Part shown: piece after piece, positions 1 through 64,000 of the stretch
Position numbering within the stretch: the stretch's first letter is position 1
Layout of the letters: each line of letters starts with the position of its first letter
Origin: Bacillota bacterium
GTDB lineage: Bacteria > Bacillota > SHA-98 > UBA4971
Assembly: GCA_014360195.1 (NCBI GenBank)
Contig: JACIXY010000001.1
Location: 186,989-250,988 of the forward strand
Length of the DNA: 64,000 nucleotides
Reading direction: 5' to 3'
The notes under the pieces: generated by a model
What the model was told of the DNA's origin: nothing
Databases searched by the model: none
Seen by the model: the letters and a program-made list of their open reading frames with translations, nothing else
Made by a program: the position numbers and the translations under genes

Positions 1-25
1 GCGCAGCCGTGCCGCGCCCGCCCCG

Positions 26-155
26 TTAAGTGAGGGTGCGTTACTCCTTGTCTCTGTTCCAGTAGTTGCCGGGTTGCCGGTGTTGTACTCTCTCTTTGAG
101 TCACTGGCAACCCCTCCCAGAAGTCGGAGGCGTTTCTGCACCCTCACTTGGCACC
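26..155 (+). repeat. MITE-like element, short form (~130 bp), both terminal inverted repeats present (AAGTGAGGGTGCG ... GCACCCTCACTT)
   Basis: Near-identical to copies at 42036-42160 and 62878-63006 (reverse orientation). Core CCAGTAGTTGCCGGGTTGCCGGTGTTGtACTCTCTCTTTGAGTCAcTGGCAACCCCTCCCAgAAGTCGG. Confidence 0.8.
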
Positions 156-195
156 CTGGCGGGGCCGGCACCCGCGATCCGCCGACCCCGGCAAT

Positions 196-224
196 TGACG
201 CCGGGATCGGCCTGTGCTAAACTG
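196..224 (+). promoter_or_regulatory. sigma-A-like promoter (TTGACG-N17-TAAACT) upstream of tyrS
   Basis: -35/-10 hexamers with 17-nt spacer about 25 nt upstream of the tyrS start. No T-box motif (AGGGTGGNACCGCG) was found in this leader. Confidence 0.4.
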
Positions 225-247
225 AACGTAACGCTGGCTGGGAGGTA

Positions 248-1474
248 TTGGTGGTGACTGTTGAGGAGCAGGTGAACATCCTGAAGAGGAAGGCCGCGGA
301 GATAGTGTCAGAGGAAGACCTCCGTGAGAAGCTGGAGCGGGCATCGCGCGCGTCCCGGCCGCTCCGCGTGAAGCTCGGGCTGGACCCGTCGGCGCCCGAT
401 ATTCACCTCGGGCATGCAGTGGTCCTCCGGAAGCTGCGGGAGTTCCAGGACCTCGGTCACGAGGTCGTCCTGGTGGTTGGGGACTTCACAGGGCGCATCG
501 GTGATCCCACGGGGAAGTCGGAGACGAGGCGGCAGCTTTCAGTGGACGAGGTCACGAAGAACGCTCGTACATACCAGGATCAGGCATACAAGATCCTGGA
601 CCCCGCGAGGACCAGGATCGCGTTCAACGGCGAGTGGCTTTCGAAACTTACGTTTGAGGATGTCATCAACCTTGCGTCCAAATACACCGTGGCGAGAATG
701 CTCGAGCGGGACGAGTTCAGCGCGAGGTTCCGCGAGGAGCAGCCCATATACATCCACGAGTTCTTCTACCCGTTCATGCAGGCGTACGACTCCATTGCGC
801 TCAACGCCGATGTCGAGCTTGGCGGCACGGACCAGAAGTTCAACATCCTCTTCGGGAGGATGCTGCAGCGCGAGTACGGCCAGGAGCCTCAGGTTGCCAT
901 GCTCATGCCCATCCTCGTCGGCACGGATGGTGTCAACAAGATGAGCAAGAGCCTGGGCAATTACATCGGCGTGGCGGAGCCACCATCGCAGATGTACGGC
1001 AAGACCATGTCCATATCCGATGATGTCATGATGACTTTCTACGAGCTTGCGACCACGCTTCCCGATGAGGAAATAGAGGCGGTGCGCGAGGCGCTTGCCT
1101 CCGGGCGGCTGCACCCGAGGGACGCGAAGAGGCGCCTCGCCCGCGAGATCGTGGCGCTTTACCACGGCCCGGAGGCCGCGAAGGCCGCTGAGGAGGAGTT
1201 CGATGCCGTGTTCCGTAAAGGGGAGCTGCCGGAGGACGTTCCCGAGGTGGTCATCTCCAGCGCGGACCTGGCCGACGGTAAGATGTGGTGTCCGAAGCTC
1301 CTCGTGGCTGCGGGCCTCGTCGACAGCACCAGCGAGGCACGCCGCCTCATCAACCAGAGGGCGGTGAGGGTTGACAGCGAGAGGGTGACGGACCCGCAGG
1401 CGTGCGTGGCGGTCCGGCCGGGCATGGTGGTCCGGGTGGGGAAGCGCAGGTTCGCAAGGGTCCGTCTGAACTAG
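248..1474 (+). CDS. tyrS: tyrosine--tRNA ligase (class I, HLGH and KMSKS motifs, C-terminal S4 domain)
   Basis: ORF translation contains HLGHAVVLRKL, KMSKSLGN and a C-terminal S4-like RLINQRAVRVD. The real start is probably the GTG at 251/254 behind the RBS GGGAGGT. Confidence 0.9.
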   Translation: MVVTVEEQVNILKRKAAEIVSEEDLREKLERASRASRPLRVKLGLDPSAPDIHLGHAVVLRKLREFQDLGHEVVLVVGDFTGRIGDPTGKSETRRQLSVDEVTKNARTYQDQAYKILDPARTRIAFNGEWLSKLTFEDVINLASKYTVARMLERDEFSARFREEQPIYIHEFFYPFMQAYDSIALNADVELGGTDQKFNILFGRMLQREYGQEPQVAMLMPILVGTDGVNKMSKSLGNYIGVAEPPSQMYGKTMSISDDVMMTFYELATTLPDEEIEAVREALASGRLHPRDAKRRLAREIVALYHGPEAAKAAEEEFDAVFRKGELPEDVPEVVISSADLADGKMWCPKLLVAAGLVDSTSEARRLINQRAVRVDSERVTDPQACVAVRPGMVVRVGKRRFARVRLN

Positions 1475-1476
1475 TC

Positions 1477-1546
1477 GGGTCGCCGGTGTTGCATCCTCTC
1501 TTTGAGTCGCCGGCAACCCCAAAGGCGCGAGAGTTTTTCGCACTTG
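1477..1546 (+). repeat. degenerate short-form MITE-like remnant immediately after tyrS stop
   Basis: GTCGCCGGTGTTGCATCCTCTCTTTGAGTCGCCGGCAACCCCAAAGG resembles the core of the repeat family. TIRs are absent. Confidence 0.5.
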
Positions 1547-2060
1547 CTCTTGGAGCAGAATTGCTCAGTGCGGCCCATGCGTCGGACAAAGTGGCGGAAA
1601 GGCGACCAGGATGACGGCTGGCGGTGGGCGCTCGGCGTCAACGGGGGTCGGCTAGACCGGGTTTTGGTGCCGCCAGGTATGGCCTTTTTGTGGGGCATGG
1701 CGAATATGATCTACCACGAACTCCTTGCGACTCCCCGAGCTACGCGCGAGGGCAAAGGAGGGACGTGGGCACATGGCTTATCGCCGCTGGTCGAGCGGCC
1801 TTCCCCGCCACGCGTGGTGGGTGGAGCTTGGCCGGGCTCTTTCGAGAGCTTTCGGGCCCAGGTGGCCTGCGCGGCGAAGACCAAGGATCCAGGCCCCGTC
1901 CAGGCCCGTCGTCCCGGCGCCAGGTGGGCATGGCCGAAGGGGGCTTCCCGGCCTGGGGCGCGATGGAGGAAGCCGTACCCTTGCGGCCCGGCGGCCGCCC
2001 ACACGAAGGTGGCCTGGGCTCCCGCGTCGCCCGCCGTGGTGGTACAGGCTGCTGAGGCGG

Positions 2061-2693
2061 ATGTTGGCTCTCGCCGTGGTCGGCGGCCTGCTCTTTGCGA
2101 TTGTGGATTGGCGCCTGAGGCCGACGCTGCACCAGATCGCAAAGGCCCAGGCCCGGGTCCTCGCCACGGAGGCCGTGACTCAGGCCGTCGCGACGGAGAT
2201 CGCGGAGGACATCCGGTGGGAGGACCTTTATGCCCTCAGGCCCGACAGCACCGGCCGGGTCGTCCTCGTTCAGCCGAACACCGCCGAGATTGACCGCCTC
2301 ACCTCCAAGGTGACCATCCGCGTGCAGGAACAACTCAAGAAGATAACCGAGACCCAGGTCAGGATACCCCTCGGCCAGGTCCTCGGAAGCCAGATCCTCG
2401 CGAACGTCGGCCCGCGCATACCCATCTCGGTTGTGCCTGTCGGCACAGTGACCACGAAGATACTCAGCGATTTCGAGCAGGCGGGCATAAACCAGATCCG
2501 GCACAAAATCTACCTCGAGGTCGCGGCCCACATCAAACTGGTGGTGCCGCTTGTGGTCTCGACCGTGGACGTGACGGTCCAGGTGCCGATCACCGAGGTC
2601 CTTATCATGGGCGACGTACCGCAGACCTACATCCAGTTGCAGGGTTCGGAGCTACGGAACCTCCTTCAGCCGCAGACTCCTCCAGGGCAGTAA
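2061..2693 (+). CDS. yunB: sporulation protein YunB
   Basis: N-terminal TM segment (MLALAVVGGLLFAIV) followed by a YunB-like domain (QIAKAQARVLATEAVTQAV...NTAEIDRLTSKV...). The upstream in-frame extension from 1725 is Arg/Pro-rich and looks non-coding. RBS GAGGCGG precedes the ATG at 2061. Confidence 0.6.
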   Translation: MLALAVVGGLLFAIVDWRLRPTLHQIAKAQARVLATEAVTQAVATEIAEDIRWEDLYALRPDSTGRVVLVQPNTAEIDRLTSKVTIRVQEQLKKITETQVRIPLGQVLGSQILANVGPRIPISVVPVGTVTTKILSDFEQAGINQIRHKIYLEVAAHIKLVVPLVVSTVDVTVQVPITEVLIMGDVPQTYIQLQGSELRNLLQPQTPPGQ

Positions 2694-2820
2694 AGGGTGC
2701 TGCTTTTCGGTCCGGTCTGCGCATTTCTCTCCCAGCCAGTCTCCCGCGCCGGCAAGCCGTATGAATTCGAGCCCCCGATCCTCGAGGCCCGGAAGGAATC
2801 TGCAGGATCGAGGAGAATTT

Positions 2821-3516
2821 ATGCAGATGAAGAGCAAGGCGCGAAGAGGGGGTCCGGCTGGAATGCCCAGAAGTCGGGACATGGTCCTGACTCGAAGTTA
2901 TATCCAACGTTGGATCGTTATTTGGGAAACGGTCCTTGCCCTGTTTGTGCTGCTGAGCGTCGCCGTGGGGAGCGTGGAACTAGTGAGGTATCTCGGGAGC
3001 CTGGTGCTACGGCCGAGCGGGACTCCGGTTCAGGATCCGTACAGCACGTTTCAGGCCCTGATAAGCCACGTGCTCATGCTGGTGGTTGGGCTTGAGCTTG
3101 GTATGATGCTCATCCGGCACACGCCCGGCAGCGTGATCGAGGTTCTCATGTACGTGGCAGCGCGAAAGATGCTCGGCCCGCAGACGACGGTGACCGAATT
3201 CCTCGTTGGCGTGGCGGCGATCGGCGGGCTCTTCGCCATCAGGAAGTACCTGTTCGTTGCCAGAATGGAGGCCAACGAACACCTCTTCAGTGCGGCCACC
3301 CCGGTGAGCGCGGTATGCCAGATCGCAGATGTGCATATACCATCAGCAATGGCGAAGACTCTCGGAGGGGTGGTGGCACGTCTTGCGGAGGAGCAAGGGG
3401 TGGCGATTGACCCACACCGGACGTTCCGTGTGGCAGACGCCCTCATTGAAGTTGTAACGGTCATGGACGGCGTGGTCGAGACCCTCAGGGTGACGCGCGT
3501 CGACCGTGGCTCCTGA
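2821..3516 (+). CDS. PsiE-like (phosphate-starvation-inducible E family) membrane protein with ~90-aa C-terminal extension
   Basis: Four hydrophobic segments with a PsiE-like pattern (VLALFVLLSVAVGSVELVRYL...LMLVVGLELGMMLIRH...IEVLMYVAARKML). RBS AGGAGA lies 5 nt before the ATG at 2821. Confidence 0.5.
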   Translation: MQMKSKARRGGPAGMPRSRDMVLTRSYIQRWIVIWETVLALFVLLSVAVGSVELVRYLGSLVLRPSGTPVQDPYSTFQALISHVLMLVVGLELGMMLIRHTPGSVIEVLMYVAARKMLGPQTTVTEFLVGVAAIGGLFAIRKYLFVARMEANEHLFSAATPVSAVCQIADVHIPSAMAKTLGGVVARLAEEQGVAIDPHRTFRVADALIEVVTVMDGVVETLRVTRVDRGS

Positions 3517-3601
3517 CCCGCGCCCGCCTGCCGATTGCGACACAAAAGCGACCCCGGACAAGGGTTCCGGGGTCGCGGCATCATGTTACTTTGCCCGGTT
3601 T

Positions 3602-5278
<1,677 letters not shown>

Positions 5279-5560
5279 CTACTTGATAGCCAGGATGTCG
5301 CTCTGACGGAGGATGATGTACTCCTCGCCCTCGATCTTCACTTCGGTGCCACCGTACTTGGCGAAGATGACTTTGTCCCCGGGCTTTACGTCCATCGGTG
5401 CTCTCTGGCCGTTTTCCAGGAGCTTCCCGGGCCCGACGGCGATGACTTCACCCTCCTGCGGGCGCTCCTTTGCGGTGTCGGGCAGCACGATGCCACCCTT
5501 TGTGCGCTCTTCCTCGGTGTTGGGCTTGACCACCACTCTGTCCTCCAATGGCTTTACCAC
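5279..5560 (-). CDS. groS: co-chaperonin GroES (10 kDa)
   Basis: [13 protein letters not shown]...[23 protein letters not shown], 93 aa, immediately upstream of groL on the same strand. Confidence 0.95.
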
Positions 5561-5586
5561 TCGTCATACCTCCTCTGGGCTGAAAT

Positions 5587-5613
5587 TTAGCACTCACCGA
5601 GGGGGAGTGCTAA
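5587..5613 (-). promoter_or_regulatory. CIRCE operator (HrcA binding site) TTAGCACTC-N9-GAGTGCTAA
   Basis: Perfect CIRCE inverted repeat read directly in the sequence, located between the groES start and a TTGACA-N18-TAATAT promoter (5626-5655, minus strand). Confidence 0.9.
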
Positions 5614-5625
5614 CAATCCGATACC

Positions 5626-5655
5626 ATATTACAGAACGTCATTCCGGATTGTCAA
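5626..5655 (-). promoter_or_regulatory. sigma-A-type groESL promoter (TTGACA-N18-TAATAT) upstream of CIRCE
   Basis: The reverse complement of 5626-5655 gives TTGACAatccggaatgacgttctgTAATAT. Confidence 0.6.
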
Positions 5656-5736
5656 TAGGTGGACCCGCAAATTTCCGGGATCGGAGCGGGGCCTGCTCAT
5701 GGGTGACCTTGCGTTCGGCGCTCCGGCCCCGCCTGT

Positions 5737-6360
5737 CTAACCGTCGGCCCAGCTTGCGAGGGCTTCGAGGATGCGGAGCAGGTCCTCTTCACCTGAAACG
5801 GGTATCCCGGCGCGAAGATCGGCCCTCTCGCCCGGTGGGAGCTTTGTCACCCTTATCCGCGTCACGCTCTTGGGCCTGCATCGGTGGCCGGGATCCCCGT
5901 AGAATACCGTGACCCAGCCGTCCTTTTCTCCTATATGCATGCTTGAAGCACAAGCGGGTGACATTCCGGCTCGCCTCTGGGACATCACCACGCGACCTGG
6001 CGTGAACTCTGTTATGGTCCAATCGGCAACCTCGCGCGCCAGTTCCTCGCGGGTGAGGCCCACCATCTCCGGAGGGGCGGCCATCCTGTTCACTTCCTCA
6101 TGGCCGCATTCGTACATGACCTTGTAGACGATCTCTGTAGAAGAAGATATCCTTGCGGCCGAGGCGAGTCCCTCCAGGCCGGCCTTGAGGCCCTCAGGGG
6201 GTAAAGATGTCCCGTTCGGCCCAGGGCGGGCCTGTTGCAGCCTCTCCCGCGCGCGTTCGATGTCATGGGCAGCCTTCAGGCTGAGGTAAGCGTACGTCAC
6301 CCCCGCCGACGCCAGGGTGAGGGCGACGCACAGGGCCACGAGCCTGCCCTTGCGGTTCAC
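5737..6360 (-). CDS. BofC-like protein (bypass-of-forespore C family; signal peptide + two small domains)
   Basis: N-terminal signal/TM segment, then a BofC_N-like region (YKVMYECGHEEV...LTREELAREVADWTI) and a BofC_C-like region (GEKDGWVTVFYGDPGH...VTRIRV). Assigned by family resemblance only. Confidence 0.4.
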   Translation of the reverse strand: MNRKGRLVALCVALTLASAGVTYAYLSLKAAHDIERARERLQQARPGPNGTSLPPEGLKAGLEGLASAARISSSTEIVYKVMYECGHEEVNRMAAPPEMVGLTREELAREVADWTITEFTPGRVVMSQRRAGMSPACASSMHIGEKDGWVTVFYGDPGHRCRPKSVTRIRVTKLPPGERADLRAGIPVSGEEDLLRILEALASWADG

Positions 6361-6598
6361 AACTTCACCCCTCTACGGATAATTGCCAGATCCCCTGGCT
6401 ATCATGCCCGAAATTGCGCGGAGTATTCCTTGAAATAAAAGAACATGGCATGCTTGCCATGTTCTCCTGCCCGATTCGAACGCGCCCCCGGACAGGGCGA
6501 GACCAGGCGGCCGGCTTCGGATGTGCGTGGCGCCGTTCATAGGTGACGGCGACGCCGCGGTCGCCAGATCTCGCCCGACATCGCGAAGCGACCGGAGG

Positions 6599-7357
6599 TC
6601 ACCCCTCTGCGGCCGCTTCCATCTCCTCGTCGGGTATATCGAAATTCGCGTGTACCTGCTGGACGTCGTCAAGCTCCTCCAGCGCCTCGGTGAGGCTGAG
6701 GACTTGCCTTGCCTCCTTGCCTGTGACTCGCACCGTGGTCTGCGGGACCCAAGTCAGCTCAGCAATGGTGAACCTGACTCCGTGGTCATTGAGGAACTTT
6801 TGCACGCTTTCGAAGTCCGCAGGGTCGGTAGTGATCTCGACGGTGGCGCCGTCAACCTTGAAATCCTCGGCACCTGCTTCCACAGCGAGGTTCATCAGGT
6901 CGTCCTCGCTCATCTTGGTGTCGGCAAGATCGACCACGAGGAGACCTTTCTTCCGAAACATCCATGCCACGCAACCGCTCTCGCCAAGATTCCCCCCGTG
7001 CCTGGTGAAGATGTGCCGTACGTCGGAGGCCGCGCGGTTTCTGTTGTCGGTCATGACCTCGACCATGATAGCGACTCCCCCGGGGCCGTACCCCTCGTAG
7101 GTGATCTCCTCATATGTTTCCGCTCCGGACTCGCCTGCACCCCTCTTTATCGCCCGCATGATGCTGTCATTGGGCATATTCACGGCCCTAGCCCGCTCTA
7201 TAGCCATCCTCAGCCTGAAGTTGGCCTCGGGGTCGGGGCCTCCCTCACGTGCCGCGACGAGGATCTCCCTCGCGACCTTGGTGAACATCCTCCCCCGCTC
7301 GGCGTCGGCCTTTGCCTTTCTGTGCTTGATGTTAGCCCACTTGGAATGTCCAGACAT
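6599..7357 (-). CDS. yebC: YebC/PmpR family DNA-binding transcriptional regulator
   Basis: MSGHSKWANIKHRKAKADAERGRMFTKVAREI... is the canonical YebC N-terminus. 252 aa. Confidence 0.9.
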   Translation of the reverse strand: MSGHSKWANIKHRKAKADAERGRMFTKVAREILVAAREGGPDPEANFRLRMAIERARAVNMPNDSIMRAIKRGAGESGAETYEEITYEGYGPGGVAIMVEVMTDNRNRAASDVRHIFTRHGGNLGESGCVAWMFRKKGLLVVDLADTKMSEDDLMNLAVEAGAEDFKVDGATVEITTDPADFESVQKFLNDHGVRFTIAELTWVPQTTVRVTGKEARQVLSLTEALEELDDVQQVHANFDIPDEEMEAAAEG

Positions 7358-7424
7358 CTCTCACCCCTCCCGTCACGACAATCTTAGCATACGGGCCAAG
7401 GGTTTGTCATCGGGTCTGCGCTCT

Positions 7425-7623
7425 TAAGCGAGGGTGCGTTAGTTCTCGCCCCTCTTCCAGTAGTTGCCGGGTTGCCGGTGTTGCACTCGGGGACGGCGCC
7501 CCAAGCGGGGCGCGCTTCGCCAAAATCCGGCCCGTCTGGCTAGGCAGCCGGATTTTGACACCGCTCGTGCAATCACCGGCAACCCCTCCCAAGAGTCGGG
7601 AGCATTTCTGCACCCTCATTTAG
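7425..7623 (+). repeat. MITE-like element, long form (~200 bp) with central hairpin module
   Basis: TIRs AAGCGAGGGTGCG ... GCACCCTCATTT. Core GTTGCCGGTGTTGCACTCGGGGACGGCGCCCCAAGCGGGGCGCGCTTCGCCAAAATCCGGCCCGTCTGGCTAGGCAGCCGGATTTTGACACC...CACCGGCAACCCCTCCCAAGAGTCGGGAGCATTTCTGCACCCTCA. About 90% identical to copies at 17908 and 44758. Confidence 0.85.
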
Positions 7624-7793
7624 GACGCCAGGTCGCCAGGTCGCCGCCTCGTCGCGTCGCATCGTGTCGCATTGCGTCGCGCCGCGCTGCCGGGCTCCTT
7701 CCGCTCCTTGCGCGTGGATGTGGGGTCTGTCCGCGGCAAAGCTGGCGCAAAGGTACCACTTTCCCCTGGCCACGATTGAGGGAGGTAAGAGCC

Positions 7794-8747
7794 CTACCAC
7801 TCGGAGGTCCCCGAGGATTCGCCCCTCGTGACGTCCTCTTTGGGAGGCACGGCCGCCGACGCCGTGGAGCCGAGGCACTCCGGCTGGCTAGGCGTCATTC
7901 CGGGGGCTGCCGGGGAGACTGTGGTGCCGGCATGGGACCCCGCCGGGAGGCGGGCCTCCAGAGTGGCGTCGGCAGAAGCGCGGGTCTGCGCCATAGCTTG
8001 AGCCCCTGCCCCTGCCCCTGCCCCTGCCTCTGCCCCCGTCGCTGCCAGACGGGTTCGAAATGGCGACAGCGTCCGGGCCTGGGCGATCTTGCGGTTGAGG
8101 TAGGCGTAGGTTGCGAGCACCATGAAGATGCCCAAGGCAGGGGGGACTATGCCGCCGATTATGAGAAAGTCATACGTCCCATGGAGCGCGATGGCGATAC
8201 CCAGGCCCCTCGCGACGAGGCCCGTGGCGTGCCGGGCGTCGAACTTCGCTCGTCCGAGGTAGTACCCGACTATCCCCGAGAACGAGGCGTGCGCGAGGTC
8301 GGTTATGAACGCCCTGAATACTCCCACCGCGAGGCCGTAGGTCGTGGCATAGAAGAGGTTCTCGGTGGCCGCGAACCCAAGACCTGCGGCGACGGCGTAC
8401 ACAATGCCGTCCATCACCTCGTCGAACTCGGAATTGTCGTACGCCGCCAGCTTCACCGCCACGAACTTCGAGATCTCCTCGACAACGCCTACCACGAGGA
8501 CGGAGACCACGAGGAGGGCCACGAGATCCTGGCGGCCCGTTGCTATGACTCTGCGGAACGGCGCCTCGAGGAAGGCCGCAGGGAAGACCGACACGACACC
8601 GTACAGGAATGCCTTTGTCACGAGGGCCTTCGGCTCGGGCTCCGCCCGGTCCTTCCGGTAAAAGAACCACACCCAGAGGAGGCCCGGACCGAGGGAGATG
8701 AGTGCCAGCGCGATAAAACCGGGAGTAATGGGGTCCATTCGCGTCAC
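7794..8747 (-). CDS. prsW: PrsW-family intramembrane metalloprotease (anti-sigma factor protease)
   Basis: Multi-TM protein with the EExxKF motif (VVEEISKFVAV) and FxxxH/H motifs (DLAHASFSGI, ALHGTYDF). The C-terminal tail contains a (GA)n run. Confidence 0.7.
   Translation of the reverse strand: MTRMDPITPGFIALALISLGPGLLWVWFFYRKDRAEPEPKALVTKAFLYGVVSVFPAAFLEAPFRRVIATGRQDLVALLVVSVLVVGVVEEISKFVAVKLAAYDNSEFDEVMDGIVYAVAAGLGFAATENLFYATTYGLAVGVFRAFITDLAHASFSGIVGYYLGRAKFDARHATGLVARGLGIAIALHGTYDFLIIGGIVPPALGIFMVLATYAYLNRKIAQARTLSPFRTRLAATGAEAGAGAGAGAQAMAQTRASADATLEARLPAGSHAGTTVSPAAPGMTPSQPECLGSTASAAVPPKEDVTRGESSGTSEW
8003..8038. repeat. hexanucleotide microsatellite (GCCCCT)4-GCCTCT-GCCCCC inside prsW (encodes a Gly-Ala repeat on the minus strand)
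   Basis: Tandem 6-nt units read directly in the sequence. The unit length keeps the reading frame. Confidence 0.8.
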
Positions 8748-8943
8748 CTTCCGCTGCAGGATCTGTTGCTGCCCTTAAGTCTTCCCAGACTCGCTCGCCG
8801 CCAATCCCGAAGGTCCCGTTCTTGCGGCACGCGGACATACCAGGACACCAGCACATCACCACACCGGCGACGGAGCTTCTCGCCCACCGCCGGTGTGGTA
8901 TAATAAGGCGGGACCAACCAGGCGGATGGTGGGGTGATCAGGT

Positions 8944-9168
8944 TTGGGCGGGTTCGGTTCGCTTGGGAAGATGCTCATGGTGCTCGGGGGCATGCTGCTT
9001 GTCTTCGGAGCGATCCTTGCCTTTGCAGACAGGCTCCCGGGCATAGGCAGGCTGCCTGGGGACATCCTGATCAGGCGGGGCAACTTCACCTTCTACTTCC
9101 CGCTCGCCACCAGCATCGTACTGAGCGTATTGCTGACGCTTCTCCTCGCGCTTTTTTCCCGCAGGTGA
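8944..9168 (+). CDS. DUF2905 family small membrane protein
   Basis: 74 aa, two TM segments, conserved LPGDILIRRGNFTFYFPLATSIVLS signature. Confidence 0.7.
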   Translation: MGGFGSLGKMLMVLGGMLLVFGAILAFADRLPGIGRLPGDILIRRGNFTFYFPLATSIVLSVLLTLLLALFSRR

Positions 9169-9417
9169 ACACGGTGGGCAGCGCGGCAGGGACCCAACAC
9201 GGAGCCGGCCCGGCGCACGCGGCGCACGCGAACGGGCGCGGGCAGGCGTGCTGCGCATCCCGAGGGCCCTCAGGGAATATCACCCTGGTGGAGCGCGGGT
9301 GGAGCGCGCGGGTGCCCAAGACGCGCATCCCAGGCGCCCGCAGGGGATATCGCATATACTGTGAAAAGCCCGGGAACCCTATGCGCGGTGGGGATGCGAT
9401 TCCCTGGAGGTAGTGCC

Positions 9418-10221
9418 ATGGCGCTCTACAGGACTGAGGGGATCGTCCTCAAGACCAGGAACTTAGGCGAGGCTGACAGGATCGTCACATTCTACTCGCC
9501 CACGAAGGGCAAGGTCCGGGCGGTTGCCCGGGGCGCCAGGAGGCCCCGGAGCAGGTTCGTCAGCAGCACTCAGATGTTCGCTCACGCCGACTTCCTGGTA
9601 TTCTCCGGCAAGTCCCTTGACAACATAAGCCAGGTCGAGGTGAAGACATCTTTTCCCCGCCTCCACGAAGACCTCGTGAAGCTGGCTTTCGCAAGCTACG
9701 CTGCGGAACTTCTCGACGCCATGGTCGAAGAGGGTGGGGAGAGCGGGGAGAGCGCGGGTAACGAGGCGATCTTCGGCCTTCTGGTTTCGTACCTTCGCGC
9801 CCTCTCTGACGCGCGCGACCCCGAGATGCTCACCCGGGCTTTTGAGATAAAGCTCTCGTCCATCCTGGGGTACAGGCCGGTTTTGGACTCATGCGCACGC
9901 TGCGGCGCAGCCCATTCTGGCGGCGAAGTCGGGTTCGACCCCGAGGCAGGTGGGCTCGTTTGTGGAGGATGTCTCGGCCGTGGGGGACCCGGCGCTGTGC
10001 GGCTCTCGCGGGGTGCGGTCGAAATCTTGAAAAGGCTGCTCCAGCTTGACTTCGACAGGGTCTCGCGGCTTGGAGCAGGCCCGGGCACGAGGGCCGAGAT
10101 AGAGAGGGCGATGAGGGCGCACCTCGACTTCAGGCTTGACCGGAAGCTGCAGTCACTCGAGTTTCTTGCGGCGGTGAAAGCCGCGCCAGGCGGCGGCCGC
10201 AAGGCTGTGACCCCTGAGTGA
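9418..10221 (+). CDS. recO: DNA repair protein RecO
   Basis: MALYRTEGIVLKTRNLGEADRIVTFYSPTKGKV... is the RecO N-terminal OB fold. The C-terminal zinc motif CxxC...CxxC (CARCGAA...CGGC) is present. Confidence 0.9.
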   Translation: MALYRTEGIVLKTRNLGEADRIVTFYSPTKGKVRAVARGARRPRSRFVSSTQMFAHADFLVFSGKSLDNISQVEVKTSFPRLHEDLVKLAFASYAAELLDAMVEEGGESGESAGNEAIFGLLVSYLRALSDARDPEMLTRAFEIKLSSILGYRPVLDSCARCGAAHSGGEVGFDPEAGGLVCGGCLGRGGPGAVRLSRGAVEILKRLLQLDFDRVSRLGAGPGTRAEIERAMRAHLDFRLDRKLQSLEFLAAVKAAPGGGRKAVTPE

Positions 10222-10248
10222 GCACGACCGAGACAGGGAGGGCAAGGT

Positions 10249-10650
10249 ATGCAAATTGACCTCGAGAAGGTGGACATCATCCGCGAGCGGGCGGGGCTTT
10301 CATACCGCGATGCCGTGGAGTATCTCGAGAGGGCTGAAGGCGACGTTGTGAAGGCTCTCGTCTTCATCGAGGAGGACAGGCGGGTGGAGCGGGCCGAGTT
10401 CGCGGGCAAAGGGCAGGAAGTCCTGGACAAGATCAAGGACGTCATACGCCGCGGCAATGAAACGAAGATAAAGGTGGAGCGCGATGGGAGGACCATGGTT
10501 GAGCTGCCGGTAACTGCGGGCATCATCGGGACGGCGATAGCGCCGCAGCTTGCGCTCGTGGGTGCCGTCACAGCACTTGCAACCGGGTGTTCCATCTCTG
10601 TCGAGAGCGCTAGTCAGTATCGCGAGGACCAGCGAGACCAGGCCCAATGA
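10249..10650 (+). CDS. DUF4342 domain protein (N-terminal UBA-like fold)
   Basis: MQIDLEKVDIIRERAGLSYRDAVEYLERAEGDVVKALVFI... is typical of DUF4342/YqzK-like proteins found next to recO. Confidence 0.55.
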   Translation: MQIDLEKVDIIRERAGLSYRDAVEYLERAEGDVVKALVFIEEDRRVERAEFAGKGQEVLDKIKDVIRRGNETKIKVERDGRTMVELPVTAGIIGTAIAPQLALVGAVTALATGCSISVESASQYREDQRDQAQ

Positions 10651-10687
10651 CGCGGCACCGGCGATCCGTGTATCGTCCAGGTCAGGA

Positions 10688-10716
10688 TTGACATGCCCGG
10701 ACATGTCTGGTATATT
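10688..10716 (+). promoter_or_regulatory. sigma-A promoter TTGACA-N17-TATATT driving the T-box leader
   Basis: Consensus -35 with a near-consensus -10 and 17-nt spacer. Confidence 0.6.
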
Positions 10717-10722
10717 GGGAGC

Positions 10723-10980
10723 AAAATGATCATGGTCTGGCGATGATGAAGAAGGAGTACCCGCAGCGCGGGCGGGGAGAGAGAGCCGGGCGAGGTGGAA
10801 GCCGGTACCGCCACCGCGGGGAACGGCGTCTTCCGAGCCGGGGTGTTCTTCTAGAGGAGTGGGCTCATCGCCTGGGGCCCTGCCCGTTCTGGTATGCATG
10901 CGATGAGTCAATCAGGGTGGAACCGCGGGAGCGACCTCTCGTCCCTGGATGTTGCGCCAAGGGCGAGAGGTTTCTTTGTG
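10723..10980 (+). promoter_or_regulatory. T-box riboswitch leader (probable tRNA-Gly sensing) with intrinsic terminator
   Basis: Canonical T-box sequence AATCAGGGTGGAACCGCGGGA at 10909-10930 (AGGGTGGNACCGCG core at 10914-10927). Immediately followed by a terminator hairpin CCTCTCG...CGAGAGG + TTTCTTTGTG (10935-10978). About 200 nt of leader upstream would hold Stem I. Precedes the spoIIM-like-glyQ-glyS gene string. Confidence 0.75.
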
Positions 10981-10993
10981 GGAGGGGAACGCG

Positions 10994-11638
10994 TTGCGTG
11001 CACCGGCGCTTTTAGCGCGGGTCCCGAAGATCCTGCGCGCGAGCAGGCGGTACATATTCTTCACGAGCATTCTTTTCGTCACCGGTGTGGTTTTCGGGTA
11101 CGCGGCGTTCCGCCGTCACCCGGTTGACTCTTCGTGGCTGTTCTTTCTCCTCGACCAGAAGTTCGGACCCATGGCCCGAGCAATGTCCACGATGCACGTG
11201 ACGGGCATGGCCGGCATGGTCTTTTGGAACAACCTCAAAGCTGCCGGGCTTCTCGTCGCCGGCGGAGTGGCGTTCGGGGTTCTCCCGATGATCATGGTTT
11301 TCCTCAACGGGCTTCTCGTGGGGATGGTTTCCGGGGACGTGGCGCGGCAGGGGTTCGGGCTTGTTCCTTTCATCCTCATAGGGATCCTGCCACACGGGAT
11401 GTTCGAGATACCTGGCTACATCATCGGCGGCACGCTCGGAATAAGGCTCGGGTTCAACATCCTCGGATACCAGCGCGGCCGCCAGCAGGGGCGGGGAATC
11501 AGGGCGGTTATCCTCGACACGCTGCTCGTGCTAGCGCTGGTCGTGGTTCCGCTCCTCATGGCAGGCTCGCTCGTTGAGGTTACGGTGACGCGTCACCTCG
11601 TCGAGTGGGTCATGGGAGGCGCGCTGCGCTGGCACTAG
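10994..11638 (+). CDS. SpoIIM-like (DUF95 family) membrane protein
   Basis: Architecture and motifs parallel B. subtilis SpoIIM (ILFVTGVVFG...; LPHGMFEIPGYIIGGTLG vs SpoIIM MPQNFLLIPAYLI). The ATG at 10949 lies inside the T-box terminator, so a TTG at 10994 after the RBS GGAGGGG is more likely. This gives 214 aa. Confidence 0.55.
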   Translation: MRAPALLARVPKILRASRRYIFFTSILFVTGVVFGYAAFRRHPVDSSWLFFLLDQKFGPMARAMSTMHVTGMAGMVFWNNLKAAGLLVAGGVAFGVLPMIMVFLNGLLVGMVSGDVARQGFGLVPFILIGILPHGMFEIPGYIIGGTLGIRLGFNILGYQRGRQQGRGIRAVILDTLLVLALVVVPLLMAGSLVEVTVTRHLVEWVMGGALRWH

Positions 11639-11767
11639 ACGTGGGTTCACGTGTTCGCGTCAACCTTGCGGCGTGTTCAGGGTTGCCGGTGCCGGTACCC
11701 ATGAGCTTAGCACCGCGCCGGCGGTGACGCGAGCCTGCGGAAGCCTACGGAAGCAGGGGGTGATTGT

Positions 11768-12715
11768 GTGACATTCCAGGACATGATCCGGAGACTGGAG
11801 TCGTACTGGTCGGCCCAGGGGTGCGTGCTACAGCAGCCGTACGATGTGGAGGTCGGAGCGGGCACCATGGCGCCAGCCACATTCCTGCGAGCCCTCGGGC
11901 CCGAGCCATGGAAGGTGGCGTACGTCCAGCCGTCCAGGCGTCCCGCCGACGCGCGGTACGGCGAGAACCCGAACCGCGTGTTCCTGCACCACCAGTACCA
12001 GGTGATCCTGAAGCCATCCCCGGAGGACGTAGTTGAGATATACTTAGGCAGCCTCACCGATGCGCTCGGGATCGATCCCGTTGAGCACGACATAAGGTTC
12101 GTCGAAGACAACTGGGAGGCGCCGACCCTGGGAGCATGGGGGACGGGCTGGGAGGTCTGGCTCGACGGGATGGAGATTACGCAGTTCACATACTTCCAGC
12201 AGGTCGGCGGCATCGACACTCGTCCCGTTTCAGCGGAGATCACCTACGGCCTCGAGCGGCTCTGCATGTACCTGCAGGATGTGGACAACGTGTTCGACCT
12301 CGCCTGGACGCCCGATGTCACCTACGGCGAGATCCAGCGCCAGTTCGAGGTGGAGCACTCGAAGTACGGGTTCGAGCTTGCGGATGTCTGCACCCTTAAC
12401 CTCCTTTTCGATACCTACGAGGCCGAGGCGAAGCGGGGGCTTGACGCGGGCGTGGTGCTCCCCGCGTACGACTACGTCCTCAAGTGCTCCCACGTCTTTA
12501 ACCTGCTCGATTCCAGGGGTGCGCTCGGGGTGAGCGAGCGGACTGCCTTCATTGCGCGGGTGAGGGCGCTTGCCAGGGCGTGCGCCGAGACGTACGTCCG
12601 GAAGCGCGAGAGCCTCGGCTTCCCGCTCATGGCGGCCTTCGGTGCCCGGTCGGAGCAGGCAGAGGCCGAGCGGCAGGAGGCCCAGCCGCAGGAAGGGGGT
12701 GCTTCAAGTGAATGA
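11768..12715 (+). CDS. glyQ: glycine--tRNA ligase alpha subunit
   Basis: [48 protein letters not shown]... is the highly conserved GlyQ sequence. GTG start. Confidence 0.95.
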
Positions 12716-14822
12716 GACGGCTTGCGCTTGCGACTCCAGGGATGCCGTGCTGGAGATAGGCGCGGAGGAGATTCCAGCAAGGTTCCTGCCCGGAGCCCTT
12801 GAACATATCGAGCGCGAAGGGGCCAGGCTTCTTTCGGAGGAACGCGTGGCCTACAGGGCCGCAAAGGCGCTTGGCACGCCCAGGAGGCTCGTGCTGTACG
12901 TCGAAGGCGTAGCGCCGGTTGGGCCGCCGCTCGTGCGAGAGGTCAGGGGTCCCGCGTTCAGCGTGGCTTTCGATGCAGCCGGGAATCCGACCCGTGCGGC
13001 CGAGGGGTTCGCGCGGTCGCGGGGCGTGCGTGTGGAAGATCTCGTAACGAGGGAGGAGCCGAAGGGCAGGTTTGTGTACGCTGTGTCGCAGGAGCCCGGG
13101 CGGCCGGCGAAGGAGGCGCTTGGCTCGGCGTTCCTGCGGCTCATAACAGGCATGAGCTTTCCGAAGTCCATGAGGTGGGGGGACCGGGAGTTCCGGTTCG
13201 CCCGCCCGATCCGGTGGATACTGGCGCTCTTCGGGGACGAGGTGGTCCCCTTCGAGGTGGACGGGATAAGATCTGGGAGGCTTTCTTCCGGCCACAGGTT
13301 CCTCACGAAAGGCATGCTCGAGGTGGCGAGAGCAGAAGACTACATCGAGGCTCTCAGGGCAGCCTACTGCGTGGTGGACCAGCGGGAGCGGCGGGAGGCC
13401 ATATCCCGGGGCGCTGCCGAGGCGGCGAAGGCCATCGGCGGGAGGGTCGTTGAGGACGACAGCCTGCTCGAGGAGCTAACGTTTCTTGCTGAGCACCCTG
13501 TTCCGCTCGTGGGCCGATTTGACCCTGACCTTCTCCGCCTCCCCAGAGAGGTTATCGTCACCCCAATGCGCGACCACCAGCGGTACTTCCCTGTGGAGGA
13601 CGGGGCGGGCCGGCTCATGCCTGCGTTCGTGGCTATTCGCGACGGCCTTTCATCGCACCTGGACGCGGTGCGCAAAGGCAACGAGCGGGTGCTCGCGGCG
13701 AGGTTGCAGGATGCCAGGTTCTTCTATGAGGAGGATACGAAGGTTCCGCTGGAGACATACGTTGAAGGCCTGGCAGGCATAATCTTCCATGAGCAACTAG
13801 GTACCATGCTCGACAAGACCCGCCGTATCGAGGAGCTTGCAGTCGATATCGTCGGCAAGCTCGACCTTCCCGAGGCCGTCCGCGTGGTGGTGAAGAGGGC
13901 GGCGAGGCTGTGCAAGGCCGACCTCGTGACGCATATGGTGAAGGAGTTTCCTGAGCTCCAGGGCGTCATGGGCGCCGAGTACGCCCGGATTTCGGGAGAG
14001 GCGGGTGATGTGGCGCACGCGATATTCGAGCATTACCTGCCCAGGTTCGCCGGGGACAGCCTTCCCGAGAGCCGGGTGGGGATCGTGCTTGCGCTTGCGG
14101 ACAAGATGGACACGGTCGCCGGATTCTTCGGTATCGGCATCCAGCCGTCGGGCTCTGAGGATCCTTACGCCCTGAGGCGGCAGATCGCGGGCATCGTGAG
14201 CATCCTGCTGGAACGCAAAGTGAGCGTTCCGCTCTCGTGGCTTGCGTTCCGGTCCGCGTCGCTGTTTGAGAAGGCCGGCGCGCTTAAGCTCCCGCCGGAG
14301 GAGGTGAGCCAGGCCATCCTGGATTTCGTGCGACAGCGCCTGCGGGCAACCTTCATCGACCGGGGCATACGCTACGACCTTGTTGACGCGGCGCTCGGAG
14401 CGGGCTTCGACGACGTCCCCGATGCTCTTCTGCGGGCTGAGGCCCTCGCGTCCGCAAGTGGCACGGAGGAGTTCTCGCGGGCCGTGACAGGCTACACCCG
14501 CGCGTCTCGCATCGCTGGGAAGGAGGACCGCGGCGAGGTGGACGAGTCCCTTCTGGATGAGCCCGCGGAAAAGGCGCTTTTCGCCGCGTACACGGACGCG
14601 CGGGACAAGGTCGCGGCCATGGTGAAGAGGAAGGATTACCCCGGTGCTCTTACGGCCGTGGCAGCGCTGGCTGACCCTATCGACGTGTTCTTCCGCGATG
14701 TCCTCGTGATGGCGGAGGACGAGTCGCGAAGGCGCAACAGGCTGGCGCTCCTCGCGCACGTAGCGGGGCTTTCCCGGGGGATAGCGGACCTTTCCAGGGT
14801 CGTCCAGGCTGAGGCGACCTGA
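12708..14822 (+). CDS. glyS: glycine--tRNA ligase beta subunit
   Basis: GTG start overlaps the glyQ stop by 8 nt. About 705 aa with GlyS-like [14 protein letters not shown] and anticodon-binding C-terminal region. Confidence 0.9.
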
Positions 14823-14960
14823 AGATACGGGAGTACGCGACGTCATGCGATACGCGGGCCCGCCCACCGCGCGAGTCCTGGCGGGAGACGAAGGGGGGAG
14901 GGCGGCGCTCGTGCCACAATACACGACCGAAGGTCAGGAACGAAGGAGGTTGAACCATTC

Positions 14961-17663
14961 ATGGCCAAAAAGTACGTCTACTTCTTCGGCAAGGGCAAGG
15001 CTGAAGGCGGCAAGGAGATGAGAAACCTTCTCGGAGGGAAGGGCGCAAACATAGCCGAGATGACGAACTTGGGGATACCTGTCCCGCCCGGGTTCACCAT
15101 CACCACCGAGGTGTGCTCCTTCTACTATGAGAAAGACCGGCAATACCCGCCTGAGCTTGCCGAGCAGGTCGAGGAGAACCTCAGGAAACTTGAAGACGCG
15201 ATGGGTCTCAAGTTCGGCGACCCCGAACGGCCCTTGCTTGTGTCGGTGAGGTCGGGCGCCAGGGTGTCCATGCCCGGCATGATGGACACCGTGCTCAATC
15301 TGGGCCTTAACGACGAGACGGTGAAAGGCCTCATCAAGCTTACAGGCAACGAGCGCTTCGCGTACGATGCTTACCGCAGGTTCGTTCAGATGTTCGGCAA
15401 CGTGGTCCTGGGCGTGTCCCATGACGACTTCGAGGAGATCCTCGAGGCAAAGAAGAAGGAACTAGGGGTGCATCTCGACACCGAACTCGACGCGGCCGCG
15501 CTCAAGGACATCGTGAAGGCCTTCAAGGCGCGGATCCGGGAGAAGAAGGGCATCGACTTCCCCGATGACCCCATGAAGCAGCTCGAGATGGCGCGTGACG
15601 CTGTCTTCGGTTCCTGGAACAACCCACGCGCCATAACCTACCGCAAGATCCACAACATACCCGGCGACTGGGGCACCGCCGTCAACGTCCAGGCGATGGT
15701 GTTCGGAAACATGGGCGAGAACTCCGGCACGGGCGTTGCGTTTACCCGGGACCCCGCCACCGGGGAGAAGAAGTACTATGGCGAGTACCTCAAGAACGCG
15801 CAGGGCGAGGACGTGGTGGCCGGCATAAGGACCCCCAAGCCCATCGCTGAGCTCGAGAAAGAGATGCCGGAGGTCTACAGGCAGCTTACCGAGATCTTCG
15901 AGAAGCTGGAGCGGCACTACCGTGACATGCAGGATGTGGAGTTCACCATCCAGGAAGGCAAGCTCTTCATGCTGCAGACGCGCGCAGGAAAGCGCACCGC
16001 CGCGGCCGCTGTTAAGATCGCCGTGGACATGGTGAAGGAGGGCCTCATAACGAAGGAGGAGGCCATCATGCGCGTGGAGCCCGCGCAGCTTGACACGCTC
16101 CTGCACAAGATGATCGATCCCAAGGCCAAGGTGCAGGTCATTGCGACGGGTGTCGCGGCTTCCCCGGGTGCTGCGGTCGGCGCTGTGGTGTTCACCGCTG
16201 ACGACGCCGCGACGCGCGGTGCGGCGGGAGAGAAGGTCATCCTCGTCAGAAAGGAGACCTCGCCGGACGACATCCACGGCATGGCGGCATCCCAGGGCAT
16301 CCTGACGAGCAGGGGCGGTAAGACCAGCCATGCTGCGGTCGTGGCGCGTGGCATGGGCACGCCTGCTGTCACCGGGTGTGAGGCCATCACCGTCGTCGAG
16401 GCAGAGAAGCTCTTCCGCGTAGGGGATGTGGTGGTCAAAGAGGGCGATATCATAACCCTGGACGGGACAAACGGAAGGGTCATCCTGGGCGAGGCGCCAC
16501 TAGTGGACCCCACCATCGGCGGCGATTTTGCGACGCTCATGGAGTGGGCTGACGAGATCAAGGCCCTCGGAGTAAGGGCCAATGCCGACACGCCTCATGA
16601 CGCCGAGACGGCACTCAGGTTCGGGGCGAAGGGCATCGGCCTCTGCCGGACCGAGCACATGTTCTTTGGCGAGGAGAGGGTGCCGGTGGTGCAGGAGATG
16701 ATCCTGGCCGAGACCACAGAGGCGCGGCGCGCGGCCCTCGACAAGCTGCTGCCGTTCCAGGTGGAGGACTTCCGTGGAATCCTCAAGGCCATGGCCGGGT
16801 ACCCTGTGATCATCAGGCTCCTGGACCCGCCGCTCCATGAGTTCCTTCCGAGCCACGAGGAGCTACTGGTAGAGGTCACGAAGATGAGGCTTCAAGGGGC
16901 GGACCCGGAAGAGCTCAAGAAGAAAGAGGCGCTCCTTGCGCGCGTCGACAAGCTCCGCGAGCTCAACCCCATGCTCGGCCACAGGGGATGCAGGCTCGGC
17001 ATAACCTACCCCGAGATCAACGAGATGCAGGCGAGGGCCATATTTGAGGCCGCTTGCGAGCTGACGAAGGAAGGGTACAAGGTCTTCCCGGAGGTCATGA
17101 TCCCGGTGGTCGGGCACGTCAGGGAGATAGAGATAGCGCGCGAGGTGGTGGAGCGGGTCGCGAAGGAAACCATGGAGAAATATGGCGTGAAGCTCGAGTA
17201 CATGGTCGGCACGATGATCGAGCTTCCCAGGGCGGCTCTCACAGCCGACGAGATCGCGAAGGAAGCCCAGTTCTTCTCCTTCGGTACCAACGACCTCACG
17301 CAGACGACGTTCGGCTTCTCGCGCGACGACGCCGAGGGCAAGTTCCTGCCGTATTACCTCGAGCACAACATCCTGGAGCAGAACCCGTTTGAGGTGCTCG
17401 ACCGAAAGGGCGTTGGCGAACTCATCAAGATCGCCGTGGAGCGCGGCAGGCGCACGAGGCCCGACCTCGAAGTAGGCATATGCGGAGAGCACGGCGGAGA
17501 GCCCTCGTCTGTCGAGTTCTGCCACAACGCAGGACTCGACTACGTGAGCTGCTCTCCGTTCCGGGTGCCCATCGCGAGGCTGGCGGCGGCCCAGGCCGAG
17601 ATAAGGAACCCGCGAAAGGCGAAGGATAAGGCGGGTCGCGTGGGGGAGTACACCACAGCGTAA
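14961..17663 (+). CDS. ppdK: pyruvate, phosphate dikinase
   Basis: [52 protein letters not shown]..., catalytic His in [19 protein letters not shown]. 900 aa. Confidence 0.95.
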
Positions 17664-17907
17664 CAGGGAGTGTCTTGTGGGCAGGCCGTGGGCTGCTCGG
17701 GCCGGGCGCCGGGAGCTGACTGTGAGTACGCCCCCGAGCGCGCCCCCAAGCCCGAGCACGGCCTGTGCGACGCGGAGGCTACGCAGACGGGCGAACTCAA
17801 AAGATAACGCAGAACGACGGGAAGGTGCCCCCGCGAGCGCCTTGAGGCGCTCGCGGGGGCACCGGCAGTCCTGGGGTGAGACCCGGTGCGTTGCACCTGC
17901 CAGCGGC

Positions 17908-18101
17908 TAAGTGAGGGTGTTAGTTCTCGTTCCTTTTCCAGTAGTTGCTGGGTTGGCGGTGTTGCAGTCGGGGACGGCGCCCCAAAGCGGGGCGTGCTTC
18001 GCCAAAATCCGGTCCGTCGGGCGAGTGGCCGGGTTTTGACACCTTTCGTGCAAGCAACGGCAACCCTTTCCCAGAGTCGGGAGCATTTCTACGCCCTCAC
18101 T
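17908..18101 (+). repeat. MITE-like element, long form
   Basis: TIRs TAAGTGAGGGTGT ... ACGCCCTCACTCA. Core matches 7425-7623 with scattered substitutions. Confidence 0.85.
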
Positions 18102-18450
18102 CAGTGGTGCGGTTTGTTGCACGCGAGTGAATTTTCGGGCATATACTGCTTCAAGTATGATATACTATGAGATATGCGAACACGTGGTCCGGTCGACGGC
18201 GCGACAGAGATGCGAAATCTTGAGCATGAGGGAGGATTTTGGCAAGATCCGTCGAATCCTCTACGCCGGTCTTCGTCCAGTTCAAGGCCGTATCGGGAGA
18301 TCGTTGCCCCATGCATACCGAGTCCAGAGAAAGGTTGCTTTCTTTGGGCGGGGCGGCCTGGCAAAAGAGGAAAAATGCCCGTAGTGGCGAAAGAGGAACT
18401 ACAACGAACGCGTCTCGTTGACTTGTGGTGTGGCGAGGAGAACTGGCACA

Positions 18451-20382
18451 ATGCGCGGCTATAGTGAAGACATTCTCAGCGAGGTCCGCGCAAAGAGCGA
18501 CATCGTCGAGGTGATATCCGGATACGTTGCGCTGAAGCAGGCCGGTAGAACCTACAAGGGTCTGTGTCCATTCCACACGGAAAAGACGCCGTCGTTCGTT
18601 GTGTCCCCCGAGAAGCAGCTTTTTCACTGTTTCGGGTGCGGCGCGGGCGGGGATGTCTTCAGTTTCGTCATGAAGGTGGAGAACGTGGGCTTCGGCGAGG
18701 CGGTGAGGATCCTTGCTGATAGGGCCGGCATCGCTATCGAGGAAGGGTCGCAGGAAACGCGGGAAGCGCGGGAAAGGCTGAGAGCCCTGTATGAGGCAAA
18801 CGAGGCTGCGTGCGAGTACTTCCAGCGCGTGCTTGCGGAAAGCCCGGAAGCCCAGATCGCGCGGGCCTACCTGAAACGGCGCGGTCTCGTAGACGAGATT
18901 GTCGGGAAGTTCAGGCTTGGATACGCCCTGCCATCCTGGGACGCCCTCCTGAAGGCCCTCACGAAGAACAAGGTTCCGAAGGAAGTTCTTCTCGAGGCCG
19001 GGCTCGTTATCCCGGGGAAGGACCCCGGGAGTTGCTACGACAGGTTCAGAGCAAGGCTGATGTTCCCGATATGCGACTCTTCGGGAAGAGTGATAGGGTT
19101 CGGGGGACGGGTCCTCGACGACTCCGTCCCGAAGTACCTGAACTCGCCAGAGACCGCGCTGTTCAAGAAGGGGAGGAACCTTTACGGGCTGCACCTCGCA
19201 AAGGACGCCATACGTAAGGAGTCGGCGGCCGTTATAGTCGAGGGGTATATGGACGCTATCGCCGCCCATCAGCATGGCTTCGGACACGTTGTTGCTTCGC
19301 TGGGCACGGCGCTCACGGAGGAGCAGGCCAGGACGCTCCGACGCTACGCACCAGGTGTAGTGATCGCGTACGACGCCGATGCCGCGGGCGCGACGGCAAC
19401 GGTGCGGGGCATGGAGATCCTGGCCGGAGTGGGGCTTATCGTGAGGGTGGCGAGCCTGCCTGAGGGGGAGGATCCGGATGCGACCCTCAGGAGGGGCGGC
19501 GCGGAAGCCTTCGCGCGGGTGTTGGGGGATGCGAAACCTCTCATCGATTACAAGCTCCACCTCGCGGTTTCGAGCTGCGACGGCAGCACGGTTGAAGGAA
19601 GGGTGAACGCGGCGCGCGAAGCGGCAAGGGTGCTCGCAACCATAGAGAGCGCTGTCGAGCGCAGCGAATACACTCGTAAGGTGGCATCCGAGCTGGAGAT
19701 AGATCCGGACGCCCTGAGCAAAGATGTCGAAGCGCTCGTTCATGCGGGAGGCGCTCGTACCGGACAGTCCAGGCCGGGCGGGCGGGGCGGGCGGCGGCCC
19801 AAGGCGCCGGCACGTCTGGGGGCGCCCAGGGCGCCCGGGGATAGAAACGCCGGAAGCAGGCATACTAAGTCAGAGGATGATATTGGCAGATCAGGCGAGA
19901 TGATGAAAGTTTTGGAAGCCGAGAAGATCCTTCTCAGGCTCATGGCCGAGAGTAGAAAGGTGCAGACGATCGTCCTCTCGGAGGTCGGGACCGACGGCTT
20001 CCATGATCCCAGGCACCGGGAGATAGCACGGGCCGTGGCAGCGCAGACCGCAGATACTGATATGGAGGGCGACGAAGGCCCTGCCGCGGAGCCTTCGAAG
20101 GTGATAGGAGCGCTTGACGACGAGGAGACTCGTCGGTACGCCGCCGGCATATTTCTCGGACAGGCCGGCGAGGGGCAGGGCGATCCAGCGAAGATGGCCC
20201 ACGATTGCCTCGGTGTCCTGCGGGAACATAGCCTTAGGGACAGGATCCGCGAGATCGAGCGGGAGCTCGCGTCCCTTGGCAACGCGGGAGAGATGGAGAG
20301 ATCAAGAGACTTGCTGGCAGAGCTCTGGAGCCTCAGGGCGAGGCTCTCAAGAGAGTTCCAACCGTTTTCGGGGACCGGGTGA
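18451..20382 (+). CDS. dnaG: DNA primase
   Basis: Zinc-binding CPFHTEKTPSF...HCFGCGAGGD, TOPRIM region, C-terminal DnaB-interaction domain. The ATG at 18451 follows a shorter upstream extension. Confidence 0.93.
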   Translation: MRGYSEDILSEVRAKSDIVEVISGYVALKQAGRTYKGLCPFHTEKTPSFVVSPEKQLFHCFGCGAGGDVFSFVMKVENVGFGEAVRILADRAGIAIEEGSQETREARERLRALYEANEAACEYFQRVLAESPEAQIARAYLKRRGLVDEIVGKFRLGYALPSWDALLKALTKNKVPKEVLLEAGLVIPGKDPGSCYDRFRARLMFPICDSSGRVIGFGGRVLDDSVPKYLNSPETALFKKGRNLYGLHLAKDAIRKESAAVIVEGYMDAIAAHQHGFGHVVASLGTALTEEQARTLRRYAPGVVIAYDADAAGATATVRGMEILAGVGLIVRVASLPEGEDPDATLRRGGAEAFARVLGDAKPLIDYKLHLAVSSCDGSTVEGRVNAAREAARVLATIESAVERSEYTRKVASELEIDPDALSKDVEALVHAGGARTGQSRPGGRGGRRPKAPARLGAPRAPGDRNAGSRHTKSEDDIGRSGEMMKVLEAEKILLRLMAESRKVQTIVLSEVGTDGFHDPRHREIARAVAAQTADTDMEGDEGPAAEPSKVIGALDDEETRRYAAGIFLGQAGEGQGDPAKMAHDCLGVLREHSLRDRIREIERELASLGNAGEMERSRDLLAELWSLRARLSREFQPFSGTG

Positions 20383-20490
20383 GCGTTGCGAGCCCGACGC
20401 CCCGAGACGTGCGTAAGACTGAGCGTGCGCCAACCAGATTCAACTGGCATGACCGGCGGCGTATCCGGCGGCTGGGGACGGAAAGGAGGG

Positions 20491-21633
20491 ATGACGATGA
20501 CGAAGCCTGGGCAGCCTGACGTGCCCGAGTTGAAAGAGCTTATCGAACGTGGCAAGAGAAAGGGCACACTGACGTACAGGGAGATAATGGACGCGCTTCA
20601 GAATGTGGAGCTGTCTCCCGAGCAAATAGACGACATATACGAGGCCCTCGGCCAGATGGGCATAGACGTTGTGCCTAAGCCGGGAGATGGAGAGGCGGGG
20701 GATGTGCCCGAGGAAGCCGTGGTCCCGGAGGGACCTGACGGGCCGGACGGGGACGCGGCCGTCCACGAGGACGTGGACCTGGATCTCTCCCTCCCTGAAG
20801 GCATCAGCGTGGACGACCCGGTCAGGATGTACCTCAAGGAGATCGGGAGAGTCCCGCTTCTTACTGCCGAGGAGGAGGTCGAGCTCGCAAAACGGATCGA
20901 GAAGGGCGACGAACAGGCCAAGCGCAGGCTCGCCGAGGCAAACCTCCGGCTCGTGGTCAGTATCGCCAAGCGTTACGTCGGTCGCGGCATGCTCTTCCTC
21001 GACCTCATACAGGAAGGGAACCTTGGCCTCCTGAAGGCGGTGGAGAAATTCGACTACCGGAAAGGGTACAAGTTCAGCACCTACGCAACCTGGTGGATCC
21101 GGCAGGCGATAACTCGGGCCATAGCCGATCAGGCGAGGACCATACGGATTCCTGTCCACATGGTTGAAACCATTAACAAGCTCGTGCGGGTGCAAAGGCA
21201 GCTTGTGCAGGAGTATGGCCGGGAGCCCACCATAGAAGAAACGGCCAGGGCCATGGACATGAGCGAGGACAAGGTCAGAGAGATCATGAAGGTTGCACAG
21301 GAGCCTGTGTCCCTTGAGACACCCATCGGGGAAGAAGAGGATAGCCATCTTGGAGATTTTATTGAGGATGAGGACGTGCTGGCCCCTGCGGACGCGGTGT
21401 CCTTCCATCTCCTCAAGGAGCAACTTGAGGACGTTCTTGACACGCTTACTCCAAGAGAGGAAAAGGTGCTCCGGTTGCGCTTCGGCCTTGATGACGGCCG
21501 GTCGCGCACCCTCGAGGAGGTTGGGCAGGTGTTCGGTGTCACCCGCGAGAGGATCCGCCAGATTGAGGCCAAGGCGCTCCGGAAGCTCAGGCATCCTAGC
21601 CGGAGCAAGAAGCTCAAGGACTACCTTGAGTAG
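20491..21633 (+). CDS. sigA: RNA polymerase sigma factor RpoD/SigA (primary sigma-70)
   Basis: Regions 1.2-4.2 present ([74 protein letters not shown]). RBS AAGGAGGG before the ATG at 20491. Confidence 0.95.
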
Positions 21634-21683
21634 ACCCCAGAAACCGGATAGAGGCGGCGTGCGGATTTCGTGGCGCCTGCCTC

Positions 21684-21712
21684 TTGACCGGGTGGGGTCG
21701 TGCGTGTATAAT
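21684..21712 (+). promoter_or_regulatory. sigma-A promoter TTGACC-N17-TATAAT for the tRNA operon
   Basis: Consensus hexamers 24 nt upstream of tRNA-Asn. Confidence 0.65.
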
Positions 21713-21735
21713 ACTTCGTGTAAATCAAGTTTTGT

Positions 21736-21810
21736 TCCCTGGTAGCTCAATGGCAGAGCGGCCGGCTGTTAACCGGTAGGTTGCAGGTTCGAGTCCTGCC
21801 CAGGGAGCCA
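21736..21810 (+). tRNA. tRNA-Asn (anticodon GTT)
   Basis: Cloverleaf: acceptor TCCCTGG/CCAGGGA, anticodon loop CTGTTAA, T-loop GGTTCGAGTCC, encoded CCA. Confidence 0.85.
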
Positions 21811-21816
21811 GGAATT

Positions 21817-21892
21817 CGGGCCTATAGCTCAGCGGTAGAGCAACCGGCTCATAACCGGTCGGTCCCTGGTTCGATCCCAGGTGGGCCCACCA
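21817..21892 (+). tRNA. tRNA-Met (anticodon CAT, elongator or Ile2-type, G1:C72)
   Basis: GGGCCTATAGCTCAGCGGTAGAGC...anticodon loop CTCATAA...GGTTCGATCCC...CCA. Confidence 0.85.
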
Positions 21893-21902
21893 GGATGTTC
21901 AA

Positions 21903-21930
21903 GCGGGCGGAGATCGCCCGCTTTCTGTGT
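21903..21930 (+). terminator. rho-independent terminator after the tRNA pair
   Basis: GCGGGCG-GAGA-TCGCCCGC followed by TTTCTGTGT. Confidence 0.7.
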
Positions 21931-22387
21931 CTCGCATCTCCGTCTTGTGTCATGGGCACCTCCAGGTATAGGTTTGCGAGTTTGTGTCGGCTCGCAACAG
22001 GCTTCCGAGCTGTCGACCCCGAGGCGTTGTTGGTGCGCTCCGCCGGGGGAGCGCGGCCCGCGGAGTGCGACACCGGCAGCCACCCGAAACCCGAAGGGCT
22101 CCGGTGAGGTTGGCATCCACAGATAGGGAGGGCTGGAGAAGAGGCGCGCCTGTCGCGACCGGATGCGGGGTGACGGCGTTGCAGGGGCATGGCGGCAGCG
22201 TGGTATGGCGCAGGCTGGGCCCTCGTGGGCGGCGTGCAGGAACTGAAAGTCTGGTGTAGAAATAACTATAGTAACGGAGAAGGAAGCCCGTGCCTGCCGG
22301 GGCCTTGTTCAATGGCGGAGATGCTCCGGCATCGGGGCCTTGAGGCCAGCGGGAACGGCAGACCGGAGGAGAAAGGGGCCCAGAAGG

Positions 22388-22570
22388 ATGGTCGTAAAGT
22401 GCGAGATCTGCGGCAAGGTCATCCCAAAGGCGAGGCTCGAGATTCTGCCGACTACAAAACGATGCGTTGACTGTGCGAAGAAAAATGGCACAGACGTGCA
22501 GGCCAAGCGTACCGAAGTGGGCATGGATATCGAAACCTACAAAGACCTCCTGGGGGCGACAAGAAGCTAA
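22388..22570 (+). CDS. TraR/DksA-family C4-type zinc-finger protein (small)
   Basis: MVVKCEICGKVIPKARLEILPTTKRCVDCAKK: CxxC-N17-CxxC, 60 aa. Confidence 0.6.
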   Translation: MVVKCEICGKVIPKARLEILPTTKRCVDCAKKNGTDVQAKRTEVGMDIETYKDLLGATRS

Positions 22571-22628
22571 GGTGCCGCAGCGCAGGCGTTCGCCCCGTTC
22601 AGGCTTATACGATAAGGCGAAGGGAATA

Positions 22629-23348
22629 ATGGCGATGACCGAGATACAGTTGCTCCTTGAACTCCAGCACCTGGACATGCAGAGACAGCGGCTGGAAAGG
22701 GCGCTCGCGGAGCTGCCTGTCCAGAAAGAGATCGACGATCTTGAGGCCGCTCTTGCGGTGCTGCGCGCAAGCCTCGCCGACACAAACGCGGGGCTTGCGC
22801 GCACTCGTAAAGAGCAAAAAGAAGCGGAATGGAGCCTTAAAGAGACGGTTACGGCTATCGAGACCATTTCGACAAAGCTGTACGGAGGCGCGGTCACGAA
22901 CCCCAGAGAGATCGAGGGCATGCAGGGTAAACTTAAGATGCTGGAAGCGAGCAAAGCCCGGCTTGAGGACCGGATCATCGGGCAGATGGAGGAGATCGAG
23001 GCGCTCGAGTCTCAGGCGAAGACGCTGGGCGACGAGATCGGTCAGGCTGCGTCGAAGCTGGAGAGCCTGAAAAACATGCGCGATGCGAAGGTGGCTGAGA
23101 TCGAATCCGAGATGTCGGATGTTGTCAAAGAGCGCGATGCGCTTGCGGCGAAGATTTCGGCTGGTGTTCTCGCCAGGTACGAGCAGCTCGCGAAGGACAA
23201 GGGTGGTCTTGCGGTAGTGCCCCTCAGGGACGGGATTTGCGGCGGGTGCCACGTGGTTCTGCCGACGTTCCTCGTGGCCCGAGCGAAACCCAATGACCAG
23301 GTTGTCAGGTGCGAGAGTTGCGGCAGAATCCTTTGCTGGGTTGGGTGA
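22629..23348 (+). CDS. zinc-ribbon domain protein (COG1579 / DUF164 family; coiled coil + C-terminal C4 Zn ribbon)
   Basis: Long coiled-coil (LLLELQHLDMQRQRLERALAEL...) and C-terminal CGGCHVVLP...CESCGRIL. Immediately upstream of rnhA and rnpB. Confidence 0.7.
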   Translation: MAMTEIQLLLELQHLDMQRQRLERALAELPVQKEIDDLEAALAVLRASLADTNAGLARTRKEQKEAEWSLKETVTAIETISTKLYGGAVTNPREIEGMQGKLKMLEASKARLEDRIIGQMEEIEALESQAKTLGDEIGQAASKLESLKNMRDAKVAEIESEMSDVVKERDALAAKISAGVLARYEQLAKDKGGLAVVPLRDGICGGCHVVLPTFLVARAKPNDQVVRCESCGRILCWVG

Positions 23349-23441
23349 CCGTGCGGTACGGCTGGTTTGGCGGGGTTGGCCGCGGCTCGCGAGACCTTCA
23401 GAGGGGCACGGCGGGGTTGCCCAGCACATGGCTTTGGGAGG

Positions 23442-23945
23442 ATGTTAGGAGGGAAGGTGGTGGACGACTGCTTGCAGGCTGATGCACGTGGTGAGCTGAT
23501 CATATACAGCGACGGTGCGTCCCGGGGGAATCCAGGCCCTGCTGGGGTCGGCGCGGTCATTCTCAACGAGAGCGAGCAGGTGGTTGCCGAGATAAGCCAG
23601 GGGATCGGCAGTACGACTAACAACGAGGCCGAGTATCTCGCGCTTGCGAGGGCGCTCGAAACTGCGCAAAAGCTTGGGGCTCGCAGAGTGCGGGTATATG
23701 TGGACAGCGAGCTTGTGGCGAGGCAGCTTTCCGGGGAGTACGCTGTGAAGTCGGATCGACTGCGCCCCCTCGTGGCGAGGGTGCAGAAACTGAGGAGAGG
23801 ATTCGACTCGTGCCCTGTAAGACACGTGCGGCGGGGTATGAACGCGAGGGCCGACGAGCTTGCCAATATGGGCATCGACGCTGCCCTCGAGCCCTGGAAG
23901 AGAGCCGGAGAGCCATGTGGGCAGGGAGGCGAGCGAGAGAATTGA
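23442..23945 (+). CDS. rnhA: ribonuclease HI
   Basis: LIIYSDGASRGNPGPAGVGAVIL...TNNEAEYLALARALE...VYVDSELVARQL has the RNase H catalytic D/E/D signature. The start may alternatively be the GTG at about 23460. Confidence 0.85.
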   Translation: MLGGKVVDDCLQADARGELIIYSDGASRGNPGPAGVGAVILNESEQVVAEISQGIGSTTNNEAEYLALARALETAQKLGARRVRVYVDSELVARQLSGEYAVKSDRLRPLVARVQKLRRGFDSCPVRHVRRGMNARADELANMGIDAALEPWKRAGEPCGQGGEREN

Positions 23946-23996
23946 GGCGGCCAGCGTGACGCGGCGATGCGGCGAGGAGCGGGGCGGCCGCTGGGT

Positions 23997-24025
23997 TTGA
24001 CATACGGGCTCGCAGGTGGTAGAAT
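23997..24025 (+). promoter_or_regulatory. sigma-A promoter TTGACA-N17-TAGAAT for rnpB
   Basis: Consensus -35 and 17-nt spacer about 10 nt upstream of the RNase P RNA P1 helix. Confidence 0.7.
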
Positions 24026-24040
24026 CCTTGTAGGTTTTCG

Positions 24041-24430
<390 letters not shown>

Positions 24431-24438
24431 TGGTTTGA

Positions 24439-24480
24439 GGCGAGCGCTCCTGGTACTAGGAGCGCTCGCTTTCTGTTGTT
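24439..24480 (+). terminator. rho-independent terminator after rnpB
   Basis: GGCGAGCGCTCC-TGGTACTA-GGAGCGCTCGC followed by TTTCTGTTGTT. Confidence 0.8.
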
Positions 24481-24626
24481 CAAAACCTTTGTGTCAGGCA
24501 GAAGGATTTCCGCGATTCATGGAGAATGGTTGCATTGGCGTGTTACGATAGTACAAAAACGTGCTACGCCGGTACCGGGGGGCGAAGACTGCAGTGGGCG
24601 AGAGGCAGGAGGGTGCCGGAGGCCTT

Positions 24627-25034
24627 GTGCGCTTTGGGGTGGCCGTGAATGAGAAGCTGCTTGCGGACTTCGACAGGGCCATCCAGGAGCAGGGCTATGC
24701 GAACCGGTCCGAGGCAATCCGCGACCTCATCAGGGCCTACCTGGTGGAGCGCGAATGGGATGGGGGCGAGGAGGAGGTCGTCGGGACGATTACGCTGGTG
24801 TTCGACCACCACGGGAGAGGGCTCGGCGAATACCTCACAGACATCCAGCACGATCATCAGCCCCTCGTTATCTCCACTCTGCATGTTCACCTCGACCACG
24901 ACAACTGCCTCGAGGTCCTGGTGGTGCGCGGGAGAAGCAGAGACCTGAGGAGGTTGGCTGACAGCCTCATCAGCGTGAAAGGGGTCAAGCACGGGAGGCT
25001 TACCATGACTTGCACAGGGAAAAGCCTTCTTTGA
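24627..25034 (+). CDS. nikR: nickel-responsive transcriptional regulator NikR (RHH + ACT-like metal-binding domain)
   Basis: [39 protein letters not shown] aligns with E. coli Nik[33 protein letters not shown]-terminal His cluster (DHHGRGL...[28 protein letters not shown]). GTG start after GGAGG. Confidence 0.85.
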
Positions 25035-25138
25035 TTTCCGGGGACGGTCTCAGCCGGCGCCGGCCGCGGCGCGGCTGGGCCGGTGCTCTCAAGGGCGACG
25101 GCGCCCTGGGAAATACGACGTGAAGGGAGCAGGTAGCA

Positions 25139-25690
25139 GTGCGGAACAATGTCGTGCGAGGGGTTACCTACGGAGCGATCTTCATTGCGCTCGGGATAGT
25201 GTTCCCAGTGTTTTTCCACGCTGTGGGGGCGGGCAAAGTGTTCCTTCCCATGCATATACCGGTCCTTCTGGCAGGCTTCTTTACCGGCCCTGTCACAGGC
25301 GCGGTCGTTGGATTTCTTACGCCCATCCTCTCTGCCCTTTTGACCGGGATGCCTCCCCTGATGCCGCCCATAGCCCAGGCCATGATGGCGGAGCTGGCGG
25401 TGTATGGCCTCCTGAGCGGGCTTCTGTACAGGGCGCTGAGACAAAACGTGATAGTGGCGCTCGTGGGTGCGATGATCGGCGGCCGCCTCGTATACGGCGT
25501 GCTTGCGGCATACCTTCTGCCCTTGTTCGGCCTGAACCGGGTGCCGGTGTTCTACCCCTTGACTGCCGGGATTGTGGGGAGTCTGCCCGGCGTCATCCTG
25601 CAGCTCGTTTTCATTCCCGCGGTGGTGTACCTGGCGGAGAGGACCCTGAAGGCAAGGCCCGCGAGCTCCGCCGGAAAGCAGGAGGCGTAA
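25139..25690 (+). CDS. ECF-transporter S-component-like small membrane protein (substrate unknown)
   Basis: 183 aa, 5-6 TM helices, Gly/Pro-rich helices (FLPMHIPVLLAGFFTGPVTGAVVGFLTPILSALLTGMPP) reminiscent of PF12822-type S components. No EcfA/EcfT genes adjacent. Confidence 0.45.
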   Translation: MRNNVVRGVTYGAIFIALGIVFPVFFHAVGAGKVFLPMHIPVLLAGFFTGPVTGAVVGFLTPILSALLTGMPPLMPPIAQAMMAELAVYGLLSGLLYRALRQNVIVALVGAMIGGRLVYGVLAAYLLPLFGLNRVPVFYPLTAGIVGSLPGVILQLVFIPAVVYLAERTLKARPASSAGKQEA

Positions 25691-26183
25691 CGGGATTCAA
25701 CGGGATTCAGTTGGACACCGGCAGCAGCGACAGAGAGTCGGCCTCCCGTGCGGGCTGAGGTTTGATGGCCGCACCAAAGGCCGCGCTGGAACGCGGTGAA
25801 ATGCAAGGCAGTTGCATATGCTCGCTGCAGCCGATACCGTCAGGGAGCGTGAAAGCGCGAATTCGGCTTTGTTAAGCGTCGGTCGAGGGCAAGATACGCA
25901 TGCCGGCGCCGGGTGATGAAGGCTTTGGCGCATGATACCAGGTCCAGGTCAGTGATGCCCGGTCCAGGAAGCGCATGAGCGAGAAGCGGACACAACAGGC
26001 TGGCTCGTGCCGAGAGGAAGGGCCTGCCGGCGAACTGGGGTCGCAGTCGGCGGCAGGCCCTCCTCGTTTGTTGCGCGTCCAAACCAGCGGACCGCGTTGC
26101 AGCCCCTGGGGCAGCCATGCCATTCCGGGAGCGCGGCTTGCCCGCCGCGGCCGCTGCACATGCAACCGGGTCGCGAACCAGGC

Positions 26184-27281
26184 CTACTCAACCATTTCCC
26201 AGGTGCGGCCCGGCCGGATCCGCCGCGTGATCTTACCTACGGTAGCGATGCGCTCCTCGGCGAGCCGGTCGGCGGCCTTGTGGGTCGGAATGCCGTCCCG
26301 CTTCGATATCTCGACGACCTTGAGTATAGTATCGTAGATGCCTGCCGCCTTTCGGAGGGCTCTCTCACGGTTGTACCCGAAGAGCCCATCTGCGACGTTG
26401 ATGACACCCCCGGCGTTGATGATGTAGTCGGGCGCGTAAAGGATGCCCATGTCCTGCAGCACGTCGCCGTGGCGGTCCTCCTTCAGCTGGTTATTGGCGG
26501 AGCCTCCCACGATCTTGCACTTGAGCCTGGGGATGGTGTCATCGTTGAGGATAGCACCGAGGGCGCAAGGGGCGAAGATGTCGCACTCGACGTCGAATAT
26601 GGCGTCGGGCTCCACGGCCTGGGCTCCGAGGTCACGCACCGCCCTTTGGACCTTGTCCGGGAAGATGTCGGTTACGATGAGCTTCGCGCCTTCATCGCTG
26701 AGGTGCTTGCCGAGGTGGTAACCGACGCTTCCCACGCCCTGGATGGCCACGGTGAGCCCTTTCAGCGAGTCGCTACCGAAAACCACCTTCGCGCAGGCCG
26801 CAAGGCCGCGCCAGACGCCGTACGCGGTCACCGGGCCGGGGTCGCCGCTACCTCCAGAGGCACTGGATGAGCCTCCGACCCACCTGGTCTCGCACCTGAT
26901 GGTTTCCACATCGTCCACTGTGATGCCGACGTCCTCGCCTGTGATAAACCTGCCGCCGAGAGTATCCACGAACCGGCCGAACACCCTGAAGAGCTCTTCG
27001 GACTTATCCTTTCTGGGGTCGCCGATGATGACGGCCTTTCCGCCGCCAAAGTTCAGCCCCGCCGCGGCGTTTTTGTAGGTCATGCCGCGAGCGAGGCGGA
27101 GCGCATCGATAATCGCCTCCTCTTCGGTGTTGTACGGCCACATGCGTGTGCCGCCGAGGGCGGGGCCGAGAGTGGTATCGTGGATGACAATTATCGCCCG
27201 CAGGCCCGCGGATGTGTCGCTGCAGAAAAGGACCTGCTCGTAGTCGTGTTTCCTCATCGCATCAAACAGGTTCATCGTCAT
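26184..27281 (-). CDS. ldh: leucine dehydrogenase (Glu/Leu/Phe/Val dehydrogenase family)
   Basis: [50 protein letters not shown]...[20 protein letters not shown]. 366 aa from the ATG after RBS AAGGAGGA. Confidence 0.88.
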
Positions 27282-27504
27282 ATCCTCCTTGTCTTGAGGT
27301 TTCGAGAGGGGAGCCTCAAGTGAGAACTGCCGGCGGGAAAGCCTATCCGCCCGGACGATGCTTTGGCAAGGACGCTTTCCTCCTTTCGGATGGCTTTTGA
27401 GGTGTGTGGGATTATGTTGTGTCGGCAGCAGCGCTGCCACCTAGTTGTTTGGATATATCGGCACAAATTCCTTCTGTGCGGGGGGCTGTATGGCAGAATT
27501 TGTC

Positions 27505-27534
27505 TTGACAGGAAGGACGGGGGCCTCATATACT
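27505..27534 (+). promoter_or_regulatory. sigma-A promoter TTGACA-N18-TATACT for imuB-like/dnaE2
   Basis: Directly upstream of the LexA box. Confidence 0.55.
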
Positions 27535-27541
27535 ATAAATG

Positions 27542-27555
27542 CGAACAGACGTTCG
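27542..27555 (+). promoter_or_regulatory. LexA (Cheo/SOS) box CGAACAGACGTTCG
   Basis: Perfect match to the Gram-positive consensus CGAACRNRYGTTCG. Positioned at the predicted transcription start of the imuB-like gene. Confidence 0.8.
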
Positions 27556-27575
27556 ACCACACTGCCTCTATCGTC

Positions 27576-29138
27576 ATGAAGGTCATGAAGGTGAGACCCA
27601 TGTCAATGGTGGTGGCGCATACCTGGGTGCCCGGTTTTTATGCGAAAGCCGAGGCTCTATTGAGCCGACATCCGGAGGGGGCGCCCGTGGTGGTGATCGC
27701 AAGGGGTAAGCAGGTGATGGATGCGTCGCCGGGTGCGAGGAAGAGGGGCATAGAGCCGGGGATGTCACTGTCCGCGGCGCGACTCATGTGCCCAGAGATC
27801 ATCGAGGTGGGCTACGTCCCTGAGCGGTACGACAGCCTTGCCGACAGCCTATGGGAGGCATGCGCGCAGTATAGCCCGGCAGTGGAGCCCCTGGCCCAAC
27901 ACGAAGCTTTCATCGACCTTTCAGGATGCGCCGATGTGCCGGGCGTGCTCAAGAGAGTATCTCAGGGTATAGAGGGCATCGTTGGAAGCCGTCCCCTGTT
28001 CGGGGTGGCGCGCTGCAAACTGGTGGCGCGGGTGGCTTCAGGAGTGCTCGAGGAGACAAGGGAGGTTTTGCAGGGCAAAGCACCTGGAGCCTCGTGCCGC
28101 CGCCGGGCGGGGTCCCATCCTGAAGGAGAAAGGCAGGGGAGGCATCTGACGGTCAGCCTGGCGCGGGAGGCCGGGAACGCCCTGATCGTTACCGGGAAGG
28201 AAAAGGAGTTTCTCGCCCCCTTGCCCGTGGGTGTACTCTGGACCATCGATAGAGATGTGATCGAGCGCCTCCTGCGCCTCGGCGTGCAACGGGTGGGCGA
28301 CGTGCAGGCGATGGGGAGATCGGCTCTCGCCGATGCGTTGGGAGAGGCAGGGCACGTTGTTTACGAGTTCAGCCTCGGCACGGATCGTTCGAGGGTGATG
28401 CCTGTCTACCCGAAAGAGGCTGTAACGTTTCGAAAGGCTTTCGACGACGAGGTTTCCGATGAGCCTATCCTGGCTCGCATAGTGGAAGGCGGCGCCGCGT
28501 TCATCGAACAGAGGCTGAGGGCCTGTGCTGTGACGGCCCGCCGGTGGGGTATCGTGCTCGAGTTCGCCAGCAACAGTGGTGCGAGCCAGGTGGCGCGCGA
28601 GCGACGCCTTTCGAAACCGCCGGAGTTCTACGGCGGCGTCCCGGCGATATACAGAAGCCTCCTGAGAGAGGTACTGTCGGCGCCGGGCGGGGCAACACCA
28701 TCACAATCTGAGTCGCCCGGGGCACCTGAATCGCCTGGGTCGTTTGGGTCGGCGTGGGGTCCGGGGCGGCAGGTGACGCGGCGCGAGCCGGCGACATGCG
28801 GGCTGTCCCGTCCTGTGAGAGCGATATCACTTGTAGCAGCCGATCTCGTGCCCACGGTAGCGGCATCGCAGGTGGATATGTTCGACCCGCATATAGCCGT
28901 CGACCCGACCCGAGCCGTCGATGCGGTCGTGGGTCGGGTAAGGGAGAAGTTCGGCGTGAAGAGCCTTTTTCCGGCGAGCCTGCTTGAATGCGACAGAAGA
29001 GATAGACTCCTGCTGGCCTGGGAGGCTTGTTCGTATGAGGAGAGTAAACAGGTCGCTTCAGGTTGTGATGCGAGGAGACCGGCGCCCGGAGAGGTTCTAC
29101 TGGAAACGAAAATGGCTTCGGGTGCTTTCCATTGTTGA
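27576..29138 (+). CDS. imuB: ImuB-like Y-family DNA polymerase homolog (catalytically inactive type)
   Basis: DinB/UmuC-fold similarity (VVIARGKQVMDASPGARKRGIEPGMSLSAARLMCPE...). The DMDCFF acidic catalytic residues are replaced by VVAHTWVPGFYA. The true start may be the ATG at 27600 or 27606. The region upstream of 27576 contains the LexA box and cannot be coding. Confidence 0.7.
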   Translation: MKVMKVRPMSMVVAHTWVPGFYAKAEALLSRHPEGAPVVVIARGKQVMDASPGARKRGIEPGMSLSAARLMCPEIIEVGYVPERYDSLADSLWEACAQYSPAVEPLAQHEAFIDLSGCADVPGVLKRVSQGIEGIVGSRPLFGVARCKLVARVASGVLEETREVLQGKAPGASCRRRAGSHPEGERQGRHLTVSLAREAGNALIVTGKEKEFLAPLPVGVLWTIDRDVIERLLRLGVQRVGDVQAMGRSALADALGEAGHVVYEFSLGTDRSRVMPVYPKEAVTFRKAFDDEVSDEPILARIVEGGAAFIEQRLRACAVTARRWGIVLEFASNSGASQVARERRLSKPPEFYGGVPAIYRSLLREVLSAPGGATPSQSESPGAPESPGSFGSAWGPGRQVTRREPATCGLSRPVRAISLVAADLVPTVAASQVDMFDPHIAVDPTRAVDAVVGRVREKFGVKSLFPASLLECDRRDRLLLAWEACSYEESKQVASGCDARRPAPGEVLLETKMASGAFHC

Positions 29139-29277
29139 CGAATGGCGCGAGGTAGGCGACTGGTGGCAGGGGGAAGGGGAGAGGCGCGTTTTTGCCGTGC
29201 TTGCAGACAACGGCGGAGTATACGAACTCTGTTGCGATGAGCACGACGCCTGGCAGCTTACGAAGATCTTCGACTAA
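29068..29277 (+). CDS. W-rich small ORF in +1 frame overlapping the imuB-like 3' end (possible ImuB C-terminal domain split by frameshift, or independent small protein)
   Basis: RRPERFYWKRKWLRVLSIVDEWREVGDWWQGEGERRVFAVLADNGGVYELCCDEHDAWQLTKIFD has a globular-looking composition. The imuB frame over the same nucleotides is low-information. Ends 27 nt before dnaE2. Confidence 0.35.
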   Translation: MRGDRRPERFYWKRKWLRVLSIVDEWREVGDWWQGEGERRVFAVLADNGGVYELCCDEHDAWQLTKIFD

Positions 29278-29303
29278 CTATAGTTGAGGGAGTTCGAAGC
29301 GCC

Positions 29304-32300
29304 ATGGGGAAGTTCGCGCATCTCCACGTGCACTCGCATTTCTCATTCCTTGATGGGGCGTCGAGCGTCGAGGCCATTGTGAGGGGCGCGGCGGAGCTTG
29401 GCATGGAGGCCATCGCCGTCACGGACCACGACAACCTCTGCGCGGCGGCGAGGCTCGTCCGGGCCGCCCGGCAGCACGGGATAAAGCCCATCCACGGCGT
29501 CGAGGTCACGCTCGAGGGCGGGAGCCACCTGGTACTTCTGGCGGAAGGGCCCGAGGGCTATGCCAACATCTGCACGATCCTCACCGAGGCTTATATGTCG
29601 AGAGACTGGGAGAGGGCCATCGCGGGCGACGGCGTAGCGCTGTTTTCTAGGAGCCCTAGCGATACGATACTAAGTGAGAGTGCAACACCGGCAACCCGAC
29701 ACCCGCTGGAAAACCGGGAGGAATTAACTAACCTTCGCTTAGGGCCGCCCGGGCGAGCGCTCCCGGCGTCAGGGAGCGAGGTCGTGGCGGAGTTTGCCAG
29801 GCGCCGCCTGGCACCGAGGGTGTCCCTGTCCTCGCTTGAGGAGCACCACAAGGGGGTCATAGCGCTTTCCGGGTGCATCGTGCGGGGCGCCGTTGCAGCA
29901 CTCGTCCGCGCGGGCAGGTACAGGCAGGCGCTGGAGCTTGCCAGGCGGCTTGTGGACATCTTCGGGCGGGCTAGCTTCTACATCGAACTCCAGAGCCTCG
30001 CCATCCCAGGTGGCGACCACCTCATCTCCCGCCTCGTTGAGCTGGCGGAGGAAGTCGGGGTGAGGGTCGTGGCTACCAACGACGTCCACTACTGCAAAAA
30101 ATCGGACTTTGCCATACATGACGTCCTCACCTGTATCCGCACGCTGACGCGGCTCGACGATGTGCATCCTGAGCGGAGGCTCAACGCCGAGAACTACTTG
30201 AAGCCTGTCGAAGAGATGACGTCCCTTTTCCGCCGCTATCCTGAGGCGATAGCAACTGCAGGCGAGATCGCCGACCGGTGCTCTCCCGGGCTTTTGCTCG
30301 ACCAGAGGCTCTTTCCAACCTTTGTCCCTCCAGAGGGGACGGGGACGTCCGCCGAGTACCTCCGACATCTTGTATACGAAGGCGCCTTATCGCGCTATGG
30401 GACTATCACCCCGGCGATAAGGTCGAGGCTCGACCACGAGCTTGACGTCATATGCACCCTCGGGTATGAGGACTACTTTCTCATGGTATGGGACGTTGTG
30501 AACTTCGCCCGGCAAAAGGGGATCCGGTTCGCGGGGAGGGGCTCCGCGGCAGACTCCGCCGTGGCGTATTGCCTTTTCATAACCAGCGTGGACCCGATCG
30601 CCCGCGGCCTTCTCTTCGAGAGATTCCTCAGCCTCGAGCGGGCGCAGAAGCCCGACATCGACATCGACTTCGATGCCCGCAGGCGAGATGATGTGCGGGA
30701 TTACCTGCAGCGCAAGTACGGTCCCGAGCGTGTGGCGACGGTATGCACTTTCAACACGTTTCGAGCGAGGTCTGCCGTGCGCGACGTGGGCAAGGCCATG
30801 GGGCTGCCCCCAGGGGACATAGACCGGCTTGCGAAGCGCCTTCCGCACATGTGCGCAGACGAGATCAGGGTGGCTTTCGAGAGGTACCCCGAGCTTCGCG
30901 AGAGCGGCATCTCCGTGGAGAAATACTTTCGTCTGTTCGATGTATGCCAGGCCCTGGCGGGCGTGCCGCGCCATATCGGCACCCACCTGGGCGGGGTGGT
31001 GGCAAGCCGGGTGCCTCTCGTGAGGGTGACCCCCTTGCAGATGGCGGCGCGGGGCGTAGTCATCACCCAGTTCGACAAGGACGACGTGGAGGAGGTCGGC
31101 CTCATCAAGCTCGATCTGCTGTCGCTGCGCATGCTCGCGGCGGTGGAAGATTCCGTGAGGCTGAGCGGCGTCGATTACCAGCGCATTCCCCTCGACGATG
31201 AGGCCACATACGAGATGCTGAACGCCGGGGAAACGATAGGCGCCTTCCAGCTCGAAAGCCCGGCGCAGCGGGCGCTCCAGGGGCGCCTCGGGGCGAGCAC
31301 CATTGAGGACATCGTGGCGAGCGTGGCGCTCATCCGGCCGGGTCCCGTCCAGGGGAACATGGTGGAGCCGTTCGTCGCAAGGAGGCGGGGGCTTGAGGAC
31401 GTGACTTACGTCCATCCCAGCCTTGAAAGGATCCTTAAAAAAACGTATGGCGTGGTGCTCTACCAGGAGCAGGTGATCGAGATCGCAACGGCGATAGCTG
31501 GCTTCACTCCGGGGGAGTCCGACCGCCTGAGAAAGGTGATGACTCACTACCGCTCCAGGGCCGAGATGGACGAGATAGGGAAGGAATTCGTGAGGAAGGC
31601 GATGGAACATGGAGCCCCCCGGGAGGTCGCCGAGACGGTGCTTTCATACATAGTTGCATACGCAGGGTATGGCTTCTGCGAGGCCCACGCGGCGGCCTTT
31701 GCGGACACCGCCTACAAGACGTCGTACCTTTTGCGCCATTTCCCTGCGGAGTTTTACGCGGCCATCCTGAACAACCAGCCGATGGGGTTCTATCCGCCAA
31801 ACACCATATGCGTGGAGGCCAGACGGCGCGGGGTCCGGATCCTGCCGGTTGACATAAATAGAAGCGCCGAGAGGTTTACTGTCGAGAACGGCGCAATACG
31901 CGTGGGGCTTCTCAGGGTGCGGGGCATAAGCGAGGAGACGGCCGCAAGGATAGTCGCATCCAGAGGGCCGCTGGGGTATGCCTCCATCGAGGACTTCTTC
32001 GCGCGGGTGCCCGTGGATCGCGACCTCCTTGAAAACCTGGTGTTATGCGGCGCATTTGATTCCCTGTGTCCCAACCGCAGGGCTGCGCTTTGGAAGATCG
32101 CAAGGCAGCTGCAAAGAGCGGAGCGGTTGGGAGGTCGGTCGCGTAAGTCGGCGGTGCGGAAGAGGAGTGGAAGCGGCGATGGCCGCGGTGCCATCCCTGG
32201 TTTGGCCCCGCAGCCGTGGCGCAGCCCCAACGATGGCGCTGGCGATGACGTTGGCACCTCTTCCGAAGCCGGCATGCAGGTGCGGAGCACGCAGGCCGGG

Positions 32301-32738
32301 GACGGCGGCTCTCTTCGATCGTTAGGGGATATCCCCGACTTTTCCGAGGTCGATAAGTTCAAGTACGAGTTCTACATACTCGGCCTCCATCCCACGAAGC
32401 ACCCGATGGAGTTCTATCGTAGCTGCCTGGCGAGGGGAGGGGTGCTCACGGCTGCCGCCGCAAAAGAGATGGAGTCCGGCACGAGCGTGCGGGTGGCGGG
32501 AGTGGTGGTGAGGCCGCACCGCCCTCCGACCCGAAGCGGAAGGATCGTGATCTTCTTCTCACTCGAGGACGAGACCGGCCTCATCGACGTGACGGTGTTC
32601 GAGGACGTGTACAGGCAGTGCGGGGGTGTGATGTTCACGAGCCCAATCCTTGTTGTTGAGGGACGCGTGGAGCGGCGGGGGAACATCGTGAGCCTAATTT
32701 CGCACGGCATTCGAAAGGATCTTCCTTGCCAGCATTGA
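29304..32738 (+). CDS. dnaE2: error-prone DNA polymerase III alpha subunit DnaE2 (ImuC)
   Basis: N-terminal PHP domain with the DnaE2-type signature HLHVHSHFSFLDGAS, polymerase core, OB fold. Sits downstream of the imuB-like gene behind a LexA box. 1144 aa including a repeat-derived in-frame insertion. Confidence 0.8.
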   Translation: MGKFAHLHVHSHFSFLDGASSVEAIVRGAAELGMEAIAVTDHDNLCAAARLVRAARQHGIKPIHGVEVTLEGGSHLVLLAEGPEGYANICTILTEAYMSRDWERAIAGDGVALFSRSPSDTILSESATPATRHPLENREELTNLRLGPPGRALPASGSEVVAEFARRRLAPRVSLSSLEEHHKGVIALSGCIVRGAVAALVRAGRYRQALELARRLVDIFGRASFYIELQSLAIPGGDHLISRLVELAEEVGVRVVATNDVHYCKKSDFAIHDVLTCIRTLTRLDDVHPERRLNAENYLKPVEEMTSLFRRYPEAIATAGEIADRCSPGLLLDQRLFPTFVPPEGTGTSAEYLRHLVYEGALSRYGTITPAIRSRLDHELDVICTLGYEDYFLMVWDVVNFARQKGIRFAGRGSAADSAVAYCLFITSVDPIARGLLFERFLSLERAQKPDIDIDFDARRRDDVRDYLQRKYGPERVATVCTFNTFRARSAVRDVGKAMGLPPGDIDRLAKRLPHMCADEIRVAFERYPELRESGISVEKYFRLFDVCQALAGVPRHIGTHLGGVVASRVPLVRVTPLQMAARGVVITQFDKDDVEEVGLIKLDLLSLRMLAAVEDSVRLSGVDYQRIPLDDEATYEMLNAGETIGAFQLESPAQRALQGRLGASTIEDIVASVALIRPGPVQGNMVEPFVARRRGLEDVTYVHPSLERILKKTYGVVLYQEQVIEIATAIAGFTPGESDRLRKVMTHYRSRAEMDEIGKEFVRKAMEHGAPREVAETVLSYIVAYAGYGFCEAHAAAFADTAYKTSYLLRHFPAEFYAAILNNQPMGFYPPNTICVEARRRGVRILPVDINRSAERFTVENGAIRVGLLRVRGISEETAARIVASRGPLGYASIEDFFARVPVDRDLLENLVLCGAFDSLCPNRRAALWKIARQLQRAERLGGRSRKSAVRKRSGSGDGRGAIPGLAPQPWRSPNDGAGDDVGTSSEAGMQVRSTQAGDGGSLRSLGDIPDFSEVDKFKYEFYILGLHPTKHPMEFYRSCLARGGVLTAAAAKEMESGTSVRVAGVVVRPHRPPTRSGRIVIFFSLEDETGLIDVTVFEDVYRQCGGVMFTSPILVVEGRVERRGNIVSLISHGIRKDLPCQH
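29671..29743 (-). repeat. truncated MITE-like element (TIR + one arm, ~73 bp) inserted in-frame within dnaE2 coding sequence
   Basis: TAAGTGAGAGTGCAACACCGGCAACCCGACACCCGCTGGAAAACCGGGAGGAATTAACTAACCTTCGCTTAGG aligns to the right half of the short-form copies (62878-63006). The ORF stays open and encodes ...ILSESATPATRHPLENREELTNLRLGPP... Confidence 0.7.
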
Positions 32739-32956
32739 ACTACTCAGTCGAAGCGCGAGATCAGAAATCAGTATTGCTGCCCCAGGGGCTCGCGGTGTGC
32801 GTACTCCTTTGTCAAATGTCAAGAGCCCCGTTGCGTAAGCGCCGGCGACATGGAAGATCACGCCAAGCTGGCGCAGCCCAATGAACACGGCCGTTGGCTT
32901 TCCTACAGTAGATCGCCAGAAATCCGCGCTGCTTTTCAGCGTGCAGGGGCTCGCCA

Positions 32957-33081
32957 GGGTTGCCGGTGTTGCACTCCGGGGACGGCGCGCTCGCGGCGCG
33001 CCTCGTTCGAATTTAGCGCACGGGCCAGCAAAATTCTCGACGCCCCGCCCTAGCAAGCACCGGCAACCCTAACACCCTCAA
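32957..33081 (+). repeat. MITE-like element, divergent long-form core lacking left TIR
   Basis: GGTTGCCGGTGTTGCACTCCGGGGACGGCGCGCTCGCGGCGCGCCTCG...CAGCAAAATTCTCGACGCC...CACCGGCAACCCTAACACCCTCAAG. Confidence 0.65.
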
Positions 33082-33285
33082 GAAAAGTGGCGAAAACTTA
33101 TGGCGCCATACTTAAGTGACTGCCAACCTGCGTTCCCAGACCGGCTGTGTGATGGGAGTATGCGCCACGGTAGGGCATTAACCTGGAAGAAGGCAGCGGT
33201 CTCGTCAACCGGATGCAGGGAGACAAGCCCCATCGCCGGGGACTGTGACTGCCCTGCTGCCAGTTACAGGTGAGGAGTGATACGA

Positions 33286-34374
33286 ATGGCTGGAAGACGC
33301 GTGTTCGCCGTGGTACTCATTCTGATCGGTTTGGTCCTGCTCGCCAATAACCTCGGTCTTATCAACTGGAGCCTTGGCGACGCAATCCGCGTTCTGTGGC
33401 CGGTCATTCTCGTGGCCTTCGGCGTGTCCCTGATTCTCGAGGGAAGCGGCGCCAAGGCCGGCGGCGGCTGGTTCGCGGTGATCGTCCTGCTGCTCGTCGT
33501 GGGGGCCGCGGTGGCCACCTCGTCGGGCTGGGTTTCCGAAGGACGGTTATGCGGGGCGTCCGAGGCCCGCACCAGGTCGTTCGGGGTGTCGGCCGGGGCG
33601 TACCAGCCGGAGGCGGTCCAGCTGCACGTGTCGCTGGGATCCAGCCGCGTGGCCATCGGCGAGAGCGAGAAGCCGGGTTTTCTATTCACGCAGGCGACCT
33701 ACTACCTGCCTGAGGACGAGCCGCGCCTTTCCCAGAGGATGTCAGGGGGTACGCTGGTACTGGACTACACCGAGAAAGGTGGCCGCACGTTCGGCATCCG
33801 CTTCCCGTCCCCCCAGGCCAGACACGAGATCCAGCTCGGAGACTCCGGCGTCGCGACTGACATCCTCGTGGATCTTGGCTCGGGAGACGGCACCGTAGAG
33901 CTTGGCCGCACGAAGGTTCGGGAGCTACGACTCGATATCGGCAGCGGTACGCTGTCTTGCCGGGCGACGGACGCTCTTGCCGAACCGAGCGAGGCCTTCG
34001 CATGCGAGGTGGGCTCGGGAAGCGTGGATATCATCAGGCTGGGAGACCTCAAGCCACGCGATGTCGAGGTGAAAGTAGGCTCCGGGAATGCCAGGGTTGA
34101 TTTCCAGGGTACGTGGATCCCCGGGGAGATCCCCATCAGGCTGGATGTCGGCTCGGGATCTCTTGAGGTCAGGATACCAGAGGGGGTCGGGTTCAGCATC
34201 ACGGGCCGCATCGGATCCGGCGATGCGTATATCGCAAGCCGACGCTACAAGGGCCGCGAGTTCGAGCACTCGGAGCATTTCGACACGGCCCAGGTGAGAC
34301 TCAGGATCGTCGCCGACGTAGGCTCGGGCGAACTGCGTGTTCGCACGGTGGCAGCTGAGCGGATAGATGTCTGA
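33286..34374 (+). CDS. LiaF-like / DUF4097 (toastrack beta-helix) membrane protein
   Basis: Two N-terminal TM helices, then a repetitive beta-strand domain with recurring D[IV]GSG motifs (VDLGSGDGTVEL, LDIGSGTLSC, CEVGSGSVDI, VKVGSGNARV, LDVGSGSLEV, ADVGSGELRV). Confidence 0.6.
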   Translation: MAGRRVFAVVLILIGLVLLANNLGLINWSLGDAIRVLWPVILVAFGVSLILEGSGAKAGGGWFAVIVLLLVVGAAVATSSGWVSEGRLCGASEARTRSFGVSAGAYQPEAVQLHVSLGSSRVAIGESEKPGFLFTQATYYLPEDEPRLSQRMSGGTLVLDYTEKGGRTFGIRFPSPQARHEIQLGDSGVATDILVDLGSGDGTVELGRTKVRELRLDIGSGTLSCRATDALAEPSEAFACEVGSGSVDIIRLGDLKPRDVEVKVGSGNARVDFQGTWIPGEIPIRLDVGSGSLEVRIPEGVGFSITGRIGSGDAYIASRRYKGREFEHSEHFDTAQVRLRIVADVGSGELRVRTVAAERIDV

Positions 34375-34431
34375 CGCGGAGGTTGGCGGGGGCGGGGGGC
34401 GGGCGGTGTTATACCTGCCCACGCTGGTGCA

Positions 34432-34446
34432 ATACGAAATTCGTAT
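34432..34446. promoter_or_regulatory. perfect 15-bp palindrome ATACGAA-A-TTCGTAT upstream of the peptide ABC transporter operon (candidate operator)
   Basis: Read directly in the sequence, about 215 nt upstream of the SBP gene start. No other copy in the window. Confidence 0.35.
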
Positions 34447-34659
34447 GACATTCTTCCAGTACTGAGAAGGAGTTCCATGATTCCCGTGGAATAATCTGCA
34501 GTGGGAAATGCCGGTGGTCATCGCAAAGTCCACACTGGCTCAAGTTGCAAGAGGCTTGAAGTGGGAGGTGAACGCAGGCAGAAAAGCAACAAGCGTGTAG
34601 AGGCCGTTTCTGAGGATCGTCAGTGATTCCCCGAACGACCACAAGAAGGAGGTAGTGAG

Positions 34660-36360
34660 ATGAGAGCAAGAAAGTTTCTTGTACCCGTCGCGTTGTTGCT
34701 TGTCCTGGCCCTGGCCACCACGATAGTGTCTGCCCAGGAGAAGAAGGTGAAATGGGAGCCCTGGGGCCCCCGGGTCGATCAGATCATCATGCCCATCATA
34801 AAGGATAGCGAAGCCCAACTCATCGCGTTCGAACGCGGCGAGACCGTGGTGCTCCCTGGGCTCGTGCGGCCTGGAGACATCAACAAGGTCAAGCAGAACC
34901 CGAACGCCGACATCACCGTGAACCTCGGGTTCCACATGTTCTACCTGTGCTTTAACATGCGCCGTGGGCCGCTGGATGATGTGGCCGTCCGCCAGGCCGT
35001 GGCACACGTAACCAACCGCGAGCAGATCATAAACCAGCTCTTCCAGGGGTACATGCTGCCGCTCACCAGTTTCGTGCCGCAGTCATCGCCTTTCCACAAT
35101 CCCAACGTGCCGCAGTACCCTTATAACCCGGAGAAGGCCAAAGAAATACTGGACAAGGCCGGCTACAAGCTGGATAAGGCCACCGGCGTCAGGATCGATC
35201 CCAAGACCGGAAAACCGCTCCGGAAGATGAAGATATTCACCCCCACGTATGAGGTAGCGCCGACGTCTGCTGAGCTCGGCAAGATGATCGCCGAGGCTGC
35301 GAAGGCCATCGGCCTCCCAGTGGAGCCGGAGCCAATGGACTTCCCGGTTATGCTCGAGAAGATCGACGTGTTCGACTTCGATATGTACGTGCTCGCCTGG
35401 GGCCTTGGTCGGATTCCTGACTACCTCTACACGTTCTTCCATTCATCGCAGGATGTAGAGGCCGGGTACAACACCCCCGGCATCCGCGACCCCGAGCTCG
35501 ATAAGGCCGTCGAGGCTGTATACTATCCACCAGACCTTGAAACCGCCAAGGCTGCTGCAGCCAAGGCGCAGGTGATCCTGTCGCAGAAGCTCCCCTACGT
35601 CACGCTGTACTCTCGTCCGTACATGGACGCGTGGCGCAAGGATCTGGTGACAGGGTACGTGCCGATGCTGGGCTATGGCGCCGCCCAGTACAACAACGGG
35701 TGGACCACCCTCAACATCCGTCGTGTACAGGGACCGGGCGGCACGATCCGGTGGCTGCTGCCGGAGGAGCCCAAGAACCTGAACATGTGCGTCGCGAGCT
35801 CTGCATATGAGTGGGAGGTCCTCGGCAGGATCGCCGATGGCCTCATAGCGGTGAACCCCGAGACCCTCGAGGATATGCCGTGGCTTGCGAAGAGCTGGAA
35901 GGTCGAGACCTGGGAGCCCGAGCCTGGCAAGAAGGGCACAAAGGTCACGTGGTTCCTGGAGAAGGGCGTCAAGTGGCAGGACGGCGAGCCGTTCACGTCC
36001 GCTGATATCAAGTTCACGATAGAGTACCTCAAGAAGAACGAGGTGCCCCTATACATCAGCGACCTGCAGGATGTTGTGAAGGTCGAGACGCCCGACCCGT
36101 ACACCGCGATAGTGTACTTCAGCACTGTCAGCTACTGGCACCTGTATCACGCGGCCTACTCGTTCCTGCCCAAGCATATCTGGGAGGACGTGAAGGACTG
36201 GAAGGGCTTCCAGCCGTGGCTTGAGCCTCACCCGAAGGTGAAGGGCCTCACTAAGGTCATCGGCACCGGTCCGTTTATACTCAAGGAGTACAAACCCGGC
36301 GAGTACGTGCGCCTGATCAAGAACCCCATTTACTGGAGGTTGAATCCTCCGAAGAAGTAG
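34660..36360 (+). CDS. ABC transporter substrate-binding protein, family 5 (oligopeptide/dipeptide/nickel type)
   Basis: Signal peptide without lipobox Cys, SBP_bac_5 fold hallmarks. First gene of a five-gene Opp/Dpp-like operon. Confidence 0.85.
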   Translation: MRARKFLVPVALLLVLALATTIVSAQEKKVKWEPWGPRVDQIIMPIIKDSEAQLIAFERGETVVLPGLVRPGDINKVKQNPNADITVNLGFHMFYLCFNMRRGPLDDVAVRQAVAHVTNREQIINQLFQGYMLPLTSFVPQSSPFHNPNVPQYPYNPEKAKEILDKAGYKLDKATGVRIDPKTGKPLRKMKIFTPTYEVAPTSAELGKMIAEAAKAIGLPVEPEPMDFPVMLEKIDVFDFDMYVLAWGLGRIPDYLYTFFHSSQDVEAGYNTPGIRDPELDKAVEAVYYPPDLETAKAAAAKAQVILSQKLPYVTLYSRPYMDAWRKDLVTGYVPMLGYGAAQYNNGWTTLNIRRVQGPGGTIRWLLPEEPKNLNMCVASSAYEWEVLGRIADGLIAVNPETLEDMPWLAKSWKVETWEPEPGKKGTKVTWFLEKGVKWQDGEPFTSADIKFTIEYLKKNEVPLYISDLQDVVKVETPDPYTAIVYFSTVSYWHLYHAAYSFLPKHIWEDVKDWKGFQPWLEPHPKVKGLTKVIGTGPFILKEYKPGEYVRLIKNPIYWRLNPPKK

Positions 36361-36527
36361 CGCGGTCCTGCTGACCACACGACAGTAACAAAGGGCCTAC
36401 GACAAGTCCGCCGCTCCAGCTCCTGCAAGTGGGGCGGAGCGGCGGACTGTGTTGCCCACATGTGTTGTGCGCGTGGCCCAGGTAGGTGGTCCGCAGGCAG
36501 GCTTACGCCAGAGCGAGGTGACGGCTG

Positions 36528-37511
36528 TTGGGCTTTCGCACATACTTGATTCGCCGGATAGTGTACGCATTGATCGTCCTTTTTGTGATTCTCACGTTCA
36601 ACTTCGCTGTCTTTCGACTGATGCCGGGTGACGCGGAGAAGATGATAATCGACCCGCGTTTCTCTCCCGAAGCAAGGATGGCCCTGCGCAAGCAGTTCGG
36701 GCTCGACGATCCTCCCCTGGTGCAGTACTGGAAGTACATCACAAGCCTCCTGAGGTTCGACCTGGGCCAGTCGTTTGCCACCAGACGGCCTGTGGCCAGC
36801 GAGCTTGCGGAGCGCCTCCCCAATACCATCGTGCTTTTCCTGACGGCGTTCACCCTGACCATGGTTATTGGAACAGCCGTGGGCGTATACGCGGCCCAGC
36901 ACAGGGGCACATTTGCTGAGACGTTCGTGACCGGGGCCGGACTTTTCACTTACGCTGTTCCGACGTTCTTCTTTCAGTTGTTGCTCCTGATGTTGTTTGG
37001 TTACTACATACGAATATTCCCCATACATGGCACGATGAGCGCCCCGCCTCCTGATGGGGCATTCCTGAGATTCCTTGACCGCGTTCACCACCTGATCCTT
37101 CCTGCCGGAAGCAACGTGATAATCGGGTTCGGCTCCTGGGCGCTCTATACGCGGAATACCATGCTTGAAGCTCTCGGCCAGGACTACATAATTACCGCCC
37201 GCGCCAAGGGGTTGCCGAGGCGCGAGATCCTTTACCATCATGCCTTAAGGAGTGTCCTGCCGCCCATTGTAACGCTGATCTTCCTGTCCTTGCCCGGCAT
37301 GGTTACGGGTGCTGTGATCACGGAGACTATATTCTCATGGCACGGAGTGGGCCGCTACCTGATGGACGCGGTGCTCCAGCAGGATTACCCTGCTGCGCAG
37401 GGGGCGTTCTACCTTATTGCTCTTGCTGTCATCATATCCAATTTCATGGCGGACCTGGTGTATGGACTTGTGGACCCGAGGATACGGGTCGGGGCGGGTG
37501 AACGCAGATGA
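36528..37511 (+). CDS. ABC transporter permease (OppB/DppB family)
   Basis: Six TM helices with an EAA-like loop (ITARAKGLPRREILYHHALRSVLPPIVT). TTG start after GAGGTGA. Confidence 0.85.
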   Translation: MGFRTYLIRRIVYALIVLFVILTFNFAVFRLMPGDAEKMIIDPRFSPEARMALRKQFGLDDPPLVQYWKYITSLLRFDLGQSFATRRPVASELAERLPNTIVLFLTAFTLTMVIGTAVGVYAAQHRGTFAETFVTGAGLFTYAVPTFFFQLLLLMLFGYYIRIFPIHGTMSAPPPDGAFLRFLDRVHHLILPAGSNVIIGFGSWALYTRNTMLEALGQDYIITARAKGLPRREILYHHALRSVLPPIVTLIFLSLPGMVTGAVITETIFSWHGVGRYLMDAVLQQDYPAAQGAFYLIALAVIISNFMADLVYGLVDPRIRVGAGERR

Positions 37512-38980
37512 ATGGCGAGACCGTAGCAGGTCAGGCCGCAGTGCAACCGGCACCAAGAAGAAAGCGTTCGGGGATCGCTGATTTCTGGGCGCAGTATCGG
37601 CGCAGGCCTTACGGGCTGGTGGGGCTGGTCATGCTCGCGATGTACATCGCGGTTGCGCTTGCTGCGCCGCTCCTTACGCCGTACGACCCGCGCAAGACGG
37701 AGTTCTTCCTTGCGGACAGGCTGGCTGCTCCGATATGGGCGAGGTTTATCATACCGCGCTTCCGGAATGCCCCGCCCACATCCAGGTACACGATTCATCC
37801 GGACCAGTGGAAGGTCGAACGCCAGGAACGGGCGAGTTTGTCTTTTGAAGAAGCAGGAGATCGGGGCGAGACCGCCGTCATCAGGTTTGAGCCGTCTGTC
37901 GAAGGCGGAGGGGGCGCGCGGAGCGAGCTGAGCTGGAAGGTCCACTACGGGTTCAACCCCCCGAATACGTTCGAAGGCAAGGTGACCTACCGGGTAGAGG
38001 CGCCCCCGGACGGAATGACACGGCTTTCGCTCGTAATCGTTGACCCCGAGGGCAAGGAGTATGACATATGGGGCACGGCTGTGTATGGTGAGCAGGACTG
38101 GACGACAGCAGCACTGGACTCGCGGGACCTGCAGATGAAGACCAGGCTGAATATGACGATATTCGATGACCCTGCCAAGGTCATTTTCTCGACAAAAGGC
38201 GATTACAGGCTCGTCCTGAAGGCTTCAAGCGAGAGCCCGTCGGCCGAGGCAAAGCTGTTCCTCGCTCCCGCGAAGTTCAACATTCTGGGCATTCTTCACG
38301 GCCTGCTGGGGGCCGATCATATGGGGGCGGATCTTTGGGCACAGCTTGTCTACGGTGCCAGGATCTCGCTCATCATCGGTATATCCGCGGCCGTCATAGG
38401 CGTGGCCCTGGGTACAACCATCGGGATTATCAGCGGATTCCTTGGAGGACCTGTGGACGAGTTTCTCATGAGGGTCGCAGATGTGTTTCTGTCGGTTCCG
38501 ACCTTGCCGGTGCTCATCATCCTGTCGGCTTTCCTTGGAAAGAACATGTGGAACATCGTTCTCCTCGTGGCAGCGTTCTCATGGATGGGATCATCACGAG
38601 TCGTGAGGTCCCAGACCCTGTCTCTCAAGGAAAGGGCTTTCGTCGAGGCCGCGAAGGCTGCAGGGGCGAGCGACGCTTACATCATGGTAGTGCATATCCT
38701 GCCGAACGTCCTGCCGCTCGTAGTGGCCAACATGGTCCTCATGATGCCCGTGGCCATCTTGTACGAGGCTTCCCTGAGCTTCCTGGGTCTCGGAGATCCC
38801 CGCATCCCGACATGGGGGCGCATGCTCCAGAATGCCCGAGCCTTCGGGGCGTTCACGGAGTTGGCCTGGTGGTGGCTCGTCCCGCCTGGCCTTGCCATCA
38901 CCCTTCTTAGCCTGAGCTTCACATTCATCGGCAACACGGTCAACGAAGTCCTCAATCCGCGGTACAGGGAGAGATCATGA
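37508..38980 (+). CDS. ABC transporter permease (OppC/DppC family) with ~200-aa extracytoplasmic insertion after TM1
   Basis: C-terminal 280 aa form a typical OppC core (IIGISAAVIGVALGTTIGIISGF...). Residues about 75-270 between TM1 and TM2 form an extra soluble domain. Confidence 0.8.
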   Translation: MNGETVAGQAAVQPAPRRKRSGIADFWAQYRRRPYGLVGLVMLAMYIAVALAAPLLTPYDPRKTEFFLADRLAAPIWARFIIPRFRNAPPTSRYTIHPDQWKVERQERASLSFEEAGDRGETAVIRFEPSVEGGGGARSELSWKVHYGFNPPNTFEGKVTYRVEAPPDGMTRLSLVIVDPEGKEYDIWGTAVYGEQDWTTAALDSRDLQMKTRLNMTIFDDPAKVIFSTKGDYRLVLKASSESPSAEAKLFLAPAKFNILGILHGLLGADHMGADLWAQLVYGARISLIIGISAAVIGVALGTTIGIISGFLGGPVDEFLMRVADVFLSVPTLPVLIILSAFLGKNMWNIVLLVAAFSWMGSSRVVRSQTLSLKERAFVEAAKAAGASDAYIMVVHILPNVLPLVVANMVLMMPVAILYEASLSFLGLGDPRIPTWGRMLQNARAFGAFTELAWWWLVPPGLAITLLSLSFTFIGNTVNEVLNPRYRERS

Positions 38981-38981
38981 G

Positions 38982-39974
38982 ATGGCGCTGCTGGAAGTAA
39001 AAGACCTGAAAATGTATTACCGGACCCTCCGGGGGCAGGTAAAGGCCGTGGACTGCGTGAGCTTCGAGATCGAGAAGGGCAAGGCGCTCGGCATTGCGGG
39101 GGAGTCAGGCTGCGGCAAGTCCAGCATGGCCATCACCGTGTTGAGGCTTCTGCCCAGCAACGGGCACATCCTGGGCGGGGAGGTCAGGATGGACGGGCTT
39201 GATCTTCTCAGCATGAGTGAGGAGGCCTTCCGGAAGGCCATCCGGTGGAGCAGGATATCCATGATATTCCAGGGGGCGATGAACGCGCTAAACCCGGTTC
39301 ACCGGGTGGGTAACCAGATCGTCGAGGCCATCCTGACGCATGAGGACGTCTCGCGGCAAGAAGCTGTGGAGCGCGCACGCAGGCTCCTGGATATGGTTGG
39401 GATCAGCCCGAGACGATTCAATGACTATCCCCACGAGTTTAGCGGTGGAATGAAGCAACGTGCGATCATCGCGATGGCGCTCGCGTGTAACCCGGACCTC
39501 GTGATAGCCGACGAGCCGACCACAGCGCTTGACGTCATGGTCCAGGCGCAGGTTCTCCGGGCCATCCAGGACCTCAGAGAGAAACTCGCCCTGTCGATGA
39601 TGCTGATCACCCACGATCTCTCTGTCATAGCCCAGACATGCGATGACGTGGCCATAATGTATGCGGGTAAAATAGTCGAGTACGGCACAGCCACTGAGGT
39701 ATACAAGAAGCCGTTACACCCGTACAGCATGGGGCTGGTCAGCGCGTTCCCGAACATCGCGGCCGAGAAATCGCCTGTCCGGTCGGTCCCGGGGTTCCCG
39801 CCCAACCTCGTCTCGCCGCCCGAAGGATGCAGGTTCCATCCCAGGTGCCCTCTGGCTGATGACAAGTGCAAGACCGAGGAACCCGCGAGCGTCGAGGTAG
39901 GGGGCAACCATCATTCCGTGGCATGCCACAAGGTAGATGTCACCGCAGGAGGGATTGACATATGGGTGCAGTAG
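38982..39974 (+). CDS. ABC transporter ATP-binding protein (OppD/DppD family)
   Basis: Walker A GESGCGKS, signature LSGGMKQR, Walker B LVIADEPTTALD, C-terminal oligopeptide-type extension with Cys motif. Confidence 0.9.
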   Translation: MALLEVKDLKMYYRTLRGQVKAVDCVSFEIEKGKALGIAGESGCGKSSMAITVLRLLPSNGHILGGEVRMDGLDLLSMSEEAFRKAIRWSRISMIFQGAMNALNPVHRVGNQIVEAILTHEDVSRQEAVERARRLLDMVGISPRRFNDYPHEFSGGMKQRAIIAMALACNPDLVIADEPTTALDVMVQAQVLRAIQDLREKLALSMMLITHDLSVIAQTCDDVAIMYAGKIVEYGTATEVYKKPLHPYSMGLVSAFPNIAAEKSPVRSVPGFPPNLVSPPEGCRFHPRCPLADDKCKTEEPASVEVGGNHHSVACHKVDVTAGGIDIWVQ

Positions 39975-40990
39975 CAACTTCCGAGCAGGCTGCCGGGGCC
40001 TGGACCGGCGATGTCGTGCTCCGGGTCGTGGACCTCGTAAAGCATTTCCCCATCCGTCGGGGCCTCATCCAGTCGCTGCGTGGAGGCCCTGTCCCTGCGG
40101 TGCGTGCCGTAGATGGCATCAGCTTCGACGTCAGGAAAGGCGAGATATTCGGGGTGGTGGGAGAGTCCGGGTGCGGCAAGACGACCATGGGGCGCACGAT
40201 TCTGAGGCTCATCGAGCCACAGTCAGGACACATCTTCTTCGAGGGGAGAGACCTCCTGGCACTCCCTTCGAATGAGATGAAACGCCTCAGGCGCAAGATG
40301 CAGATCGTGTTCCAGGACCCGTATGAATCCATGAACCCGCGGCTGAACGTGTACAGGATCATCTCAGAGCCTTTGCGCATCCAGGGAGTAGTCAAGGATG
40401 GGCATGAGGCGGTGGATCTTGTCAGCCAGGCGCTGGTTGACGTGGAGATGACCCCACCCGAGGAGTATATCTATCGGTATCCTCACGAACTTTCAGGCGG
40501 ACAACGTCAGAGGATCGCCGTGGCAAGGGCGCTCGTGCTGAACCCGGATTTCATCGTTGCGGATGAGCCTGTATCCATGCTGGACGTGTCCATCCGGGGC
40601 GAGATCCTCAACCTCATGCTCCGGCTGGCGAAGGAAAAGGGGGTGACCTTCGTATACATAACCCATGACCTCGCAACGGCGAGGCACATTTGCGACAGAA
40701 TCGGTGTAATGTACCTGGGCAAGATGGTGGAAGAGGGGAACACCGAGGACATAGTGAAGTTCCCGCTCCATCCTTACACCAGAGCCCTTCTCAACGCTGT
40801 GCTGATTCCTGATCCGTCGAAACGCGGGCTGCAGTCGGTCATGGCCGGCGAGGTGCCGAACCCGGTGAACCCTCCGAGCGGCTGCAGGCTACACCCCCGG
40901 TGCCCGGTAATGAAAGGCATCTGTCGCGAGAAGGAACCGGAGATAATCGAGCGCGAGGGAGGCCACAAAGTGGCGTGCCATTTTGCCTAG
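39962..40990 (+). CDS. ABC transporter ATP-binding protein (OppF/DppF family)
   Basis: Walker A GESGCGKTT, signature LSGGQRQR, Walker B FIVADEPVSMLD. Confidence 0.9.
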   Translation: MGAVATSEQAAGAWTGDVVLRVVDLVKHFPIRRGLIQSLRGGPVPAVRAVDGISFDVRKGEIFGVVGESGCGKTTMGRTILRLIEPQSGHIFFEGRDLLALPSNEMKRLRRKMQIVFQDPYESMNPRLNVYRIISEPLRIQGVVKDGHEAVDLVSQALVDVEMTPPEEYIYRYPHELSGGQRQRIAVARALVLNPDFIVADEPVSMLDVSIRGEILNLMLRLAKEKGVTFVYITHDLATARHICDRIGVMYLGKMVEEGNTEDIVKFPLHPYTRALLNAVLIPDPSKRGLQSVMAGEVPNPVNPPSGCRLHPRCPVMKGICREKEPEIIEREGGHKVACHFA

Positions 40991-41537
40991 AGGTGCGACC
41001 GCACCTTCAGGGTGCGGTGCGGCGGCAGGTGAGGTTCACGTGAGTGGGGTGCCCAGGTCGAGGAAGGCCGTTATCGTGCTTGCGGTGCTCGCGGCTGCGT
41101 CCTGCTGCCTGATCGTGGGGACCGCGGTCAACTATATGGGCGCGGCCAGGGCGGCATCGGGATTCTCTGCGTCCATTTCGGAGATAAGCCTGGAGGGGTC
41201 GGCGGACAGGCCCGCTGTGCGTGTCATGCTCGCGTTCGGTAATGACTCCAGCTGGCGGCTTGAGGCCCTGGAGGCACACGTCAGCGTCTTTTTCGGAGAG
41301 GAGTATGTCTGGGGCAGGAGCTTCGACTGGCTCGGCGACCCGATCGTTCTGGGCCCTGGTGACGAGAAGACCGTGCCCCTCGACGTTCACCTCCCACCCC
41401 AAAAACTCCCGGCTGGTGCTGAAGGCGGCATCTGGACGGCGCGGGTGAGTGGTTTGATAGACATGCCGATGTTGGGCAAGAAGGCGTTCCGGTGCTACGG
41501 CAGCACTTCCGCCCCCGGGGCGAATGGGGTGAAGTGA
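40983..41537 (+). CDS. hypothetical membrane-anchored protein (single N-terminal TM; LEA-2-like beta-sandwich possible)
   Basis: A good hydrophobic anchor (VIVLAVLAAASCCLIVGTAV) is followed by a 120-aa soluble region. The start is uncertain (a GTG near 41040 is possible). Confidence 0.35.
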   Translation: MPRGATAPSGCGAAAGEVHVSGVPRSRKAVIVLAVLAAASCCLIVGTAVNYMGAARAASGFSASISEISLEGSADRPAVRVMLAFGNDSSWRLEALEAHVSVFFGEEYVWGRSFDWLGDPIVLGPGDEKTVPLDVHLPPQKLPAGAEGGIWTARVSGLIDMPMLGKKAFRCYGSTSAPGANGVK

Positions 41538-41542
41538 CAGCC

Positions 41543-41953
41543 ATGAGTCGTACGCGTAACCGTATGTGGGACATGGTTCTTGCGACACTCCTCGCGGGGA
41601 CGTTCATCGCCGGCCCGCTTACAGCGCAGGCGTTGCCCAAGCTGGTGCCGGTGAGATTCGTGGCCGCGCACGCGATTCCGTTGGTTTTCTGCGCGGCGCT
41701 CATCGCCGGCATCTGTGTCGGGTTGCAGTCAAGTAATATCCATCGAGGAATTGCCGGTGCCGTGGGAACCGTGGTGGTTGCTGGAGTCATCTCGGGCGTG
41801 GTGCAGTTGCTGCCCACCTTCTCACAGCGCAGCAGCGAGACAGCACTTGTGTCAGTTGCGGTTGGCCAGAAGACGTTCGTCCTCGGTTTAGTTCTCATCC
41901 CCGTTGTTGTTCTTGGGGTTTTCATCGGGTCGGCCGCTTCGCGCGAGGACTAA
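41543..41953 (+). CDS. hypothetical integral membrane protein (4 TM)
   Basis: Four hydrophobic helices. No recognisable family. Confidence 0.35.
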   Translation: MSRTRNRMWDMVLATLLAGTFIAGPLTAQALPKLVPVRFVAAHAIPLVFCAALIAGICVGLQSSNIHRGIAGAVGTVVVAGVISGVVQLLPTFSQRSSETALVSVAVGQKTFVLGLVLIPVVVLGVFIGSAASRED

Positions 41954-42035
41954 GCGATGAAAGGCGCCGGGCCGGCGGGAGAGCGCGGTGTCTCCGGCCC
42001 AAATGGCGAGCCCGGGCCTCCACCGTGACGCGGGC

Positions 42036-42160
42036 TAAATGGGGGTGCAGAAATACTCCCGACTTTTGGGAAGGGTTGCCGGTGACTCAAAGAGAGAGTG
42101 CAACACCGGCAACCCGGCAACTACTGAGTGTGACAGGGACTTACGCAGCCTCACGTAGCT
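42036..42160 (-). repeat. MITE-like element, short form, 12 bp downstream of the beta-lactamase-like gene stop
   Basis: CTAAATGGGGGTGCAGAAATACTCCCGACTTTTGGGAAGGGTTGCCGGTGACTCAAAGAGAGAGTGCAACACCGGCAACCCGGCAACTACTG...CGCAGCCTCACGTAG. Confidence 0.8.
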
Positions 42161-42171
42161 TTCGCGCGCAC

Positions 42172-43083
42172 TCATGCAGCGACCTTGAGCTGGTAGTCGT
42201 ACACCATCTTCGAGATGTCGGCGATCCTGGCGAAGCCTTCATCGATGTCGGGCACGTTCTTCGAGAGAACGACCAGGATGTAAGGGCGTGACGCGAAGAC
42301 TACGCCCACGTCGTTGGCGACACCGCTGACATCGCCCTCCTTGTGTGCTACCACGAGCCCTGGCGGCAGCTTCCCGGGGAGGCCCACGTGGTAGATGGGG
42401 TGGGCCATATCATCGAGGAGCCTTGTCCCAAGGGCCGGATAGTCGCGGCTGAAGTCCAGGACTCCCTGAACGTACTTGGCCATGTCCGCTGCGCAAGTGA
42501 TGTTGCGGCCCTCTGGGAAGACCACTTTGCCGCCGAGGTCCCTCATGAATGCCGCGATGTTGTCCTTCCCGAGGTGGCGTACGAGCATCCTGTACGCCAC
42601 GTTGTCGCTGATGGTTATGGCGAGATTCGCCAGCGTGCGCAGGGAGTAACTGTCGCCGTCCCGCGCGGCGAACTGGAGAATGCCCGCGCCGTCCTGGTAA
42701 TCCAGGGCGCTGTTGTAAACGACCCGGTCGTCCCAGCTTGCTTTGCCGCTCGCCACGAGATGATTCAGGTACAGCACCACCGGCACCTTTACGGTGCTTG
42801 CGGCCGTGATCGGCTCGCGATCGTTTATCCCGAAGCTCGCGCCTGAAGCAAGATCCCGGAAGTATATGGCGTACGTGGCGTCCTGGGACGCGATGTACTC
42901 CCCGAGCATCGCCTTGAGCGGCGCATAATCCGGGGCTGGAGGACGGTGTGTCGTTGCCCCGGGCGTGTTACCCGGGTGTCCTGGCGCGACACGCGTTCCG
43001 ACAAGTCCGTACGCGGAGGCGACCAGGAGCGCGATTGCCGCCGCGGCAACGATGATCCAGCGAAAGAACCTCGTTTTCCTCAC
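42172..43083 (-). CDS. class A beta-lactamase-related serine hydrolase
   Basis: Signal/TM anchor, SxxK motif (AASTVKVP), SDN motif (ITISDN), KTG-like HKEGD. Confidence 0.65.
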   Translation of the reverse strand: MRKTRFFRWIIVAAAAIALLVASAYGLVGTRVAPGHPGNTPGATTHRPPAPDYAPLKAMLGEYIASQDATYAIYFRDLASGASFGINDREPITAASTVKVPVVLYLNHLVASGKASWDDRVVYNSALDYQDGAGILQFAARDGDSYSLRTLANLAITISDNVAYRMLVRHLGKDNIAAFMRDLGGKVVFPEGRNITCAADMAKYVQGVLDFSRDYPALGTRLLDDMAHPIYHVGLPGKLPPGLVVAHKEGDVSGVANDVGVVFASRPYILVVLSKNVPDIDEGFARIADISKMVYDYQLKVAA

Positions 43084-43408
43084 AGGTCATCCTCCTCTCG
43101 TCAAGCTCATGTTTTGGGGTTCCTCAGGGAAACCCCAGCTCACCTGCGTATTATACGATCCCGACGACAGTGCGGCCAGGGTAATTTATGGGTCACATTC
43201 AGGGTGTGGAGCCACCTCGTGGAAACTCCGGCAGGAGATCGCATGTTGGCGATGAATGATCGACACAATACACCCTTCGAGTGGGCAACCGTCTCCGGGT
43301 TGTACGCCTTCCGCTGGGCTGGCTCCGGGGGCGGGCACGGGGGCGAGGGAGAGCGTTCCCCGCGAGAGGGGTGAATGGCGGGAATGGGGCTTCGGAGGAG
43401 TGGTCTGG

Positions 43409-44749
43409 ATGGGTGAGCCAGCGAAAGCGCCGGGCGACATCGTGAGGGGGCCTGGAGGCGCGGCCTGTCCGCAGCCCCTGCTTGGGGCGAAGCCGCAGGC
43501 CAGCGTGGTCGAGGACTTCGCCAGGTATGTGTCCCCCGGGAGGGTGGAGGTGTACCGAGCCCTCGGGTTCGACGCGGTTCCTGGCAGGCGCGAAGGGGTG
43601 TACGTCTGGGACCTAGACGGCAGGCGATACATCAACTGCCGGTCGAGCGGGGGCGTGTTTAACCTTGGGCATCGCCCACCCGCAGTGGTGAACGCGCTCA
43701 AGGAAGCGCTCGATGTCCTCGACATCGGGGACCACATGCTCCTCAGCGAACAGCGGGCCAGGCTCGCTGCCAGGCTCGCTGAGCTTACCCCCGGCGACAT
43801 CACGTATAGCTTTTTCACACCGAGCGGCGGCGAGGCGTGCGATGTCGCCATCAAGCTGGCCCGGGGTTACACGGGCCGCCCAGGCGTTGTCTCGGCGATC
43901 GACGGTTACCATGGTCACACGGGATTTGCCCTTTCGGCAGGGGATACCCGCTTCAAGAGGCACTTTGAGCCGCTCATGCCTGGGTTCACCCAGGTGCCTT
44001 TCGGGGACATCGACGCCGTAAGGCGCGCGGTTGATGAGACCACGGCCGCCGTGATATTCGAAACCATCCCGGCCACGGCGGGGATCATCATTCCGCCTGA
44101 CGACTTCTACCCGGCTGTCAGGAAGATCTGCGATAGCAGAGGCGCCCTACTCATCCTCGACGAGGTGCAGGCCGGGCTCGGGCGGACAGGCCGCCTGTGG
44201 GCCATCGATGAGTGGGGCGTGGTCCCGGACATCCTGGTCCTGGGCAAGGGGATGAGCGGCGGGGTTTACCCTCTATCTGCGGTGTGCTATAGGGAGCACG
44301 TCGATGAGTTCTTCAAGCGGAACCCGTTTGTGCACCTGACCTCTTTCGGTGGCGCGGACCTGGGGTGCGTGTGCGCCCTGGCGATGCTTGACGAGATCTG
44401 CCGCCCTGGGTTCCTGGACCACGTGGAGGAGATGGGCGTGCGTTTCGAGCGCGGGTTCGCGCGGCTGAAAGAGAAACACCCGGAGACCGTGGCGGGCTGG
44501 AGGCGGCGCGGGCTGATGATGGCCTTCGAGCTTGCGGAGGACAAGCTTGGCCCCATGATGACTTATGCCCTTGGCAAGAACGGTGTAATCGCCGTGTTCT
44601 CCGACTTTCGCCCCAGGGCGATGCAGATAATGCCGCCCCTCATAATACAGCCTGCCGAGGTGGACGAGGTGCTCGACGCGATGGACCGGGCGCTTGACCT
44701 GGTGGAGGGCATGGTCGCCGCCGGAGTGCCGGCCCCGTACATCCCTTGA
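43409..44749 (+). CDS. class-III (omega) aminotransferase, PLP-dependent
   Basis: Class III fold motifs (GGVFNLGHRPP, ILDEVQAGLGRTGRLWA, lysine in LVLGKGMSGG). The ATG at 43409 follows RBS GGAGGAG. The upstream in-frame extension is Gly/Pro-rich and looks non-coding. Confidence 0.8.
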   Translation: MGEPAKAPGDIVRGPGGAACPQPLLGAKPQASVVEDFARYVSPGRVEVYRALGFDAVPGRREGVYVWDLDGRRYINCRSSGGVFNLGHRPPAVVNALKEALDVLDIGDHMLLSEQRARLAARLAELTPGDITYSFFTPSGGEACDVAIKLARGYTGRPGVVSAIDGYHGHTGFALSAGDTRFKRHFEPLMPGFTQVPFGDIDAVRRAVDETTAAVIFETIPATAGIIIPPDDFYPAVRKICDSRGALLILDEVQAGLGRTGRLWAIDEWGVVPDILVLGKGMSGGVYPLSAVCYREHVDEFFKRNPFVHLTSFGGADLGCVCALAMLDEICRPGFLDHVEEMGVRFERGFARLKEKHPETVAGWRRRGLMMAFELAEDKLGPMMTYALGKNGVIAVFSDFRPRAMQIMPPLIIQPAEVDEVLDAMDRALDLVEGMVAAGVPAPYIP

Positions 44750-44757
44750 AAGCGACT

Positions 44758-44955
44758 GAGCGAAGGTGCGTTAGTCCTCGTCCCTCTGCCAGTAGTTGGC
44801 GGGTTGCCGGTGTTGCACTCGGGGACGGCGCCCCAAGCGGGGCGCGCTTCGCCAAAACCGGGCCCGTCGGGCAAGTGGCCGGATTTTGACACCCCTCGGG
44901 CAGGCACCGGCAACCCCTCCCAAAAGTCGGGAGCATTTCTGCACCCCACTTAGAG
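44758..44955 (+). repeat. MITE-like element, long form, ending 20 bp before the start of the RPH-like gene
   Basis: TIRs GAGCGAAGGTGCG ... GCACCCCACTTAGAG. Core about 92% identical to 7425-7623. Confidence 0.85.
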
Positions 44956-44974
44956 CCATGGAGGGAACGTCCAG

Positions 44975-47848
44975 GTGGATCCCTACGTTTTGAGGCTTGA
45001 CGAGATCGGACCCGAGCATGATGCCCTCGTGGGCGGGAAGGCGCGCAACCTCGCCAGGCTGATCCGCGCAGGGTTGCCTGTGCCCCTAGGGTTTGTCATC
45101 ACGACCGCAGCCTATCTTCGGCATGCGGCAGGGGACCACTGTGATGCGCGGGGGATAGCGGAGCCCGAGAGCGGAGCGTTGCTCTCGCCCATGAGCGTGC
45201 CGGACGACTCAAGCGCCCCGGGCGGGGAGCTGCCGACTATGGATGCCGGGTGCCGGGCCGACTCTGGGCCGCAGCGGGAGATCGCGTCCACCCTGTGGAG
45301 CGCGGTCCGCGAGGCCTACGAGGAACTTCTGCGCTTTCATCCGGCCGCGTCTTGTGCTGTACGATCCTCTGCTAACGTAGAGGATGAGGTGGGGTCCTCG
45401 CATGCGGGACAGTACGACACGGTCCTCGGAGTGGAGGACTGGGATGCCCTGGTCGAGGCCGTCCTCGCCTGTTGGGGATCGCTGAATGGAGAGAGAACGC
45501 GCGCGTACTCGCCGCATCGCGAGACACGACGTGGTCGGCGCCACCTGGAGCAGGCTATGGCCGTAATCGTGCAGCTCGAGGTGCCCGCGGAGGTGAGCGG
45601 CGTCCTCTTTACCCTCAATCCCCAGTCCGGCAAGGAGAACGAGATGCTGGTTGAGGCCACCTGGGGACTGGGCGAGGCGCTGGTGGCGGGGCTCGCCACC
45701 CCTGACAGATTCGTGGTAGACACCTGGGCGGAAGCGGTTGTGGATGTGCGGGTGAGCGACAAAAAGGTTATGGTGGCGTCCGGTGGTGCGGGGCCAACAC
45801 CTGTGCCTGACAAGATGCGGACAAAGCGCACGCTCGATGACGGGGCTCTGCTACGCCTTGCCCGACTGGGCGAGAAGATCCAGGAGGAGTATGGCCTGCC
45901 CCAAGATATCGAGTGGGCCCTGTCCGGTAACCAGATCTTCATACTTCAGGCGCGCCCCCTCACAGCTTTTTCTTTCGCGGCAGATTTCGGTGAGTGGACG
46001 TCGGCGAACTTCAGAGAGGTGATGCCCGGGTTTGCCTCTTACCTGAGCCAGTCCATGTCTTTCCACCACGATTTTGCCCGAGCGATGGACGAAGTCTTCA
46101 AGCGCATAAGGCTGTACCGTAAGGAGGACGCAGGCACGAGGTGGGCGGCGACATTCTTCGGCCACGGCTACTGGAACGTGGGCGCGGCCAAGCGGGTCGC
46201 GGCGCGGGTCCCAGGATTCAGGGAGCGCGCCTTCGACAGGACGGTCGGGATCGTCCCCTCGTATGAAGGGGACGGAGATGTGACCCCATGGACGCCTGCG
46301 ACGGTCCTGCGGGCGCTTCCCTCGCTTTTCGCTCTGAAGAAGCATTACCGGCTCGCGGTCGAGGAGGCTAGACGTTTTATCTCGTGGTTCGACGCAAATG
46401 AGCGCAAGTGGGACGAGGTGAAGCCGGAGGCGCTTGACGACACTGACCTCAAGTCGTGGGCGAAGTTCGCCATCGACCTGCATTGGCGGGCCAACCGTTG
46501 GGCCCTCGTGATCTCTCTCCTCGGGACGCAGGCCCAAGACGACTTTCATGCCACGGTAGAGAAGCTCAACAGGCACGCCAAAAAAGCAGGCAGGGCGGTA
46601 TCCGAAGCCCGTCTTCTCACCGGCATCTCCCGGATGGCCACGGCGAGGCCCCTGGCTGCTCTCTGGGAGCTTGCCAGGTTTGCCGAGGCAAGGCCCGTGG
46701 TTGCAGACACTCTGAAGAGGCTGTCGCCCTGGGAACTCTCGGAGGTGTTCAGACGATGGGAGGCCGAGGCAGGGGACGGCTTGTGTACCACCGGCGGCGA
46801 GGCGCCCGATTTGGGGGAGTTCTGGAGACGGTTCGCCGCGTGCATCTCGGAGTTCCGTTATATGTCGGAGGTTGACGAGGACCTCGCTGTTCCAAGATGG
46901 TCCGAGGACGTGGCCCTCCCTCTCTCGATGCTGCAGGCGTGTTTGTCTGGAGAGGTCGGGGAAGATCCGCGCCTGCAGATAGCCCGCCAGGAGCAAGTGC
47001 GTAGAGAGGAGGAACAGGTTGCCGCCTGCATGCTAAGGGCGCCCGGCTGGGCCGCCTGGCTCAACCCATTCCGGCTTCGCGGGTTCCGCGCGCAGCTCGA
47101 ACTGGTGAGGCGTCTTGCGTGGTGGCGTGAGGAAACCCGCGTGTATCTGAGCCGCGCAAGGTACCATACGAGGCGCTTCCTCAAGGAGCAGGGGAGGCGC
47201 TGGGCGGCAAAGGGCATGCTCGGCGCGGACGACGACATCTTCTGGATGTCCCGGGACGAAGTGCTCGGCTTGCTTGAGGGATCAGCTGACTTTCGGAAGG
47301 TACGTGAGACGGTCAAGAGAAGGCGCCGCATCCCCGTGGCATACAGGAACTTTGTCCCTCCACCTGTGATCCAGCCGGGCCCCGCTCGCGTTCTCACGAA
47401 GCGTTCTCTGGCTCCTCGCGCACGCAGCACGGAGGATACAGTCGCCATGGTATACCTCAACCGCCAGAATACCATGCCTGCTCCCGTGACGGAGGCTGCG
47501 AGCGCGCATCAGACGTATACGGGCGTGGGCTGCTCGGCAGGGGTGGTTCGCGGCGTCGCCAGGGTGATCAGATCTCTCGACGAAGCGGGCACTCTCCGGA
47601 AAGGCGAGGTCCTGGTGGCCCCCTTTGCAAACCCAGGCTGGATGCCCCTTTTCAACGTTGCGTCTGCAATTGTGCTTGAAGAGGGAGGCCTTCTGTCCCA
47701 TAGCGCTGTGGTTGCCAGAGAGTACGGAATTCCAGCGGTGTTGCAGGTCGAAGGGGCGACGACCAGGCTGCACACCGGAGATCTCGTAGTTGTCGACGGG
47801 GGGCGGGGCGTCGTTGAGGTGCTCCGAAGGAGCCACGAGGAAGGCTAA
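44975..47848 (+). CDS. PEP-utilising three-domain phosphotransferase, rifampicin-phosphotransferase (RPH)-like architecture (PPDK_N ATP-grasp + central domain + C-terminal swivel His domain)
   Basis: N-terminal VGGKARNLARLIRAGLPVPLGFVITTAAYL...DIEWALSGNQIFILQARP (PEP synthase/PPDK nucleotide-binding domain). C-terminal GWMPLFNVASAIVLEEGGLLSHSAVVAREYGIPAV (PEP-utilisers mobile domain). No TIM-barrel PEP/pyruvate domain. GTG start. Confidence 0.7.
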   Translation: MDPYVLRLDEIGPEHDALVGGKARNLARLIRAGLPVPLGFVITTAAYLRHAAGDHCDARGIAEPESGALLSPMSVPDDSSAPGGELPTMDAGCRADSGPQREIASTLWSAVREAYEELLRFHPAASCAVRSSANVEDEVGSSHAGQYDTVLGVEDWDALVEAVLACWGSLNGERTRAYSPHRETRRGRRHLEQAMAVIVQLEVPAEVSGVLFTLNPQSGKENEMLVEATWGLGEALVAGLATPDRFVVDTWAEAVVDVRVSDKKVMVASGGAGPTPVPDKMRTKRTLDDGALLRLARLGEKIQEEYGLPQDIEWALSGNQIFILQARPLTAFSFAADFGEWTSANFREVMPGFASYLSQSMSFHHDFARAMDEVFKRIRLYRKEDAGTRWAATFFGHGYWNVGAAKRVAARVPGFRERAFDRTVGIVPSYEGDGDVTPWTPATVLRALPSLFALKKHYRLAVEEARRFISWFDANERKWDEVKPEALDDTDLKSWAKFAIDLHWRANRWALVISLLGTQAQDDFHATVEKLNRHAKKAGRAVSEARLLTGISRMATARPLAALWELARFAEARPVVADTLKRLSPWELSEVFRRWEAEAGDGLCTTGGEAPDLGEFWRRFAACISEFRYMSEVDEDLAVPRWSEDVALPLSMLQACLSGEVGEDPRLQIARQEQVRREEEQVAACMLRAPGWAAWLNPFRLRGFRAQLELVRRLAWWREETRVYLSRARYHTRRFLKEQGRRWAAKGMLGADDDIFWMSRDEVLGLLEGSADFRKVRETVKRRRRIPVAYRNFVPPPVIQPGPARVLTKRSLAPRARSTEDTVAMVYLNRQNTMPAPVTEAASAHQTYTGVGCSAGVVRGVARVIRSLDEAGTLRKGEVLVAPFANPGWMPLFNVASAIVLEEGGLLSHSAVVAREYGIPAVLQVEGATTRLHTGDLVVVDGGRGVVEVLRRSHEEG

Positions 47849-47977
47849 TGATCAGGCTGGCTCCGCGAAGTTCATCGCGGGTAGACCCTGCTCTGTCCGC
47901 CGAGCCGTAAACCCCACCTGACGCGGTCCAAAGTGGCGGGCCGGGTGATTGATTGGCGATGTGTTATCCTGGCGCGT

Positions 47978-48391
47978 TCAGTCCGTTACCGGCTCCCAGT
48001 CGAACAGCTCTTCGTCTGCGAGGCCGAAGATGTGCTCCGCAGCGGCCTCCTCGTTTTTATGCTTGAGGACGTCGGGGAGGGAACGCTGTACAGTGGGTTT
48101 GAGCCTGACGACCACGGCTTTTCCGCGAGATGTGATTCTTGCGCATGGATCGCCGGACGCGATGTTCTTGATGTTGCCCTTACCGAACGTACAGCCCGTT
48201 GAGAGCTGCAGCCCGTCGTTCATGCAGGCAACCGGGGGCGTATCTCCTGCGAATGACTCGACCGTGATGCCGAAGTACTTCTTCGCGCGGAGCTGTTCGA
48301 GGGCAAGGAGTCCCATCCTGTAACCGATAACTACGTACGGACCAAGATGGCCGTGGAACTCTCTGATCCGCCCCAGAACCTCGTTCATCAT
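47978..48391 (-). CDS. FmdE/FwdE-domain protein (formylmethanofuran dehydrogenase subunit E-like, Zn-binding)
   Basis: FHGHLGPYVVIGYRMG and CMNDGLQLSTGCTFGKGNI are hallmark motifs. ATG-ATG start after RBS GGGAGGGAAGG. The upstream in-frame extension is Arg-rich and looks non-coding. Confidence 0.7.
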   Translation of the reverse strand: MMNEVLGRIREFHGHLGPYVVIGYRMGLLALEQLRAKKYFGITVESFAGDTPPVACMNDGLQLSTGCTFGKGNIKNIASGDPCARITSRGKAVVVRLKPTVQRSLPDVLKHKNEEAAAEHIFGLADEELFDWEPVTD

Positions 48392-48603
48392 CCTTCCCTC
48401 CCTGGGACTTGAGGCCGTTGTCACGGGCAGCCGTCTCCGGGCCTCCCAGGAGGCGGTGCCGCCGGAGTGTCGGGTGCCACCGCGCTGCCCACGAGGCGGC
48501 ACGAAGAACCGACAACGCGCCGCGCCGTGGCCTGCGTGCCGCGACCACGTGGAGAGCGGCGCGAAGGCGCGCCTTTGCGTTTGCCTGTGATTTCTCTTTT
48601 GCC

Positions 48604-49269
48604 TTACGATATTAGACAACGGGCTTCCGAGTCCTTCTCCAGGCTCTCCAGCCGCTCCTCGAGTTCCTCTATTCTGTGGCTGAGGGATTCAAGCGCCGAC
48701 TGGACGGGGTCTGGCAGGTTCTGGTGGTTGAGGTCAATCCCCGGGACGCGCTTGCCGTACCTGGCGACGACCCTGCCCGGCACGCCCACCACGGTCGCGC
48801 CGGCCGGCACTGGCCTCAGCACCACGGCCCCGGCGCCGATCTTCGCCTCATCACCGACCTCGAATGACCCCAGTACCTTTGCTCCGGCGGCTATGACGAC
48901 GCGGTTCCCAATGGTTGGATGGCGCTTACCCTTCTCCTTGCCGGTGCCGCCGAGGGTCACTCCCTGGTAGATGGTGACGTCGTCGCCGATCTCCGTGGTC
49001 TCGCCGATCACGACGCCCATGCCGTGGTCAATGAAAAGGCGGCGTCCGATGCGCGCTCCAGGGTGGATCTCTATCCCGGTCAGGAAGCGCACTACGTGTG
49101 AGATGAGCCTTGCGATGACGAACATCTTCCTCTGATAGAAGAAATGGGCGATCCTGTACCCTATGACCGCGTGAAGCCCAGGGTAGCACAGGATGACCTC
49201 GAGCACGTTCTTGGCTGCGGGGTCCCGCTCGAATACGACCTTGATGTCCTCACGAATGCGCTCAAACAT
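48604..49269 (-). CDS. cysE: serine O-acetyltransferase
   Basis: N-terminal SATase domain, then hexapeptide repeats ([38 protein letters not shown]). Confidence 0.9.
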
Positions 49270-49440
49270 GGGAAGCTCCCCCCAACTATGAATTCGGGAT
49301 AATACCCTAGTATTTCAGTCGGGTTTGTTGTATTATAACACACGAGGGCGCGATGCGCTAGGGGTTGGACGCCCGGCCGCCGGACCAGGCTCTGCAACCA
49401 GCAGGGCGCGCAGAGCGCAGGCCGAGGTTACGAGGAGACG

Positions 49441-49468
49441 GACAGGAACTTACGCACCCTCACTTAGG
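49441..49468. repeat. solo terminal-inverted-repeat fragment of the MITE-like family in the cysK 5' region
   Basis: GACAGGAACTTACGCACCCTCACTTAGG matches the arm-TIR junction of the other copies. Confidence 0.5.
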
Positions 49469-49583
49469 GATGCAGAGGAGCGCCCGCAAGGCAGCGCGCA
49501 AAGCACGAATGGCGGGCTCGGCTGGTGGATGCGAGCCCCAGCAGCAGGAGCCTTCGAAGTGTTCGAGGAGAGTGATTGTCGTG

Positions 49584-50498
49584 GCAAGAATCGCCGAGAG
49601 CGTGCAGGACATTATCGGGAGGACACCCCTTGTCAGGATCCGTCGGATTGCTGGAGGGCTACGGGCGGAGATCGCGGCGAAGCTGGAATTCATGAATCCA
49701 GGCGGGAGCGTGAAGGACCGCACCGCCCTCGGGATGCTCCTCGCAGCGGAGAAGGATGGCAGGCTTGGACCAGGGTCGGTCGTCGTGGAGCCAACCAGCG
49801 GCAACACGGGGATCGCCCTTGCGATGCTCTGCGCATCGCGCGGCCTGCGCCTCATCGTGACCATGCCTGAATCTATGAGCGTCGAGAGGCGCAGGATCCT
49901 TGAGGCTTACGGCGCAGAGGTTGTGCTTACCCCCGCCGGCGAGGGGATGGCCGGGGCGGTGCGCCGGGCCGCAGCCATCGCAGGTTCAACGCCTGGGGCG
50001 TTCATGCCCCAGCAGTTTACAAATCCCGCAAACCCTGACATCCACCGCAGAACGACGGCGAGGGAGATCTGGGAGGATACCGACGGCAAGGTGGACGTGC
50101 TGGTCGCGGGGGTGGGCACAGGCGGAACCATCACGGGGGTGGGCGAAGTTCTCAAGGCCAAGAACCCTTGCCTGCGCGTCGTTGCGGTGGAGCCGGAGGA
50201 GTCCCGGGTACTCGAGGGCGGACCGGCCGGACGGCATGGAATCCAGGGCATCGGCGCAGGGTTTGTGCCTGACGTGTTGAACGTCGGCATCATAGATGAG
50301 GTCGTGCCTGTGTCAACCGCTGACGCCGTTCTGATGGCCGGCAGGCTTGCCAGGGAGGAGGGCATCCTGGCAGGCATCTCCTCGGGCGCGGCGCTTGCGG
50401 CCGCCGTGCGCGTCGCAGGGCGGCCCGAGAACGAGGGGCGCCTCGTGGTCGTGGTCTTCCCTGACGGCGGCGAGAGGTACCTATCAAGTGCCGGCTGA
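49584..50498 (+). CDS. cysK: cysteine synthase A (O-acetylserine sulfhydrylase)
   Basis: PLP-lysine motif [28 protein letters not shown] start after GAGGAG. The upstream in-frame extension is Arg-rich and looks non-coding. Confidence 0.9.
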
Positions 50499-50648
50499 GC
50501 GGCGCTTCGTTACAAGACGCAGCCGCTGGGCGCTTGTCGGTCGAGGTCCCGCCGTCTCGCCGAGGCATCTCTACCGACCACGGCTGCTATGTGTCCTCTG
50601 TTCTGCGCATAATAGCCACAGAGCAAAAGAACGTGGCAACGCAAAGCT

Positions 50649-50797
50649 AGGTGAGGGTTCAGCAATGCTTCCCACTTGTGGGAAGGGTTGCCGGTGGTTG
50701 CACGAGGGATGTCAAAACCCGGCCACTCGCCTGACGGGCCGGATTTCGGCGAAGTGACCCCGCTGGAGGCGCCATCCCCGAGTGCAAAACCGCCGCT
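50649..50797 (-). repeat. MITE-like element, long form, degenerate at one end
   Basis: TAGGTGAGGGTTCAGCAATGCTTCCCACTTGTGGGAAGGGTTGCCGGTGGTTGCACGAGGGATGTCAAAACCCGGCC...GGCCGGATTTCGGCGAAG... is the reverse complement of the 7425-7623 core. Confidence 0.75.
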
Positions 50798-50872
50798 AAC
50801 CCACCAGATGTGGGCACACTGCGAGGAACCAATGAGTCCTTACTCAGCTGCGCAGGACGGAGGCTGATACAG

Positions 50873-51823
50873 GTGGCTGGCAACAGAAACAGGAGCTTGC
50901 TCTGGCTCGGAATCGGTCTTCTTGTCGTGGTGCTCGTGGTGGTCGGAGTGTCAAGGGGCAGGAGGGTGGCCCTCGCGAAAGAGCCCACAATAAGGGTTTA
51001 CCTGTCGGACCAGAAGCGGGTCCAGGCGATGCCCATGGAGGAGTACGTAGCTGCCGTGGTGGCAGGAGAGATGAAGAACTACTGGCCAAAGGAGGCTCTA
51101 GCGGCTCAGGCGATCGTGGCGCGCACGTTCGCGCTCAAGACTCTTGAGGAAAAGCGCGGGAAGGGACCGATGGGTTCGGACATTCAGGCAGGGTTCAAGC
51201 AGGCCCAGGAATTCAAACCGGAGAACATAAACGACGCAATCAGATCGGCCGTCCGTGAGACGCGGGGGAAGGTCCTCACCCACAACGGCAAGCTCATCGA
51301 CGCGTGGTTCCACTCGAACGCCGGGGGTATCACGGCTCTCGCCAAGGAAGGCCTGAACTTTCGCGGTCCCGAGCCGCCCTACACCGTGGTCAAGAAAAGC
51401 CCCGACATGACGCCGGACGTCCCTGTCGAGGACCGCGTCTGGTCGGCGACGTTCAGCACGGCCGAGATCGAGGCCGCTCTGAATGAGATCGGGATCCCGG
51501 TCAGGGGGATAACCGGCATGACCATAGCAAGCCGGGGTCCTTCAGGGCGTGCGCAGACGATAACCATCCGCCATTCCGGCGGGGACGTCACGATCGGCGG
51601 CAACGACCTCCGGGTGGCCCTCGACCCCATGCGCATGAGGTCTAACCTCATAACGAGCCTTGAGGTTCGCGACGGCCAGGTGCGCATGAGCGGCAAGGGT
51701 TTCGGCCACGGCGTCGGGATGAGCCAGTGGGGCGCCCACAACATGGCGAAGGCAGGGCGCCGACACGAGGAAATCTGCACCTACTATTTCAAGGACGTGA
51801 GGGTGGAAAAGCGCTGGGCGTAG
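50873..51823 (+). CDS. spoIID: stage II sporulation protein D (SpoIID/LytB domain lytic transglycosylase)
   Basis: N-terminal TM, then SpoIID signature EALAAQAIVARTFAL...WFHSNAGGIT...GHGVGMSQWGA. The start is either the GTG at 50873 (RBS GGACGGAGG) or the GTG at 50810. Confidence 0.8.
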   Translation: MAGNRNRSLLWLGIGLLVVVLVVVGVSRGRRVALAKEPTIRVYLSDQKRVQAMPMEEYVAAVVAGEMKNYWPKEALAAQAIVARTFALKTLEEKRGKGPMGSDIQAGFKQAQEFKPENINDAIRSAVRETRGKVLTHNGKLIDAWFHSNAGGITALAKEGLNFRGPEPPYTVVKKSPDMTPDVPVEDRVWSATFSTAEIEAALNEIGIPVRGITGMTIASRGPSGRAQTITIRHSGGDVTIGGNDLRVALDPMRMRSNLITSLEVRDGQVRMSGKGFGHGVGMSQWGAHNMAKAGRRHEEICTYYFKDVRVEKRWA

Positions 51824-52076
51824 CCCATAGCGTGGAGGGAATTCCATCGTGGGAGTGGAAAGAAGAGGGCAGCGGGAAGAGGTCCTGGAGCGAAGCATCA
51901 CGCGGGAGGAGGATGGACTGGTGAAAGAGGAGTGCACACTGGTGGACGACGGTGCGGGCGACGCTGCGTCCGCCGGGTCCGGGCCCGTGAGGAGCGCAGC
52001 CGACGAATGTCCCGTGATGCTGCCTGAGGCGCACAGGGAGGGCGGTCAGGACGGCGATGTGCCAGGGAAGGCACGG

Positions 52077-54698
52077 ATGCCAGGGCCGAGCCCGGGGGCT
52101 GCCGGGTCTCGCGGTGGCGAGAGGCGCATCACGCTCCGGATCACCGGAATGACGTGCGCGTCGTGCGCCGCCAGGGTCGAGCGAGCGCTCGCGAGGTCCG
52201 AGGGCGTGCTCTCGGCCCGCGTCAACCTTGCCACCGAGCGCGCTACCGTTGTGTACGACCCGTCCCGCACTAGCGCGTCCGTGCTCGTCGACAGGGTCCG
52301 CGAGGCTGGCTATGACGTGGGCCTCGCCACTGTCACCCTCGTTGTCCCGGGCATGACGTGCGCCTCATGCGTAGCCAGGGTCGAGCGGGCGCTTCGGCGC
52401 GCCCCGGGCGTCATCGACGCAGCAGTAAATCTTGCCACCGAGAGGGCCACGGTCCGCTACAGCCCCGACGAGACCTCTCCTGCCGATCTTGTGAGAGTCG
52501 TCCACGATGCGGGGTACGAGGCCCGCGAGGTCCGCGAAGGTGAAGAGGCGGGTGCCGCGAAGGACAGGGAAGAGCGCCGTCGCGAAGCCGAGATAAGGCG
52601 CCAGAGGGCCCTTTTTGTCCTTGCGGCGGCTTTGTCGGCGCCCCTCCTCACTCTCATGCTTTCCCACCTCTTGGGTGTGCACCTGCCCTCGCCTTTCACC
52701 GACCCTCTCTTCCAATTCGCCCTCGCCACGCCGGTGCAGTTCGTGGCCGGGTGGCAGTTCTACACAGGGGCGCTGGCGGCTCTTCGCGCGCGCTCCCCGA
52801 ATATGGACGTGCTCGTTGCACTGGGCACCACGGCGGCATATGGGTTCAGCGTATACCAGACGTTCGTGGGTCGAGGCCACGTCTACTACGAGTCCTCAGC
52901 CGTGGTCATCACCCTTGTGCTTCTCGGGCGGCTCCTCGAGGCCCGGGCGAAGGGCAGGACCTCTGAGGCTATAAGAAAGCTCATGGGCCTTGCGCCCCGA
53001 GTTGCGCACGTGGTGCGCGATGGCAAGGAAGTGGACGTGCCCACGGACGAGGTGCGGGTGGGCGACGTAGTTGTCGTGAAGCCCGGCGAGAGGATACCGG
53101 TGGACGGGGTTATACTCGAGGGCACCTCGGTAGTGGACGAGTCCATGCTCACCGGCGAAAGCATCCCCGTCGAGAAGGGCCCCGGCGACGAGGTCACCGG
53201 GGCGACGGTCAACAGGCACGGGTCGTTCAAACTCCGTGCGACCAGGGTGGGAAGGGACACCGTTCTCTCCCAGATCGTACGGATGGTGGAAGAGGCGCAG
53301 GGGTCGAAAGCGCCCATCCAGCGCGTCGCCGACGTCGTCGCAGGGTACTTCGTCCCGGTGGTGCTTGGGGTGGCGCTCGTGGCCCTCGTAGGGTGGCTCA
53401 TCGCCACGGGTGATCCCGGCCGCGCGTTCTTTGCGTTCACGGCGGTGCTGGTGATCGCGTGCCCGTGCGCCCTCGGCCTTGCCACGCCGACTGCCATCAT
53501 GGTGGGCACAGGGAGGGGAGCTGAAGCTGGCATCCTCATCCGTGGCGCGGAGCATCTCGAAAGGGCGCACAAGATCGATACCGTGGTGTTCGATAAGACC
53601 GGGACCATCACCAGGGGCGAGCCGGAGGTGGTAAGCGAGGCAACGGCCCGAGCTGCGGGAACGTCAACAGCCGCGGTTGTGGCAACGGCAACGGCTGCAC
53701 CTGCGACGGCGGCAACGGCCGGGGTTACGACCGCGGCCGGGATCCCAGCTGGGGTTGCGCCCGCGGCAGAGCGGGCAGCAGCAGGAGACGCGTCGGCCAC
53801 ACCACGGGCGCAGGTCGGGCCTCGCGGCGGGCGCGAGCCGGCCCGCGAGATGCTGAGGCTGGCGGCGTCGGCCGAGATGCGGTCTGAGCACCCGCTTGGC
53901 GCGGCCATCGTGCGGCGGGCCCACGCCCTCGGGATCGAGCCGGCGGAGCCCACGCAGTTCGAGGCAATCCCGGGGAAGGGCATCCGCGCCCAGGTGGACG
54001 GCACCGTCGTACTCGTCGGGACGCGACGTCTTCTTGAGGAGAACGGCGTGGACGTGCCTTGCGGTCTTGATGAGGTACGGCACTCCATGGAGGCGCAGGG
54101 GCAGACCGCGATGCTCGTGGCGGCGGACGGACAGGCCCTCGGTGTCATCGGCGTGGCTGATACTGTGAAGGAGACTTCGCGCGAGGCCATCAGGGCCCTT
54201 CGTGCCCTGGGCGTGGACGTGGTCATGATAACGGGCGACAACGAGCGCACGGCCCGGGCCATCGCGCGCCAGGTGGGCATCGAGAGGGTGCTCGCAGAGG
54301 TGCTCCCGGGCGACAAGGCGAGGGAGGTGGAGCGGCTGCGCGCCGAGGGCAGGGTCGTGGCCATGGTCGGCGACGGCATCAACGACGCGCCGGCCCTCGC
54401 CGCGGCTGATGTCGGGATAGCCATGGGGACCGGCACCGACATAGCCATGGAAGCGGCGGATATCACGCTCATTCGAGGGGACCTTCGCGCCGTGGCCGCG
54501 GCCATCCGCCTCAGCCGACGCACTATGGCAACTATCCGCCAGAACCTGTTCTGGGCCTTCATCTACAATGTAATTGGCATCCCACTCGCGGCTTTCGGCC
54601 TTCTCTCCCCGGTGATCGCCGGGGCGGCCATGGCGTTCTCATCGGTGTCGGTCGTGACCAACTCCCTCAGGTTGCGCCGCTTCGACCCGCTCAGGTAG
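52077..54698 (+). CDS. copA: copper-translocating P1B-type ATPase with two N-terminal HMA domains
   Basis: Two [15 protein letters not shown] metal-binding domains, CPC ([12 protein letters not shown]), [15 protein letters not shown]. Contains an Ala/Thr-rich low-complexity insertion in the N-domain. The ORF is open from 51849, but the first 75 codons look non-coding. An ATG at 52077 or 52017 is more plausible. Confidence 0.85.
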
Positions 54699-55695
54699 GA
54701 AGCGCAGCGATTATGGCATCCGCCATTTTGTCGGTGGTGGCGTTGCCACCGAGGTCTGGCGTAAGGACACGGCCTTCGGCCAGGACCTTCGTTACCGCGG
54801 CTTCGACGGCGGCGGCGCGTTCAGCCTCTTCGAGGTGTCGCAGCATCATGGCGCCGGACAGGATCGTGGCGATGGGATTTGCGATCCCTCGCCCCGCGAG
54901 CTCGGGAGCACTTCCGTGTACGGGCTCGAAGACGGCTATTTCGTCCCCGATGTTGGCCCCGGGAGCGAGTCCCAGCCCGCCTGCAAGTCCCGACGCGAGG
55001 TCCGACACGATGTCCCCGTACAGATTGGGCAGGAGCAGCACGTCGAAGCTCTCTGGTGCCATCACGAGCTGCATGCACAGGGCGTCGATGATGCGATCGT
55101 CGAACTCGATCTCCGGATAGTCGCGGGCCACCTGACGGGCGCAGTCTAGGAAAAGCCCATCAGTGAGCTTCATGATATTGGCCTTGTGGCCGCAGGTCAC
55201 CTGACGTCGTCCCTCGCGCCTGGCGAACTCCATCGCGGCGCGGGCGATGCGTTCCGAGCCTTTCCGAGTAATGACTTTGACCGTTTCTGCCGTGTCCTCG
55301 TCCACCCATCGCTCCTTGCCCGCGTATACGTCCTCAGTGGCCTCTCGAAAGATCACGAGGTCCACTCGAGCATACCTTCCGGGCACGCCGGGCAGCGTTC
55401 TAACCGGGCGGACATTGGCATAAAGGTCGAGAGCAACACGCAGGCCCACATTGACGCTGCGGAACCCGCTTGCTACAGGCGTCGTGACGGGGCCTTTGAG
55501 GGCGACGCCGGTCCGTCGCACCGACTCGACGACCTCGTCGGGGAGGGGAGTGCCGCAGCGCGCGAGCATTTCCGCACCTGCCTGCACTTGCTCCCACTCG
55601 ATCGCAGCTCCGGTGGCTTCGAGCACTCGCTTTGCCGCGAGGACCACTTCCGGGCCGATGCCGTCCCCAAGGATAAGCGTTACTCTGTGCGACAC
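54691..55695 (-). CDS. leuB: 3-isopropylmalate dehydrogenase family enzyme (short LeuB/HICDH/IDH-type beta-decarboxylating dehydrogenase)
   Basis: 334 aa, [49 protein letters not shown]. Last gene of the leuA-like/leuC/leuD/leuB string. Confidence 0.75.
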
Positions 55696-55809
55696 GGTCT
55701 ATCCCTCCGGCGGACCGGCTTTGATGTCGTCGGTCGCACGTAGTCGCGCATAAGTAAGTCCTTACCCGTCCGGCGGATTGGTGCGATGGTGCTTGCAGTT
55801 CACGCAAGG

Positions 55810-56313
55810 TCACAAGCCAAGGTGGAATCCGCCGTGCTTACGGATGTGTGCCGCAAGACCGCCGTCCTCGAAGATTCGCTGCATGAACCGGGGAAGCGGA
55901 CTTGCGTTGACGGTGATGCCGCGGGTGAGGTTGTGCACGGTGCCGCGGCAGAGGTCGACCTCGAGCTCGTCCCCGTCGAGGATGCCGCTGGTGTCGCACT
56001 CCACCACGGGCAGGCCGGTGTTCACCGCGTTTCTATAGAACAGCCTGGCGAAGGATGCCGCGATGACCGCTCCGACCTTCGAATGGATGAGTGCAAGGGG
56101 CGCCTGCTCTCGAGAGGAGCCGCACCCGAAGTTCTTTCCCGCCACGATGAAGTCTCCAGGCTTGAGCCTGGCATGGAACCCGGGGTCAAGGTCCTCCATC
56201 ACGTGTTTTGCGAGTTCGTCCATGTCGAGCGTCTTGAACTTGTACTTGCCGGCGATGATGTAGTCGGTATTGATGTCATCGCCGAACCTGTGGGACCTTC
56301 CTCTCAGCACCAC
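55810..56313 (-). CDS. leuD: 3-isopropylmalate/homoaconitate dehydratase small subunit (archaeal-type, 167 aa)
   Basis: MVLRGRSHRFGDDINTDYIIAGKYKFKT...GKNFGCGSSREQAP is the aconitase swivel domain. Confidence 0.85.
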   Translation of the reverse strand: MVLRGRSHRFGDDINTDYIIAGKYKFKTLDMDELAKHVMEDLDPGFHARLKPGDFIVAGKNFGCGSSREQAPLALIHSKVGAVIAASFARLFYRNAVNTGLPVVECDTSGILDGDELEVDLCRGTVHNLTRGITVNASPLPRFMQRIFEDGGLAAHIRKHGGFHLGL

Positions 56314-56366
56314 CTGGCTATCACCCCTGTGATAACCGACCGTCGGCCGGGCCTTTTGCTGGCTTG

Positions 56367-57623
56367 TTACCCAAGGAACTTCCTGGGGTCCGTGATCTTT
56401 CCTGTGATGGCCGAGGCCGCCACCGTCGCAGGGGAGGCGAGGTATATCTCGGCCGCGGAATTACCCATTCTCCCCTTGAAATTGCGGTTGGCGGTGGATA
56501 TCACGACCTCGCCGTCCGCGGGCACGCCGGCATGGGTGCCGACGCACGGTCCGCATCCAGGGACAAGTACCGTGGCGCCTGCTTCCAGGAGGATCTTCAG
56601 CACTCCCTCGCGCAGCGCTCCCATGAGGACCTGCTTGGACGCTGGCGCAACCACGAGGCGCACGGAGCGGTGTACCGTCTTTCCTTCCAGTATCGCGGCG
56701 GCGACGCGGAGGTCTTCTAGCCGGCCGTTCGTGCAGGTCCCGATGAAAGCCTGGTGAATCTCGACTCCTGAAAGGTCTTGGGCATCACAGACCTGGTCCA
56801 CCTTGTGCGGACGAGCTACTTGCGGGACAAGCCGCGAGACGTCGAACTCTCGTGCGTCAGCATAGCGAGCGTCTTCGTCGGCGAAGACCGGGTGGAACTT
56901 CTTCTTTGATCGACCGCGTACCCACGCGAGGACCTCTCCGCTGGGCGCTATAATTCCAGCTTTGGCACCCATCTCCACTGCCATGTTGCACAGCGTGAAC
57001 CTGGCGTCCACCCCAAGGTGGCCCACCGCCTCGCCGCAGAACTCGCAGGACATGTATGTTGCACCGGAGGCTGTAAGCCTCCCGGCAAGGTATAGCGCCA
57101 GGTCCTTGCTATATGTACCCGCCGGCAGCCGGCCTCTGCAGACGATCTTCATGCTCTCCGGCACCTTGAGCCACGTCTTGCCCGTAATGAGGGCTGCCGC
57201 GAGGTCCGTGGACCCTACGCCCGTGGAGAAGGCGCCGAGGCCGCCATAGGTGCAGGTATGGGAGTCCGCTCCTATGACAAGGTCTCCTGGCACAACGTGC
57301 CCGCGCTCCGGGATCAGTTGGTGACACACGCCCTCGCCGATGTCATACAGGATGATGCCTTGCTCCCTGGCGAAGTCCCTCATGAGTTTGTGCAGGTTCG
57401 CCGTCCCCTCGTTGGGGCTGGGTGCGCCGTGGTCTATCACCATGGCGACCTTCGCGGGGTCGAAGACCCTCTCGCCGCCCATGTCACGGAAGGCCTTGAT
57501 CGCAAGAGGCGATGTCCCGTCCTGCCCCATTACGAAGTCCACGTCAGCGAGGACGATATCTCCGGCGCGCGCATCGTTACCCGAGTGGGTTGAGAGGATC
57601 TTCTCGGCGATGGTCTTACCCAA
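56367..57623 (-). CDS. leuC: 3-isopropylmalate/homoaconitate dehydratase large subunit (archaeal-type, 418 aa)
   Basis: Aconitase family with Fe-S ligand Cys (GTCTNGRLEDL, PGCGPCVG). MGKTIAEKILSTHSG N-terminus. Confidence 0.85.
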   Translation of the reverse strand: MGKTIAEKILSTHSGNDARAGDIVLADVDFVMGQDGTSPLAIKAFRDMGGERVFDPAKVAMVIDHGAPSPNEGTANLHKLMRDFAREQGIILYDIGEGVCHQLIPERGHVVPGDLVIGADSHTCTYGGLGAFSTGVGSTDLAAALITGKTWLKVPESMKIVCRGRLPAGTYSKDLALYLAGRLTASGATYMSCEFCGEAVGHLGVDARFTLCNMAVEMGAKAGIIAPSGEVLAWVRGRSKKKFHPVFADEDARYADAREFDVSRLVPQVARPHKVDQVCDAQDLSGVEIHQAFIGTCTNGRLEDLRVAAAILEGKTVHRSVRLVVAPASKQVLMGALREGVLKILLEAGATVLVPGCGPCVGTHAGVPADGEVVISTANRNFKGRMGNSAAEIYLASPATVAASAITGKITDPRKFLG

Positions 57624-57662
57624 GCTGACGATGCCTCCCTTGTGCGTTGGCGCCGCTCGCTG

Positions 57663-58859
57663 CTACTTGTGAGCGGACATATCCCTTTTGGCGTCTTCGT
57701 ATATATATACAAGTTCTTTATCGAAGAGGGGGCGTTTGAGGTTTACCGCAGCGGCGCGCACTGCGGGCAACATGGCCGCCGCCTCCTCGTCAGTGAGGTT
57801 GATGCCGTATTCAAGGAACTTCGCCTTGAGCGCATGTTTCCCGGAATGCTTCCCGATGATGATCTGCCTCTGGAGCCCTACTTCCTCTGGCGGAAAGACC
57901 TCGTAAGTCTTGGGATTCTTGAGGACTCCGTCCGCATGGATGCCAGACTCATGTGCGAACGTGTTTGTGCCGACAATAGGCTTCGAAGGAGGTATCTCCC
58001 TGCCCGAGGCCCTCGCCACGTACTCGGAAACCTCCCTGAACCTGGTGGTTTTGACCCCGAGGTCGATGCCGTAGATGTGCTTGAGGGCCATTACGACCTC
58101 CTCGAGAGCCGCGTTGCCCGCACGCTCGCCGAGACCGTTCACAGTGACCCCGACGTACCTGGCACCCGCCTGCACGCCTGCCAGGGTGTTGGCGGTCGCC
58201 ATTCCGAAATCGTTGTGGGTATGAGTCTCGATGTCCAGCCCGGTCTGCTCGCGAAGGGTCTTGACGCGGTCATACATGGTCAACGGATCCAACAGGCCGA
58301 CGGTGTCGCAGTAGCGGAGCCTGTTCGCGCCCGCGCCCTTCGCTGCCATGGCGAACTCAAGGAGGAAGGCGGGGTCAGCGCGGCTTGCGTCCTCGGCGTT
58401 GACCGATATGTACAGGCCATGCTGCGCTGCGTACACCACTGCCTGCGTCATGGCGTCGAGGACCTGCTGACGAGTCATCCGAAGCTTGTGAAAGATGTGT
58501 ATGTCGGAGACCGAAATGGATATGGCTACGGCATCCACTCCGCACTCGATCGAGGCATCTATGTCTGAGATGACGGCCCTGTTCCACGCCATGATGCTGG
58601 CCTCGAGGCCCGCGTGGGCGATCGCCTTGACTGCTTCTTTCTCGTCGCCGCCCATGGCAGGGATCCCGGCCTCGATCTGGTCAACACCGATTTCGTCCAG
58701 CATCCTCGCGATTCGCAGCTTCTCCGTGAGAGCAAACACGACGCCTGCTGTTTGCTCGCCGTCCCGCAACGTTGTGTCAACAAGCAGCACCTTCTTGTCT
58801 CTGTCCTTCATTGCTCCTTCCCTCCTCTTTTCCAGTAGCGGGCTTGCATACATATGCAC
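57663..58859 (-). CDS. short-form 2-isopropylmalate synthase / homocitrate synthase / citramalate synthase family enzyme (no C-terminal LeuA regulatory domain)
   Basis: [18 protein letters not shown]...[20 protein letters not shown]...[20 protein letters not shown]. 398 aa, most like NifV/CimA-type members of the family. A candidate promoter TTGACA-N18-TAGTGT lies on the minus strand at about 58935-58967. Confidence 0.75.
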
Positions 58860-59157
58860 ACGCTGCCGCGGCCGTATCGCAATCCCGTGCTGTGTCGCCT
58901 GCTGACGACCGATCAGCGGTCTGCATGTGTATGTATATGCTATTACACTACACTCTCGAACGTCTTCCTGTCAAGAGCAGATTTAGACCATCATGCCTTT
59001 TTCGGGAGACCACGGCAGAGAAGTCGGGCGTCCTGCAACCTCTGTCAGCATTCACGCTTCCGGCGGGAGGGTGCCCGGCAGGAAAGGGCATAATCTGCGA
59101 GAAGTATAAAGAATATAGAGCAGGCGCTGCGAAGAACGGGTCTACGGGGGGCTTGCT

Positions 59158-60462
59158 GTGGTTCTGGTCTCGTGCAGTTATGTACCACTCGAGATCCCGC
59201 TCGCCCTCGGGATACCTGCGAAGAGGGCCGTTTTCCGGGAGCCGGGCGCCTCCTGCGAGGCGTATCTTCCGCGCGACTTCTGTCCCTACGCGAAGGCGTT
59301 TGCGCGGGAGCACGGGCAAGACTGTGTTGTCGCTATAGCGGGGTCGTGCGATGCCATGCGGCGCGCCTATGACGCGCTACGATACTTTGGACTCGCCCGC
59401 GAAGTTCATTTCGTGGATGTGCCGAGAAGCTGCGGTGGCGGAGCAGAGGCGTACTACGCCGGGGTTCTGAGAGACTTTGCCCTCGAGCTGGCGCATGCCG
59501 TCCGGCGCGAAAGAGGCGATGCCGGAGCATCCGCGCACGATGTGGACGGGCCTTTGTTCCAGCGACGACTCGTCGCGGTCATGCAGTCCATGAATTCGCT
59601 TCGCCAGGGGCTTTCACGCCTGTTCGAGCTTGTGGCCGAGGGCCGGATATCGGCCATGGACGCCATCGGTACAGCGCTCAGGGTGAATGATGCCCTTGGT
59701 ACCAGGCCCCGGGGCAACTGGGACAGTGCTTCAGGTGCGCCTGCCGACGCAGGGGCGGCACGAGGCAGCGAGCGCGGAGGGTTCATGAGCACGGCGGGCA
59801 CGGCGGTGGTGCTGGAGGGCGCGATGCGCCTCGCGGGACCGTGCGGGCCGGGCGCCGGCGGAAGCGGGGGAAGCGGCCAAAGCCGTAGTGGCGGCCGTCC
59901 CGGCGGAAGGGCGCGGGTCGGGGTCTCGGGGACATGCCTCCTGGAGCCTGCGCTTCTCGGCGTGCTCGAGGAGGTGGGGCTGGCGGTGGCCTTCGTAGAT
60001 TCGTGCCTTGGTCCGCGCAGCTTTGATTTCCGTGTCCCGACGGACGAAGGCGTGGGCCAGGCGGAGGGAGACCCGCGTACGGACGCGGGTGCTGACGAGA
60101 ATGCGGCGGCCGGTGTAAACTCCAGCGTAATCCCCGGCGGGAGCCTCGACCCGTTTTACGCGCTAGCCCACGCGTACCTCGGCAAACCCGCATGTCCCAG
60201 GATGTTCGTGGGCGATATGCGAGCACAGCATCTCCGAAAGCTCGTGCGGTCATGCGGGGTGCACGGGATCGTATACTTCGCGCCGAAGTTTTGCGACCAC
60301 GCGTACTACGATTTCGCGGAGCTAAAGAGGCACGTGGGAGAAAGCGAAGGGCTGCCCATGCTTCTTCTGGAGGGGGAATACGGGTCGGCTAGATCCGGCC
60401 AGACCCTTACGCGCGTCACCGCGTTCAGGGAGATGCTGGAAGGACGGCTGGGGCTGGGATGA
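59158..60462 (+). CDS. 2-hydroxyacyl-CoA dehydratase family subunit (HgdB/HadC-like, PF06050) with large Gly/Ala/Ser-rich internal insertion
   Basis: N-terminal CPYAKAFAREHG...VVAIAGSCDAMRRAYDALRYFG and C-terminal FAPKFCDHAYYDFAELKRH...PMLLLEGEYG match the dehydratase D-component fold. About 150 aa of low-complexity sequence lies in between. GTG start. Confidence 0.65.
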   Translation: MVLVSCSYVPLEIPLALGIPAKRAVFREPGASCEAYLPRDFCPYAKAFAREHGQDCVVAIAGSCDAMRRAYDALRYFGLAREVHFVDVPRSCGGGAEAYYAGVLRDFALELAHAVRRERGDAGASAHDVDGPLFQRRLVAVMQSMNSLRQGLSRLFELVAEGRISAMDAIGTALRVNDALGTRPRGNWDSASGAPADAGAARGSERGGFMSTAGTAVVLEGAMRLAGPCGPGAGGSGGSGQSRSGGRPGGRARVGVSGTCLLEPALLGVLEEVGLAVAFVDSCLGPRSFDFRVPTDEGVGQAEGDPRTDAGADENAAAGVNSSVIPGGSLDPFYALAHAYLGKPACPRMFVGDMRAQHLRKLVRSCGVHGIVYFAPKFCDHAYYDFAELKRHVGESEGLPMLLLEGEYGSARSGQTLTRVTAFREMLEGRLGLG

Positions 60463-61799
60463 TGCACTTCGGCATCCCATCAAGGTTCTGGCAAATGGTG
60501 GGCCAGGCTGCCGGGGGCGCGGCCCGCCAGACTGCCACGCGAGGGGCCAGATGGACGGTGGTCCGTCCGGAGGTCCTACTGCGCTGGAAGTTGGCATACA
60601 AGGTCGCTTCAGCGGCGCTTCCGTTGCTCGAGGCGCGCGGGGCGAAGGCATACCAGGTTGCGGCGATAAGGTGCGTGCTCTCTGACTTTGCCGATGCCTA
60701 CCTCGGCAGGAAACCATGCATATTCACGAGCGCCTTCGTGCCGACCGAGCTGGTTTACGGCCTCGGCGGCGTGCCGTTCCTCCCCGAGGCCGCGGCGGGC
60801 CTTGCGGCGGCCTTCGGGCTTGCTGCCAGGAGCCTCTTTGCTTGCGAGGCCCTCTGGTACTCGCCGGATCTTTGCAGCTTCCACCGGGCTGGACTGGGCG
60901 GGGCCGCGTCGGGTCTTCTGCCGCGACCGTCCGCTGTCATCGTCACATCCCACCTGTGCGACGGGGGCAAGAGGTCGCTACTTCACATCAGCAGGCTCGC
61001 CGGATGCCCGTTTTACATGCTGGACGTCCCGTACATCCCCTCCGACCGGGCCACGCGGTGGCTTGCTTCCCAGATCGAGCACGTGGCAGGGGACCTCGCG
61101 CGGCGCGTGCCGGGGCTTTCCCTCGAGGGGCTGGCGCAGGCGCTTCACCGCTCCAACGAAGCTCTTGCGGAATACGAGCGAGTCTCGGCACTGAGGCGAA
61201 ACGTGCCGGCCCCGTGGCGCGGGTCCGAAGCGCTGAACTACGTCCTTCTGTTCCTGTGGTCGTGGGGAAGCCCTTCGCTTGCACCGTTCTATCGCGCGCT
61301 CCGGCTGCATCTCGAGCGGACGATTGCCACAGGTGACTTCCCGGTCCGGGACGAGCGGCACAGGCTCCTGTGGCTGAACCTCAGGCCCTACTATGATACA
61401 AGGGTGTTCAAGCATCTCGAAGGCGACCGGGCTTCGTCGGTGGCTTTCGAGGAATACAGCTTCGCATACTGGCCCAGCCTGGATCCCCGCGATCCCTTCG
61501 CGAGCCTTGCGGAGAAGATGATGTCAAACTTCGGCTGGGGCCCGATCGAGCGCCGGCTCGAAGCCCTCGAGAGGCTTGTGGACGACTATTCCGTCGACGG
61601 GGTGGTGCAGTTCGCCCAGTGGGGGTGCAGGCAATCCAACGGCGGTGCAGCAATCATCGCCAGGGAGCTCAGGAAGAAGGGCATTCCCTTCCTCAACCTG
61701 GATGGAGACGGGGTCGACGCGAGATGTGGAACTGAGGCGCAGGCCATCACCAGGCTCGGGGCCTTCATAGAGCTTCTCGATGCGCGGAGGGGCTGGTGA
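60459..61799 (+). CDS. 2-hydroxyacyl-CoA dehydratase / benzoyl-CoA reductase family subunit (HgdA/BcrC/BadD-like)
   Basis: HLCDGGKRSLLHISRLAGCPFYMLDVPYIP and FAQWGCRQSNGGAAIIARELRKKGIPFLNLDGDGVD are conserved Cys-containing motifs of the family. The ATG overlaps the upstream stop. Confidence 0.7.
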   Translation: MMHFGIPSRFWQMVGQAAGGAARQTATRGARWTVVRPEVLLRWKLAYKVASAALPLLEARGAKAYQVAAIRCVLSDFADAYLGRKPCIFTSAFVPTELVYGLGGVPFLPEAAAGLAAAFGLAARSLFACEALWYSPDLCSFHRAGLGGAASGLLPRPSAVIVTSHLCDGGKRSLLHISRLAGCPFYMLDVPYIPSDRATRWLASQIEHVAGDLARRVPGLSLEGLAQALHRSNEALAEYERVSALRRNVPAPWRGSEALNYVLLFLWSWGSPSLAPFYRALRLHLERTIATGDFPVRDERHRLLWLNLRPYYDTRVFKHLEGDRASSVAFEEYSFAYWPSLDPRDPFASLAEKMMSNFGWGPIERRLEALERLVDDYSVDGVVQFAQWGCRQSNGGAAIIARELRKKGIPFLNLDGDGVDARCGTEAQAITRLGAFIELLDARRGW

Positions 61800-61805
61800 T
61801 ACGGG

Positions 61806-62618
61806 ATGTTTGTGGCGGGAATAGACGTGGGGTCAACAACCACGAAGGCTGTCCTCCTGAGTGACGGGAAGCTTGCGGGGACGCACGCGATGCCCACGGG
61901 GGTGGACCTTGCCGCCGCGGCTGACGAGTGCCTTCGTGTGATTTGCCGCGCGGCTGGTGTGGGCCCTGACAGGCTTGCGGCCCTCGTGGCGACCGGGTAT
62001 GGCAGGGACAGGGTGACCGGTGCCGCGAGGACGGTGACCGAGATCACGTGCCACGCCCGCGGCGCGCGGGCCCTCGTCCCGTCGGCGCGGGTGGTGGTAG
62101 ACGTTGGAGGCCAGGATTCGAAAGTCATCCGGCTGGACGATGACGGCATGGTCGCGGACTTCGTGATGAACGACAAGTGCGCGGCGGGCACCGGCAGGTT
62201 TCTCGAGGTGATGGCCGCGAGGCTGAACGTTCCGCTGGAGGAGTTCGGCATGAGGTGGCGAAGGGCGAAAGAGGCTGCGCGGATCTCCAGCACGTGCACG
62301 GTGTTTGCTGAGTCGGAGGTCATAAGCCTGCTCTCGCGTGGCGTGAGCCCCGAGCCCATAATCAGGGGCCTGTGCGATGCGGTGGCGGATAGACTCGCAG
62401 GGATGGTGCATCGAGTGGGCCTTGGCGGAGGGCTTGTGATGACGGGCGGGGTGAGCCGGAACGAGGGCGTCAGGAGGTCCCTCGAGGAGAAGCTGTTCGC
62501 GCCGGTGACCGTTCCGGAGGGATCCCAGTTTGCCGGGGCGTACGGGGCCGCCCTCATCGCTTTCGAGCTAGGTGAGGGTGCAGAGATGCTTCCGACTTTT
62601 GGGAGAGGTTGCCGGTGA
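61806..62618 (+). CDS. CoA-substrate-specific enzyme activase (HgdC/BadF/BcrAD-type [4Fe-4S] ATPase)
   Basis: IDVGSTTTKAVLL...DVGGQDSKVIRLDDDGMVADFVMNDKCAAGTGRFLEVMA (ASKHA fold with Cys ligands). The last ~16 codons (LGEGAEMLPTFGRGCR*) are encoded by a MITE-like repeat copy. Confidence 0.8.
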   Translation: MFVAGIDVGSTTTKAVLLSDGKLAGTHAMPTGVDLAAAADECLRVICRAAGVGPDRLAALVATGYGRDRVTGAARTVTEITCHARGARALVPSARVVVDVGGQDSKVIRLDDDGMVADFVMNDKCAAGTGRFLEVMAARLNVPLEEFGMRWRRAKEAARISSTCTVFAESEVISLLSRGVSPEPIIRGLCDAVADRLAGMVHRVGLGGGLVMTGGVSRNEGVRRSLEEKLFAPVTVPEGSQFAGAYGAALIAFELGEGAEMLPTFGRGCR

Positions 62619-62650
62619 CTCAAAGAGAGAGTGTGACACTGGAGGTGAGG
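62569..62650 (-). repeat. MITE-like element, short form, 3'-truncated/degenerate, overlapping the activase gene 3' end and supplying its stop codon
   Basis: CTAGGTGAGGGTGCAGAGATGCTTCCGACTTTTGGGAGAGGTTGCCGGTGACTCAAAGAGAGAGTGTGACACTGG. Confidence 0.75.
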
Positions 62651-62877
62651 TCGCAGCGGCTGGAACTCTCGCCCGCATGCCACCGTTGTACATGAGTGGT
62701 TTTCTTCCGACCGCCCGTCGCGGACGTAGACACACGCCGTGCCATCGCCTGTGACGGGCTTTTCGCCGGGTTATCCTGGATCGCGGCTGGTGCAGAGCGT
62801 CCCGAGCCCGCTCCCGATGCCGAGTGCCGCGACCATGAATCGGCGGCGGGCGAAGAGTACCCAAGTGGTCGGCTTGG

Positions 62878-63006
62878 GCTAAGTGACGGTGCAGAAATGT
62901 CCCCGATTTCTGAAAGGGGTTGCCGGTGACTCAAAGGGAGAGAGCAACATCGGCAACCCGGCAACCAGTGGAAAATGGACGAGAACTAACGCACCCTCAC
63001 TTAGCA
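62878..63006 (-). repeat. MITE-like element, short form, intact (both TIRs)
   Basis: CTAAGTGACGGTGCAGAAATGTCCCCGATTTCTGAAAGGGGTTGCCGGTGACTCAAAGGGAGAGAGCAACATCGGCAACCCGGCAACCAGTGG...AACTAACGCACCCTCACTTAGC. Confidence 0.85.
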
Positions 63007-63049
63007 CCACAGACATACAACTACAGTCGGAAAGGGGGAACGCGTTGCC

Positions 63050-64000
63050 GTGATCGAGGTGAAGAATCTCACTAAGATGTACGGCAGGGCAAGAGGCATA
63101 GAGGACCTCACCTTCTCCGTGGAGCAAGGCGAGATCCTCGGATTTCTCGGGCCGAACGGCGCCGGGAAGACCACGACGATGCGGATCATAACAGGATATC
63201 TGGCGGCGACCTCGGGCACCGTCAGGGTCGCGGGGTACGACGTGTTCGAGGACCCCATGGAGACGAGACGGAGGATCGGGTATCTCCCTGAGAACCCGCC
63301 CCTCTACCGTGAAATGACGGTCAGGGGCTACCTGCACTTCGTGTGCGAGATCAAGGGTATTCCGAAGTCCCGGCGTGCCGGGCACATCGCCCGGGTCGTG
63401 GAGGCGTGCGGCCTGGGCCCGGTCTACGGACGTCTCATCCAGAACATCTCGCGCGGGTTCAAGCAGAGGGTGGGGCTTGCCCAGGCGCTCCTCGGAGATC
63501 CGGACGTCCTCATACTGGACGAGCCCACAGTTGGGCTTGACCCGAGGCAGATCATCGAGATCCGGGAACTCATCCGCAGCCTCGGCGGCAGGCACACGAT
63601 AATACTTAGCTCGCACATCCTGCCCGAGGTGAGCATGGTGTGCGGCAGGGTTGTCATCATCAACAACGGCCGCCTCGTCGCCATGGACACCCCGGAGGGC
63701 CTCGGGCGCAGGCTGCGCGGGTCGCGATGCCTTGCTGTGCGCGTGCGCGGCCCGAGGGACAGGGTCGTGGCGGAGGTAGGCGCGCTTGCCGGCGTGAGGT
63801 CGGTCTCGGTCGAGGGGGCCGAGGCAGGAAGGAGCGCTGACACATCGCACGGGGCGGACGGCGAGGTGCTTCTGTCGGTTGAGACGGAGCTTTCGGCGGA
63901 TGTGCGTGAGGCCCTCTTCTTCAAGATGGCCGAGCGCGGATGGCCCATCCTGGAGATGAGGTTCGTCGACCTCAGCCTGGAGGACGTATTCCTCAGGCTC
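63050..64000 (+). CDS. ABC transporter ATP-binding protein (ABC-2/NatA-like), 3'-partial at window end
   Basis: VIEVKNLTKMYGRARGIEDLTFSVEQGEILGFLGPNGAGKTTTMRIITG (Walker A), signature ISRGFKQRVGLAQAL, Walker B ILILDEPTVGLD. The reading frame runs open to the last base of the window. Confidence 0.85.
   Translation, partial: MIEVKNLTKMYGRARGIEDLTFSVEQGEILGFLGPNGAGKTTTMRIITGYLAATSGTVRVAGYDVFEDPMETRRRIGYLPENPPLYREMTVRGYLHFVCEIKGIPKSRRAGHIARVVEACGLGPVYGRLIQNISRGFKQRVGLAQALLGDPDVLILDEPTVGLDPRQIIEIRELIRSLGGRHTIILSSHILPEVSMVCGRVVIINNGRLVAMDTPEGLGRRLRGSRCLAVRVRGPRDRVVAEVGALAGVRSVSVEGAEAGRSADTSHGADGEVLLSVETELSADVREALFFKMAERGWPILEMRFVDLSLEDVFLRL

Follow-up and report, generated by a model that had tools for sequence, protein, structure and literature searches.

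Insertion sequences of the IS630 family and Tc1/mariner elements insert at TA dinucleotides and duplicate the TA, and for IS630/ISY100 short terminal inverted repeats suffice in cis (PMC2170065). A preference of IS630 for the TA in CTAG has been credited to Tenzen and Ohtsubo (1991), as cited in PMC2170065. The repeats that we analysed in 64 kb of DNA (the window) from an uncultured member of the Bacillota found in anaerobic digesters, and in related loci, resemble these systems in TA insertion with TA duplication and in the CTAG preference. IS630 and ISY100, however, are autonomous: they span about 0.95-1.2 kb and encode a transposase, whereas the elements analysed here measure at most 213 nt and carry no ORF.

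RUP of the pneumococcus, likewise resident in a Bacillota host, is a non-coding 107-bp repeat with terminal inverted repeats and many intergenic copies inserted at TA, often inside other mobile elements, and its mobilisation in trans by the transposase of an IS630-family element (IS630-Spn1) has been proposed (PMC2229807). The elements analysed here also insert at TA and nest in one another. In contrast to RUP, for which a matching IS is known, they are GC-rich, come in forms of 122-124 and 196-213 nt and combine a conserved palindromic core and a covarying two-hairpin module with several families of arms. The Correia (NEMIS) elements of Neisseria have terminal inverted repeats, a TA duplication and two size classes, 155 and 107 bp, set apart by an internal segment; when transcribed they form long hairpins, and in some cases a copy is joined to an ORF (PMC2229807). 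They belong to another phylum and would not be expected to resemble the elements analysed here in sequence; the module of the latter is found in several families and in either orientation. Among the functional motifs known from Correia elements are an IHF site and RNase III processing. The palindromic RPE repeats of Rickettsia can sit in frame in genes for conserved proteins (PMC2229807), much as a 69-nt derivative in the window does in the PHP domain of a dnaE2-like polymerase, although here a single copy is intragenic and the hosts are unrelated. From RUP, Correia and RPE as described, the window elements also differ in host and GC content. REP, BIME and REPIN sequences resemble them as intergenic palindromes of mosaic, modular organisation that persist for long across related species, but the window elements possess terminal inverted repeats and a target duplication. 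REP elements depend on a Y1 transposase.

Repeat copies in the window

Twelve repeat loci were found in the window: eleven belong to one family (F1), seven as full-length copies and four as fragments, and the twelfth is a full-length member of a second family (F2). The sequence TAAGTGAGGGTGCG occurs 11 times with up to two mismatches against 0.39 expected, and none of 100 shuffles reached this count. Repeat finding, profile HMMs and arm BLAST recovered every locus listed in the earlier note, and both the presence of copies on either strand and the existence of two size classes were borne out, the short F1 form measuring 122-124 nt and the long form 196-199 nt. Identity among copies had been put at 85-95%, but full-length copies of the window share 71-88% (long) and 78-83% (short). 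No ORF of at least 120 aa is internal to an element, elements being 122-213 nt in size. A 19-mer of the core is present in at least 93 stretches from about 10 uncultured Bacillota MAGs; since loci were retrieved by exact match to this 19-mer, the apparent conservation of the core is inflated, and copy counts are non-independent because orthologous copies are common to several MAGs. Related loci bear L numbers below.

The view that these repeats match no described family is supported by Rfam, plasmid and phage searches, which gave no match. At the gathering score, only RNase P and tRNAs in the window reach threshold in Rfam, and with E values up to 10 the best scores for one copy are 12-14 bits against thresholds of 37-80, which is the level of chance. 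A long copy had no blastn match in plasmid and phage collections; viral contigs contained no match to the core and a single chance match to the terminus, in an AT-rich giant-virus contig. A literature search with the MAG name UBA6811 retrieved nothing. The repeats are an undescribed family of a well-known kind of bacterial repeat, that of MITEs such as RUP or Correia.

Three of the long F1 copies lie on the plus strand. The copy at 7425-7622 (198 nt, nhmmer E=7e-68), flanked by duplicated TA, separates prsW and yebC, both on the minus strand; that at 17908-18103 (196 nt, E=1.8e-65), between ppdK and dnaG, is also present in L001, a same-strain Logan contig, and its core is matched by the covariance model at 17951-18065; and that at 44757-44952 (196 nt, E=1.6e-66) takes up nearly the entire spacer between the end of an aminotransferase gene at 44749 and the start of a gene for a PEP-utilising enzyme at 44975. 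On the minus strand, an F1-like long copy of 199 nt with a variant A-arm lies between cysK and spoIID at 50648-50846 (long-profile match 50651-50846, E=4.9e-37; covariance-model match 50686-50801), so that its right boundary, formerly drawn at 50797, had to be moved to 50846. Short F1 copies with arm BLAST support include the plus-strand copy upstream of tyrS at 27-150 (124 nt from TA to a degenerate TG; short-profile match 25-152, E=7e-42), at which same-strain Logan contigs break, and the minus-strand copy at 42036-42157 (122 nt, E=2.5e-40), 15 nt from the 3' end of a minus-strand beta-lactamase-like gene.

The supposed partial copy at 32957-33081 does mark an element, but it is the middle part of the full-length F2 copy, which spans 211 nt on the plus strand (32904-33114) between dnaE2 and a liaF-like gene and has other arms. 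It reads D2-arm, core, C2 central module, core and A2-arm (arm BLAST 98% for D2 and 100% for A2; covariance-model match 32958-33068) and was compared with the F2 reference in L088. Two of the F1 fragments are intergenic. A core-only remnant without assigned strand at 1477-1519, GGGTCGCCGGTG TTGCATC CTCTCTTTGAGT CGCCGGCAACCC, lies between tyrS and yunB with degraded traces of the D-arm to about 1547 and is kept in L103, L104, L105, L106 and L109, and a 31-nt A-arm terminus on the minus strand (49436-49466) occupies the divergent cysE/cysK promoter region, where Logan contigs break.

Termini, target sites and mobility

The 14-bp terminal inverted repeat of the earlier note is a genuine inverted repeat, but it resolves into the 2-bp TA target duplication and 11 bp, AGTGAGGGTGC, found at both F1 termini, while the 14th base is unlike between the ends. 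F2 ends with AGTAGATCGCC and AGTATGGCGCC, and families F2-F4 each have their own inverted repeats starting with AGT. Of 109 termini, 94 have C next to the TA on its outer side, and the next base outward is without comparable bias. The TA at both ends can also be read as that of an element which itself ends in TA and inserts 3' of TA without duplication.

Two clean pairs of filled and empty orthologous sites were obtained; in both, the insertion is into CTAG and the central TA is duplicated. For F1, the window copy at 7425-7622 reads CGCTC-T-TA-[AGCGAGG...CTCATT]-TA-G-GAC, against CGCTC-C-TA-G-GCC in L103 and L111. For F2, the filled site in L055, GGGAC-C-TA-[AGTAG...ATACT]-TA-G-GAGC, corresponds to the empty GGAT-C-TA-G-GAGC in L095, with flanks 94-97% identical. 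A third pair, in which the window is empty at 34541-34544 (no strand assigned) and a 209-nt F2 copy occupies the site in the ortholog L068 (MAG107), is weaker than the two clean ones, with flanks 80-90% identical and a degenerate junction. Furthermore, at three loci F2 contains a CTAG whose TA forms the junction with an F1 terminus. Simulated F1 empty sites, searched among the first loci, yielded self-matches and weak candidates only; a search for gaps between adjacent BLAST alignments (HSPs) was successful. In L096, the sole useful syntenic relative from metagenome contigs (73% amino-acid identity in the PEP-utilising enzyme), spacers are empty but too diverged for junctions: the one corresponding to 44757-44952 is 38 nt long with no element, and that corresponding to 50648-50846 has 196 nt against 331 nt, without an element match. 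Exact-protein look-ups (cysE, oppF, nikR, groEL) led to contigs that end at elements and therefore to no further empty sites.

The insertion at 7425-7622 is absent from L102, L103, L104, L107, L108 and L111 and present in a 100%-identical strain. Because this copy is missing from six related genomes, F1 has moved recently, which agrees with the recent activity claimed before; most copies are nevertheless older than that claim implied, as their identities of 71-88% indicate, and some are common to sister species of about 94% identity (27-150 with L007, the derivative at 29671 with L068). Insertion polymorphism with target duplication means that the copies arose by transposition, and TA duplication at CTAG is the signature of Tc1/mariner/IS630 transposition. 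With a probability of roughly 0.7, we consider the elements to be MITEs, that is, non-coding cut-and-paste DNA transposons dependent on a transposase encoded elsewhere in the genome. From the sequence signature we infer that the mobiliser would be a DDE transposase of the Tc1/mariner/IS630 type. Such an enzyme would recognise the inverted repeats, cut the element out through double-strand breaks and link the 3' ends of the element to positions at TA staggered by 2 bp. As no cognate transposase was found in the searched loci, the IS630-type assignment is based on the TA/CTAG signature and the inverted repeats. The window itself lacks a transposase, as had been noted: about 57 ORFs were scanned with Pfam and showed no transposase domain. 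In related loci totalling about 730 kb, no transposase lies within a pair of inverted repeats; a search of all loci for pairs 0.3-6 kb apart found MreB or RsmG genes between them, or repeats belonging to separate elements, and all-against-all blastp of the predicted proteins revealed no multi-copy family among the related loci.

A different DDE family making short duplications, such as IS5 subgroups or PIF/Harbinger-like elements, might move these MITEs instead, and the same observations count in its favour, namely inverted repeats at the termini, a duplication of few bases and a target that is palindromic. Some IS5 subgroups can make duplications of 2-4 bp and some elements of the IS5 group target CTAG-like sites. 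We regard this as improbable, given that the duplication is exactly TA in both clean pairs, that neither TAA/TAA nor CTAG/CTAG (a 3-bp TNA or a 4-bp CTAG duplication) was observed, and that TA within CTAG is the documented preference of IS630. Mobility through single-stranded hairpins without target duplication, either as REP/REPIN-like elements served by a RAYT (a domesticated single-copy Y1/HUH enzyme) or as PATE derivatives of IS200/IS605, is highly improbable. Every copy is indeed an imperfect palindrome of considerable length whose inner hairpin is strongly conserved, the families have, like REPINs, persisted across species, CAGTAG in the F1 A-arm recalls the GTAG head of REP, and the junction allows a formal reading in which an element ending in ...ACTTA inserted 3' of CTA. 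As is well established, however, REPINs and IS200/IS605 elements have neither terminal inverted repeats nor target duplications, and PATEs derived from IS200/IS605 have asymmetric ends with subterminal hairpins and insert 3' of a fixed tetra- or pentanucleotide. At both ends of the elements studied here, symmetric terminal inverted repeats of 11 bp adjoin a TA that belongs to a pre-existing CTAG; moreover, GTAG is confined to one arm type and missing from the other arm families, and Pfam finds no Y1_Tnp domain among the window ORFs.

Core, central module and folding

Each element consists of a terminus with its arm, a palindromic core (GGGTTGCCGGTG...CACCGGCAACC) around a centre, and a second arm with its terminus. 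The centre of the short form is a 12-nt loop and that of the long form a two-hairpin module of about 85 nt, which is optional, occurs in both orientations and in several families and has stems that covary between subtypes. At least four families with unlike arms have the C-TA-AGT termini and the core in common across 10 or more uncultured Bacillota MAGs. The long form is more than a simple variant: these are modular elements within a multi-family superfamily, in which recombination at the common core reshuffles arms and modules, and elements nest in one another.

The proposal that single strands fold into hairpins was substantiated, since their folds are far more stable than those of shuffled sequence (z -3.9 to -7.0; for the copy at 42036-42157, -48.5 to -53.7 kcal/mol with z -3.9 and -4.8). 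Misalignment of the two subtypes by MAFFT hid the hairpins from RNAalifold, and a covariance-model alignment was therefore used. In this alignment of 87 sequences both sides changed at 18 pairs, whereas shuffles gave 10.2 ± 1.8 such pairs and slid controls no more than 9, the covariation being mostly a few fixed differences between the two subtypes in an alignment fitted to the model. A parS-like reading of TGTTGCAC in the core was dropped, as the half-sites lie in opposite hairpin arms and form no contiguous palindrome.

Stable folds, compensatory changes in both central hairpins and a core helix whose sequence is conserved across arm families would also suit genes for structured ncRNA, or regulatory RNA motifs acting in cis (such as mRNA stabilisers, terminators or sites of processing), that owe their copy number to function. 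F1 copies in tandem gene gaps have the same orientation as the genes in 5 cases and the opposite one in 17, a modest bias in counts that are non-independent because orthologous copies are included. In addition, an A-tract, a GC stem and a T-tract give the second central hairpin some loose likeness to a bidirectional terminator, but it has a long loop and only four T and was not called by a terminator scan. Copies occur in both orientations, in divergent, tandem and convergent gaps and inside one ORF, Rfam holds no match, and G-U and A-C counts by position (30 against 31) reveal no strand asymmetry of the kind expected from strand-specific selection on RNA. Together with insertion polymorphism and target duplication, which speak for an origin by transposition, this leaves little probability to the RNA explanation; it is compatible with secondary exaptation but offers no alternative origin.

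In elements that originated as MITEs, the central hairpins and core palindrome would be kept either for transposition, for instance as a site bound by protein or as a foldback or ssDNA structure, or for a host transcript. Tentatively, and as a possibility we rate rather low, the part common to all arm families, the sequence-conserved core palindrome and a three-way junction with two covarying hairpins, might form a functional module in itself, which several diverged MITE families carry around the genome and swap by recombination at the core. If so, the module may be a cis-acting transposition structure (a foldback or ssDNA intermediate, or a binding site for a host protein or the transposase) or, alternatively, an exapted RNA element affecting the stability or termination of neighbouring transcripts. 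Modular elements of several families with a conserved structured centre provide a compact system for what a MITE needs, or provides, beyond its terminal repeats.

Placement and effects on genes

The elements are a major repeat class in an uncultured Bacillota group common in anaerobic digesters. Short-read assemblies break exactly at their copies, they part genes that adjoin in relatives, and they change the ends of proteins and, once, an internal part of an error-prone DNA polymerase. Once the family and its CTAG/TA target are known, annotators can mask copies, use their presence or absence as strain markers and seek the transposase. Complete cores lie outside called genes in 98 of 107 cases, with about 82% of the DNA coding, and the remaining nine are found within ORFs, 44-190 nt from starts that have probably been extended too far. 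Purifying selection would exclude copies from coding sequence, save for rare insertions in frame or at 3' ends.

One such case is the minus-strand F1 deletion derivative of 71 nt at 29671-29741, in which the A-arm and left core are fused to the 3' terminus. It is not intergenic but lies in frame within the dnaE2-like ORF 29304-32738, to which it contributes a net 69 nt (23 codons) in a loop of the PHP domain, with Pfam PHP and DNA_pol3_alpha domains on either side. L068 retains it, the homologs P0001-P0003, 57% identical, lack it, and contigs of three runs break inside it. At 62569-62641, a minus-strand F1 fragment made of the D-arm and half of a short core (nhmmer E=2.2e-17; D1 arm BLAST 93%) encodes the final 17 or so codons of the BadF/BadG-type ATPase ORF 61806-62618, whose Pfam domain stops at residue 252 of 270. 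The nearby short F1 copy on the minus strand at 62880-63003 (124 nt, E=2.9e-41, with arm BLAST support) lies 47 nt upstream of an ABC-ATPase gene that begins at 63050. It is overlapped by a minus-strand ORF, 62879-63850, which has no Pfam match, and codon scoring favours the plus-strand ABC gene.

Copies and anatomy of the elements

The repeat family described in the earlier note is real: its terminal 14-mer occurs 11 times in the window against 0.39 expected, and a repeat search, an alignment of 12 sequences and profile HMMs retrieved every locus listed there. F1, the first of several families distinguished by their arms, is present in full length (TA to TA) in a short form of 122-124 nt (27-150, 42036-42157, 62880-63003) and a long form of 196-199 nt (7425-7622, 17908-18103, 44757-44952, 50648-50846), and as fragments at 1477-1519, 29671-29741, 49436-49466 and 62569-62641. 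A second family, F2, contributes one complete element of 211 nt at 32904-33114; the locus 32957-33081, previously taken for a partial copy, is the middle part of this element. The identity of 85-95% had also been set too high, as full-length copies of the window share 71-88% (long form) or 78-83% (short form); in one related MAG some copy pairs reach 97.5%.

An F1 element begins with C-TA-AGTGAGGGTGC and the A-arm (GTTAGTTCTCG...CCAGTAGTTGCC), followed by the left core, GGGTTGCCGGTG TTGCAC. The short form then has the loop TCTCTCTTTGAG, and the long form a module of ~85 nt with two hairpins, GCGCCCC-AAGC-GGGGCGC and CAAAATCCGGCC...GGCCGGATTTTG. The right core, GTGCAA.CACCGGCAACC, leads into the D-arm (CTCCC-AAAAGTC-GGGAG CATTTCT) and GCACCCTCACT-TA-G. 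Folds of either strand are much more stable than those of shuffled sequences (z -3.9 to -7.0), as expected from nested inverted repeats.

Insertion at the TA of CTAG

When orthologous loci were compared by BLAST, a gap between neighbouring alignments exposed a clean F2 pair, with the filled site GTGGCGGGAC-C-TA-[AGTAGATGGCC...GGCGCCATACT]-TA-G-GAGCAACTTGCC in locus L055 and the empty site GTGGCAGGAT-C-TA-G-GAGCAACTTGCC in L095. For F1, an exact-protein look-up with GroES gave ten orthologous loci, in six of which, 94-99.6% identical to the window, the copy 7425-7622 is missing. The empty site reads CGCTC-C-TA-G-GCCGCC (L103 and L111) and the filled site of the window CGCTC-T-TA-[element]-TA-G-GACGCC; the copy is also present in a Logan contig 100% identical to the window. 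In F1 as in F2, therefore, the target is the TA within CTAG, and this dinucleotide is duplicated on insertion; one F1 insertion at least is recent. A C stands directly outside the TA at 94 of 109 termini, with no comparable bias at the next base outward. Other copies are older, 27-150 being common to the window and L007 and 29671 to the window and L068 (MAG107), both loci ~94% identical to the window. Furthermore, L068 carries an F2 copy where window positions 34541-34544 are empty, and the more distant, syntenic L096 has short element-free spacers at the positions of 44757 and 50648.

Beside the 7425-7622 insertion lies a tandem repeat of CAGGTCGC (window 7623-7660; L102-L111) with strain-variable copy number: L103 and L111 have three copies, the window has two and L104 a single one. 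The 3' part of prsW next to it is only ~89% identical to L104, against 99.6% for the flanks, a pattern suggestive of a recombination tract surrounding this polymorphic insertion.

The TA in CTAG is reportedly the preferred target of IS630. Transposition of the Tc1/mariner/IS630 type is defined by TA insertion and TA duplication; the transposase binds the inverted repeats, both ends are cut and the 3' ends are joined at staggered TA positions (PMC2170065). Because of this shared TA duplication at CTAG, we read the elements as MITEs that a DDE transposase of the IS630 type would move in trans. The window itself, as noted before, encodes no transposase (window ORFs, Pfam), and ~730 kb of sampled related loci held no inverted-repeat pair enclosing a transposase and no multi-copy protein. 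The closest known counterparts are bacterial MITEs that likewise duplicate TA: RUP, an S. pneumoniae element with a link to IS630-Spn1; Correia elements, which also occur in two size classes; and RPEs (PMC2229807). Rfam, plasmid and phage searches gave no match to the elements, and literature searches yielded nothing under the MAG name UBA6811 and otherwise only general accounts of IS630-type elements and of bacterial MITEs already known. The elements are a new small superfamily within an already known kind, and their main interest lies in the modular structured centre and the abundance in an uncultured lineage.

A structured centre shared between families

With the core 19-mer as query, a single scan across 185,579 species genomes matched at least 93 stretches; among the matches listed, almost all lie in ~10 uncultured Bacillota MAGs, one of them labelled Betaproteobacteria. 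Assemblies in which the elements occur include GCA_012516125.1/JAAYXB01, JBLNDE01, JASEJE01, GCA_030016665.1/JASEJJ01, DKEX01 and JBLNCC01. The few Clostridia matches, in coding regions, are due to chance. The mislabelled-looking genome, 'Betaproteobacteria bacterium MAG135' (JBLNCC01; L003, L011, L013, L028, L039, L053, L086), holds many F1 and F3 copies like those in the Bacillota MAGs, and its label is probably a mis-classification or binning error and not evidence of inter-phylum transfer.

Reading the flanks of every core distinguished at least four families with differing arms (F1 to F4; F2 arms CTAAGTAGATCGCCAGAAATCCGCGCTGCTTTTCAGCG... and CTAAGTATGGCGCCATAAGTTTTCGCC...), which agree in the C-TA-AGT at their outer ends and in the core palindrome, and whose central modules are homologous. 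The F3 arms contain tandem copies of the terminal 14-mer, which look like putative repeated binding sites. Relative to the arms, the ~85-nt module can face either way (L007 6675-6984 versus window 7425-7622), consistent with its inversion or re-insertion between the inverted repeats of the core. In addition, three loci in two MAGs (L051 5386-5600; L063, reverse complement; L068 2290-2680) carry hybrids: an F2 arm and core run up to the TA of an internal CTAG, where the D-arm, core and central module of F1 take over, and an F2 arm follows. These appear to derive from nested insertion of F1 in F2 and subsequent recombination between both cores, and the hybrids may themselves have spread.

A covariance model of core and central module was used to align 87 copies from all families, with 93.4% of cells pairing. 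Both-sided changes occurred in 18 pairs, compared with 10.2 ± 1.8 after shuffling and no more than 9 in slid controls; the compensatory changes are for the most part fixed differences between two subtypes, in an alignment fitted to the model and of loci chosen by the exact core 19-mer. The pairs concerned cluster in the two central hairpins, and the 12-pair core helix shows essentially no both-sided variation. Pairing in the centre thus appears to be maintained, at the DNA or RNA level. Counts of G-U versus A-C by position gave no strand asymmetry, and a terminator scan did not call the second central hairpin.

F1 is itself a target of an unrelated inverted-repeat element of ~109 nt, here called N (GAGACTGTTGA...TCAACAGTCTC), which has repeatedly inserted at GTGCA(G/T) within the F1 terminal inverted repeat and shows a duplication of 6 bp (L007 6860-6970; L016 4540-4655; L031 4180-4290; L013 3807-3930). 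In L031 a variant base forms part of the duplication and has been copied to either side. Solo copies of N lie at L073 7368-7435 and L084 4116-4230, and N is absent from the window.

Gene context and genomic setting

Complete cores lie outside called genes in 98 of 107 cases, in DNA that is ~82% coding; the remaining nine are 44-190 nt inside ORF starts, which are probably over-extended. Gaps holding copies are tandem (55), convergent (15) or divergent (9), and F1 copies in tandem gaps have the same orientation in 5 and the opposite in 17 cases, counts that include orthologous copies and so are non-independent. Copy 44757-44952 occupies a spacer measuring 38 nt in a relative, and a BadF/G-type ATPase ORF takes its final ~17 codons from fragment 62569-62641. 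Logan contigs from short-read assemblies of the same strain as the window (L112-L121, L123, L124) end exactly at 27-150, 7425, 29671, 42036, 44757 and 49436, which makes the family one of the main reasons why contigs of these genomes break.

imuB and dnaE2 form the usual mutagenesis gene pair, and in the window an imuB-like gene of the IMS family (27363-29138) precedes a gene for a dnaE2-like error-prone polymerase (29304-32738). Fragment 29671-29741 is a net in-frame insertion of 69 nt in a PHP-domain loop of this polymerase, within an insertion of ~40 residues relative to homologs of 57% identity, the nearest of the protein search, which lack the fragment; it is conserved in MAG107. RPEs provide an analogue for such an in-frame copy (PMC2229807).

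The window, with a GC content of 59-67%, carries housekeeping genes in Bacillota-type order (tyrS, yunB, groES/EL, yebC, prsW, recO, glyQS, ppdK, dnaG, sigA, RNase P RNA, opp, cysE/K, spoIID and others, together with the imuB-like and dnaE2-like genes). Apart from Logan assemblies of public sequencing data, exact copies of its proteins were found only in MAGs that bear the label 'Bacillota bacterium'; according to its label, one related contig is from a biogas fermenter. Runs containing the strain of the window are SRR28822772-775, SRR11866717, SRR29396569 and SRR23823869. The RNase P RNA is of class A (299 bits), and no element interrupts or adjoins its gene or those of tRNA-Trp, tRNA-Asn and tRNA-Met (24046-24428; 9262-9339; 21736-21892). 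Unrelated to the MITEs is a 121-nt direct repeat of 70% identity (52129-52249 and 52333-52453) inside a copper/heavy-metal P-type ATPase gene (51849-54698); Pfam detects two HMA stretches in the ATPase, and the repeat may represent duplicated HMA domains.

Follow-up and report, generated by a model that had tools for sequence, protein, structure and literature searches.

A MITE remnant carried in frame within a PHP-domain loop of a DnaE2-like polymerase gene from a Bacillota lineage

Rickettsia palindromic elements (RPEs) can interrupt protein-coding genes without breaking the reading frame (Ogata et al. 2000 Science; reviewed in PMC10969869 and PMC2229807), and REP repeats (GTAG/CGTC-tagged) have been reported within DNA repair genes, including dnaE2 and the dnaE of R. 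conorii (Di Nocera et al. 2013, PMC3733652). MITEs of the ERIC, Correia and Yersinia types fused in frame to ORFs have also been described (Delihas 2007; PMC2229807), and RUP of Streptococcus pneumoniae is a MITE mobilised by IS630 (Oggioni and Claverys 1999, as reviewed in PMC2229807). Duplication of a TA target is an established hallmark of the IS630 family (PMC2229807).

We analysed a 64-kb stretch of DNA (the window) from an uncultured GC-rich Bacillota lineage, in which a MITE remnant lies in frame within a gene for a DnaE2-like polymerase. Like the RPEs, the element is small, palindromic, multi-copy and non-autonomous and lies within the frame of a conserved gene, and in both systems tens of residues are added at a fold-compatible position in a protein whose gene is still under selection; a terminal TA is also found in some RPEs (PMC2229807). 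However, RPEs have invaded many genes (at least 19 ORFs in R. conorii), whereas one of about 18 copies is intragenic here, and the two are unrelated sequence families, with a free-living Bacillota lineage as the host and stops in four of the six frames of our element. With the REPs the locus shares its class of host gene, an error-prone DnaE2 that carries a small genomic repeat with the ORF left open, but REPs are palindromes of 20-40 bp linked to RAYT tyrosine transposases, and our element is 125-200 bp long with terminal inverted repeats and a TA duplication. RUP and the present family both insert at TA, carry terminal inverted repeats, measure about 100-200 bp, are non-coding and are mostly intergenic, but they have no sequence similarity, and the family here comes in two sizes distinguished by an internal module. 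As in the ERIC, Correia and Yersinia cases, a stop-free frame of a MITE has become a segment of the host protein. Those cases are mostly terminal fusions or involve poorly conserved ORFs, whereas here a large conserved enzyme carries the segment internally, and alleles with successively larger deletions are available.

The host gene encodes a DnaE2-like (ImuC-like) C-family DNA polymerase (29304..32738, + strand), identified from its Pfam domains, orthologs and an AF2 model, and its 1144 codons are uninterrupted by stops. Pfam domains were observed in the order PHP, DNA_pol3_alpha, finger, HHH_6 and OB, with the OB fold at residues 1062-1132 of 1144, a C-family alpha architecture ending past the OB. 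The best NCBIfam match was the error-prone DNA polymerase model NF004225 (881 bits, below its cut-off of 939), the DnaE model NF004226 also scored below its cut-off (879 against 1002 bits), and the superfamily model TIGR00594 was the only one passed. Expanded loops probably lower these family scores. The conserved residues of the PHP and catalytic regions were invariant in 79 homologs, and the AF2 model had a mean pLDDT of 84 and a pTM of 0.82.

An ImuB-like Y-family polymerase homolog (Pfam IMS; maximal ORF 27363..29138, +, with a start probably near 27577) lies directly upstream, and was syntenic in 6 genomes and at all orthologous loci. Between this gene and dnaE2 is a small DUF6504-like ORF (maximal ORF 28984..29277, +), and L001, L004, L006 and L089 also have a DUF6504 call at the corresponding place. 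No imuA-like gene (ImuA or ImuA' partner) was found. A motif search located a LexA (Cheo) box-like site, CGAACAGACGTTCG, upstream of the imuB-like gene (27543..27554, +), a perfect CGAAC-N4-GTTCG just downstream of a promoter-like TTGACA...TATACT pair; GAAC-N4-GTTC occurs a single time in the window, with 0.78 occurrences expected by chance. The imuB-like, DUF6504 and dnaE2 genes are probably a LexA-controlled operon, and this context and the putative LexA box support a real, regulated gene.

The remnant spans 71 bp including both flanking TA dinucleotides (29671..29741, +), as delimited by homology to family copies and by comparison of filled with empty sites. It adds a net 69 bp, equal to 23 in-frame codons (residues S124-L146), and the translation reads ...SDTIL SESATPATRHPLENREELTNLRL GPPG... 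across it, with a junction peptide such as DTILSESATPATR. From the flanks in the family alignment, the left TA (29671..29672, +) was recognised as a target-site duplication within a target cTAg. It is followed by the left terminal inverted repeat AGTGAGAGTGC (29673..29683, +; family consensus AGTGAGGGTGC), which is undamaged. The right terminal inverted repeat (29729..29739, +) has decayed to TAACCTTCGCT from the family consensus GCACCCTCACT, with 6 of 11 positions complementary to the left terminus by eye, and is followed by the right TA of the target-site duplication (29740..29741, +; sequence and family alignment). Both termini and the right arm are therefore retained in the remnant. Alignment with L088 and L089 placed a deletion junction at 29678..29685 (+), where GAGTGCAA is the sole surviving copy of an 8-bp direct repeat. 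The fold of the remnant had a z of -0.7, an 8-bp terminal stem being all that is left. The same insertion, as remnant or full-length element, was observed in at least 12 independently assembled sequences (NCBI MAGs, ENA, JGI and Logan), which excludes an assembly artefact, a possibility that the initial annotation had raised. That annotation had recognised an in-frame MITE-derived fragment inside the open 1144-codon gene, and family homology and an empty site in the ortholog P0007 bear this out; the fragment is an in-frame remnant as described, but its size is 71 bp and 23 residues rather than 73 bp and roughly 24 residues.

Searches with blastn and nhmmer identified 12 copies or fragments of the family in the window. 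The core motif GCAACACCGGCAACCCGRCA occurred 9 times at up to 3 mismatches, and 0 times in 100 shuffles. Copies fall into a short type A (125 bp) and a long type B (196-198 bp), with an internal module of two hairpins, about 72 bp long, distinguishing the two. Type B copies detected by nhmmer include a full-length intergenic copy at 7418..7627 (-; about 198 bp, E = 9e-68, fold z = -6.6), two further intergenic copies at 44750..44959 (-) and 17902..18106 (-), and a more divergent one at 50643..50853 (+). Intergenic type A copies were found by nhmmer upstream of tyrS (23..154, -; about 125 bp), at 42029..42161 (+) and at 62873..63009 (+), near the last of which lies a solo left half (62564-62629). 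A degenerate copy (32957..33118, -; blastn and nhmmer) occupies the spacer just downstream of dnaE2. All 11 window copies other than the one in dnaE2 were intergenic, as were the copies in related loci, so that 1 of about 18 examined was intragenic and the family has no general tendency to sit within many genes. In related genomes, copies were observed at non-orthologous places.

The family termini AGTGAGGGTGC...GCACCCTCACT are terminal inverted repeats that pair into the outer stem in each full copy, and full copies fold with z values of -3.8 to -6.6. Among the full copies in the window, TA flanked both ends in four of seven and a single end in the remaining three, whose opposite end had CA or TG (by eye, from the alignment); the flanking context was often cTAg. 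Since the element duplicates a TA target, often in a cTAg context, and has AGTGAGGGTGC termini, we infer that it is mobilised by a transposase of the IS630/Tc1-mariner type. At up to 197 bp and with stops in four of six frames it has no transposase coding capacity, and neither the window nor 8 related loci contained a widely spaced pair of termini that would mark an autonomous IS with the same ends. At Rfam gathering thresholds the hits in the whole window were confined to RNase P RNA and two tRNAs, and no curated RNA family matched the repeat. An intergenic copy upstream of dnaE2 in L002 was not present in the other loci compared; it was dropped as proof of the TA duplication, other insertions in the region leaving no clean filled/empty pair. 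We also rejected the derivation of the repeat family from a dnaE2 segment, since the repeat has termini of its own and TA flanks, occurs in many intergenic copies and is missing from some orthologs.

The site in dnaE2 was filled in the window, L004, L088, L089, L092 and L001, and empty in L002/L003. In sister strains (protein at least 90% identical) exactly this site was occupied by the complete 197-bp element, in frame as 65 codons; full-length copies were observed in P0132/L088, P0127/L089 and the partial sequence P0130. The remnant was identical in sequence to the ends of the full copy in L088 and L089, and the window allele corresponds to that copy minus 126 bp (42 codons) between two 8-bp GAGTGCAA repeats. 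The P0002 ortholog (82%) contained a 116-bp version at the same site and in the same orientation. A clean empty site, gatacggtaC-CA-Ggatctccc, was present in the P0007/L002 ortholog (79%), and its peptide DTVPGSPDRAL was equal in length to the reconstructed pre-insertion sequence DTILGPPGRAL. Comparison of orthologs, as the initial annotation had proposed, thus delimits the insert from both the empty and the full-length side. The net insert lengths at this site were 195, 192, 114 and 69 bp, each in frame, and the right arm was kept in every allele. In P0127 the insert contained -1 and -2 indels, with the frame restored after a frame-shifted stretch.

Between P0132 and P0127 the element differed at 11.9% of positions and the flanks at about 4%. 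Among strains the remnant had 0-3 differences in 71 bp, which fits the low divergence of that end of the gene and has no power to test constraint. No empty-site allele was found in the cluster of at least 90% identity among NCBI, ENA, JGI and Logan assemblies and metagenome contigs searched by flank pattern; that pattern search returned one relevant contig, L092, bearing the remnant allele. A protein search of genome contigs gave the P0003 genome as the only close relative, and no extra alleles, among the matches listed, where the nearest named relatives were Limnochordales and Fermentithermobacillaceae-type Bacillota MAGs. P0003 has a different insert of 60-odd residues, and its local alignment to the MITE scored 17 (shuffles 12.2 +/- 2.1, with 21 of 500 reaching 17), which is only suggestive of a decayed copy of the same element and was left out of the argument.

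The insert lies within a PHP-domain loop, since the alignment to E. coli alpha and a split Pfam PHP match flank it on both sides. Residues 3-98 aligned with E. coli alpha 5-106 and residues 176-341 with 119-282, and the first stretch of the Pfam match covered residues 6-102 (profile positions 1-102 of 164). The corresponding loop in E. coli alpha, residues 107-119, has about 12 residues. From the AF2 model, the alignment and dN/dS, we delimited a lineage-specific expanded loop at codons 109-155 (29628..29768, +) that hosts the insert. Residues 109-155 had pLDDT values below 50 and no secondary structure, compared with 83-97 in the remaining PHP domain, and the loop is predicted to be a disordered surface loop in a position compatible with the fold. 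The structural model, a check that the initial annotation had suggested, agrees with a disordered loop, and the alignments place this loop in the PHP domain and not, as had been proposed, in a linker joining that domain to the polymerase core.

Selection was measured by the Nei-Gojobori method on the DnaE2-like gene and its orthologs, including the insert-bearing alleles. The dN/dS was 0.16-0.20 for the whole gene, 0.08-0.14 for the core among insert-bearing alleles and 0.11-0.39 for the folded PHP domain, which shows purifying selection on the gene. For the insert-bearing loop it was 0.85-1.21, a neutral rate. This pattern suggests that the insert is translated and that the polymerase is active. 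An inactivating insertion, with dnaE2 a pseudogene or becoming one and its open frame a coincidence, could be read from the placement of the insert within a catalytic-type domain (PHP) and from NCBIfam scores under both curated cut-offs. We regard it as extremely improbable and already largely refuted by the whole-gene and core dN/dS among insert-bearing alleles, by the frame left open in at least 12 independent alleles at four insert lengths, by the retained PHP and catalytic-region residues, and by the high confidence with which the protein outside the loop was modelled. The open frames and the purifying selection also agree with the initial claim that the insert is tolerated. The further suggestion that it may have been selected as an exonisable module is not supported, given a loop dN/dS of 0.85-1.21 against 0.08-0.39 elsewhere in the protein, shortening by independent deletions that each kept the frame (net inserts of 195, 192, 114 and 69 bp), and 11 intergenic window copies of an element that has stops in four of six frames; the peptide ATPATRQLL attributed to other copies is arithmetically correct as a translation, but those copies lie outside genes. 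In a broader form, the MITE peptide or an mRNA hairpin would have been recruited and kept by selection, to serve as a new PHP interaction loop for ImuB or the clamp or to regulate how dnaE2 is translated. In favour of this, the insert has outlasted considerable divergence (the window and P0002, which both carry it, differ by a dS of about 0.38), the sequences examined include no empty allele in the 90%-identity cluster, the right arm is always kept, and Di Nocera et al. (PMC3733652) raised the speculation that repeats may not have entered repair and dnaE2 genes fortuitously. We nevertheless find such recruitment very improbable, given the neutral rate and predicted disorder of the loop, an insert peptide that varies widely between lineages (PLENREELTNLRLG and LLQNPDESAGFRFR), the frame-shifted internal stretch tolerated in P0127, and the loss of two thirds of the element and all its strong hairpins from the window allele. 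A non-neutral loop, acting as a lineage-specific PHP interaction or regulatory surface or as an mRNA structure that tunes mutasome expression, is in our judgement very improbable; if true, it would make the element family a Bacillota counterpart of the RPEs, able to seed new protein segments.

The history of the insert is a separate matter from its nature, and only the former is touched by the proposal that the window clade and the P0002 lineage were hit independently at the same cTAg hotspot, which would make the insert younger than it appears. In the dnaE2 gene tree the insert-bearing sequences were not monophyletic, P0002 joining the insert-free P0006 at 100% bootstrap, so that one insertion would have to have been followed by losses or recombination. 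Both CCGCTGGAAAAC and a left arm shorter by one base are common to the dnaE2 copies of the two lineages, but these are subfamily traits, as one intergenic copy of L002 has them too; as proof of a single insertion, states that recur in an unrelated intergenic copy are weakened. The target preference for cTAg also speaks for repeated insertion. The tetranucleotide is taken to be rare in GC-rich DNA. Conversely, both copies occupy one and the same dinucleotide in one orientation and belong to one subfamily, P0006 has a deletion in its loop around this site and may simply have lost the element, and the mosaic divergence of the strains points to recombination able to scramble a gene tree. We consider independent insertion doubtful, though a serious contender. 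For the insert as such we hold it very likely that the MITE landed in frame in a disordered loop of dnaE2, that the gene stayed functional, and that the insert is a neutral, eroding passenger. A structured MITE of about 197 bp would have transposed into a cTAg site of the DnaE2-like gene, at a PHP surface loop that had been expanded and disordered beforehand. Because the inserted copy would have added 195 bp net (65 codons) and no stops in the host frame, the polymerase would have remained intact and the allele survived. Drift at about the synonymous rate would have followed, together with slippage-type deletions that shortened the insert and of which the frame-keeping ones alone persisted. 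The window allele would be one such product, with 126 bp lost between the GAGTGCAA repeats and the 23 extra residues S124-L146 remaining.

The case leaves the understanding of DnaE2 and of MITEs unchanged. It is of a kind already known from in-frame RPE, ERIC and REP insertions, with REPs in dnaE2 previously published. The repeat was also seen to break contigs within the DnaE2-like gene. In practical terms, the insert and a second hypervariable linker probably push the protein under the curated DnaE2 and DnaE HMM thresholds. The locus is a well-documented addition to the short list of bacterial MITEs surviving inside conserved genes, with a one-site allele series in public assemblies that runs from empty through 195, 192, 114 and 69 bp net, all in frame. 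These alleles display the fate of such an insert, namely survival in a disordered loop, neutral drift, and erosion by deletions that selection filters for frame.

The dnaE2-like (ImuC-like) reading frame at 29304-32738 on the forward strand was open for 1144 codons and contained, at 29671-29741, a 71-bp MITE remnant reading TA, AGTGAGAGTGC joined to AACACCGGCAACCCGACACCCGCTGGAAAACCGGGAGGAATTAACTAACCTTCGCT, and TA, which adds 69 bp net, or 23 codons (S124-L146). The initial annotation had described a MITE-derived, in-frame insert in dnaE2, and this was borne out by homology to the surrounding repeat family, by an ortholog with an empty site (P0007) and by orthologs with full-length copies (P0132 and P0127). 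The gene product had the full C-family polymerase alpha architecture (PHP, DNA_pol3_alpha, fingers, HhH and an OB fold at 1062-1132; Pfam). It scored 881 bits against the NCBIfam error-prone polymerase model, below the cut-off of 939, and the DnaE model gave a nearly equal score. The dnaE2 label is reasonable because of genomic context: an IMS-domain (ImuB-like) frame and a small DUF6504-like frame lie immediately 5', this order was syntenic across all close relatives recovered, and a perfect, putative Cheo/LexA-type box (CGAACAGACGTTCG, 27543-27554), the sole GAAC-N4-GTTC within the 64-kb window (0.78 expected by chance), was found 3' of a TTGACA...TATACT-like pair and 5' of the imuB-like start. 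No recognisable imuA was observed in this cassette. The DUF6504 frame between the imuB-like gene and dnaE2 (28984-29277 in the window; 9728-9970, 9729-9971 and 80-322 in the related loci L001, L006 and L089) may represent a third component of a mutasome variant.

A total of 12 copies or fragments of the repeat were observed in the window using blastn and an nhmmer profile, a density of approximately one per 5 kb, and the motif first noted occurred 9 times versus 0 in shuffled sequence. Copies were observed at 23-154, 7418-7627, 17902-18106, 42029-42161, 44750-44959, 50643-50853 and 62873-63009, with fragments at 1458-1536, 32957-33118, 49429-49469 and 62564-62629. All window copies other than that in dnaE2 were intergenic, and copies in relatives occupied different, non-orthologous places. 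Two size classes were present, type A (~125 bp) and type B (196-198 bp), the latter being type A with an internal two-hairpin module of ~72 bp between the arms GGTTGCCGGTG and CACCGGCAACC. Full copies had the termini AGTGAGGGTGC...GCACCCTCACT flanked by TA, often within cTAg, and folded far more strongly than shuffled sequence (z -3.8 to -6.6). The family, which had no match in an Rfam scan, has the defining features of a MITE and is dense and undescribed. We infer only the type of its mobilising enzyme, since no cognate IS with matching ends was found in the window and 8 related loci; judged by its TA duplication, and on established knowledge and PMC2229807, this would be a transposase of the IS630/Tc1-mariner type. 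A partial match to a MITE terminus was also seen at 23772, directly upstream of a class A RNase P RNA gene (24046-24428; 299 bits), and two tRNA genes were located at 21736-21889.

Our protein search for orthologs gave eight close clusters. P0007 (locus L002, 79% identical to the window protein) had a clean empty site, gatacggtaC-CA-Ggatctccc; its peptide DTVPGSPDRAL compares with DTILGPPGRAL reconstructed for the window before insertion. A divergent MITE copy of the same subfamily was observed in the L002 spacer directly upstream of this dnaE2 (9589-9787, minus strand), as part of a larger insertion (~400 bp) that the other genomes lack. The closest match to the window protein was P0001, whose 90%-identity cluster includes P0132 (L088), P0127 (L089) and the partial P0130, all three with a complete type B element, in frame and stop-free, at exactly the same site (197 bp including both TA; 195 bp or 65 codons net). 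P0127 had two further indels (-1 and -2); the stretch they enclose is frame-shifted, and the frame is regained beyond it. The window allele, P0001, P0121-P0126 and L092, in the same cluster, lacked 126 bp (42 codons) of the full copy, a loss falling between two 8-bp direct repeats, GAGTGCAA. In P0002 (L001, 82% identical) this site carried, in the same orientation, a version of 116 bp (net 38 codons) without the central 81 bp, a stretch differing from that deleted in the window allele. Net lengths of 195, 192, 114 and 69 bp thus coexist, all multiples of three. An assembly artefact was ruled out because insert alleles occur in independent NCBI, ENA, JGI and Logan assemblies. Other assemblies gave two incomplete PHP-domain proteins, P0122 (182 aa) and P0130 (152 aa), that end shortly past or within the insert, P0130 mid full-length element; by inference, short-read contigs break at the repeat within dnaE2.

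The window allele diverged by 3.2% in nucleotides from the full-length P0132 versus 5.8% from P0001, which shares its deletion. Divergence along the gene (29304-32738) was mosaic relative to L004, L088 and L089, with 3/300 differences from P0132 in some 300-bp blocks and 23/300 in others; this pattern suggests recombination within the population, and the deletion is explained either by recurrent GAGTGCAA-mediated loss or by recombining strains. For the series as a whole we prefer a single old insertion with later losses. Two separate hits on the same cTAg would account for the grouping of P0002 with the insert-free P0006 (100% bootstrap, neighbour-joining protein tree). Some states common to the P0002 copy and those of the window clade were also found in the L002 intergenic copy, so they are subfamily markers and do not attest to a common insertion event. 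However, P0006 has its loop deleted around the insertion site, and we consider two hits less likely than the single old insertion. P0003 (L005, 10001-13357) had a different insert of ~60 residues at almost the same loop position, with weak, collinear similarity to the MITE (21/500 shuffles, ~4%, reach its score), and this may be a copy that is far older and has decayed, or an expansion of unrelated origin.

The insert had been placed between the PHP domain and the polymerase core, but it lies within a PHP loop: the Pfam PHP match was split in two, and when aligned with solved structures of E. coli alpha, residues 3-98 fell on 5-106 of that protein and residues 176-341 fell on 119-282, so that 77 intervening residues stand in for a ~12-residue loop inside the PHP domain. 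An AlphaFold2 model from 79 homologs (mean pLDDT 84, pTM 0.82) predicted a disordered loop at residues 109-155 (pLDDT <50, without secondary structure), compared with 83-97 for the surrounding domain. Relatives without the element already have an enlarged loop here, and the MITE inserted into this pre-existing, predicted-disordered loop. A second predicted-disordered segment (pLDDT <50; residues 948-1005, window 32143-32318), rich in Ala, Gly and Ser and without similarity to the MITE, separates the HhH region from the OB fold. It differs in length among close strains and explains most of the remaining length difference among remnant alleles (1144 to 1166 aa).

Among insert-bearing alleles, dN/dS (Nei-Gojobori) was 0.08-0.14 in the polymerase core and 0.11-0.39 in the folded part of the PHP domain, and conserved PHP and catalytic-region residues were invariant in the 79-sequence alignment; by these sequence measures the DnaE2-like enzyme is under purifying selection. 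In the loop with the element dN/dS reached 0.85 (P0132 vs P0127) and 0.99-1.21 (vs P0002), and P0132 and P0127 differed at 23/194 nucleotides in the element versus 24/588 in the flanks. The insert thus appears to evolve about neutrally, its sole constraint being to stay open and in frame. The observation in the initial annotation is confirmed and its interpretation partly supported: a tolerated, in-frame insert derived from a MITE is upheld, its placement relative to the domains is wrong, and no evidence of selection for it was obtained.

It is established that small repeats can persist in frame within conserved genes (PMC10969869; PMC2229807; PMC3733652). Published cases include the Rickettsia RPEs, where the RPE-containing gmk product is active, and ERIC, Correia and Yersinia elements (PMC10969869; PMC2229807), as well as REP insertions within dnaE2 genes and within R. 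conorii dnaE (PMC3733652). The dnaE2 remnant works like these cases. In contrast to REP and RPE, the element here is a TIR/TA MITE in a different host lineage, and unlike the known in-frame cases its family was intragenic in only 1 of ~18 copies examined and so is not, as a whole, a gene invader. In-frame repeat insertion as such was already known; what differs here is the element family and the host lineage, and the most useful aspect of the case is its well-resolved allele series.

Follow-up and report, generated by a model that had tools for sequence, protein, structure and literature searches.

The window, by which we mean the whole 64,000-nucleotide stretch of DNA analysed, encodes a 957-aa protein that is, judged by its sequence and modelled fold, a three-domain dikinase of the rifampin phosphotransferase (RPH) type, mis-annotated as a "PEP/pyruvate-binding" protein. 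Its role most likely lies in a small-molecule pathway that has yet to be described, rather than in antibiotic resistance. The main clue to its function is a gene overlooked by the preliminary description, which encodes a class-III PLP enzyme (hereafter the partner). Tentatively, we propose that the protein may be a dikinase that acts on a small molecule and supplies a PLP lyase with the product, on the logic of a kinase followed by a phospho-lyase. What we observed is how the dikinase is built, which of its catalytic residues are conserved, that half of its acceptor domain is specific to the clade, that the two genes occur as a pair, and which residues mark the partner.

Architecture and acceptor domain of the dikinase

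The preliminary description had predicted an N-terminal ATP-grasp domain, a C-terminal swivel phosphohistidine domain and, in place of the PEP/pyruvate TIM barrel, a central domain of about 450 aa, and this layout was confirmed (Table 1). The Pfam scan gave no match to the barrel family PEP-utilizers_C (PF02896), and the central region, a helical acceptor domain, measures about 470 aa (residues ~333-800). The likeness to RPH proposed there is also seen in the AlphaFold (AF2) model (pLDDT 80.7), for which the best Foldseek match to the whole chain is RPH-Lm (5hv1, E 4e-41); the alignment with RPH-Lm begins at residue 1. A PPDK_N domain with its Lys and Arg, a C-terminal swivel His and an acceptor domain replacing the TIM barrel are the features of the RPH-type dikinase superfamily, and the fold match, the catalytic His and the missing barrel together assign the protein to it. 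Homologs are named "PEP/pyruvate-binding domain-containing protein" or "pyruvate, water dikinase", as had been anticipated.

Table 1. Features of the dikinase locus in window coordinates
Feature	Position	Strand	Basis
Partner gene, class-III aminotransferase-fold PLP enzyme	43400..44749	+	Pfam Aminotran_3, 1e-83
MITE-like repeat, ~193 nt, terminal inverted repeats and strong hairpin	44757..44949	.	absent from L001
Dikinase gene, RPH-type	44975..47848	+	ORF call (intact, GTG start, stop codon included), Pfam, curated models, structure comparison
ATP-grasp nucleotide-binding domain, residues 1-333	44975..45973	+	Pfam PPDK_N (PF01326) at residues 17-332, 3e-67; invariant columns
Disordered length-variable segment in ATP-grasp domain, residues 55-104	45137..45286	+	pLDDT 27-29
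Acceptor (substrate-binding) domain, N-terminal half, residues 335-560	45977..46654	+	clade-specific; no NCBIfam or PDB match
Acceptor domain, C-terminal half, residues 561-800	46655..47374	+	homologous to RPH RIF-binding domain
R718-E719-(E-T)-R722 phosphoryl-transfer motif, acceptor site	47126..47140	+	RPH-Lm alignment; codons checked
Disordered linker between acceptor and swivel domains, residues 803-843	47381..47503	+	pLDDT <50; length varies in alignment
Swivel phosphohistidine domain, residues 845-957	47507..47845	+	Pfam PEP-utilizers (PF00391) at residues 875-945, 6e-24; aligns with RPH-Lm 766-866 including His825

The catalytic histidine is retained as His909 (codon 47699-47701) in GGLLSH, which fits the GGxxS/T-H motif of swivel domains and lies within GGLLSHSAVVAREYGIPAV (residues 904-922). 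It is invariant among 21 orthologs, down to 41% identity, as are K22, R130 and Q310/D311/E313 of the ATP-grasp domain and R718/E719/R722 at the acceptor site. K22, R130 and H909 align with Lys22, Arg117 and His825 of RPH-Lm, and by profile alignment R718/E719/R722 correspond to its R666/E667/K670; the roles of these three and of the nucleotide-site residues in RPH have been described (PMC4844700).

The two halves of the acceptor domain differ in what they match. With the A1 profile the C-terminal half (~561-800) aligns with RPH-Lm 534-770 (5hv2 chain numbering); it contains a DEDLxxPRWxED acidic cluster and gives weak matches to the PRK06241, RedH, PigC and RPH models. Precomputed Pfam annotation of orthologs places PF27448 (Rph_4th) at a position given only as between the two end domains. 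The N-terminal half is, by sequence comparison, specific to the dikinase clade: residues 335-560 had no match in NCBIfam, a profile of residues 335-532 had none in the PDB at E values up to 10, and 251 of 1.84e9 cluster representatives were hit at E<=1e-3. Its motifs, with residues invariant among orthologs, are WTSANFREVMPGF, FGHGYWNVG, PGFxERAFDRTVGI and YEGDG. Most of the residues invariant across the acceptor domain have polar or charged side chains, as would suit a substrate that is small and hydrophilic. The same half-domain occurs in a second, more distant clade, translationally coupled to a class-III aminotransferase (AT) fused to a reductase-like domain; a multi-pass membrane protein adjoins the coupled genes, and this locus looks like a biosynthetic cluster.

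The low-complexity insertion reported for the ATP-grasp domain does exist in the sequence, but compared with RPH nothing has been inserted, since the stretch aligns with RPH-Lm ~50-95. By its sequence it is a degenerate, length-variable segment, missing altogether from orthologs P0007, P0009 and P0010.

The partner gene and its pairing with the dikinase

Among 43 ortholog loci, which come from Bacillota and Chloroflexota, about 40 have the partner directly upstream of the dikinase gene and on its strand. The arrangement is seen in 11 of 11 loci and in 28 of the 29 testable metagenome loci with dikinase orthologs of at least 40% identity, and the partner is also present in L140, L142 and L144. 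The exceptions are one locus with the dikinase alone (L141), one with the partner alone (L145) and one for which no partner is shown (L105). As a negative control we examined more distant RPH-like paralogs, and none of the 78 matches listed has the partner beside it; these came from a scan of a genome collection by full-length alignment, in which patterns in the shared domains draw in mostly distant paralogs. In L001 and L003-L007 the two genes lie 14-60 nt apart, suggesting that they are transcribed together. Further, when the 120 best homologs of the partner are compared with the 120 best of the dikinase, 27 of the former have a longest contig equal in length to that of one of the latter. 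Our literature search found no paper on the pair.

In the window the intergenic region (44750-44974, 225 nt) has a predicted fold of -104.7 kcal/mol (z -2.3). The MITE-like copy noted there earlier is indeed a discrete insertion, placed between the stop codon of the partner and the ribosome-binding site of the dikinase and missing at locus L001, which is 94% identical; further copies of the repeat occur in the window at 13-154, 7411-7626, 17892-18107 and 42032-42126, among others. That a hairpin-forming element now sits between the two genes counts against our preferred explanation. A promoter and terminator scan of 43000-48200 found nothing beyond chance.

The only neighbour that recurs across lineages is a Tdh/polyol-type Zn-dependent alcohol dehydrogenase (Zn-ADH), which adjoins the pair in 11 of 22 diverse loci, its members being 47-55% identical; the window and its lineage have none. 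In L007 the pair is flanked by two aldehyde:ferredoxin oxidoreductase genes. No transporter or regulator is consistently linked to the pair across the 22 diverse loci, which is somewhat unusual for a catabolic module. Several other neighbours were set aside as synteny of the window's own lineage (an Opp-type transporter, small membrane proteins, cysE/cysK, SpoIID, a copper ATPase and lysine-AAA genes), and the extra ORFs within the operons of L099 and L142 are mutually unrelated and have no Pfam match. A role in anti-phage defence was rejected, as PADLOC matched neither the dikinase nor the partner.

The partner stands alone and measures about 430 aa. Its exact start codon is in doubt: the reading frame opens at 43256, and comparison with orthologs points to ~43400-43409. 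Its sequence lies nearer to YgjG, ArgD and PigE than to PbfA, whose lyase model gives 221 bits where 525 are required, and its closest solved structure is that of YgjG. In E. coli GabT numbering, the PLP residues D239, Q242 and K268 are kept, and in 22 of 22 orthologs R141 is replaced by His, E211 by Thr or Pro and R398 by Gln, Ile or Leu. R141, the distal-carboxylate Arg, and E211 and R398, the gateway Glu and Arg, define the 2-oxoglutarate-dependent class-III transaminases, and in the lyase ETNPPL a His replaces R141 (supplement of PMC8154272). The partner has lost the residues needed to bind 2-oxoglutarate or glutamate and appears to be of a non-transaminase type, and the His, which stands in a YHGHTG motif in all 22 orthologs, gives its sequence the mark of ETNPPL-like phospho-lyases.

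Candidate reaction and alternatives

We infer the reaction, its direction and its substrate class by analogy. Modelled on RPH, PpsAB and HpeHI, the ATP-grasp domain would bind ATP, and His909 would attack its beta-phosphate and become pyrophosphorylated, the gamma-phosphate leaving as Pi. The swivel domain would then swing to the helical acceptor domain, where R718/E719/R722 would position the phospho-histidine, and the phosphoryl group would pass to a hydroxyl or enol oxygen of the bound small molecule (net: ATP + X-OH -> AMP + Pi + X-O-P). The acceptor would be a metabolite shared with the upstream PLP enzyme, and not rifampicin, pyruvate or the known PigC substrate. Under the kinase and phospho-lyase reading, an amino alcohol or related hydroxy-amine would have its hydroxyl phosphorylated by the dikinase and would then lose phosphate and ammonia through the partner, leaving an aldehyde or ketone; in about half of the lineages the adjacent Tdh-like Zn-ADH would interconvert this carbonyl and its alcohol.

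The loss of the 2-oxoglutarate/glutamate residues, together with the ETNPPL-type His, makes this the most likely logic. The residue losses would be equally well explained by a mutase, a racemase or a decarboxylase, and since the partner is near YgjG and PigE, which are true transaminases, lyase activity would have arisen independently. The mycobacterial RMM amino-alcohol locus has a comparable set of dehydrogenase, phosphotransferase and class-III "aminotransferase", and this set is said, by Mallette and Kimber in 2018, to work as a kinase and then a phospho-lyase. A bolder proposal, possible but doubtful, is that the dikinase and its lyase-signature partner, with or without the Zn-ADH, may form an unrecognised pathway of ATP-dependent deamination in anaerobic Chloroflexota and Bacillota, in which a PEP-synthase-type dikinase would replace the usual small kinase. 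If so, the RPH superfamily would gain a new substrate class and a new type of acceptor domain, and the clade would be linked in evolution to the PigC/PigE pair.

Few substrates (rifamycins, bipyrrole aldehydes and phenols) are known for the RPH-type dikinases, which form a small class of enzymes recognised only in recent times. The distinct substrate-binding half and the conserved non-transaminase PLP partner indicate that this clade would add a new class of substrate, and probably a new short pathway; a module of two genes is small enough for a direct in vitro test.

The alternative that survives best, although we consider it unlikely, is an ATP-dependent condensing enzyme like PigC or RedH, which would phosphorylate a carbonyl or enol oxygen and so activate it for condensation, a C-N or C-C bond forming as phosphate leaves; the PigE-like upstream enzyme would supply the amine or carbonyl, and the product would be a heterocycle or secondary amine. 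In NCBIfam the dikinase has RedH and PigC among its best matches, PigE is the second-best solved relative of the partner (4ppm, 3e-66; PigE model 267 bits), the PigC/HapC mechanism relies on an equivalent Arg and His, and the aminotransferase-reductase fusion of the distant clade has the look of biosynthesis. The scores themselves, however, are far under the cut-offs (RedH 327 against 1350 bits, PigC 308 against 1300), so that a prodiginine ligase in the sense of NF052631/NF052632 was rejected, and neither model matches the N-terminal acceptor half. The partner lacks the gateway residues expected of a PigE-like aminotransferase (PigE's own positions were not compared), and the 22 diverse loci have no other conserved biosynthetic genes around the pair; pig or red genes are found neither there nor in the window.

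We give rather less credence to a short biosynthesis ending in the dikinase, with the Zn-ADH oxidising a polyol or secondary alcohol, the partner aminating the ketone and the dikinase phosphorylating the amino-polyol, as in the formation of inosamine-phosphate or serinol-phosphate. It agrees with the contiguous, co-directional ADH-AT-dikinase trios of L102, L109, L115, L011 and L108, with the resemblance of the Zn-ADH to Tdh, scyllo-inosose dehydrogenase and galactitol-1-P dehydrogenase, and with a module without a linked transporter. Against this, a partner missing R141, E211 and R398 in every ortholog would have no canonical binding of an amino-acid donor, and the ADH is missing from half of the loci, the window included.

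The preliminary description had raised possible rifamycin inactivation, which the RPH scores, the unmatched acceptor half and the operon context do not support. That the protein is a genuine rifamycin phosphotransferase conferring resistance is very improbable, even though it shares the three-domain fold, the R-E-K/R motif and the catalytic His, has RPH-Lm as its best structural match, and is encoded 2 kb downstream of a class A beta-lactamase gene. The two RPH models fall well short of their cut-offs (NF041857, 298.6 against 999 bits; NF000283, 199.4 against 1700), and identity to RPH-Lm is about 21%. The rifampin cleft of RPH-Lm (Gln336/337, Tyr351, Thr354, Leu478, Phe479, Met673) has no recognisable counterpart, the region holding contacts 336-479 being unalignable, and those contacts are mostly hydrophobic whereas the conserved pocket residues here are polar or charged. 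Moreover, in anaerobic Chloroflexota and Bacillota the gene shares a conserved operon with that of a PLP enzyme, often joined by an alcohol dehydrogenase gene, which points to metabolism. A resistome screen might report the gene as rph-like, and a beta-lactamase gene lies nearby, yet the evidence favours ordinary metabolism. As equivalogs RPH, PigC, RedH and PRK06241 were all rejected, their scores being far under the cut-offs and the N-terminal acceptor half unmatched.

We attach just as little probability to a phenol-type dikinase like PpsAB, CreHI or HpeHI, fused into a single chain and starting aromatic catabolism. The PRK08296 models, which we take to be phenylphosphate-synthase-alpha-like, match residues 639-951, HpeI (9goj) matches the ATP-grasp domain in structure, and the family is known to phosphorylate phenolics; but the PRK08296 scores are 140/578 bits and lower, and near the dikinase and in the ortholog loci we found no carboxylase or aromatic-catabolic genes, the conserved partner being a PLP enzyme. 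Finally, a true PEP synthase (pyruvate, water dikinase), suggested by the database names of homologs and a TIGR01418 score of 292 bits, is next to inconceivable and was rejected, since the TIM barrel is absent, the His domain is C-terminal rather than central, and that score, against a cut-off of 739.75, arises through the two shared domains only.

Comparison with known systems

RPH-Lm (PDB 5FBS/5FBT/5FBU, 5HV1-3) has the same domain order and is the best match by both sequence and fold. The dikinase exceeds it in length by about 90 aa and contains two disordered segments, its first acceptor half has no detectable sequence similarity to RPH-Lm, and its operon context is metabolic. PEP synthase and pyruvate phosphate dikinase have homologous ATP-grasp and swivel domains and the common GGxxSH motif, but differ in domain order and in the TIM barrel that the dikinase lacks.

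ETNPPL/AGXT2L1 and the mycobacterial RMM 1-amino-2-propanol locus share the proposed logic of phosphorylation and then elimination, with a dehydrogenase alongside, and ETNPPL has His at the GabT-R141 position as the partner does. The kinases known from such systems are small APH-type phosphotransferases, not dikinases, and the window pair differs from amino-alcohol kinase/phospho-lyase systems in being without microcompartment genes.

PigC, HapC and RedH have the RPH-like architecture and the acceptor-site Arg/His pair in common with the dikinase, and PigC is accompanied by PigE as the window dikinase is by its partner, both of these being class-III PLP enzymes of the YgjG/PigE type; the window partner differs from PigE in standing alone at about 430 aa and in lacking the transaminase gateway residues. 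HpeHI, PpsAB (phenylphosphate synthase) and CreHI have homologous ATP-grasp, swivel and acceptor modules and would run on the same pyrophospho-/phospho-histidine cycle; these, however, consist of two separate proteins and use phenols as substrates in aromatic-catabolic clusters, whereas the dikinase is a single chain that travels with a PLP enzyme.

The dikinase and its acceptor domain

The dikinase ORF is the longest of its region and translates without interruption. Its GTG start is credible: from position 1 onward, the opening VDPYVLRLDEIGPEHDALVGGKARNL can be aligned to the N-terminal end of rifampin phosphotransferase from Listeria (RPH-Lm). The preliminary description was right that this intact ORF encodes PPDK_N and PEP-utilizers domains and lacks a PEP/pyruvate TIM barrel; a Pfam scan finds these two domains only (see table). 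The three-domain "RPH layout" is likewise supported by an AlphaFold2 model that draws on 21 orthologs (mean pLDDT 80.7, pTM 0.80), in which an ATP-grasp domain is followed by a large middle domain made up entirely of helices (~333-800) and then by a C-terminal domain of beta/alpha type. When this model is compared with the PDB by Foldseek, six RPH-Lm entries rank first, the best being 5hv1 (E 4e-41, ~1000 aligned columns, ~21% identity), followed by HpeI, PEP synthase and PPDK, which match only via the shared end domains. Disorder affects three segments of the model (residues 55-104, 180-191 and 803-843). What was previously described as a "low-complexity insertion" is the first of these; since it aligns with RPH-Lm ~50-95, it does not count as inserted when compared with RPH, and among orthologs it is degenerate, variable in length and in some wholly missing.

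In an alignment of 21 full-length orthologs with identities of 41-94%, K22, R130 and Q310/D311/E313 of the ATP-grasp domain are invariant, as are W716, R718, E719 and R722 of the middle domain; the catalytic His is in place, with H909 invariant in the swivel domain. In the family profile, residues ~561-800 align with the RPH-Lm acceptor domain, and R718/E719/R722 stand opposite RPH R666/E667/K670, which hold phosphate and position His825; RPH in which R666 or E667 is mutated no longer confers resistance (PMC4844700). HapC/PigC rely on the corresponding Arg and His (PMC13534948). Because R718/E719/R722, H909 and the ATP-grasp residues are kept, everything required for a phosphoryl group to pass via His to a bound acceptor is present, and we infer that the dikinase uses such transfer like its homologs.

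Taken alone, the C-terminal half of the middle domain (561-800) gives weak matches to all RPH-like NCBIfam models; the N-terminal half (335-560), whose RPH-Lm counterpart contains the drug-contacting residues 336-479 (PMC4844700), has no NCBIfam match, and no PDB match even at E = 10. When 1.84 billion cluster representatives were searched exhaustively with HMMER, only 251 proteins proved to carry this half-domain at E <= 1e-3, and 22 did so at E <= 1e-30. Inside the clade it is strongly conserved (WTSANFREVMPGF, FGHGYWNVG, PGFxERAFDRTVGIxPxYEGDG); the motif DEDLxxPRWxED lies further along the acceptor domain, and these motifs hold many polar and charged invariant residues.

All curated NCBIfam models score far below cut-off for the dikinase, the highest being PRK06241.1-3 (350 bits, cut-off 945). 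We rejected RPH (NF041857, 299 bits against 999; NF000283, 199 against 1700), whose drug-contact half is unmatched, PigC (308 against 1300) and RedH (327 against 1350), whose N-terminal acceptor half is unmatched, and PEP synthase (PpsA; TIGR01418, 292 against 740), with no TIM barrel. Inactivation of rifamycin, as suggested in the preliminary description, is not supported, with the RPH models below cut-off and residues 335-560 matching none of them. No anti-phage defence model matches the dikinase or the gene upstream. The dikinase belongs to the RPH-type dikinase superfamily, where its clade is uncharacterised and has a substrate-binding module peculiar to it.

Positions of features in the window (nt, or dikinase residues where stated)
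Feature	Position	Strand	Details
Dikinase ORF	44975-47848	+	957 aa
PPDK_N	residues 17-332		Pfam, 3e-67
PEP-utilizers swivel domain	residues 875-945		Pfam, 6e-24
Motif GGLLSHSAVVAREYGIPAV	residues 904-922	+	His909 codon at 47699-47701
Partner ORF	43256-44749	+	497 aa
Alternative partner starts	43400; 43409	+	GTG, 449 aa; ATG, 446 aa
MITE-like element in gap	about 44757-44949		~193 nt
Related MITE copies	13-154, 7411-7626, 17892-18107, 32957-33001
Related MITE copy flanking beta-lactamase-family gene	42032-42126		reverse orientation
Other related MITE copies	50644-50738, 62565-62659, 62876-62970		reverse orientation
MITE/REP-like copy	1476-1520
Opp/Dpp-type ABC transporter and two small predicted membrane proteins	34660-41953	+	SBP_bac_5, two permeases, two ATPases
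Class A beta-lactamase-family gene	42172-43083	-	Beta-lactamase2, 8e-48
FmdE-domain protein gene	47978-48619	-	convergent with dikinase
Copper-type P1B ATPase	51849-54698	+	949 aa, two heavy-metal-associated domains
Direct repeat in P1B ATPase N-terminal region	52129-52249 / 52333-52453		121 nt, 70% identity
Consecutive homocitrate-synthase-like, aconitase-family and isocitrate/isopropylmalate-dehydrogenase-family genes	54691-58859	-	syntenic in related loci

A conserved gene pair and its surroundings

Directly upstream of the dikinase, on the same strand, lies the partner, a class-III aminotransferase-fold gene (Pfam Aminotran_3, 1e-83). The same arrangement occurs in close relatives and in the 43-47%-identical orthologs at loci L007, L008, L010 and L011, whose neighbourhoods are otherwise unrelated yet keep the pair. 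The partner was present at all 11 first-round ortholog loci and next to more distant RPH-like paralogs at none of 78. A metagenome scan with motifs of the clade-specific half-domain, counting orthologs of >=40% identity with enough upstream sequence, found it at 28 of 29 further loci; it is also present at L140, L142 and L144. Among the exceptions are L141, a dikinase without partner, and L145, a partner without dikinase. Of the best 120 partner homologs, 27 have a longest contig equal in length to that of some member of the best 120 dikinase homologs. Partner and dikinase are 14-60 nt apart in L001 and L003-L007, and the partner is better conserved (52-96% identity) than the dikinase (41-94%).

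A third gene recurs at 11 of 22 diverse loci, encoding a Zn-dependent alcohol dehydrogenase (Zn-ADH) of the threonine/polyol-dehydrogenase type (406-449 aa, members 47-55% identical to each other), placed either on the same strand just before the partner or convergent just after the dikinase; none lies nearby in the window or its own lineage. No other enzyme, transporter or regulator is conserved across lineages at these 22 loci. We found no paper on the dikinase clade or the gene pair, and in public sources homologs of both genes bear generic or automatic names only. What is new here is the acceptor half-domain and the conserved partnership, on a known catalytic chassis.

In the window, 225 nt separate the partner stop codon from the dikinase start, and this gap holds an element that is bounded by inverted repeats and predicted to fold into a very stable hairpin. 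At the 94%-identical locus L001 the element is missing: only 31 nt separate the two genes there, and the flanking sequence, with its GGAGG ribosome-binding site, is collinear in all other respects. The copy is proven to be an insertion relative to L001, and the earlier report of a MITE-like copy immediately upstream was correct. It may uncouple transcription of partner and dikinase in this genome. The element belongs to an intergenic MITE/REP-like family, in which this copy is delimited at 44743-44957; the family has at least 10 copies in the 64 kb, in both orientations, that share terminal inverted repeats (about CTAAGYGRGGGTGC ... GGGTTGCCGGTG) around variable cores. At one Chloroflexota-type locus (L099), a 203-aa ORF (4297-4908) lies between the two genes and by eye resembles a REP-associated/IS200-like transposase; if it is one, it would be another mobile-element insertion at the junction hit by the window MITE.

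The Opp/Dpp-type transporter block, which precedes the pair and has the same orientation, is kept in L003-L006 and L090 and not outside the lineage; within the lineage it could serve to import the pathway substrate, or the arrangement could simply be synteny. The beta-lactamase-family gene sits between the small membrane-protein genes and the partner, and because L003-L006 have no gene at this position and a MITE copy flanks it in the window, it gives the impression of having been inserted into a conserved block in this lineage only. The FmdE-domain gene is found in L001, L002 and L006 and is absent from the other ortholog loci with listed genes. Local GC reaches the window maximum (0.686) at the P1B ATPase gene, whose direct repeat probably reflects duplication of a heavy-metal-associated domain, and the genes that follow probably represent the alpha-aminoadipate lysine pathway.

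The same acceptor half-domain occurs in a distant clade (L128, 84-6087; L130, 768-9317; L133) with dikinases of ~31% identity. In L128 the dikinase gene overlaps the start of a gene for a 985-aa putative class-III aminotransferase, which keeps EPIQGEGG and a gateway-type Arg and carries a ~500-aa C-terminal domain of NAD-binding/reductase-like appearance; both domains were assigned by eye, and the next gene encodes a multi-pass membrane protein. L130 has a sensor kinase and sigma-54 activator upstream of its dikinase.

Partner chemistry, rival readings and known systems

Among solved structures the partner comes closest to YgjG, the putrescine aminotransferase of E. coli (2e-78), and to PigE (3e-66), and its NCBIfam scores all lie below cut-off. 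Its ORF is probably overlong at the 5' end; orthologs have 406-461 aa, and their similarity to it begins at ~residue 52-76. We aligned E. coli GabT, YgjG and 22 partner orthologs (GabT numbering). PLP-binding D239, Q242 and K268 are invariant in the orthologs, and in all 22 R141 is replaced by His, E211 by Thr or Pro, and R398 by Gln, Ile or Leu, whereas YgjG retains the gateway Glu and Arg. The gateway pair E211/R398 and R141 are typical of 2-oxoglutarate-dependent class-III transaminases (PbfA paper supplement, PMC8154272). Since all three are lost in every ortholog, the partner is unlikely to be a canonical transaminase; its PLP chemistry is more probably of the lyase type or of some other kind than transamination.

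We suggest that the dikinase would phosphorylate a small, polar metabolite that bears an amine, at one of its hydroxyls (ATP to AMP + Pi, via phospho-His909), that the partner would then remove phosphate and ammonia to yield a carbonyl compound, and that the Zn-ADH, where present, would interconvert carbonyl and alcohol. In L007 the pair has two aldehyde:ferredoxin oxidoreductase genes nearby, as would suit an aldehyde product. This specific kinase-then-phospho-lyase reading is tentative.

The strongest rival reading is that dikinase and partner perform a PigC/PigE-like condensation: the two genes are similar to the prodiginine pair, and the distant clade is translationally coupled to a 985-aa class-III aminotransferase with a putative reductase-like fusion, beside a multi-pass membrane protein. 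However, the present pair stands without a surrounding biosynthetic cluster, and its partner is without the transaminase residues. The latter objection applies equally to a biosynthetic order of ADH, aminotransferase, then kinase, which is possible. Given the model scores and the missing barrel, a true RPH and a PEP synthase are each unlikely, as is a phenol dikinase.

That an RPH-type dikinase works with its PLP partner on some metabolite other than rifampicin or pyruvate we consider highly probable. On this view the dikinase would have no role in resistance; it offers instead a compact entry point, open to testing, to a class of substrates new for dikinases of the RPH type.

The kinase-then-phospho-lyase reading has counterparts in known systems. 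The mycobacterial RMM locus, for 1-amino-2-propanol/aminoacetone utilisation, encodes the same three functions: a dehydrogenase, a phosphotransferase and a class-III "aminotransferase". Its enzymes are said, in 2018 work by Mallette & Kimber, to act as a kinase and then a phospho-lyase. ETNPPL, a phospho-lyase with His at the GabT R141 position (PMC8154272 supplement), is a eukaryotic precedent for the lyase step proposed for the partner.

What the first reader, a model, noticed from the sequence alone, without database searches (positions are those of the whole stretch)
59158..62618. 2-hydroxyacyl-CoA dehydratase-type radical enzyme system (two dehydratase subunits + ATP-dependent activase) with a ~150-aa Gly/Ala/Ser-rich insertion
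The three consecutive genes encode HgdB-like, HgdA-like and HgdC-like proteins, the architecture of oxygen-sensitive ketyl-radical dehydratases and benzoyl-CoA reductase-type enzymes. The substrate cannot be inferred here: there are no adjacent CoA-transferase or dehydrogenase genes in the window. The first subunit carries an extraordinary low-complexity insertion (GNWDSASGAPADAGAARGSERGG...GPGAGGSGGSGQSRSGGRPGGRARVGVSG...DAGADENAAAGVNSS) between its two conserved halves. I have not seen this in characterised members. Such uncharacterised YjiL/YjiM-like triads are widespread but functionally unassigned.
Basis: partly seen in the sequence, partly recalled or inferred. Interest (0 to 1): 0.5.

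Follow-up and report, generated by a model that had tools for sequence, protein, structure and literature searches.

The report
Iron-sulfur radical enzyme operon with floppy loops
Three co-transcribed genes encode an ATP-powered iron-sulfur radical enzyme of unknown substrate from an uncultured anaerobic Bacillota bacterium. The striking glycine/alanine-rich "insertion" is three fast-evolving, probably disordered surface loops, of a kind this GC-rich lineage also carries in an unrelated neighbouring protein.

Summary
The three genes are real and at the stated coordinates: P1 59158-60462, P2 60459-61799, P3 61806-62618. They form a tight operon, and the same gene order recurs in at least 20 independent loci, all uncultured Bacillota.

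The "150-aa insertion" is mis-described. It is three loop expansions (aa 109-132, 182-250, 292-330), about 76 aa net over the shortest orthologues. They bracket a conserved helix and a conserved strand that carries the cluster ligand Cys283. The loops are predicted disordered, evolve at dN/dS of about 0.6 against 0.15 for the core, contain in-frame indels, and lengthen with genomic GC. The neighbouring CopA carries similar inserts. This is not an assembly artefact.

All cysteine ligands are present. P1 keeps all six Cys that bind the [8Fe-9S] double-cubane in BzdN and DCCP. P2 keeps the three Cys of the catalytic [4Fe-4S] in BzdO and HadB. P3 keeps the two Cys that ligate the activase cluster.

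The system therefore has the cofactor layout of Bzd-type benzoyl-CoA reductase with a single-gene activase, rather than that of a classical 2-hydroxyacyl-CoA dehydratase. It fails every equivalog model. The substrate is unknown, but NRPS-fused relatives point to a thioester. I score it an ordinary-to-moderately interesting new variant.

The parts
58860..59157 (+). Intergenic region between the divergent homocitrate-synthase-like gene and P1. It holds a G-rich Shine-Dalgarno-like run (ACGGGGGG) about 8 nt before the GTG start.
   Evidence: Sequence read. No Rfam match at E<=1. No sigma-70 consensus match in this stretch.
59158..60462 (+). P1, 434 aa. BzdN/DCCP-like HGD-D subunit, the predicted carrier of an [8Fe-9S] double-cubane. 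Invariant Cys6, 42, 64, 283, 346 and 379 (codons at 59173, 59281, 59347, 60004, 60193 and 60292).
   Evidence: PF06050 match. The six Cys are invariant in 32 orthologues. Profile alignment places them on BzdN Cys36/73/100/263/293/327 and on the DCCP ligands. The ligand list comes from PMC11971306. The AF2 model has pTM 0.81 and its best PDB match is BzdN 8s02_B.
59482..59553 (+). Variable loop 0 of P1 (aa 109-132): 24 aa here against 12 in the shortest orthologues.
59701..59907 (+). Variable site 1 of P1 (aa 182-250). Two Gly/Ala/Ser-rich disordered stretches (aa 186-210 and 227-248) flank a retained helix (aa 210-225). It contains two micro-duplications, at 59789-59806 and 59856-59877.
   Evidence: Length is 69 aa against 27-35 in short orthologues. 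pLDDT is below 50. TRF result. Composition is G20 A11 S8 of 69 residues, with GC 0.77.
59908..60030 (+). Conserved core element of P1 (aa 251-291): strand-helix-strand ending in DSC(283)LG.
   Evidence: Conserved in all orthologues. pLDDT is 85-96. Aligns to BzdN 243-269 including Cys263.
60031..60147 (+). Variable site 2 of P1 (aa 292-330): 39 aa against 7-8 in short orthologues. Predicted disordered at aa 298-327.
60459..61799 (+). P2, 446 aa. BzdO/HadB-like catalytic HGD-D subunit with three invariant Cys (139, 167, 390; codons at 60873, 60957 and 61626) and invariant Glu110. The N-terminal 33 aa are low-confidence and lineage-variable.
   Evidence: PF06050 over its full length. Invariants in 37 sequences down to 25 % identity and in 149 distant representatives. 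Alignment to BzdO Cys95/128-129/380 and to HadB. The AF2 model has pLDDT 89.8, and its best matches are BzdO (TM 0.78-0.80) and HadB.
61806..62618 (+). P3, 270 aa. ATP-dependent electron-transfer activase ('archerase') with Cys125 (KCAAGTGRF) and Cys164 (STCTVFAESE), the positions that ligate the subunit-bridging [4Fe-4S].
   Evidence: TIGR00241 at 278 bits against a 125.4 cut-off. Matches to PDB MbdQ (3e-64), HadI (1e-62) and HgdC (1.5e-58), with both motifs aligned.

Best explanation
**What it is.** The locus encodes a self-contained three-protein, oxygen-sensitive Fe-S radical enzyme of the class-I benzoyl-CoA reductase / 2-hydroxyacyl-CoA dehydratase (BCR-I/HAD) superfamily. It belongs to an uncharacterised clade.

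**Inferred mechanism.**
1. A P3 homodimer holds a bridging [4Fe-4S] cluster, is reduced by ferredoxin or flavodoxin, and uses ATP hydrolysis to push a low-potential electron into the P1-P2 heterodimer.
2. P1 binds an [8Fe-9S] double-cubane through six cysteines. It acts as the electron entry and storage site, as in BzdN.
3. P2 binds a three-Cys [4Fe-4S] whose fourth iron is open to solvent or substrate. There it performs one- or two-electron radical chemistry on an acyl-thioester, most likely a CoA ester.

The cofactor layout (6 Cys + 3 Cys) and the gene order (N-like, O-like, then ATPase) match Bzd-type benzoyl-CoA reductase rather than classical dehydratases. I therefore favour an ATP-consuming reductase over a catalytic-electron dehydratase, but this is inference. 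The substrate is unknown.

**The Gly/Ala/Ser-rich 'insertion'.** It is three disordered surface-loop expansions. They were generated by slippage and GC-biased drift in this GC-rich lineage and are most likely functionally neutral.

**Shown here:** gene structure, family membership, ligand conservation, synteny, and the evolutionary behaviour of the loops.

**Inferred:** cluster types, direction of electron flow, thioester substrate, and reductase rather than dehydratase.
For: **Family and fold.**

**Cluster ligands.**
- All six BzdN [8Fe-9S] ligands (PMC11971306) align to invariant P1 cysteines.
- The same six are kept in distant P1-like partners and in fused proteins.
- P2 keeps only the three Cys equivalent to BzdO Cys95/128/380.
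- P3 keeps both cluster Cys motifs.

**The three genes work together.**
- They occur together, in the same order, in 18 genome loci and in the distant members L026 and L027, with otherwise unrelated flanks.
- Natural fusions exist: P1-like+P2-like in one chain (P0095, P0131) and P2-like+activase (P0153, P0240).
- P1/P2 overlap by 4 bp and P2/P3 are 6 nt apart.

**Thioester substrate.** Three independent representatives of the P2 clade are NRPS modules of the form C-A-T-HGD-D. In locus L028 such a module is followed by an activase and a short-chain dehydrogenase/ketoreductase.

**Loops.**
- pLDDT is below 50 at aa 186-210, 227-248 and 298-327, in an otherwise confident model.
- dN/dS is 0.52-0.60 in the variable sites against 0.15-0.17 in the core, with in-frame 3-aa indels relative to L007.
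- P1 length correlates with locus GC (Spearman rho 0.77, p=3e-4, n=17).
- Micro-duplications of 9-bp units lie inside site 1.
- The neighbouring CopA has a ~60-aa Ala/Thr/Gly insert and a ~95-aa N-terminal extension, both absent from lower-GC relatives.
Against: - No cofactor has been measured. Six conserved Cys in the right alignment positions do not prove an [8Fe-9S] cluster.
- P2 lacks BzdO's catalytic and thioester-binding residues: Glu65 becomes Val105, His131 becomes Gly, Tyr97 becomes Phe141 and Gln274 becomes Leu308 (against residues listed). It is therefore not a benzoyl-CoA reductase, and the analogy may not extend to two-electron chemistry.
- There is only one ATPase gene, as in dehydratases and DCCP, not two as in BCR.
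- P2 keeps a Glu (E110) aligned with HadB Glu55. That would fit dehydratase-type acid/base chemistry. The role of Glu55 is from my memory and was not checked.
- No CoA-ligase or CoA-transferase is linked in any locus, so a CoA ester substrate is not supported by context.
- The NRPS-fused relatives score only 267-315 bits against the P2 profile, compared with 350 or more for close family members, so they may differ in substrate.
- dN/dS of about 0.6 in the loops is below 1, so some constraint on them cannot be excluded.
Confidence: 0.6

Rival explanations
1. It is a genuine 2-hydroxyacyl-CoA dehydratase. A single catalytic electron is recycled, and the activase is needed only sub-stoichiometrically. 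The enzyme might dehydrate 2-hydroxyglutaryl- or 2-hydroxyadipoyl-CoA derived from the 2-oxoacid made by the divergently transcribed homocitrate-synthase / aconitase-family / isocitrate-dehydrogenase-family genes.
For: - Single-gene activase whose best PDB matches include HadI and HgdC.
- P2 superposes on HadB as well as it does on BzdO (TM 0.77/0.85).
- P2 keeps Glu110 aligned to HadB Glu55.
- The neighbouring 2-oxoacid-elongation-type genes lie at 54691-58859.
- An NRPS-linked relative sits next to a ketoreductase, which would make a 2-hydroxyacyl thioester.
Against: - P1 has six ligand Cys, not the three of HadC/HgdB-type beta subunits.
- HadB and HadC equivalog scores are 54 and 31 bits against cut-offs of 750 and 700.
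- No 2-hydroxyacid dehydrogenase or CoA-transferase occurs at any of about 20 loci.
- The homocitrate-synthase block is next to the triad only in the window's own clade. It is absent or decayed elsewhere, so the linkage is not conserved.
- From my own knowledge, the gene order is the reverse of hgdCAB, hadIBC and fldIBC.
Confidence: 0.22
2. It is a DCCP-like small-molecule reductase. The double-cubane in P1 is itself the active site and reduces a small unsaturated or metal-bound molecule. The frequent CopA neighbour might then hint at metal-related chemistry.
For: - The best NCBIfam hit of both P1 and P2 is NF040772 double_cubane.
- P1 keeps all six DCCP ligands.
- A CopA-type ATPase lies upstream on the same strand in 10 of 18 loci, directly adjacent in five.
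- Haft reported DCCP genes next to organometallic (SAO) cassettes.
Against: - Scores are 74 and 70 bits against a 350 cut-off.
- The enzyme is a heterodimer, and its more conserved subunit (P2, 55-97 % identity across the clade against 33-94 % for P1) has the three-Cys open-site cluster typical of catalytic subunits that bind thioesters.
- DCCP's seventh conserved Cys is absent from P1.
- NRPS-fused relatives imply tethered thioester substrates.
- The CopA adjacency is confined to two sub-clades and may simply be inherited synteny.
Confidence: 0.1
3. The low-complexity segments have a function, for example as a docking, tethering or regulatory linker for the activase or for oligomerisation. 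They are not neutral drift.
For: - dN/dS in the variable sites is 0.5-0.6, not 1.
- The same three sites are expanded in several independent sub-clades (L011, L015, P0010, P0033).
- Site 2 sits between two cluster-ligand-bearing elements.
Against: - There is no sequence conservation within the loops, even between 70 %-identical orthologues.
- Lengths vary from 7 to 39 aa and from 27 to 85 aa.
- Short-loop orthologues keep every catalytic motif.
- The unrelated CopA next door has the same kind of insert.
- P1 length tracks GC content.
Confidence: 0.08

Closest known systems
Bzd-type class I benzoyl-CoA reductase catalytic module BzdNO with BzdPQ (PDB 8S02; Nat Commun 2025, PMC11971306)
   Same: - Heterodimer of two HGD-D paralogues.
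- The N-like subunit has all six [8Fe-9S] ligand Cys, and the O-like subunit has three Cys for a [4Fe-4S] with an open site.
- Gene order is N-like, O-like, then ATPase.
- BzdN is the best structural match of P1 and BzdO is the best of P2.
- P3's best PDB hit is MbdQ.
   Different: - Only one ATPase gene, where BCR has two (P and Q).
- P2 lacks BzdO Glu65, His131, Tyr97 and Gln274.
- Sequence identity is only 20-22 %.
- It fails TIGR03190/03191/03192 at 45/49/192 bits against cut-offs of 454/449/380.
- There are no aromatic-degradation genes nearby.
- The hosts are strict-anaerobe Bacillota MAGs.
(R)-2-hydroxyacyl-CoA dehydratases HadBC/HgdAB/FldBC with activators HadI/HgdC (PDB 3O3M, 4EHT, 1HUX)
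   Same: - Same superfamily and fold.
- The activator is homodimeric and encoded by a single gene.
- P2 shares the three-Cys cluster site and a Glu aligned to HadB Glu55.
   Different: - The beta-type subunit (P1) has six ligand Cys instead of three.
- Equivalog models fail by more than tenfold.
- No CoA-transferase or 2-hydroxyacid dehydrogenase partners are present.
- The gene order is reversed (from my own knowledge of those operons).
Double-cubane cluster protein DCCP with DCCP-R (CHY_0487/0488, PDB 6ENO/7YYL; NF040772; includes E. coli YjiM/YjiL)
   Same: - P1 aligns over its full length and keeps the six ligand Cys.
- The ATPase is a single gene placed downstream.
   Different: - DCCP is a homodimer of one 7-Cys protein, whereas here two diverged paralogues are encoded and one has lost the distal sub-cluster ligands.
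- The seventh Cys is absent.
- NF040772 scores are 74 and 70 bits against a 350 cut-off.

Membership tests
BCR-I/HAD superfamily (Pfam HGD-D PF06050 plus activase PF01869/TIGR00241) | Two HGD-D-fold subunits that score above the curated cut-off | tested here: met
   P1 scores 147.6 bits and P2 205.6 bits against a 28.4 cut-off. The AF2 models match only BzdN/O, DCCP, HadB/C and MbdN/O at E<1e-5.
BCR-I/HAD superfamily (Pfam HGD-D PF06050 plus activase PF01869/TIGR00241) | ASKHA-fold ATPase activase with two Cys that ligate a subunit-bridging [4Fe-4S] | tested here: met
   TIGR00241 scores 278 bits against a 125.4 cut-off. The KC(125)AAGTGRF and STC(164)TVFAESE motifs align with MbdQ and HadI.
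2-hydroxyacyl-CoA dehydratase sensu stricto (HadBC/HgdAB/FldBC/LcdAB) | Alpha subunit with a three-Cys [4Fe-4S] and an open iron site | tested here: met
   P2 Cys139, Cys167 and Cys390 are invariant and align to the HadB cluster region.
2-hydroxyacyl-CoA dehydratase sensu stricto (HadBC/HgdAB/FldBC/LcdAB) | Beta subunit with only three ligand Cys ([4Fe-4S]/[4Fe-5S]) | tested here: not met
   P1 has six invariant Cys matching the double-cubane ligands. The HAD cluster description comes from PMC11971306.
2-hydroxyacyl-CoA dehydratase sensu stricto (HadBC/HgdAB/FldBC/LcdAB) | Scores above the NCBIfam equivalog cut-offs (HadB NF052455, HadC NF052456) | tested here: not met
   54.2 bits against 750, and 31 bits against 700.
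2-hydroxyacyl-CoA dehydratase sensu stricto (HadBC/HgdAB/FldBC/LcdAB) | Operon partners that supply the substrate (2-hydroxyacid dehydrogenase, CoA-transferase) | tested here: not met
   None in the window from 39962 onward, and none in about 20 related loci.
2-hydroxyacyl-CoA dehydratase sensu stricto (HadBC/HgdAB/FldBC/LcdAB) | Dehydration of an (R)-2-hydroxyacyl-CoA with a recycled electron | not testable with these tools
   This needs an anaerobic enzyme assay.
Bzd-type class I benzoyl-CoA reductase (BzdNOPQ) | N subunit with six Cys for the [8Fe-9S] (Cys36/73/100/263/293/327) | tested here: met
   P1 Cys6/42/64/283/346/379 align one-to-one.
Bzd-type class I benzoyl-CoA reductase (BzdNOPQ) | O subunit with three Cys (95/128/380) for the [4Fe-4S]-OH2 | tested here: met
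   P2 Cys139 and Cys390 align exactly. Cys167 aligns within one residue of Cys128.
Bzd-type class I benzoyl-CoA reductase (BzdNOPQ) | Catalytic and thioester-binding residues of BzdO (Glu65, His131, Tyr97, Gln274) | tested here: not met
   The aligned P2 residues are Val105, Gly169/170, Phe141 and Leu308.
Bzd-type class I benzoyl-CoA reductase (BzdNOPQ) | Two distinct ATPase subunits (P and Q) | tested here: not met
   A single BcrAD_BadFG gene is present in the window and in all related loci.
Bzd-type class I benzoyl-CoA reductase (BzdNOPQ) | Scores above the TIGR03190/03191/03192 cut-offs | tested here: not met
   44.8 bits against 453.8, 49.2 against 448.6, and 192.5 against 380.2.
Double-cubane cluster protein DCCP (NF040772) | Six ligand Cys of the 7-Cys motif | tested here: met
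   Met for P1 only. P2 keeps three of them.
Double-cubane cluster protein DCCP (NF040772) | Seventh conserved Cys beside the cluster, and a homodimer encoded by one gene | tested here: not met
   P1 has no Cys in the aligned GIPAKRAVF segment. Two paralogous genes are always present.
Double-cubane cluster protein DCCP (NF040772) | Score above the NF040772 cut-off | tested here: not met
   74.2 and 69.7 bits against 350.
Double-cubane cluster protein DCCP (NF040772) | Physical presence of an [8Fe-9S] cluster | not testable with these tools
   This needs Fe/S analysis, spectroscopy or a solved structure.

The most novel reading that the evidence does not exclude
P1-P2-P3 would represent a second functional class, after Bzd-type benzoyl-CoA reductase, in which a double-cubane [8Fe-9S] subunit feeds stored electrons to a three-Cys [4Fe-4S] catalytic subunit. 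It would be driven here by a homodimeric activase and would catalyse an ATP-dependent two-electron reduction of a non-aromatic acyl-thioester. The same catalytic module would have been recruited as an in-line tailoring domain of NRPS assembly lines (C-A-T-HGD-D).
Probability: 0.25. Interest if true: 0.6.

Novelty: new variant of a known kind. Interest (0 to 1): 0.3.

Why it matters
The feature that drew attention, the low-complexity 'insertion', is ordinary. It is compositional loop growth in a GC-rich lineage and should not be read as a new domain.

What is modestly useful is the re-classification. Databases call these genes '2-hydroxyacyl-CoA dehydratase family', but the cofactor ligand pattern is that of BzdNO. 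[quoted passage not shown]

The P2-type catalytic subunit defines a large, entirely uncharacterised clade. Against the P2 profile, 804 representatives (one per 50 %-identity cluster) score at E<=1e-30, and the top 150 share a conserved signature.

If the layout is confirmed, the clade would show that double-cubane-fed radical enzymes are far more widespread than aromatic degradation. The NRPS-fused members would offer a tractable way to find out what chemistry the clade performs, because the adenylation domain and the neighbouring ketoreductase constrain the substrate.

Tried and rejected
- **Riboswitch or leader upstream of P1.** Rfam found nothing at the gathering threshold or at E<=1 in 58700-59300.
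- **Promoter and terminator consensus scans.** These were uninformative: one promoter-like site on the wrong strand inside P2, and terminator-like sites at or below shuffle expectation.
- **Functional link to the divergent homocitrate-synthase/aconitase/IDH block.** Rejected as a conserved association. The block occurs only in the window's own clade, is decayed in L001/L018, and is absent from the other sub-clades.
- **CopA adjacency.** This is real (10 of 18 loci), but I could not distinguish inherited synteny from function. It is left as an observation.
- **Collapsed repeat or assembly artefact.** Rejected.
- **TAL-effector hits for P3 in the PDB search.** These have zero significant stretches and reflect Ala/Gly/Leu-rich composition. 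Ignored.
- **A first hmmalign run with --trim.** It shifted the residue numbering and gave nonsense column counts. It was redone without trimming, and only the latter is used.
- **Literature searches.** I looked for the role of HadB Glu55 and for NRPS-embedded HGD-D domains and found nothing usable in the held library. Statements about these topics are marked as memory or as unverified.
- **Context of distant relatives.** P0092 (L025) showed an HGD-D gene without an upstream P1-like gene at the contig edge. This was uninformative.

Full report
**1. Observation**

The window carries three + strand ORFs at exactly the stated coordinates:
- P1: 59158-60462, GTG start, 434 aa.
- P2: 60459-61799, 446 aa, with its ATG overlapping the P1 stop by 4 bp.
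- P3: 61806-62618, 270 aa, starting 6 nt after P2.

Pfam places P1 and P2 in HGD-D (PF06050) at 147.6 and 205.6 bits against a 28.4 cut-off. It places P3 in BcrAD_BadFG. NCBIfam TIGR00241 'acyl-CoA dehydratase activase' scores 278 bits against a 125.4 cut-off. The gene-level observation is confirmed.

**2. The 'insertion'**

*What it is.* A 32-sequence orthologue alignment (A1) and 17 genome loci show that the Gly/Ala/Ser-rich stretch is not one block. P1 is expanded at three sites relative to the shortest orthologues (356-358 aa):

| Site | Residues | Length here | Length in short orthologues |
|---|---|---|---|
| 0 | aa 109-132 | 24 | 12 |
| 1 | aa 182-250 | 69 | 27-35 |
| 2 | aa 292-330 | 39 | 7-8 |

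The net excess is about 76 aa.

*What lies between the sites.* Site 1 contains a helix (aa 210-225) that the short orthologues also have. Sites 1 and 2 are separated by a universally conserved strand-helix-strand (aa 251-291) that ends in DSC283LG.

*Structure prediction.* An AlphaFold2 model built on A1 (pTM 0.81) is confident everywhere except aa 186-210, 227-248 and 298-327, where pLDDT is below 50.

*Evolutionary behaviour.*
- Against the 91 %-identical orthologue in L007, the variable sites show dN/dS 0.60 against 0.15 for the core, with two in-frame 3-aa indels. The more distant pairs give 0.52-0.55 against 0.16-0.17.
- TRF finds only two micro-duplications of 9-bp units inside site 1. 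One of them encodes the GGSGGSG run. This points to slippage.
- P1 length rises with locus GC (Spearman rho 0.77, p = 3e-4, n = 17).

*The same trait in an unrelated protein.* The adjacent CopA-type ATPase of the same lineage has a ~60-aa Ala/Thr/Gly insert and a ~95-aa low-complexity N-terminal extension. Both are missing from lower-GC relatives, and the insert is missing even from L019.

*Artefact test.* The same P1 segments occur in frame in independent assemblies at 94 % and 90 % identity (P0001 and P0002), so an assembly artefact is excluded.

*Conclusion.* These are real, translated, weakly constrained and probably disordered loop expansions, characteristic of the lineage rather than of this enzyme.

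**3. Cysteine ligands**

The BzdNO crystal-structure paper lists the [8Fe-9S] ligands of BzdN as Cys36/73/100/263/293/327. It lists the [4Fe-4S]-OH2 ligands of BzdO as Cys95/128/380 (PMC11971306).

*P1.* Single-sequence and profile alignments place P1 Cys6/42/64/283/346/379 on the six BzdN ligands, residue for residue, and on the corresponding DCCP cysteines. All six are invariant in A1. They are also kept in distant P1-like partners (L026, L027) and in the N-terminal halves of the fusion proteins P0095 and P0131.

*P2.* It keeps only Cys139, Cys167 and Cys390. These are invariant in 37 family members down to 25 % identity and in 146-149 of 149 distant representatives. They align to BzdO Cys95, Cys128 (within one residue) and Cys380, and to the HadB cluster site.

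*P3.* It has the KCAAGTGRF and STCTVFAESE motifs (Cys125 and Cys164) aligned with MbdQ and HadI.

**4. What kind of system**

*Structural matches.* The P1 model matches BzdN best (8s02_B, E 2e-16), then DCCP, then HadC. The P2 model (pLDDT 89.8) matches BzdO (TM 0.78-0.80, rmsd 3.0) and HadB (TM 0.77/0.85).

*How it compares with the three characterised kinds.* The predicted cofactor complement, a 6-Cys subunit plus a 3-Cys subunit, is that of BzdNO. It is not that of HadBC, where both subunits have three Cys and the beta cluster is [4Fe-5S], and it is not that of homodimeric DCCP.

The gene order (N-like, O-like, ATPase) also follows bzdNO(P)Q. As far as I recall, the dehydratase operons hgdCAB, hadIBC and fldIBC put the activator first. 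That point is memory, not tested here.

There are clear differences from BCR:
- One ATPase gene instead of two.
- P2 lacks BzdO Glu65, His131, Tyr97 and Gln274. The aligned residues are Val105, Gly, Phe141 and Leu308.
- Every equivalog model fails by a wide margin.

P1 and P2 also fail NF040772, the DCCP/YjiM family, at 74 and 70 bits against a 350 cut-off.

The system is a member of the superfamily but of none of the three characterised kinds. Its layout is BzdNO-like with a dehydratase/DCCP-style single activase.

**5. Distribution and context**

*Synteny.* Eighteen loci in species-representative genomes, plus metagenome contigs, carry P1-P2-P3 in the same order. The distant members L026 and L027 do too.

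*Hosts.* All are uncultured Bacillota MAGs, many from anaerobic digesters. They include Ca. Fermentithermobacillus carboniphilus and a Symbiobacterium MAG. L007 (Bacillota bacterium AS02xzSISU_21) is 91-99 % identical to the window genes across the region.

*Flanks.* They are otherwise unrelated: HSP33 and a 4HBT thioesterase in one locus, sporulation and regulatory genes in another, Band_7/NfeD in a third. No CoA-transferase, CoA-ligase or 2-hydroxyacid dehydrogenase recurs.

*The upstream block.* The divergent homocitrate-synthase-like / HacAB-like / Iso_dh block (54691-58859) accompanies the triad only in the window's clade and is decayed in UBA6811. I do not consider it functionally linked.

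*CopA.* A CopA-type ATPase lies upstream on the same strand in 10 of 18 loci and is directly adjacent in five. I could not decide whether this is more than inherited synteny.

**6. The wider clade**

A profile of the P2 family against 1.84 billion representative proteins gives 4374 hits at E<=1e-3 and 804 at E<=1e-30. The top 150 score 265-675 bits, whereas HadB, BzdO and DCCP score only 118-132 bits against the same profile.

The top 150 share these features:
- the three Cys;
- Glu97, Glu110 and Trp305;
- the motifs C-S-[FY]-H-[RK] and C-D-[GA].

P2 therefore belongs to a large uncharacterised clade of catalytic-type subunits.

Fusions within the clade tie the three proteins together:
- P1-like+P2-like in one chain: P0095 and P0131.
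- P2-like+activase: P0153 and P0240.

Three representatives (P0184, P0221, P0239; about 1510-1530 aa) are NRPS modules: Condensation - AMP-binding - PP-binding - HGD-D. Two of them also carry an N-terminal TubC docking domain. In locus L028 such a gene is followed directly by an activase and a short-chain dehydrogenase/ketoreductase, with a second HGD-D gene 7 kb downstream. In those members the substrate must be a phosphopantetheine-tethered acyl thioester. This is the best available hint that the clade acts on thioesters rather than on DCCP-type small molecules.

I found no paper in the held library that describes such a domain.

**7. Mechanism proposed**

The following steps are inferred by homology:
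1. Reduced ferredoxin or flavodoxin reduces the bridging cluster of the (P3)2 dimer.
2. ATP-driven electron transfer carries the electron into the P1 double-cubane.
3. The electron passes to the open-site [4Fe-4S] of P2.
4. P2 carries out radical chemistry on a thioester.

Because P1 keeps the double-cubane ligands that in BzdN serve two-electron storage, I lean towards a net reductase. The single activase and the HadB-like Glu110 keep a dehydratase reading alive. The substrate is unknown.

**8. Verdict**

- The insertion is ordinary lineage-specific disorder.
- The enzyme is a new variant within a known superfamily, currently mis-labelled as a dehydratase.
- Interest is modest at 0.3. The most interesting lead, the NRPS-embedded HGD-D domains, lies outside the window.

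Noticed in passing
L028:560-5146 (Logan SRR27456859_91626); also proteins P0221 and P0239: These are NRPS modules of the form Condensation - AMP-binding - PP-binding with a C-terminal P2-like HGD-D domain. Two of the three also carry an N-terminal TubC docking domain. In L028 the gene is followed by an activase gene (5143-5922) and an adh_short/KR gene (6301-7086), with a second HGD-D gene at 12233-13351. This implies radical dehydratase/reductase chemistry on a carrier-protein-tethered thioester. I found no description of this in the held literature.
   Followed up: partly
window 54691-58859 (- strand): A four-gene block lies divergent from P1. It comprises a NifV-type homocitrate-synthase-like protein (TIGR02660, 531 bits against a 463 cut-off), HacA/HacB-family aconitase large and small subunits, and an isocitrate/homoisocitrate dehydrogenase. 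This could be a 2-oxoacid chain-elongation route or, from my memory of Re-citrate synthases, a Re-citrate-synthase branch leading to 2-oxoglutarate. It is next to the triad only in the window's own clade and has decayed to fragments in UBA6811 (L001/L018), where a BREX gene sits instead.
   Followed up: partly
window 51849-54698 (+ strand): This is a CopA-type Cu(I) P-type ATPase with a CPC motif and two HMA domains. It carries a ~60-aa Ala/Thr/Gly-rich insert and a ~95-aa low-complexity N-terminal extension, both absent from lower-GC relatives. A CopA gene lies upstream of the triad on the same strand in 10 of 18 related loci and is directly adjacent in L012, L014, L016, L021 and L023.
   Followed up: partly
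window 60459-60557 (P2 aa 1-33): The N-terminus of P2 is also lineage-variable and low-confidence (pLDDT about 35). It has 12-aa and 5-aa insertions relative to the UBA6811 orthologue. This is another example of the lineage's loop and terminus growth.
   Followed up: partly
L010 (JBLNCC010000012.1): This 4.4-kb contig is labelled 'Betaproteobacteria bacterium MAG135', yet it carries the triad at 61-84 % identity to the Bacillota genes and has 65 % GC. It is probably a mis-binned contig rather than evidence of the system outside Bacillota.
   Followed up: no
window 24046-24428 and 21736-21889: Bacterial class A RNase P RNA (299.5 bits) and two adjacent tRNA genes.
   Followed up: no
window 47978-50498: An FmdE-domain protein and a hexapeptide serine-acetyltransferase-like gene lie on the - strand, next to a PALP (cysteine-synthase-type) gene on the + strand. 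A SpoIID-domain gene follows at 50810-51823.
   Followed up: no
window 59454-60253 and 61586-62683 (- strand): Long antisense ORFs (115-365 aa) overlap P1 and P2-P3. Similar antisense ORFs appear in related loci only because the sense genes are conserved. They are shadow ORFs typical of high-GC DNA, not genes.
   Followed up: partly
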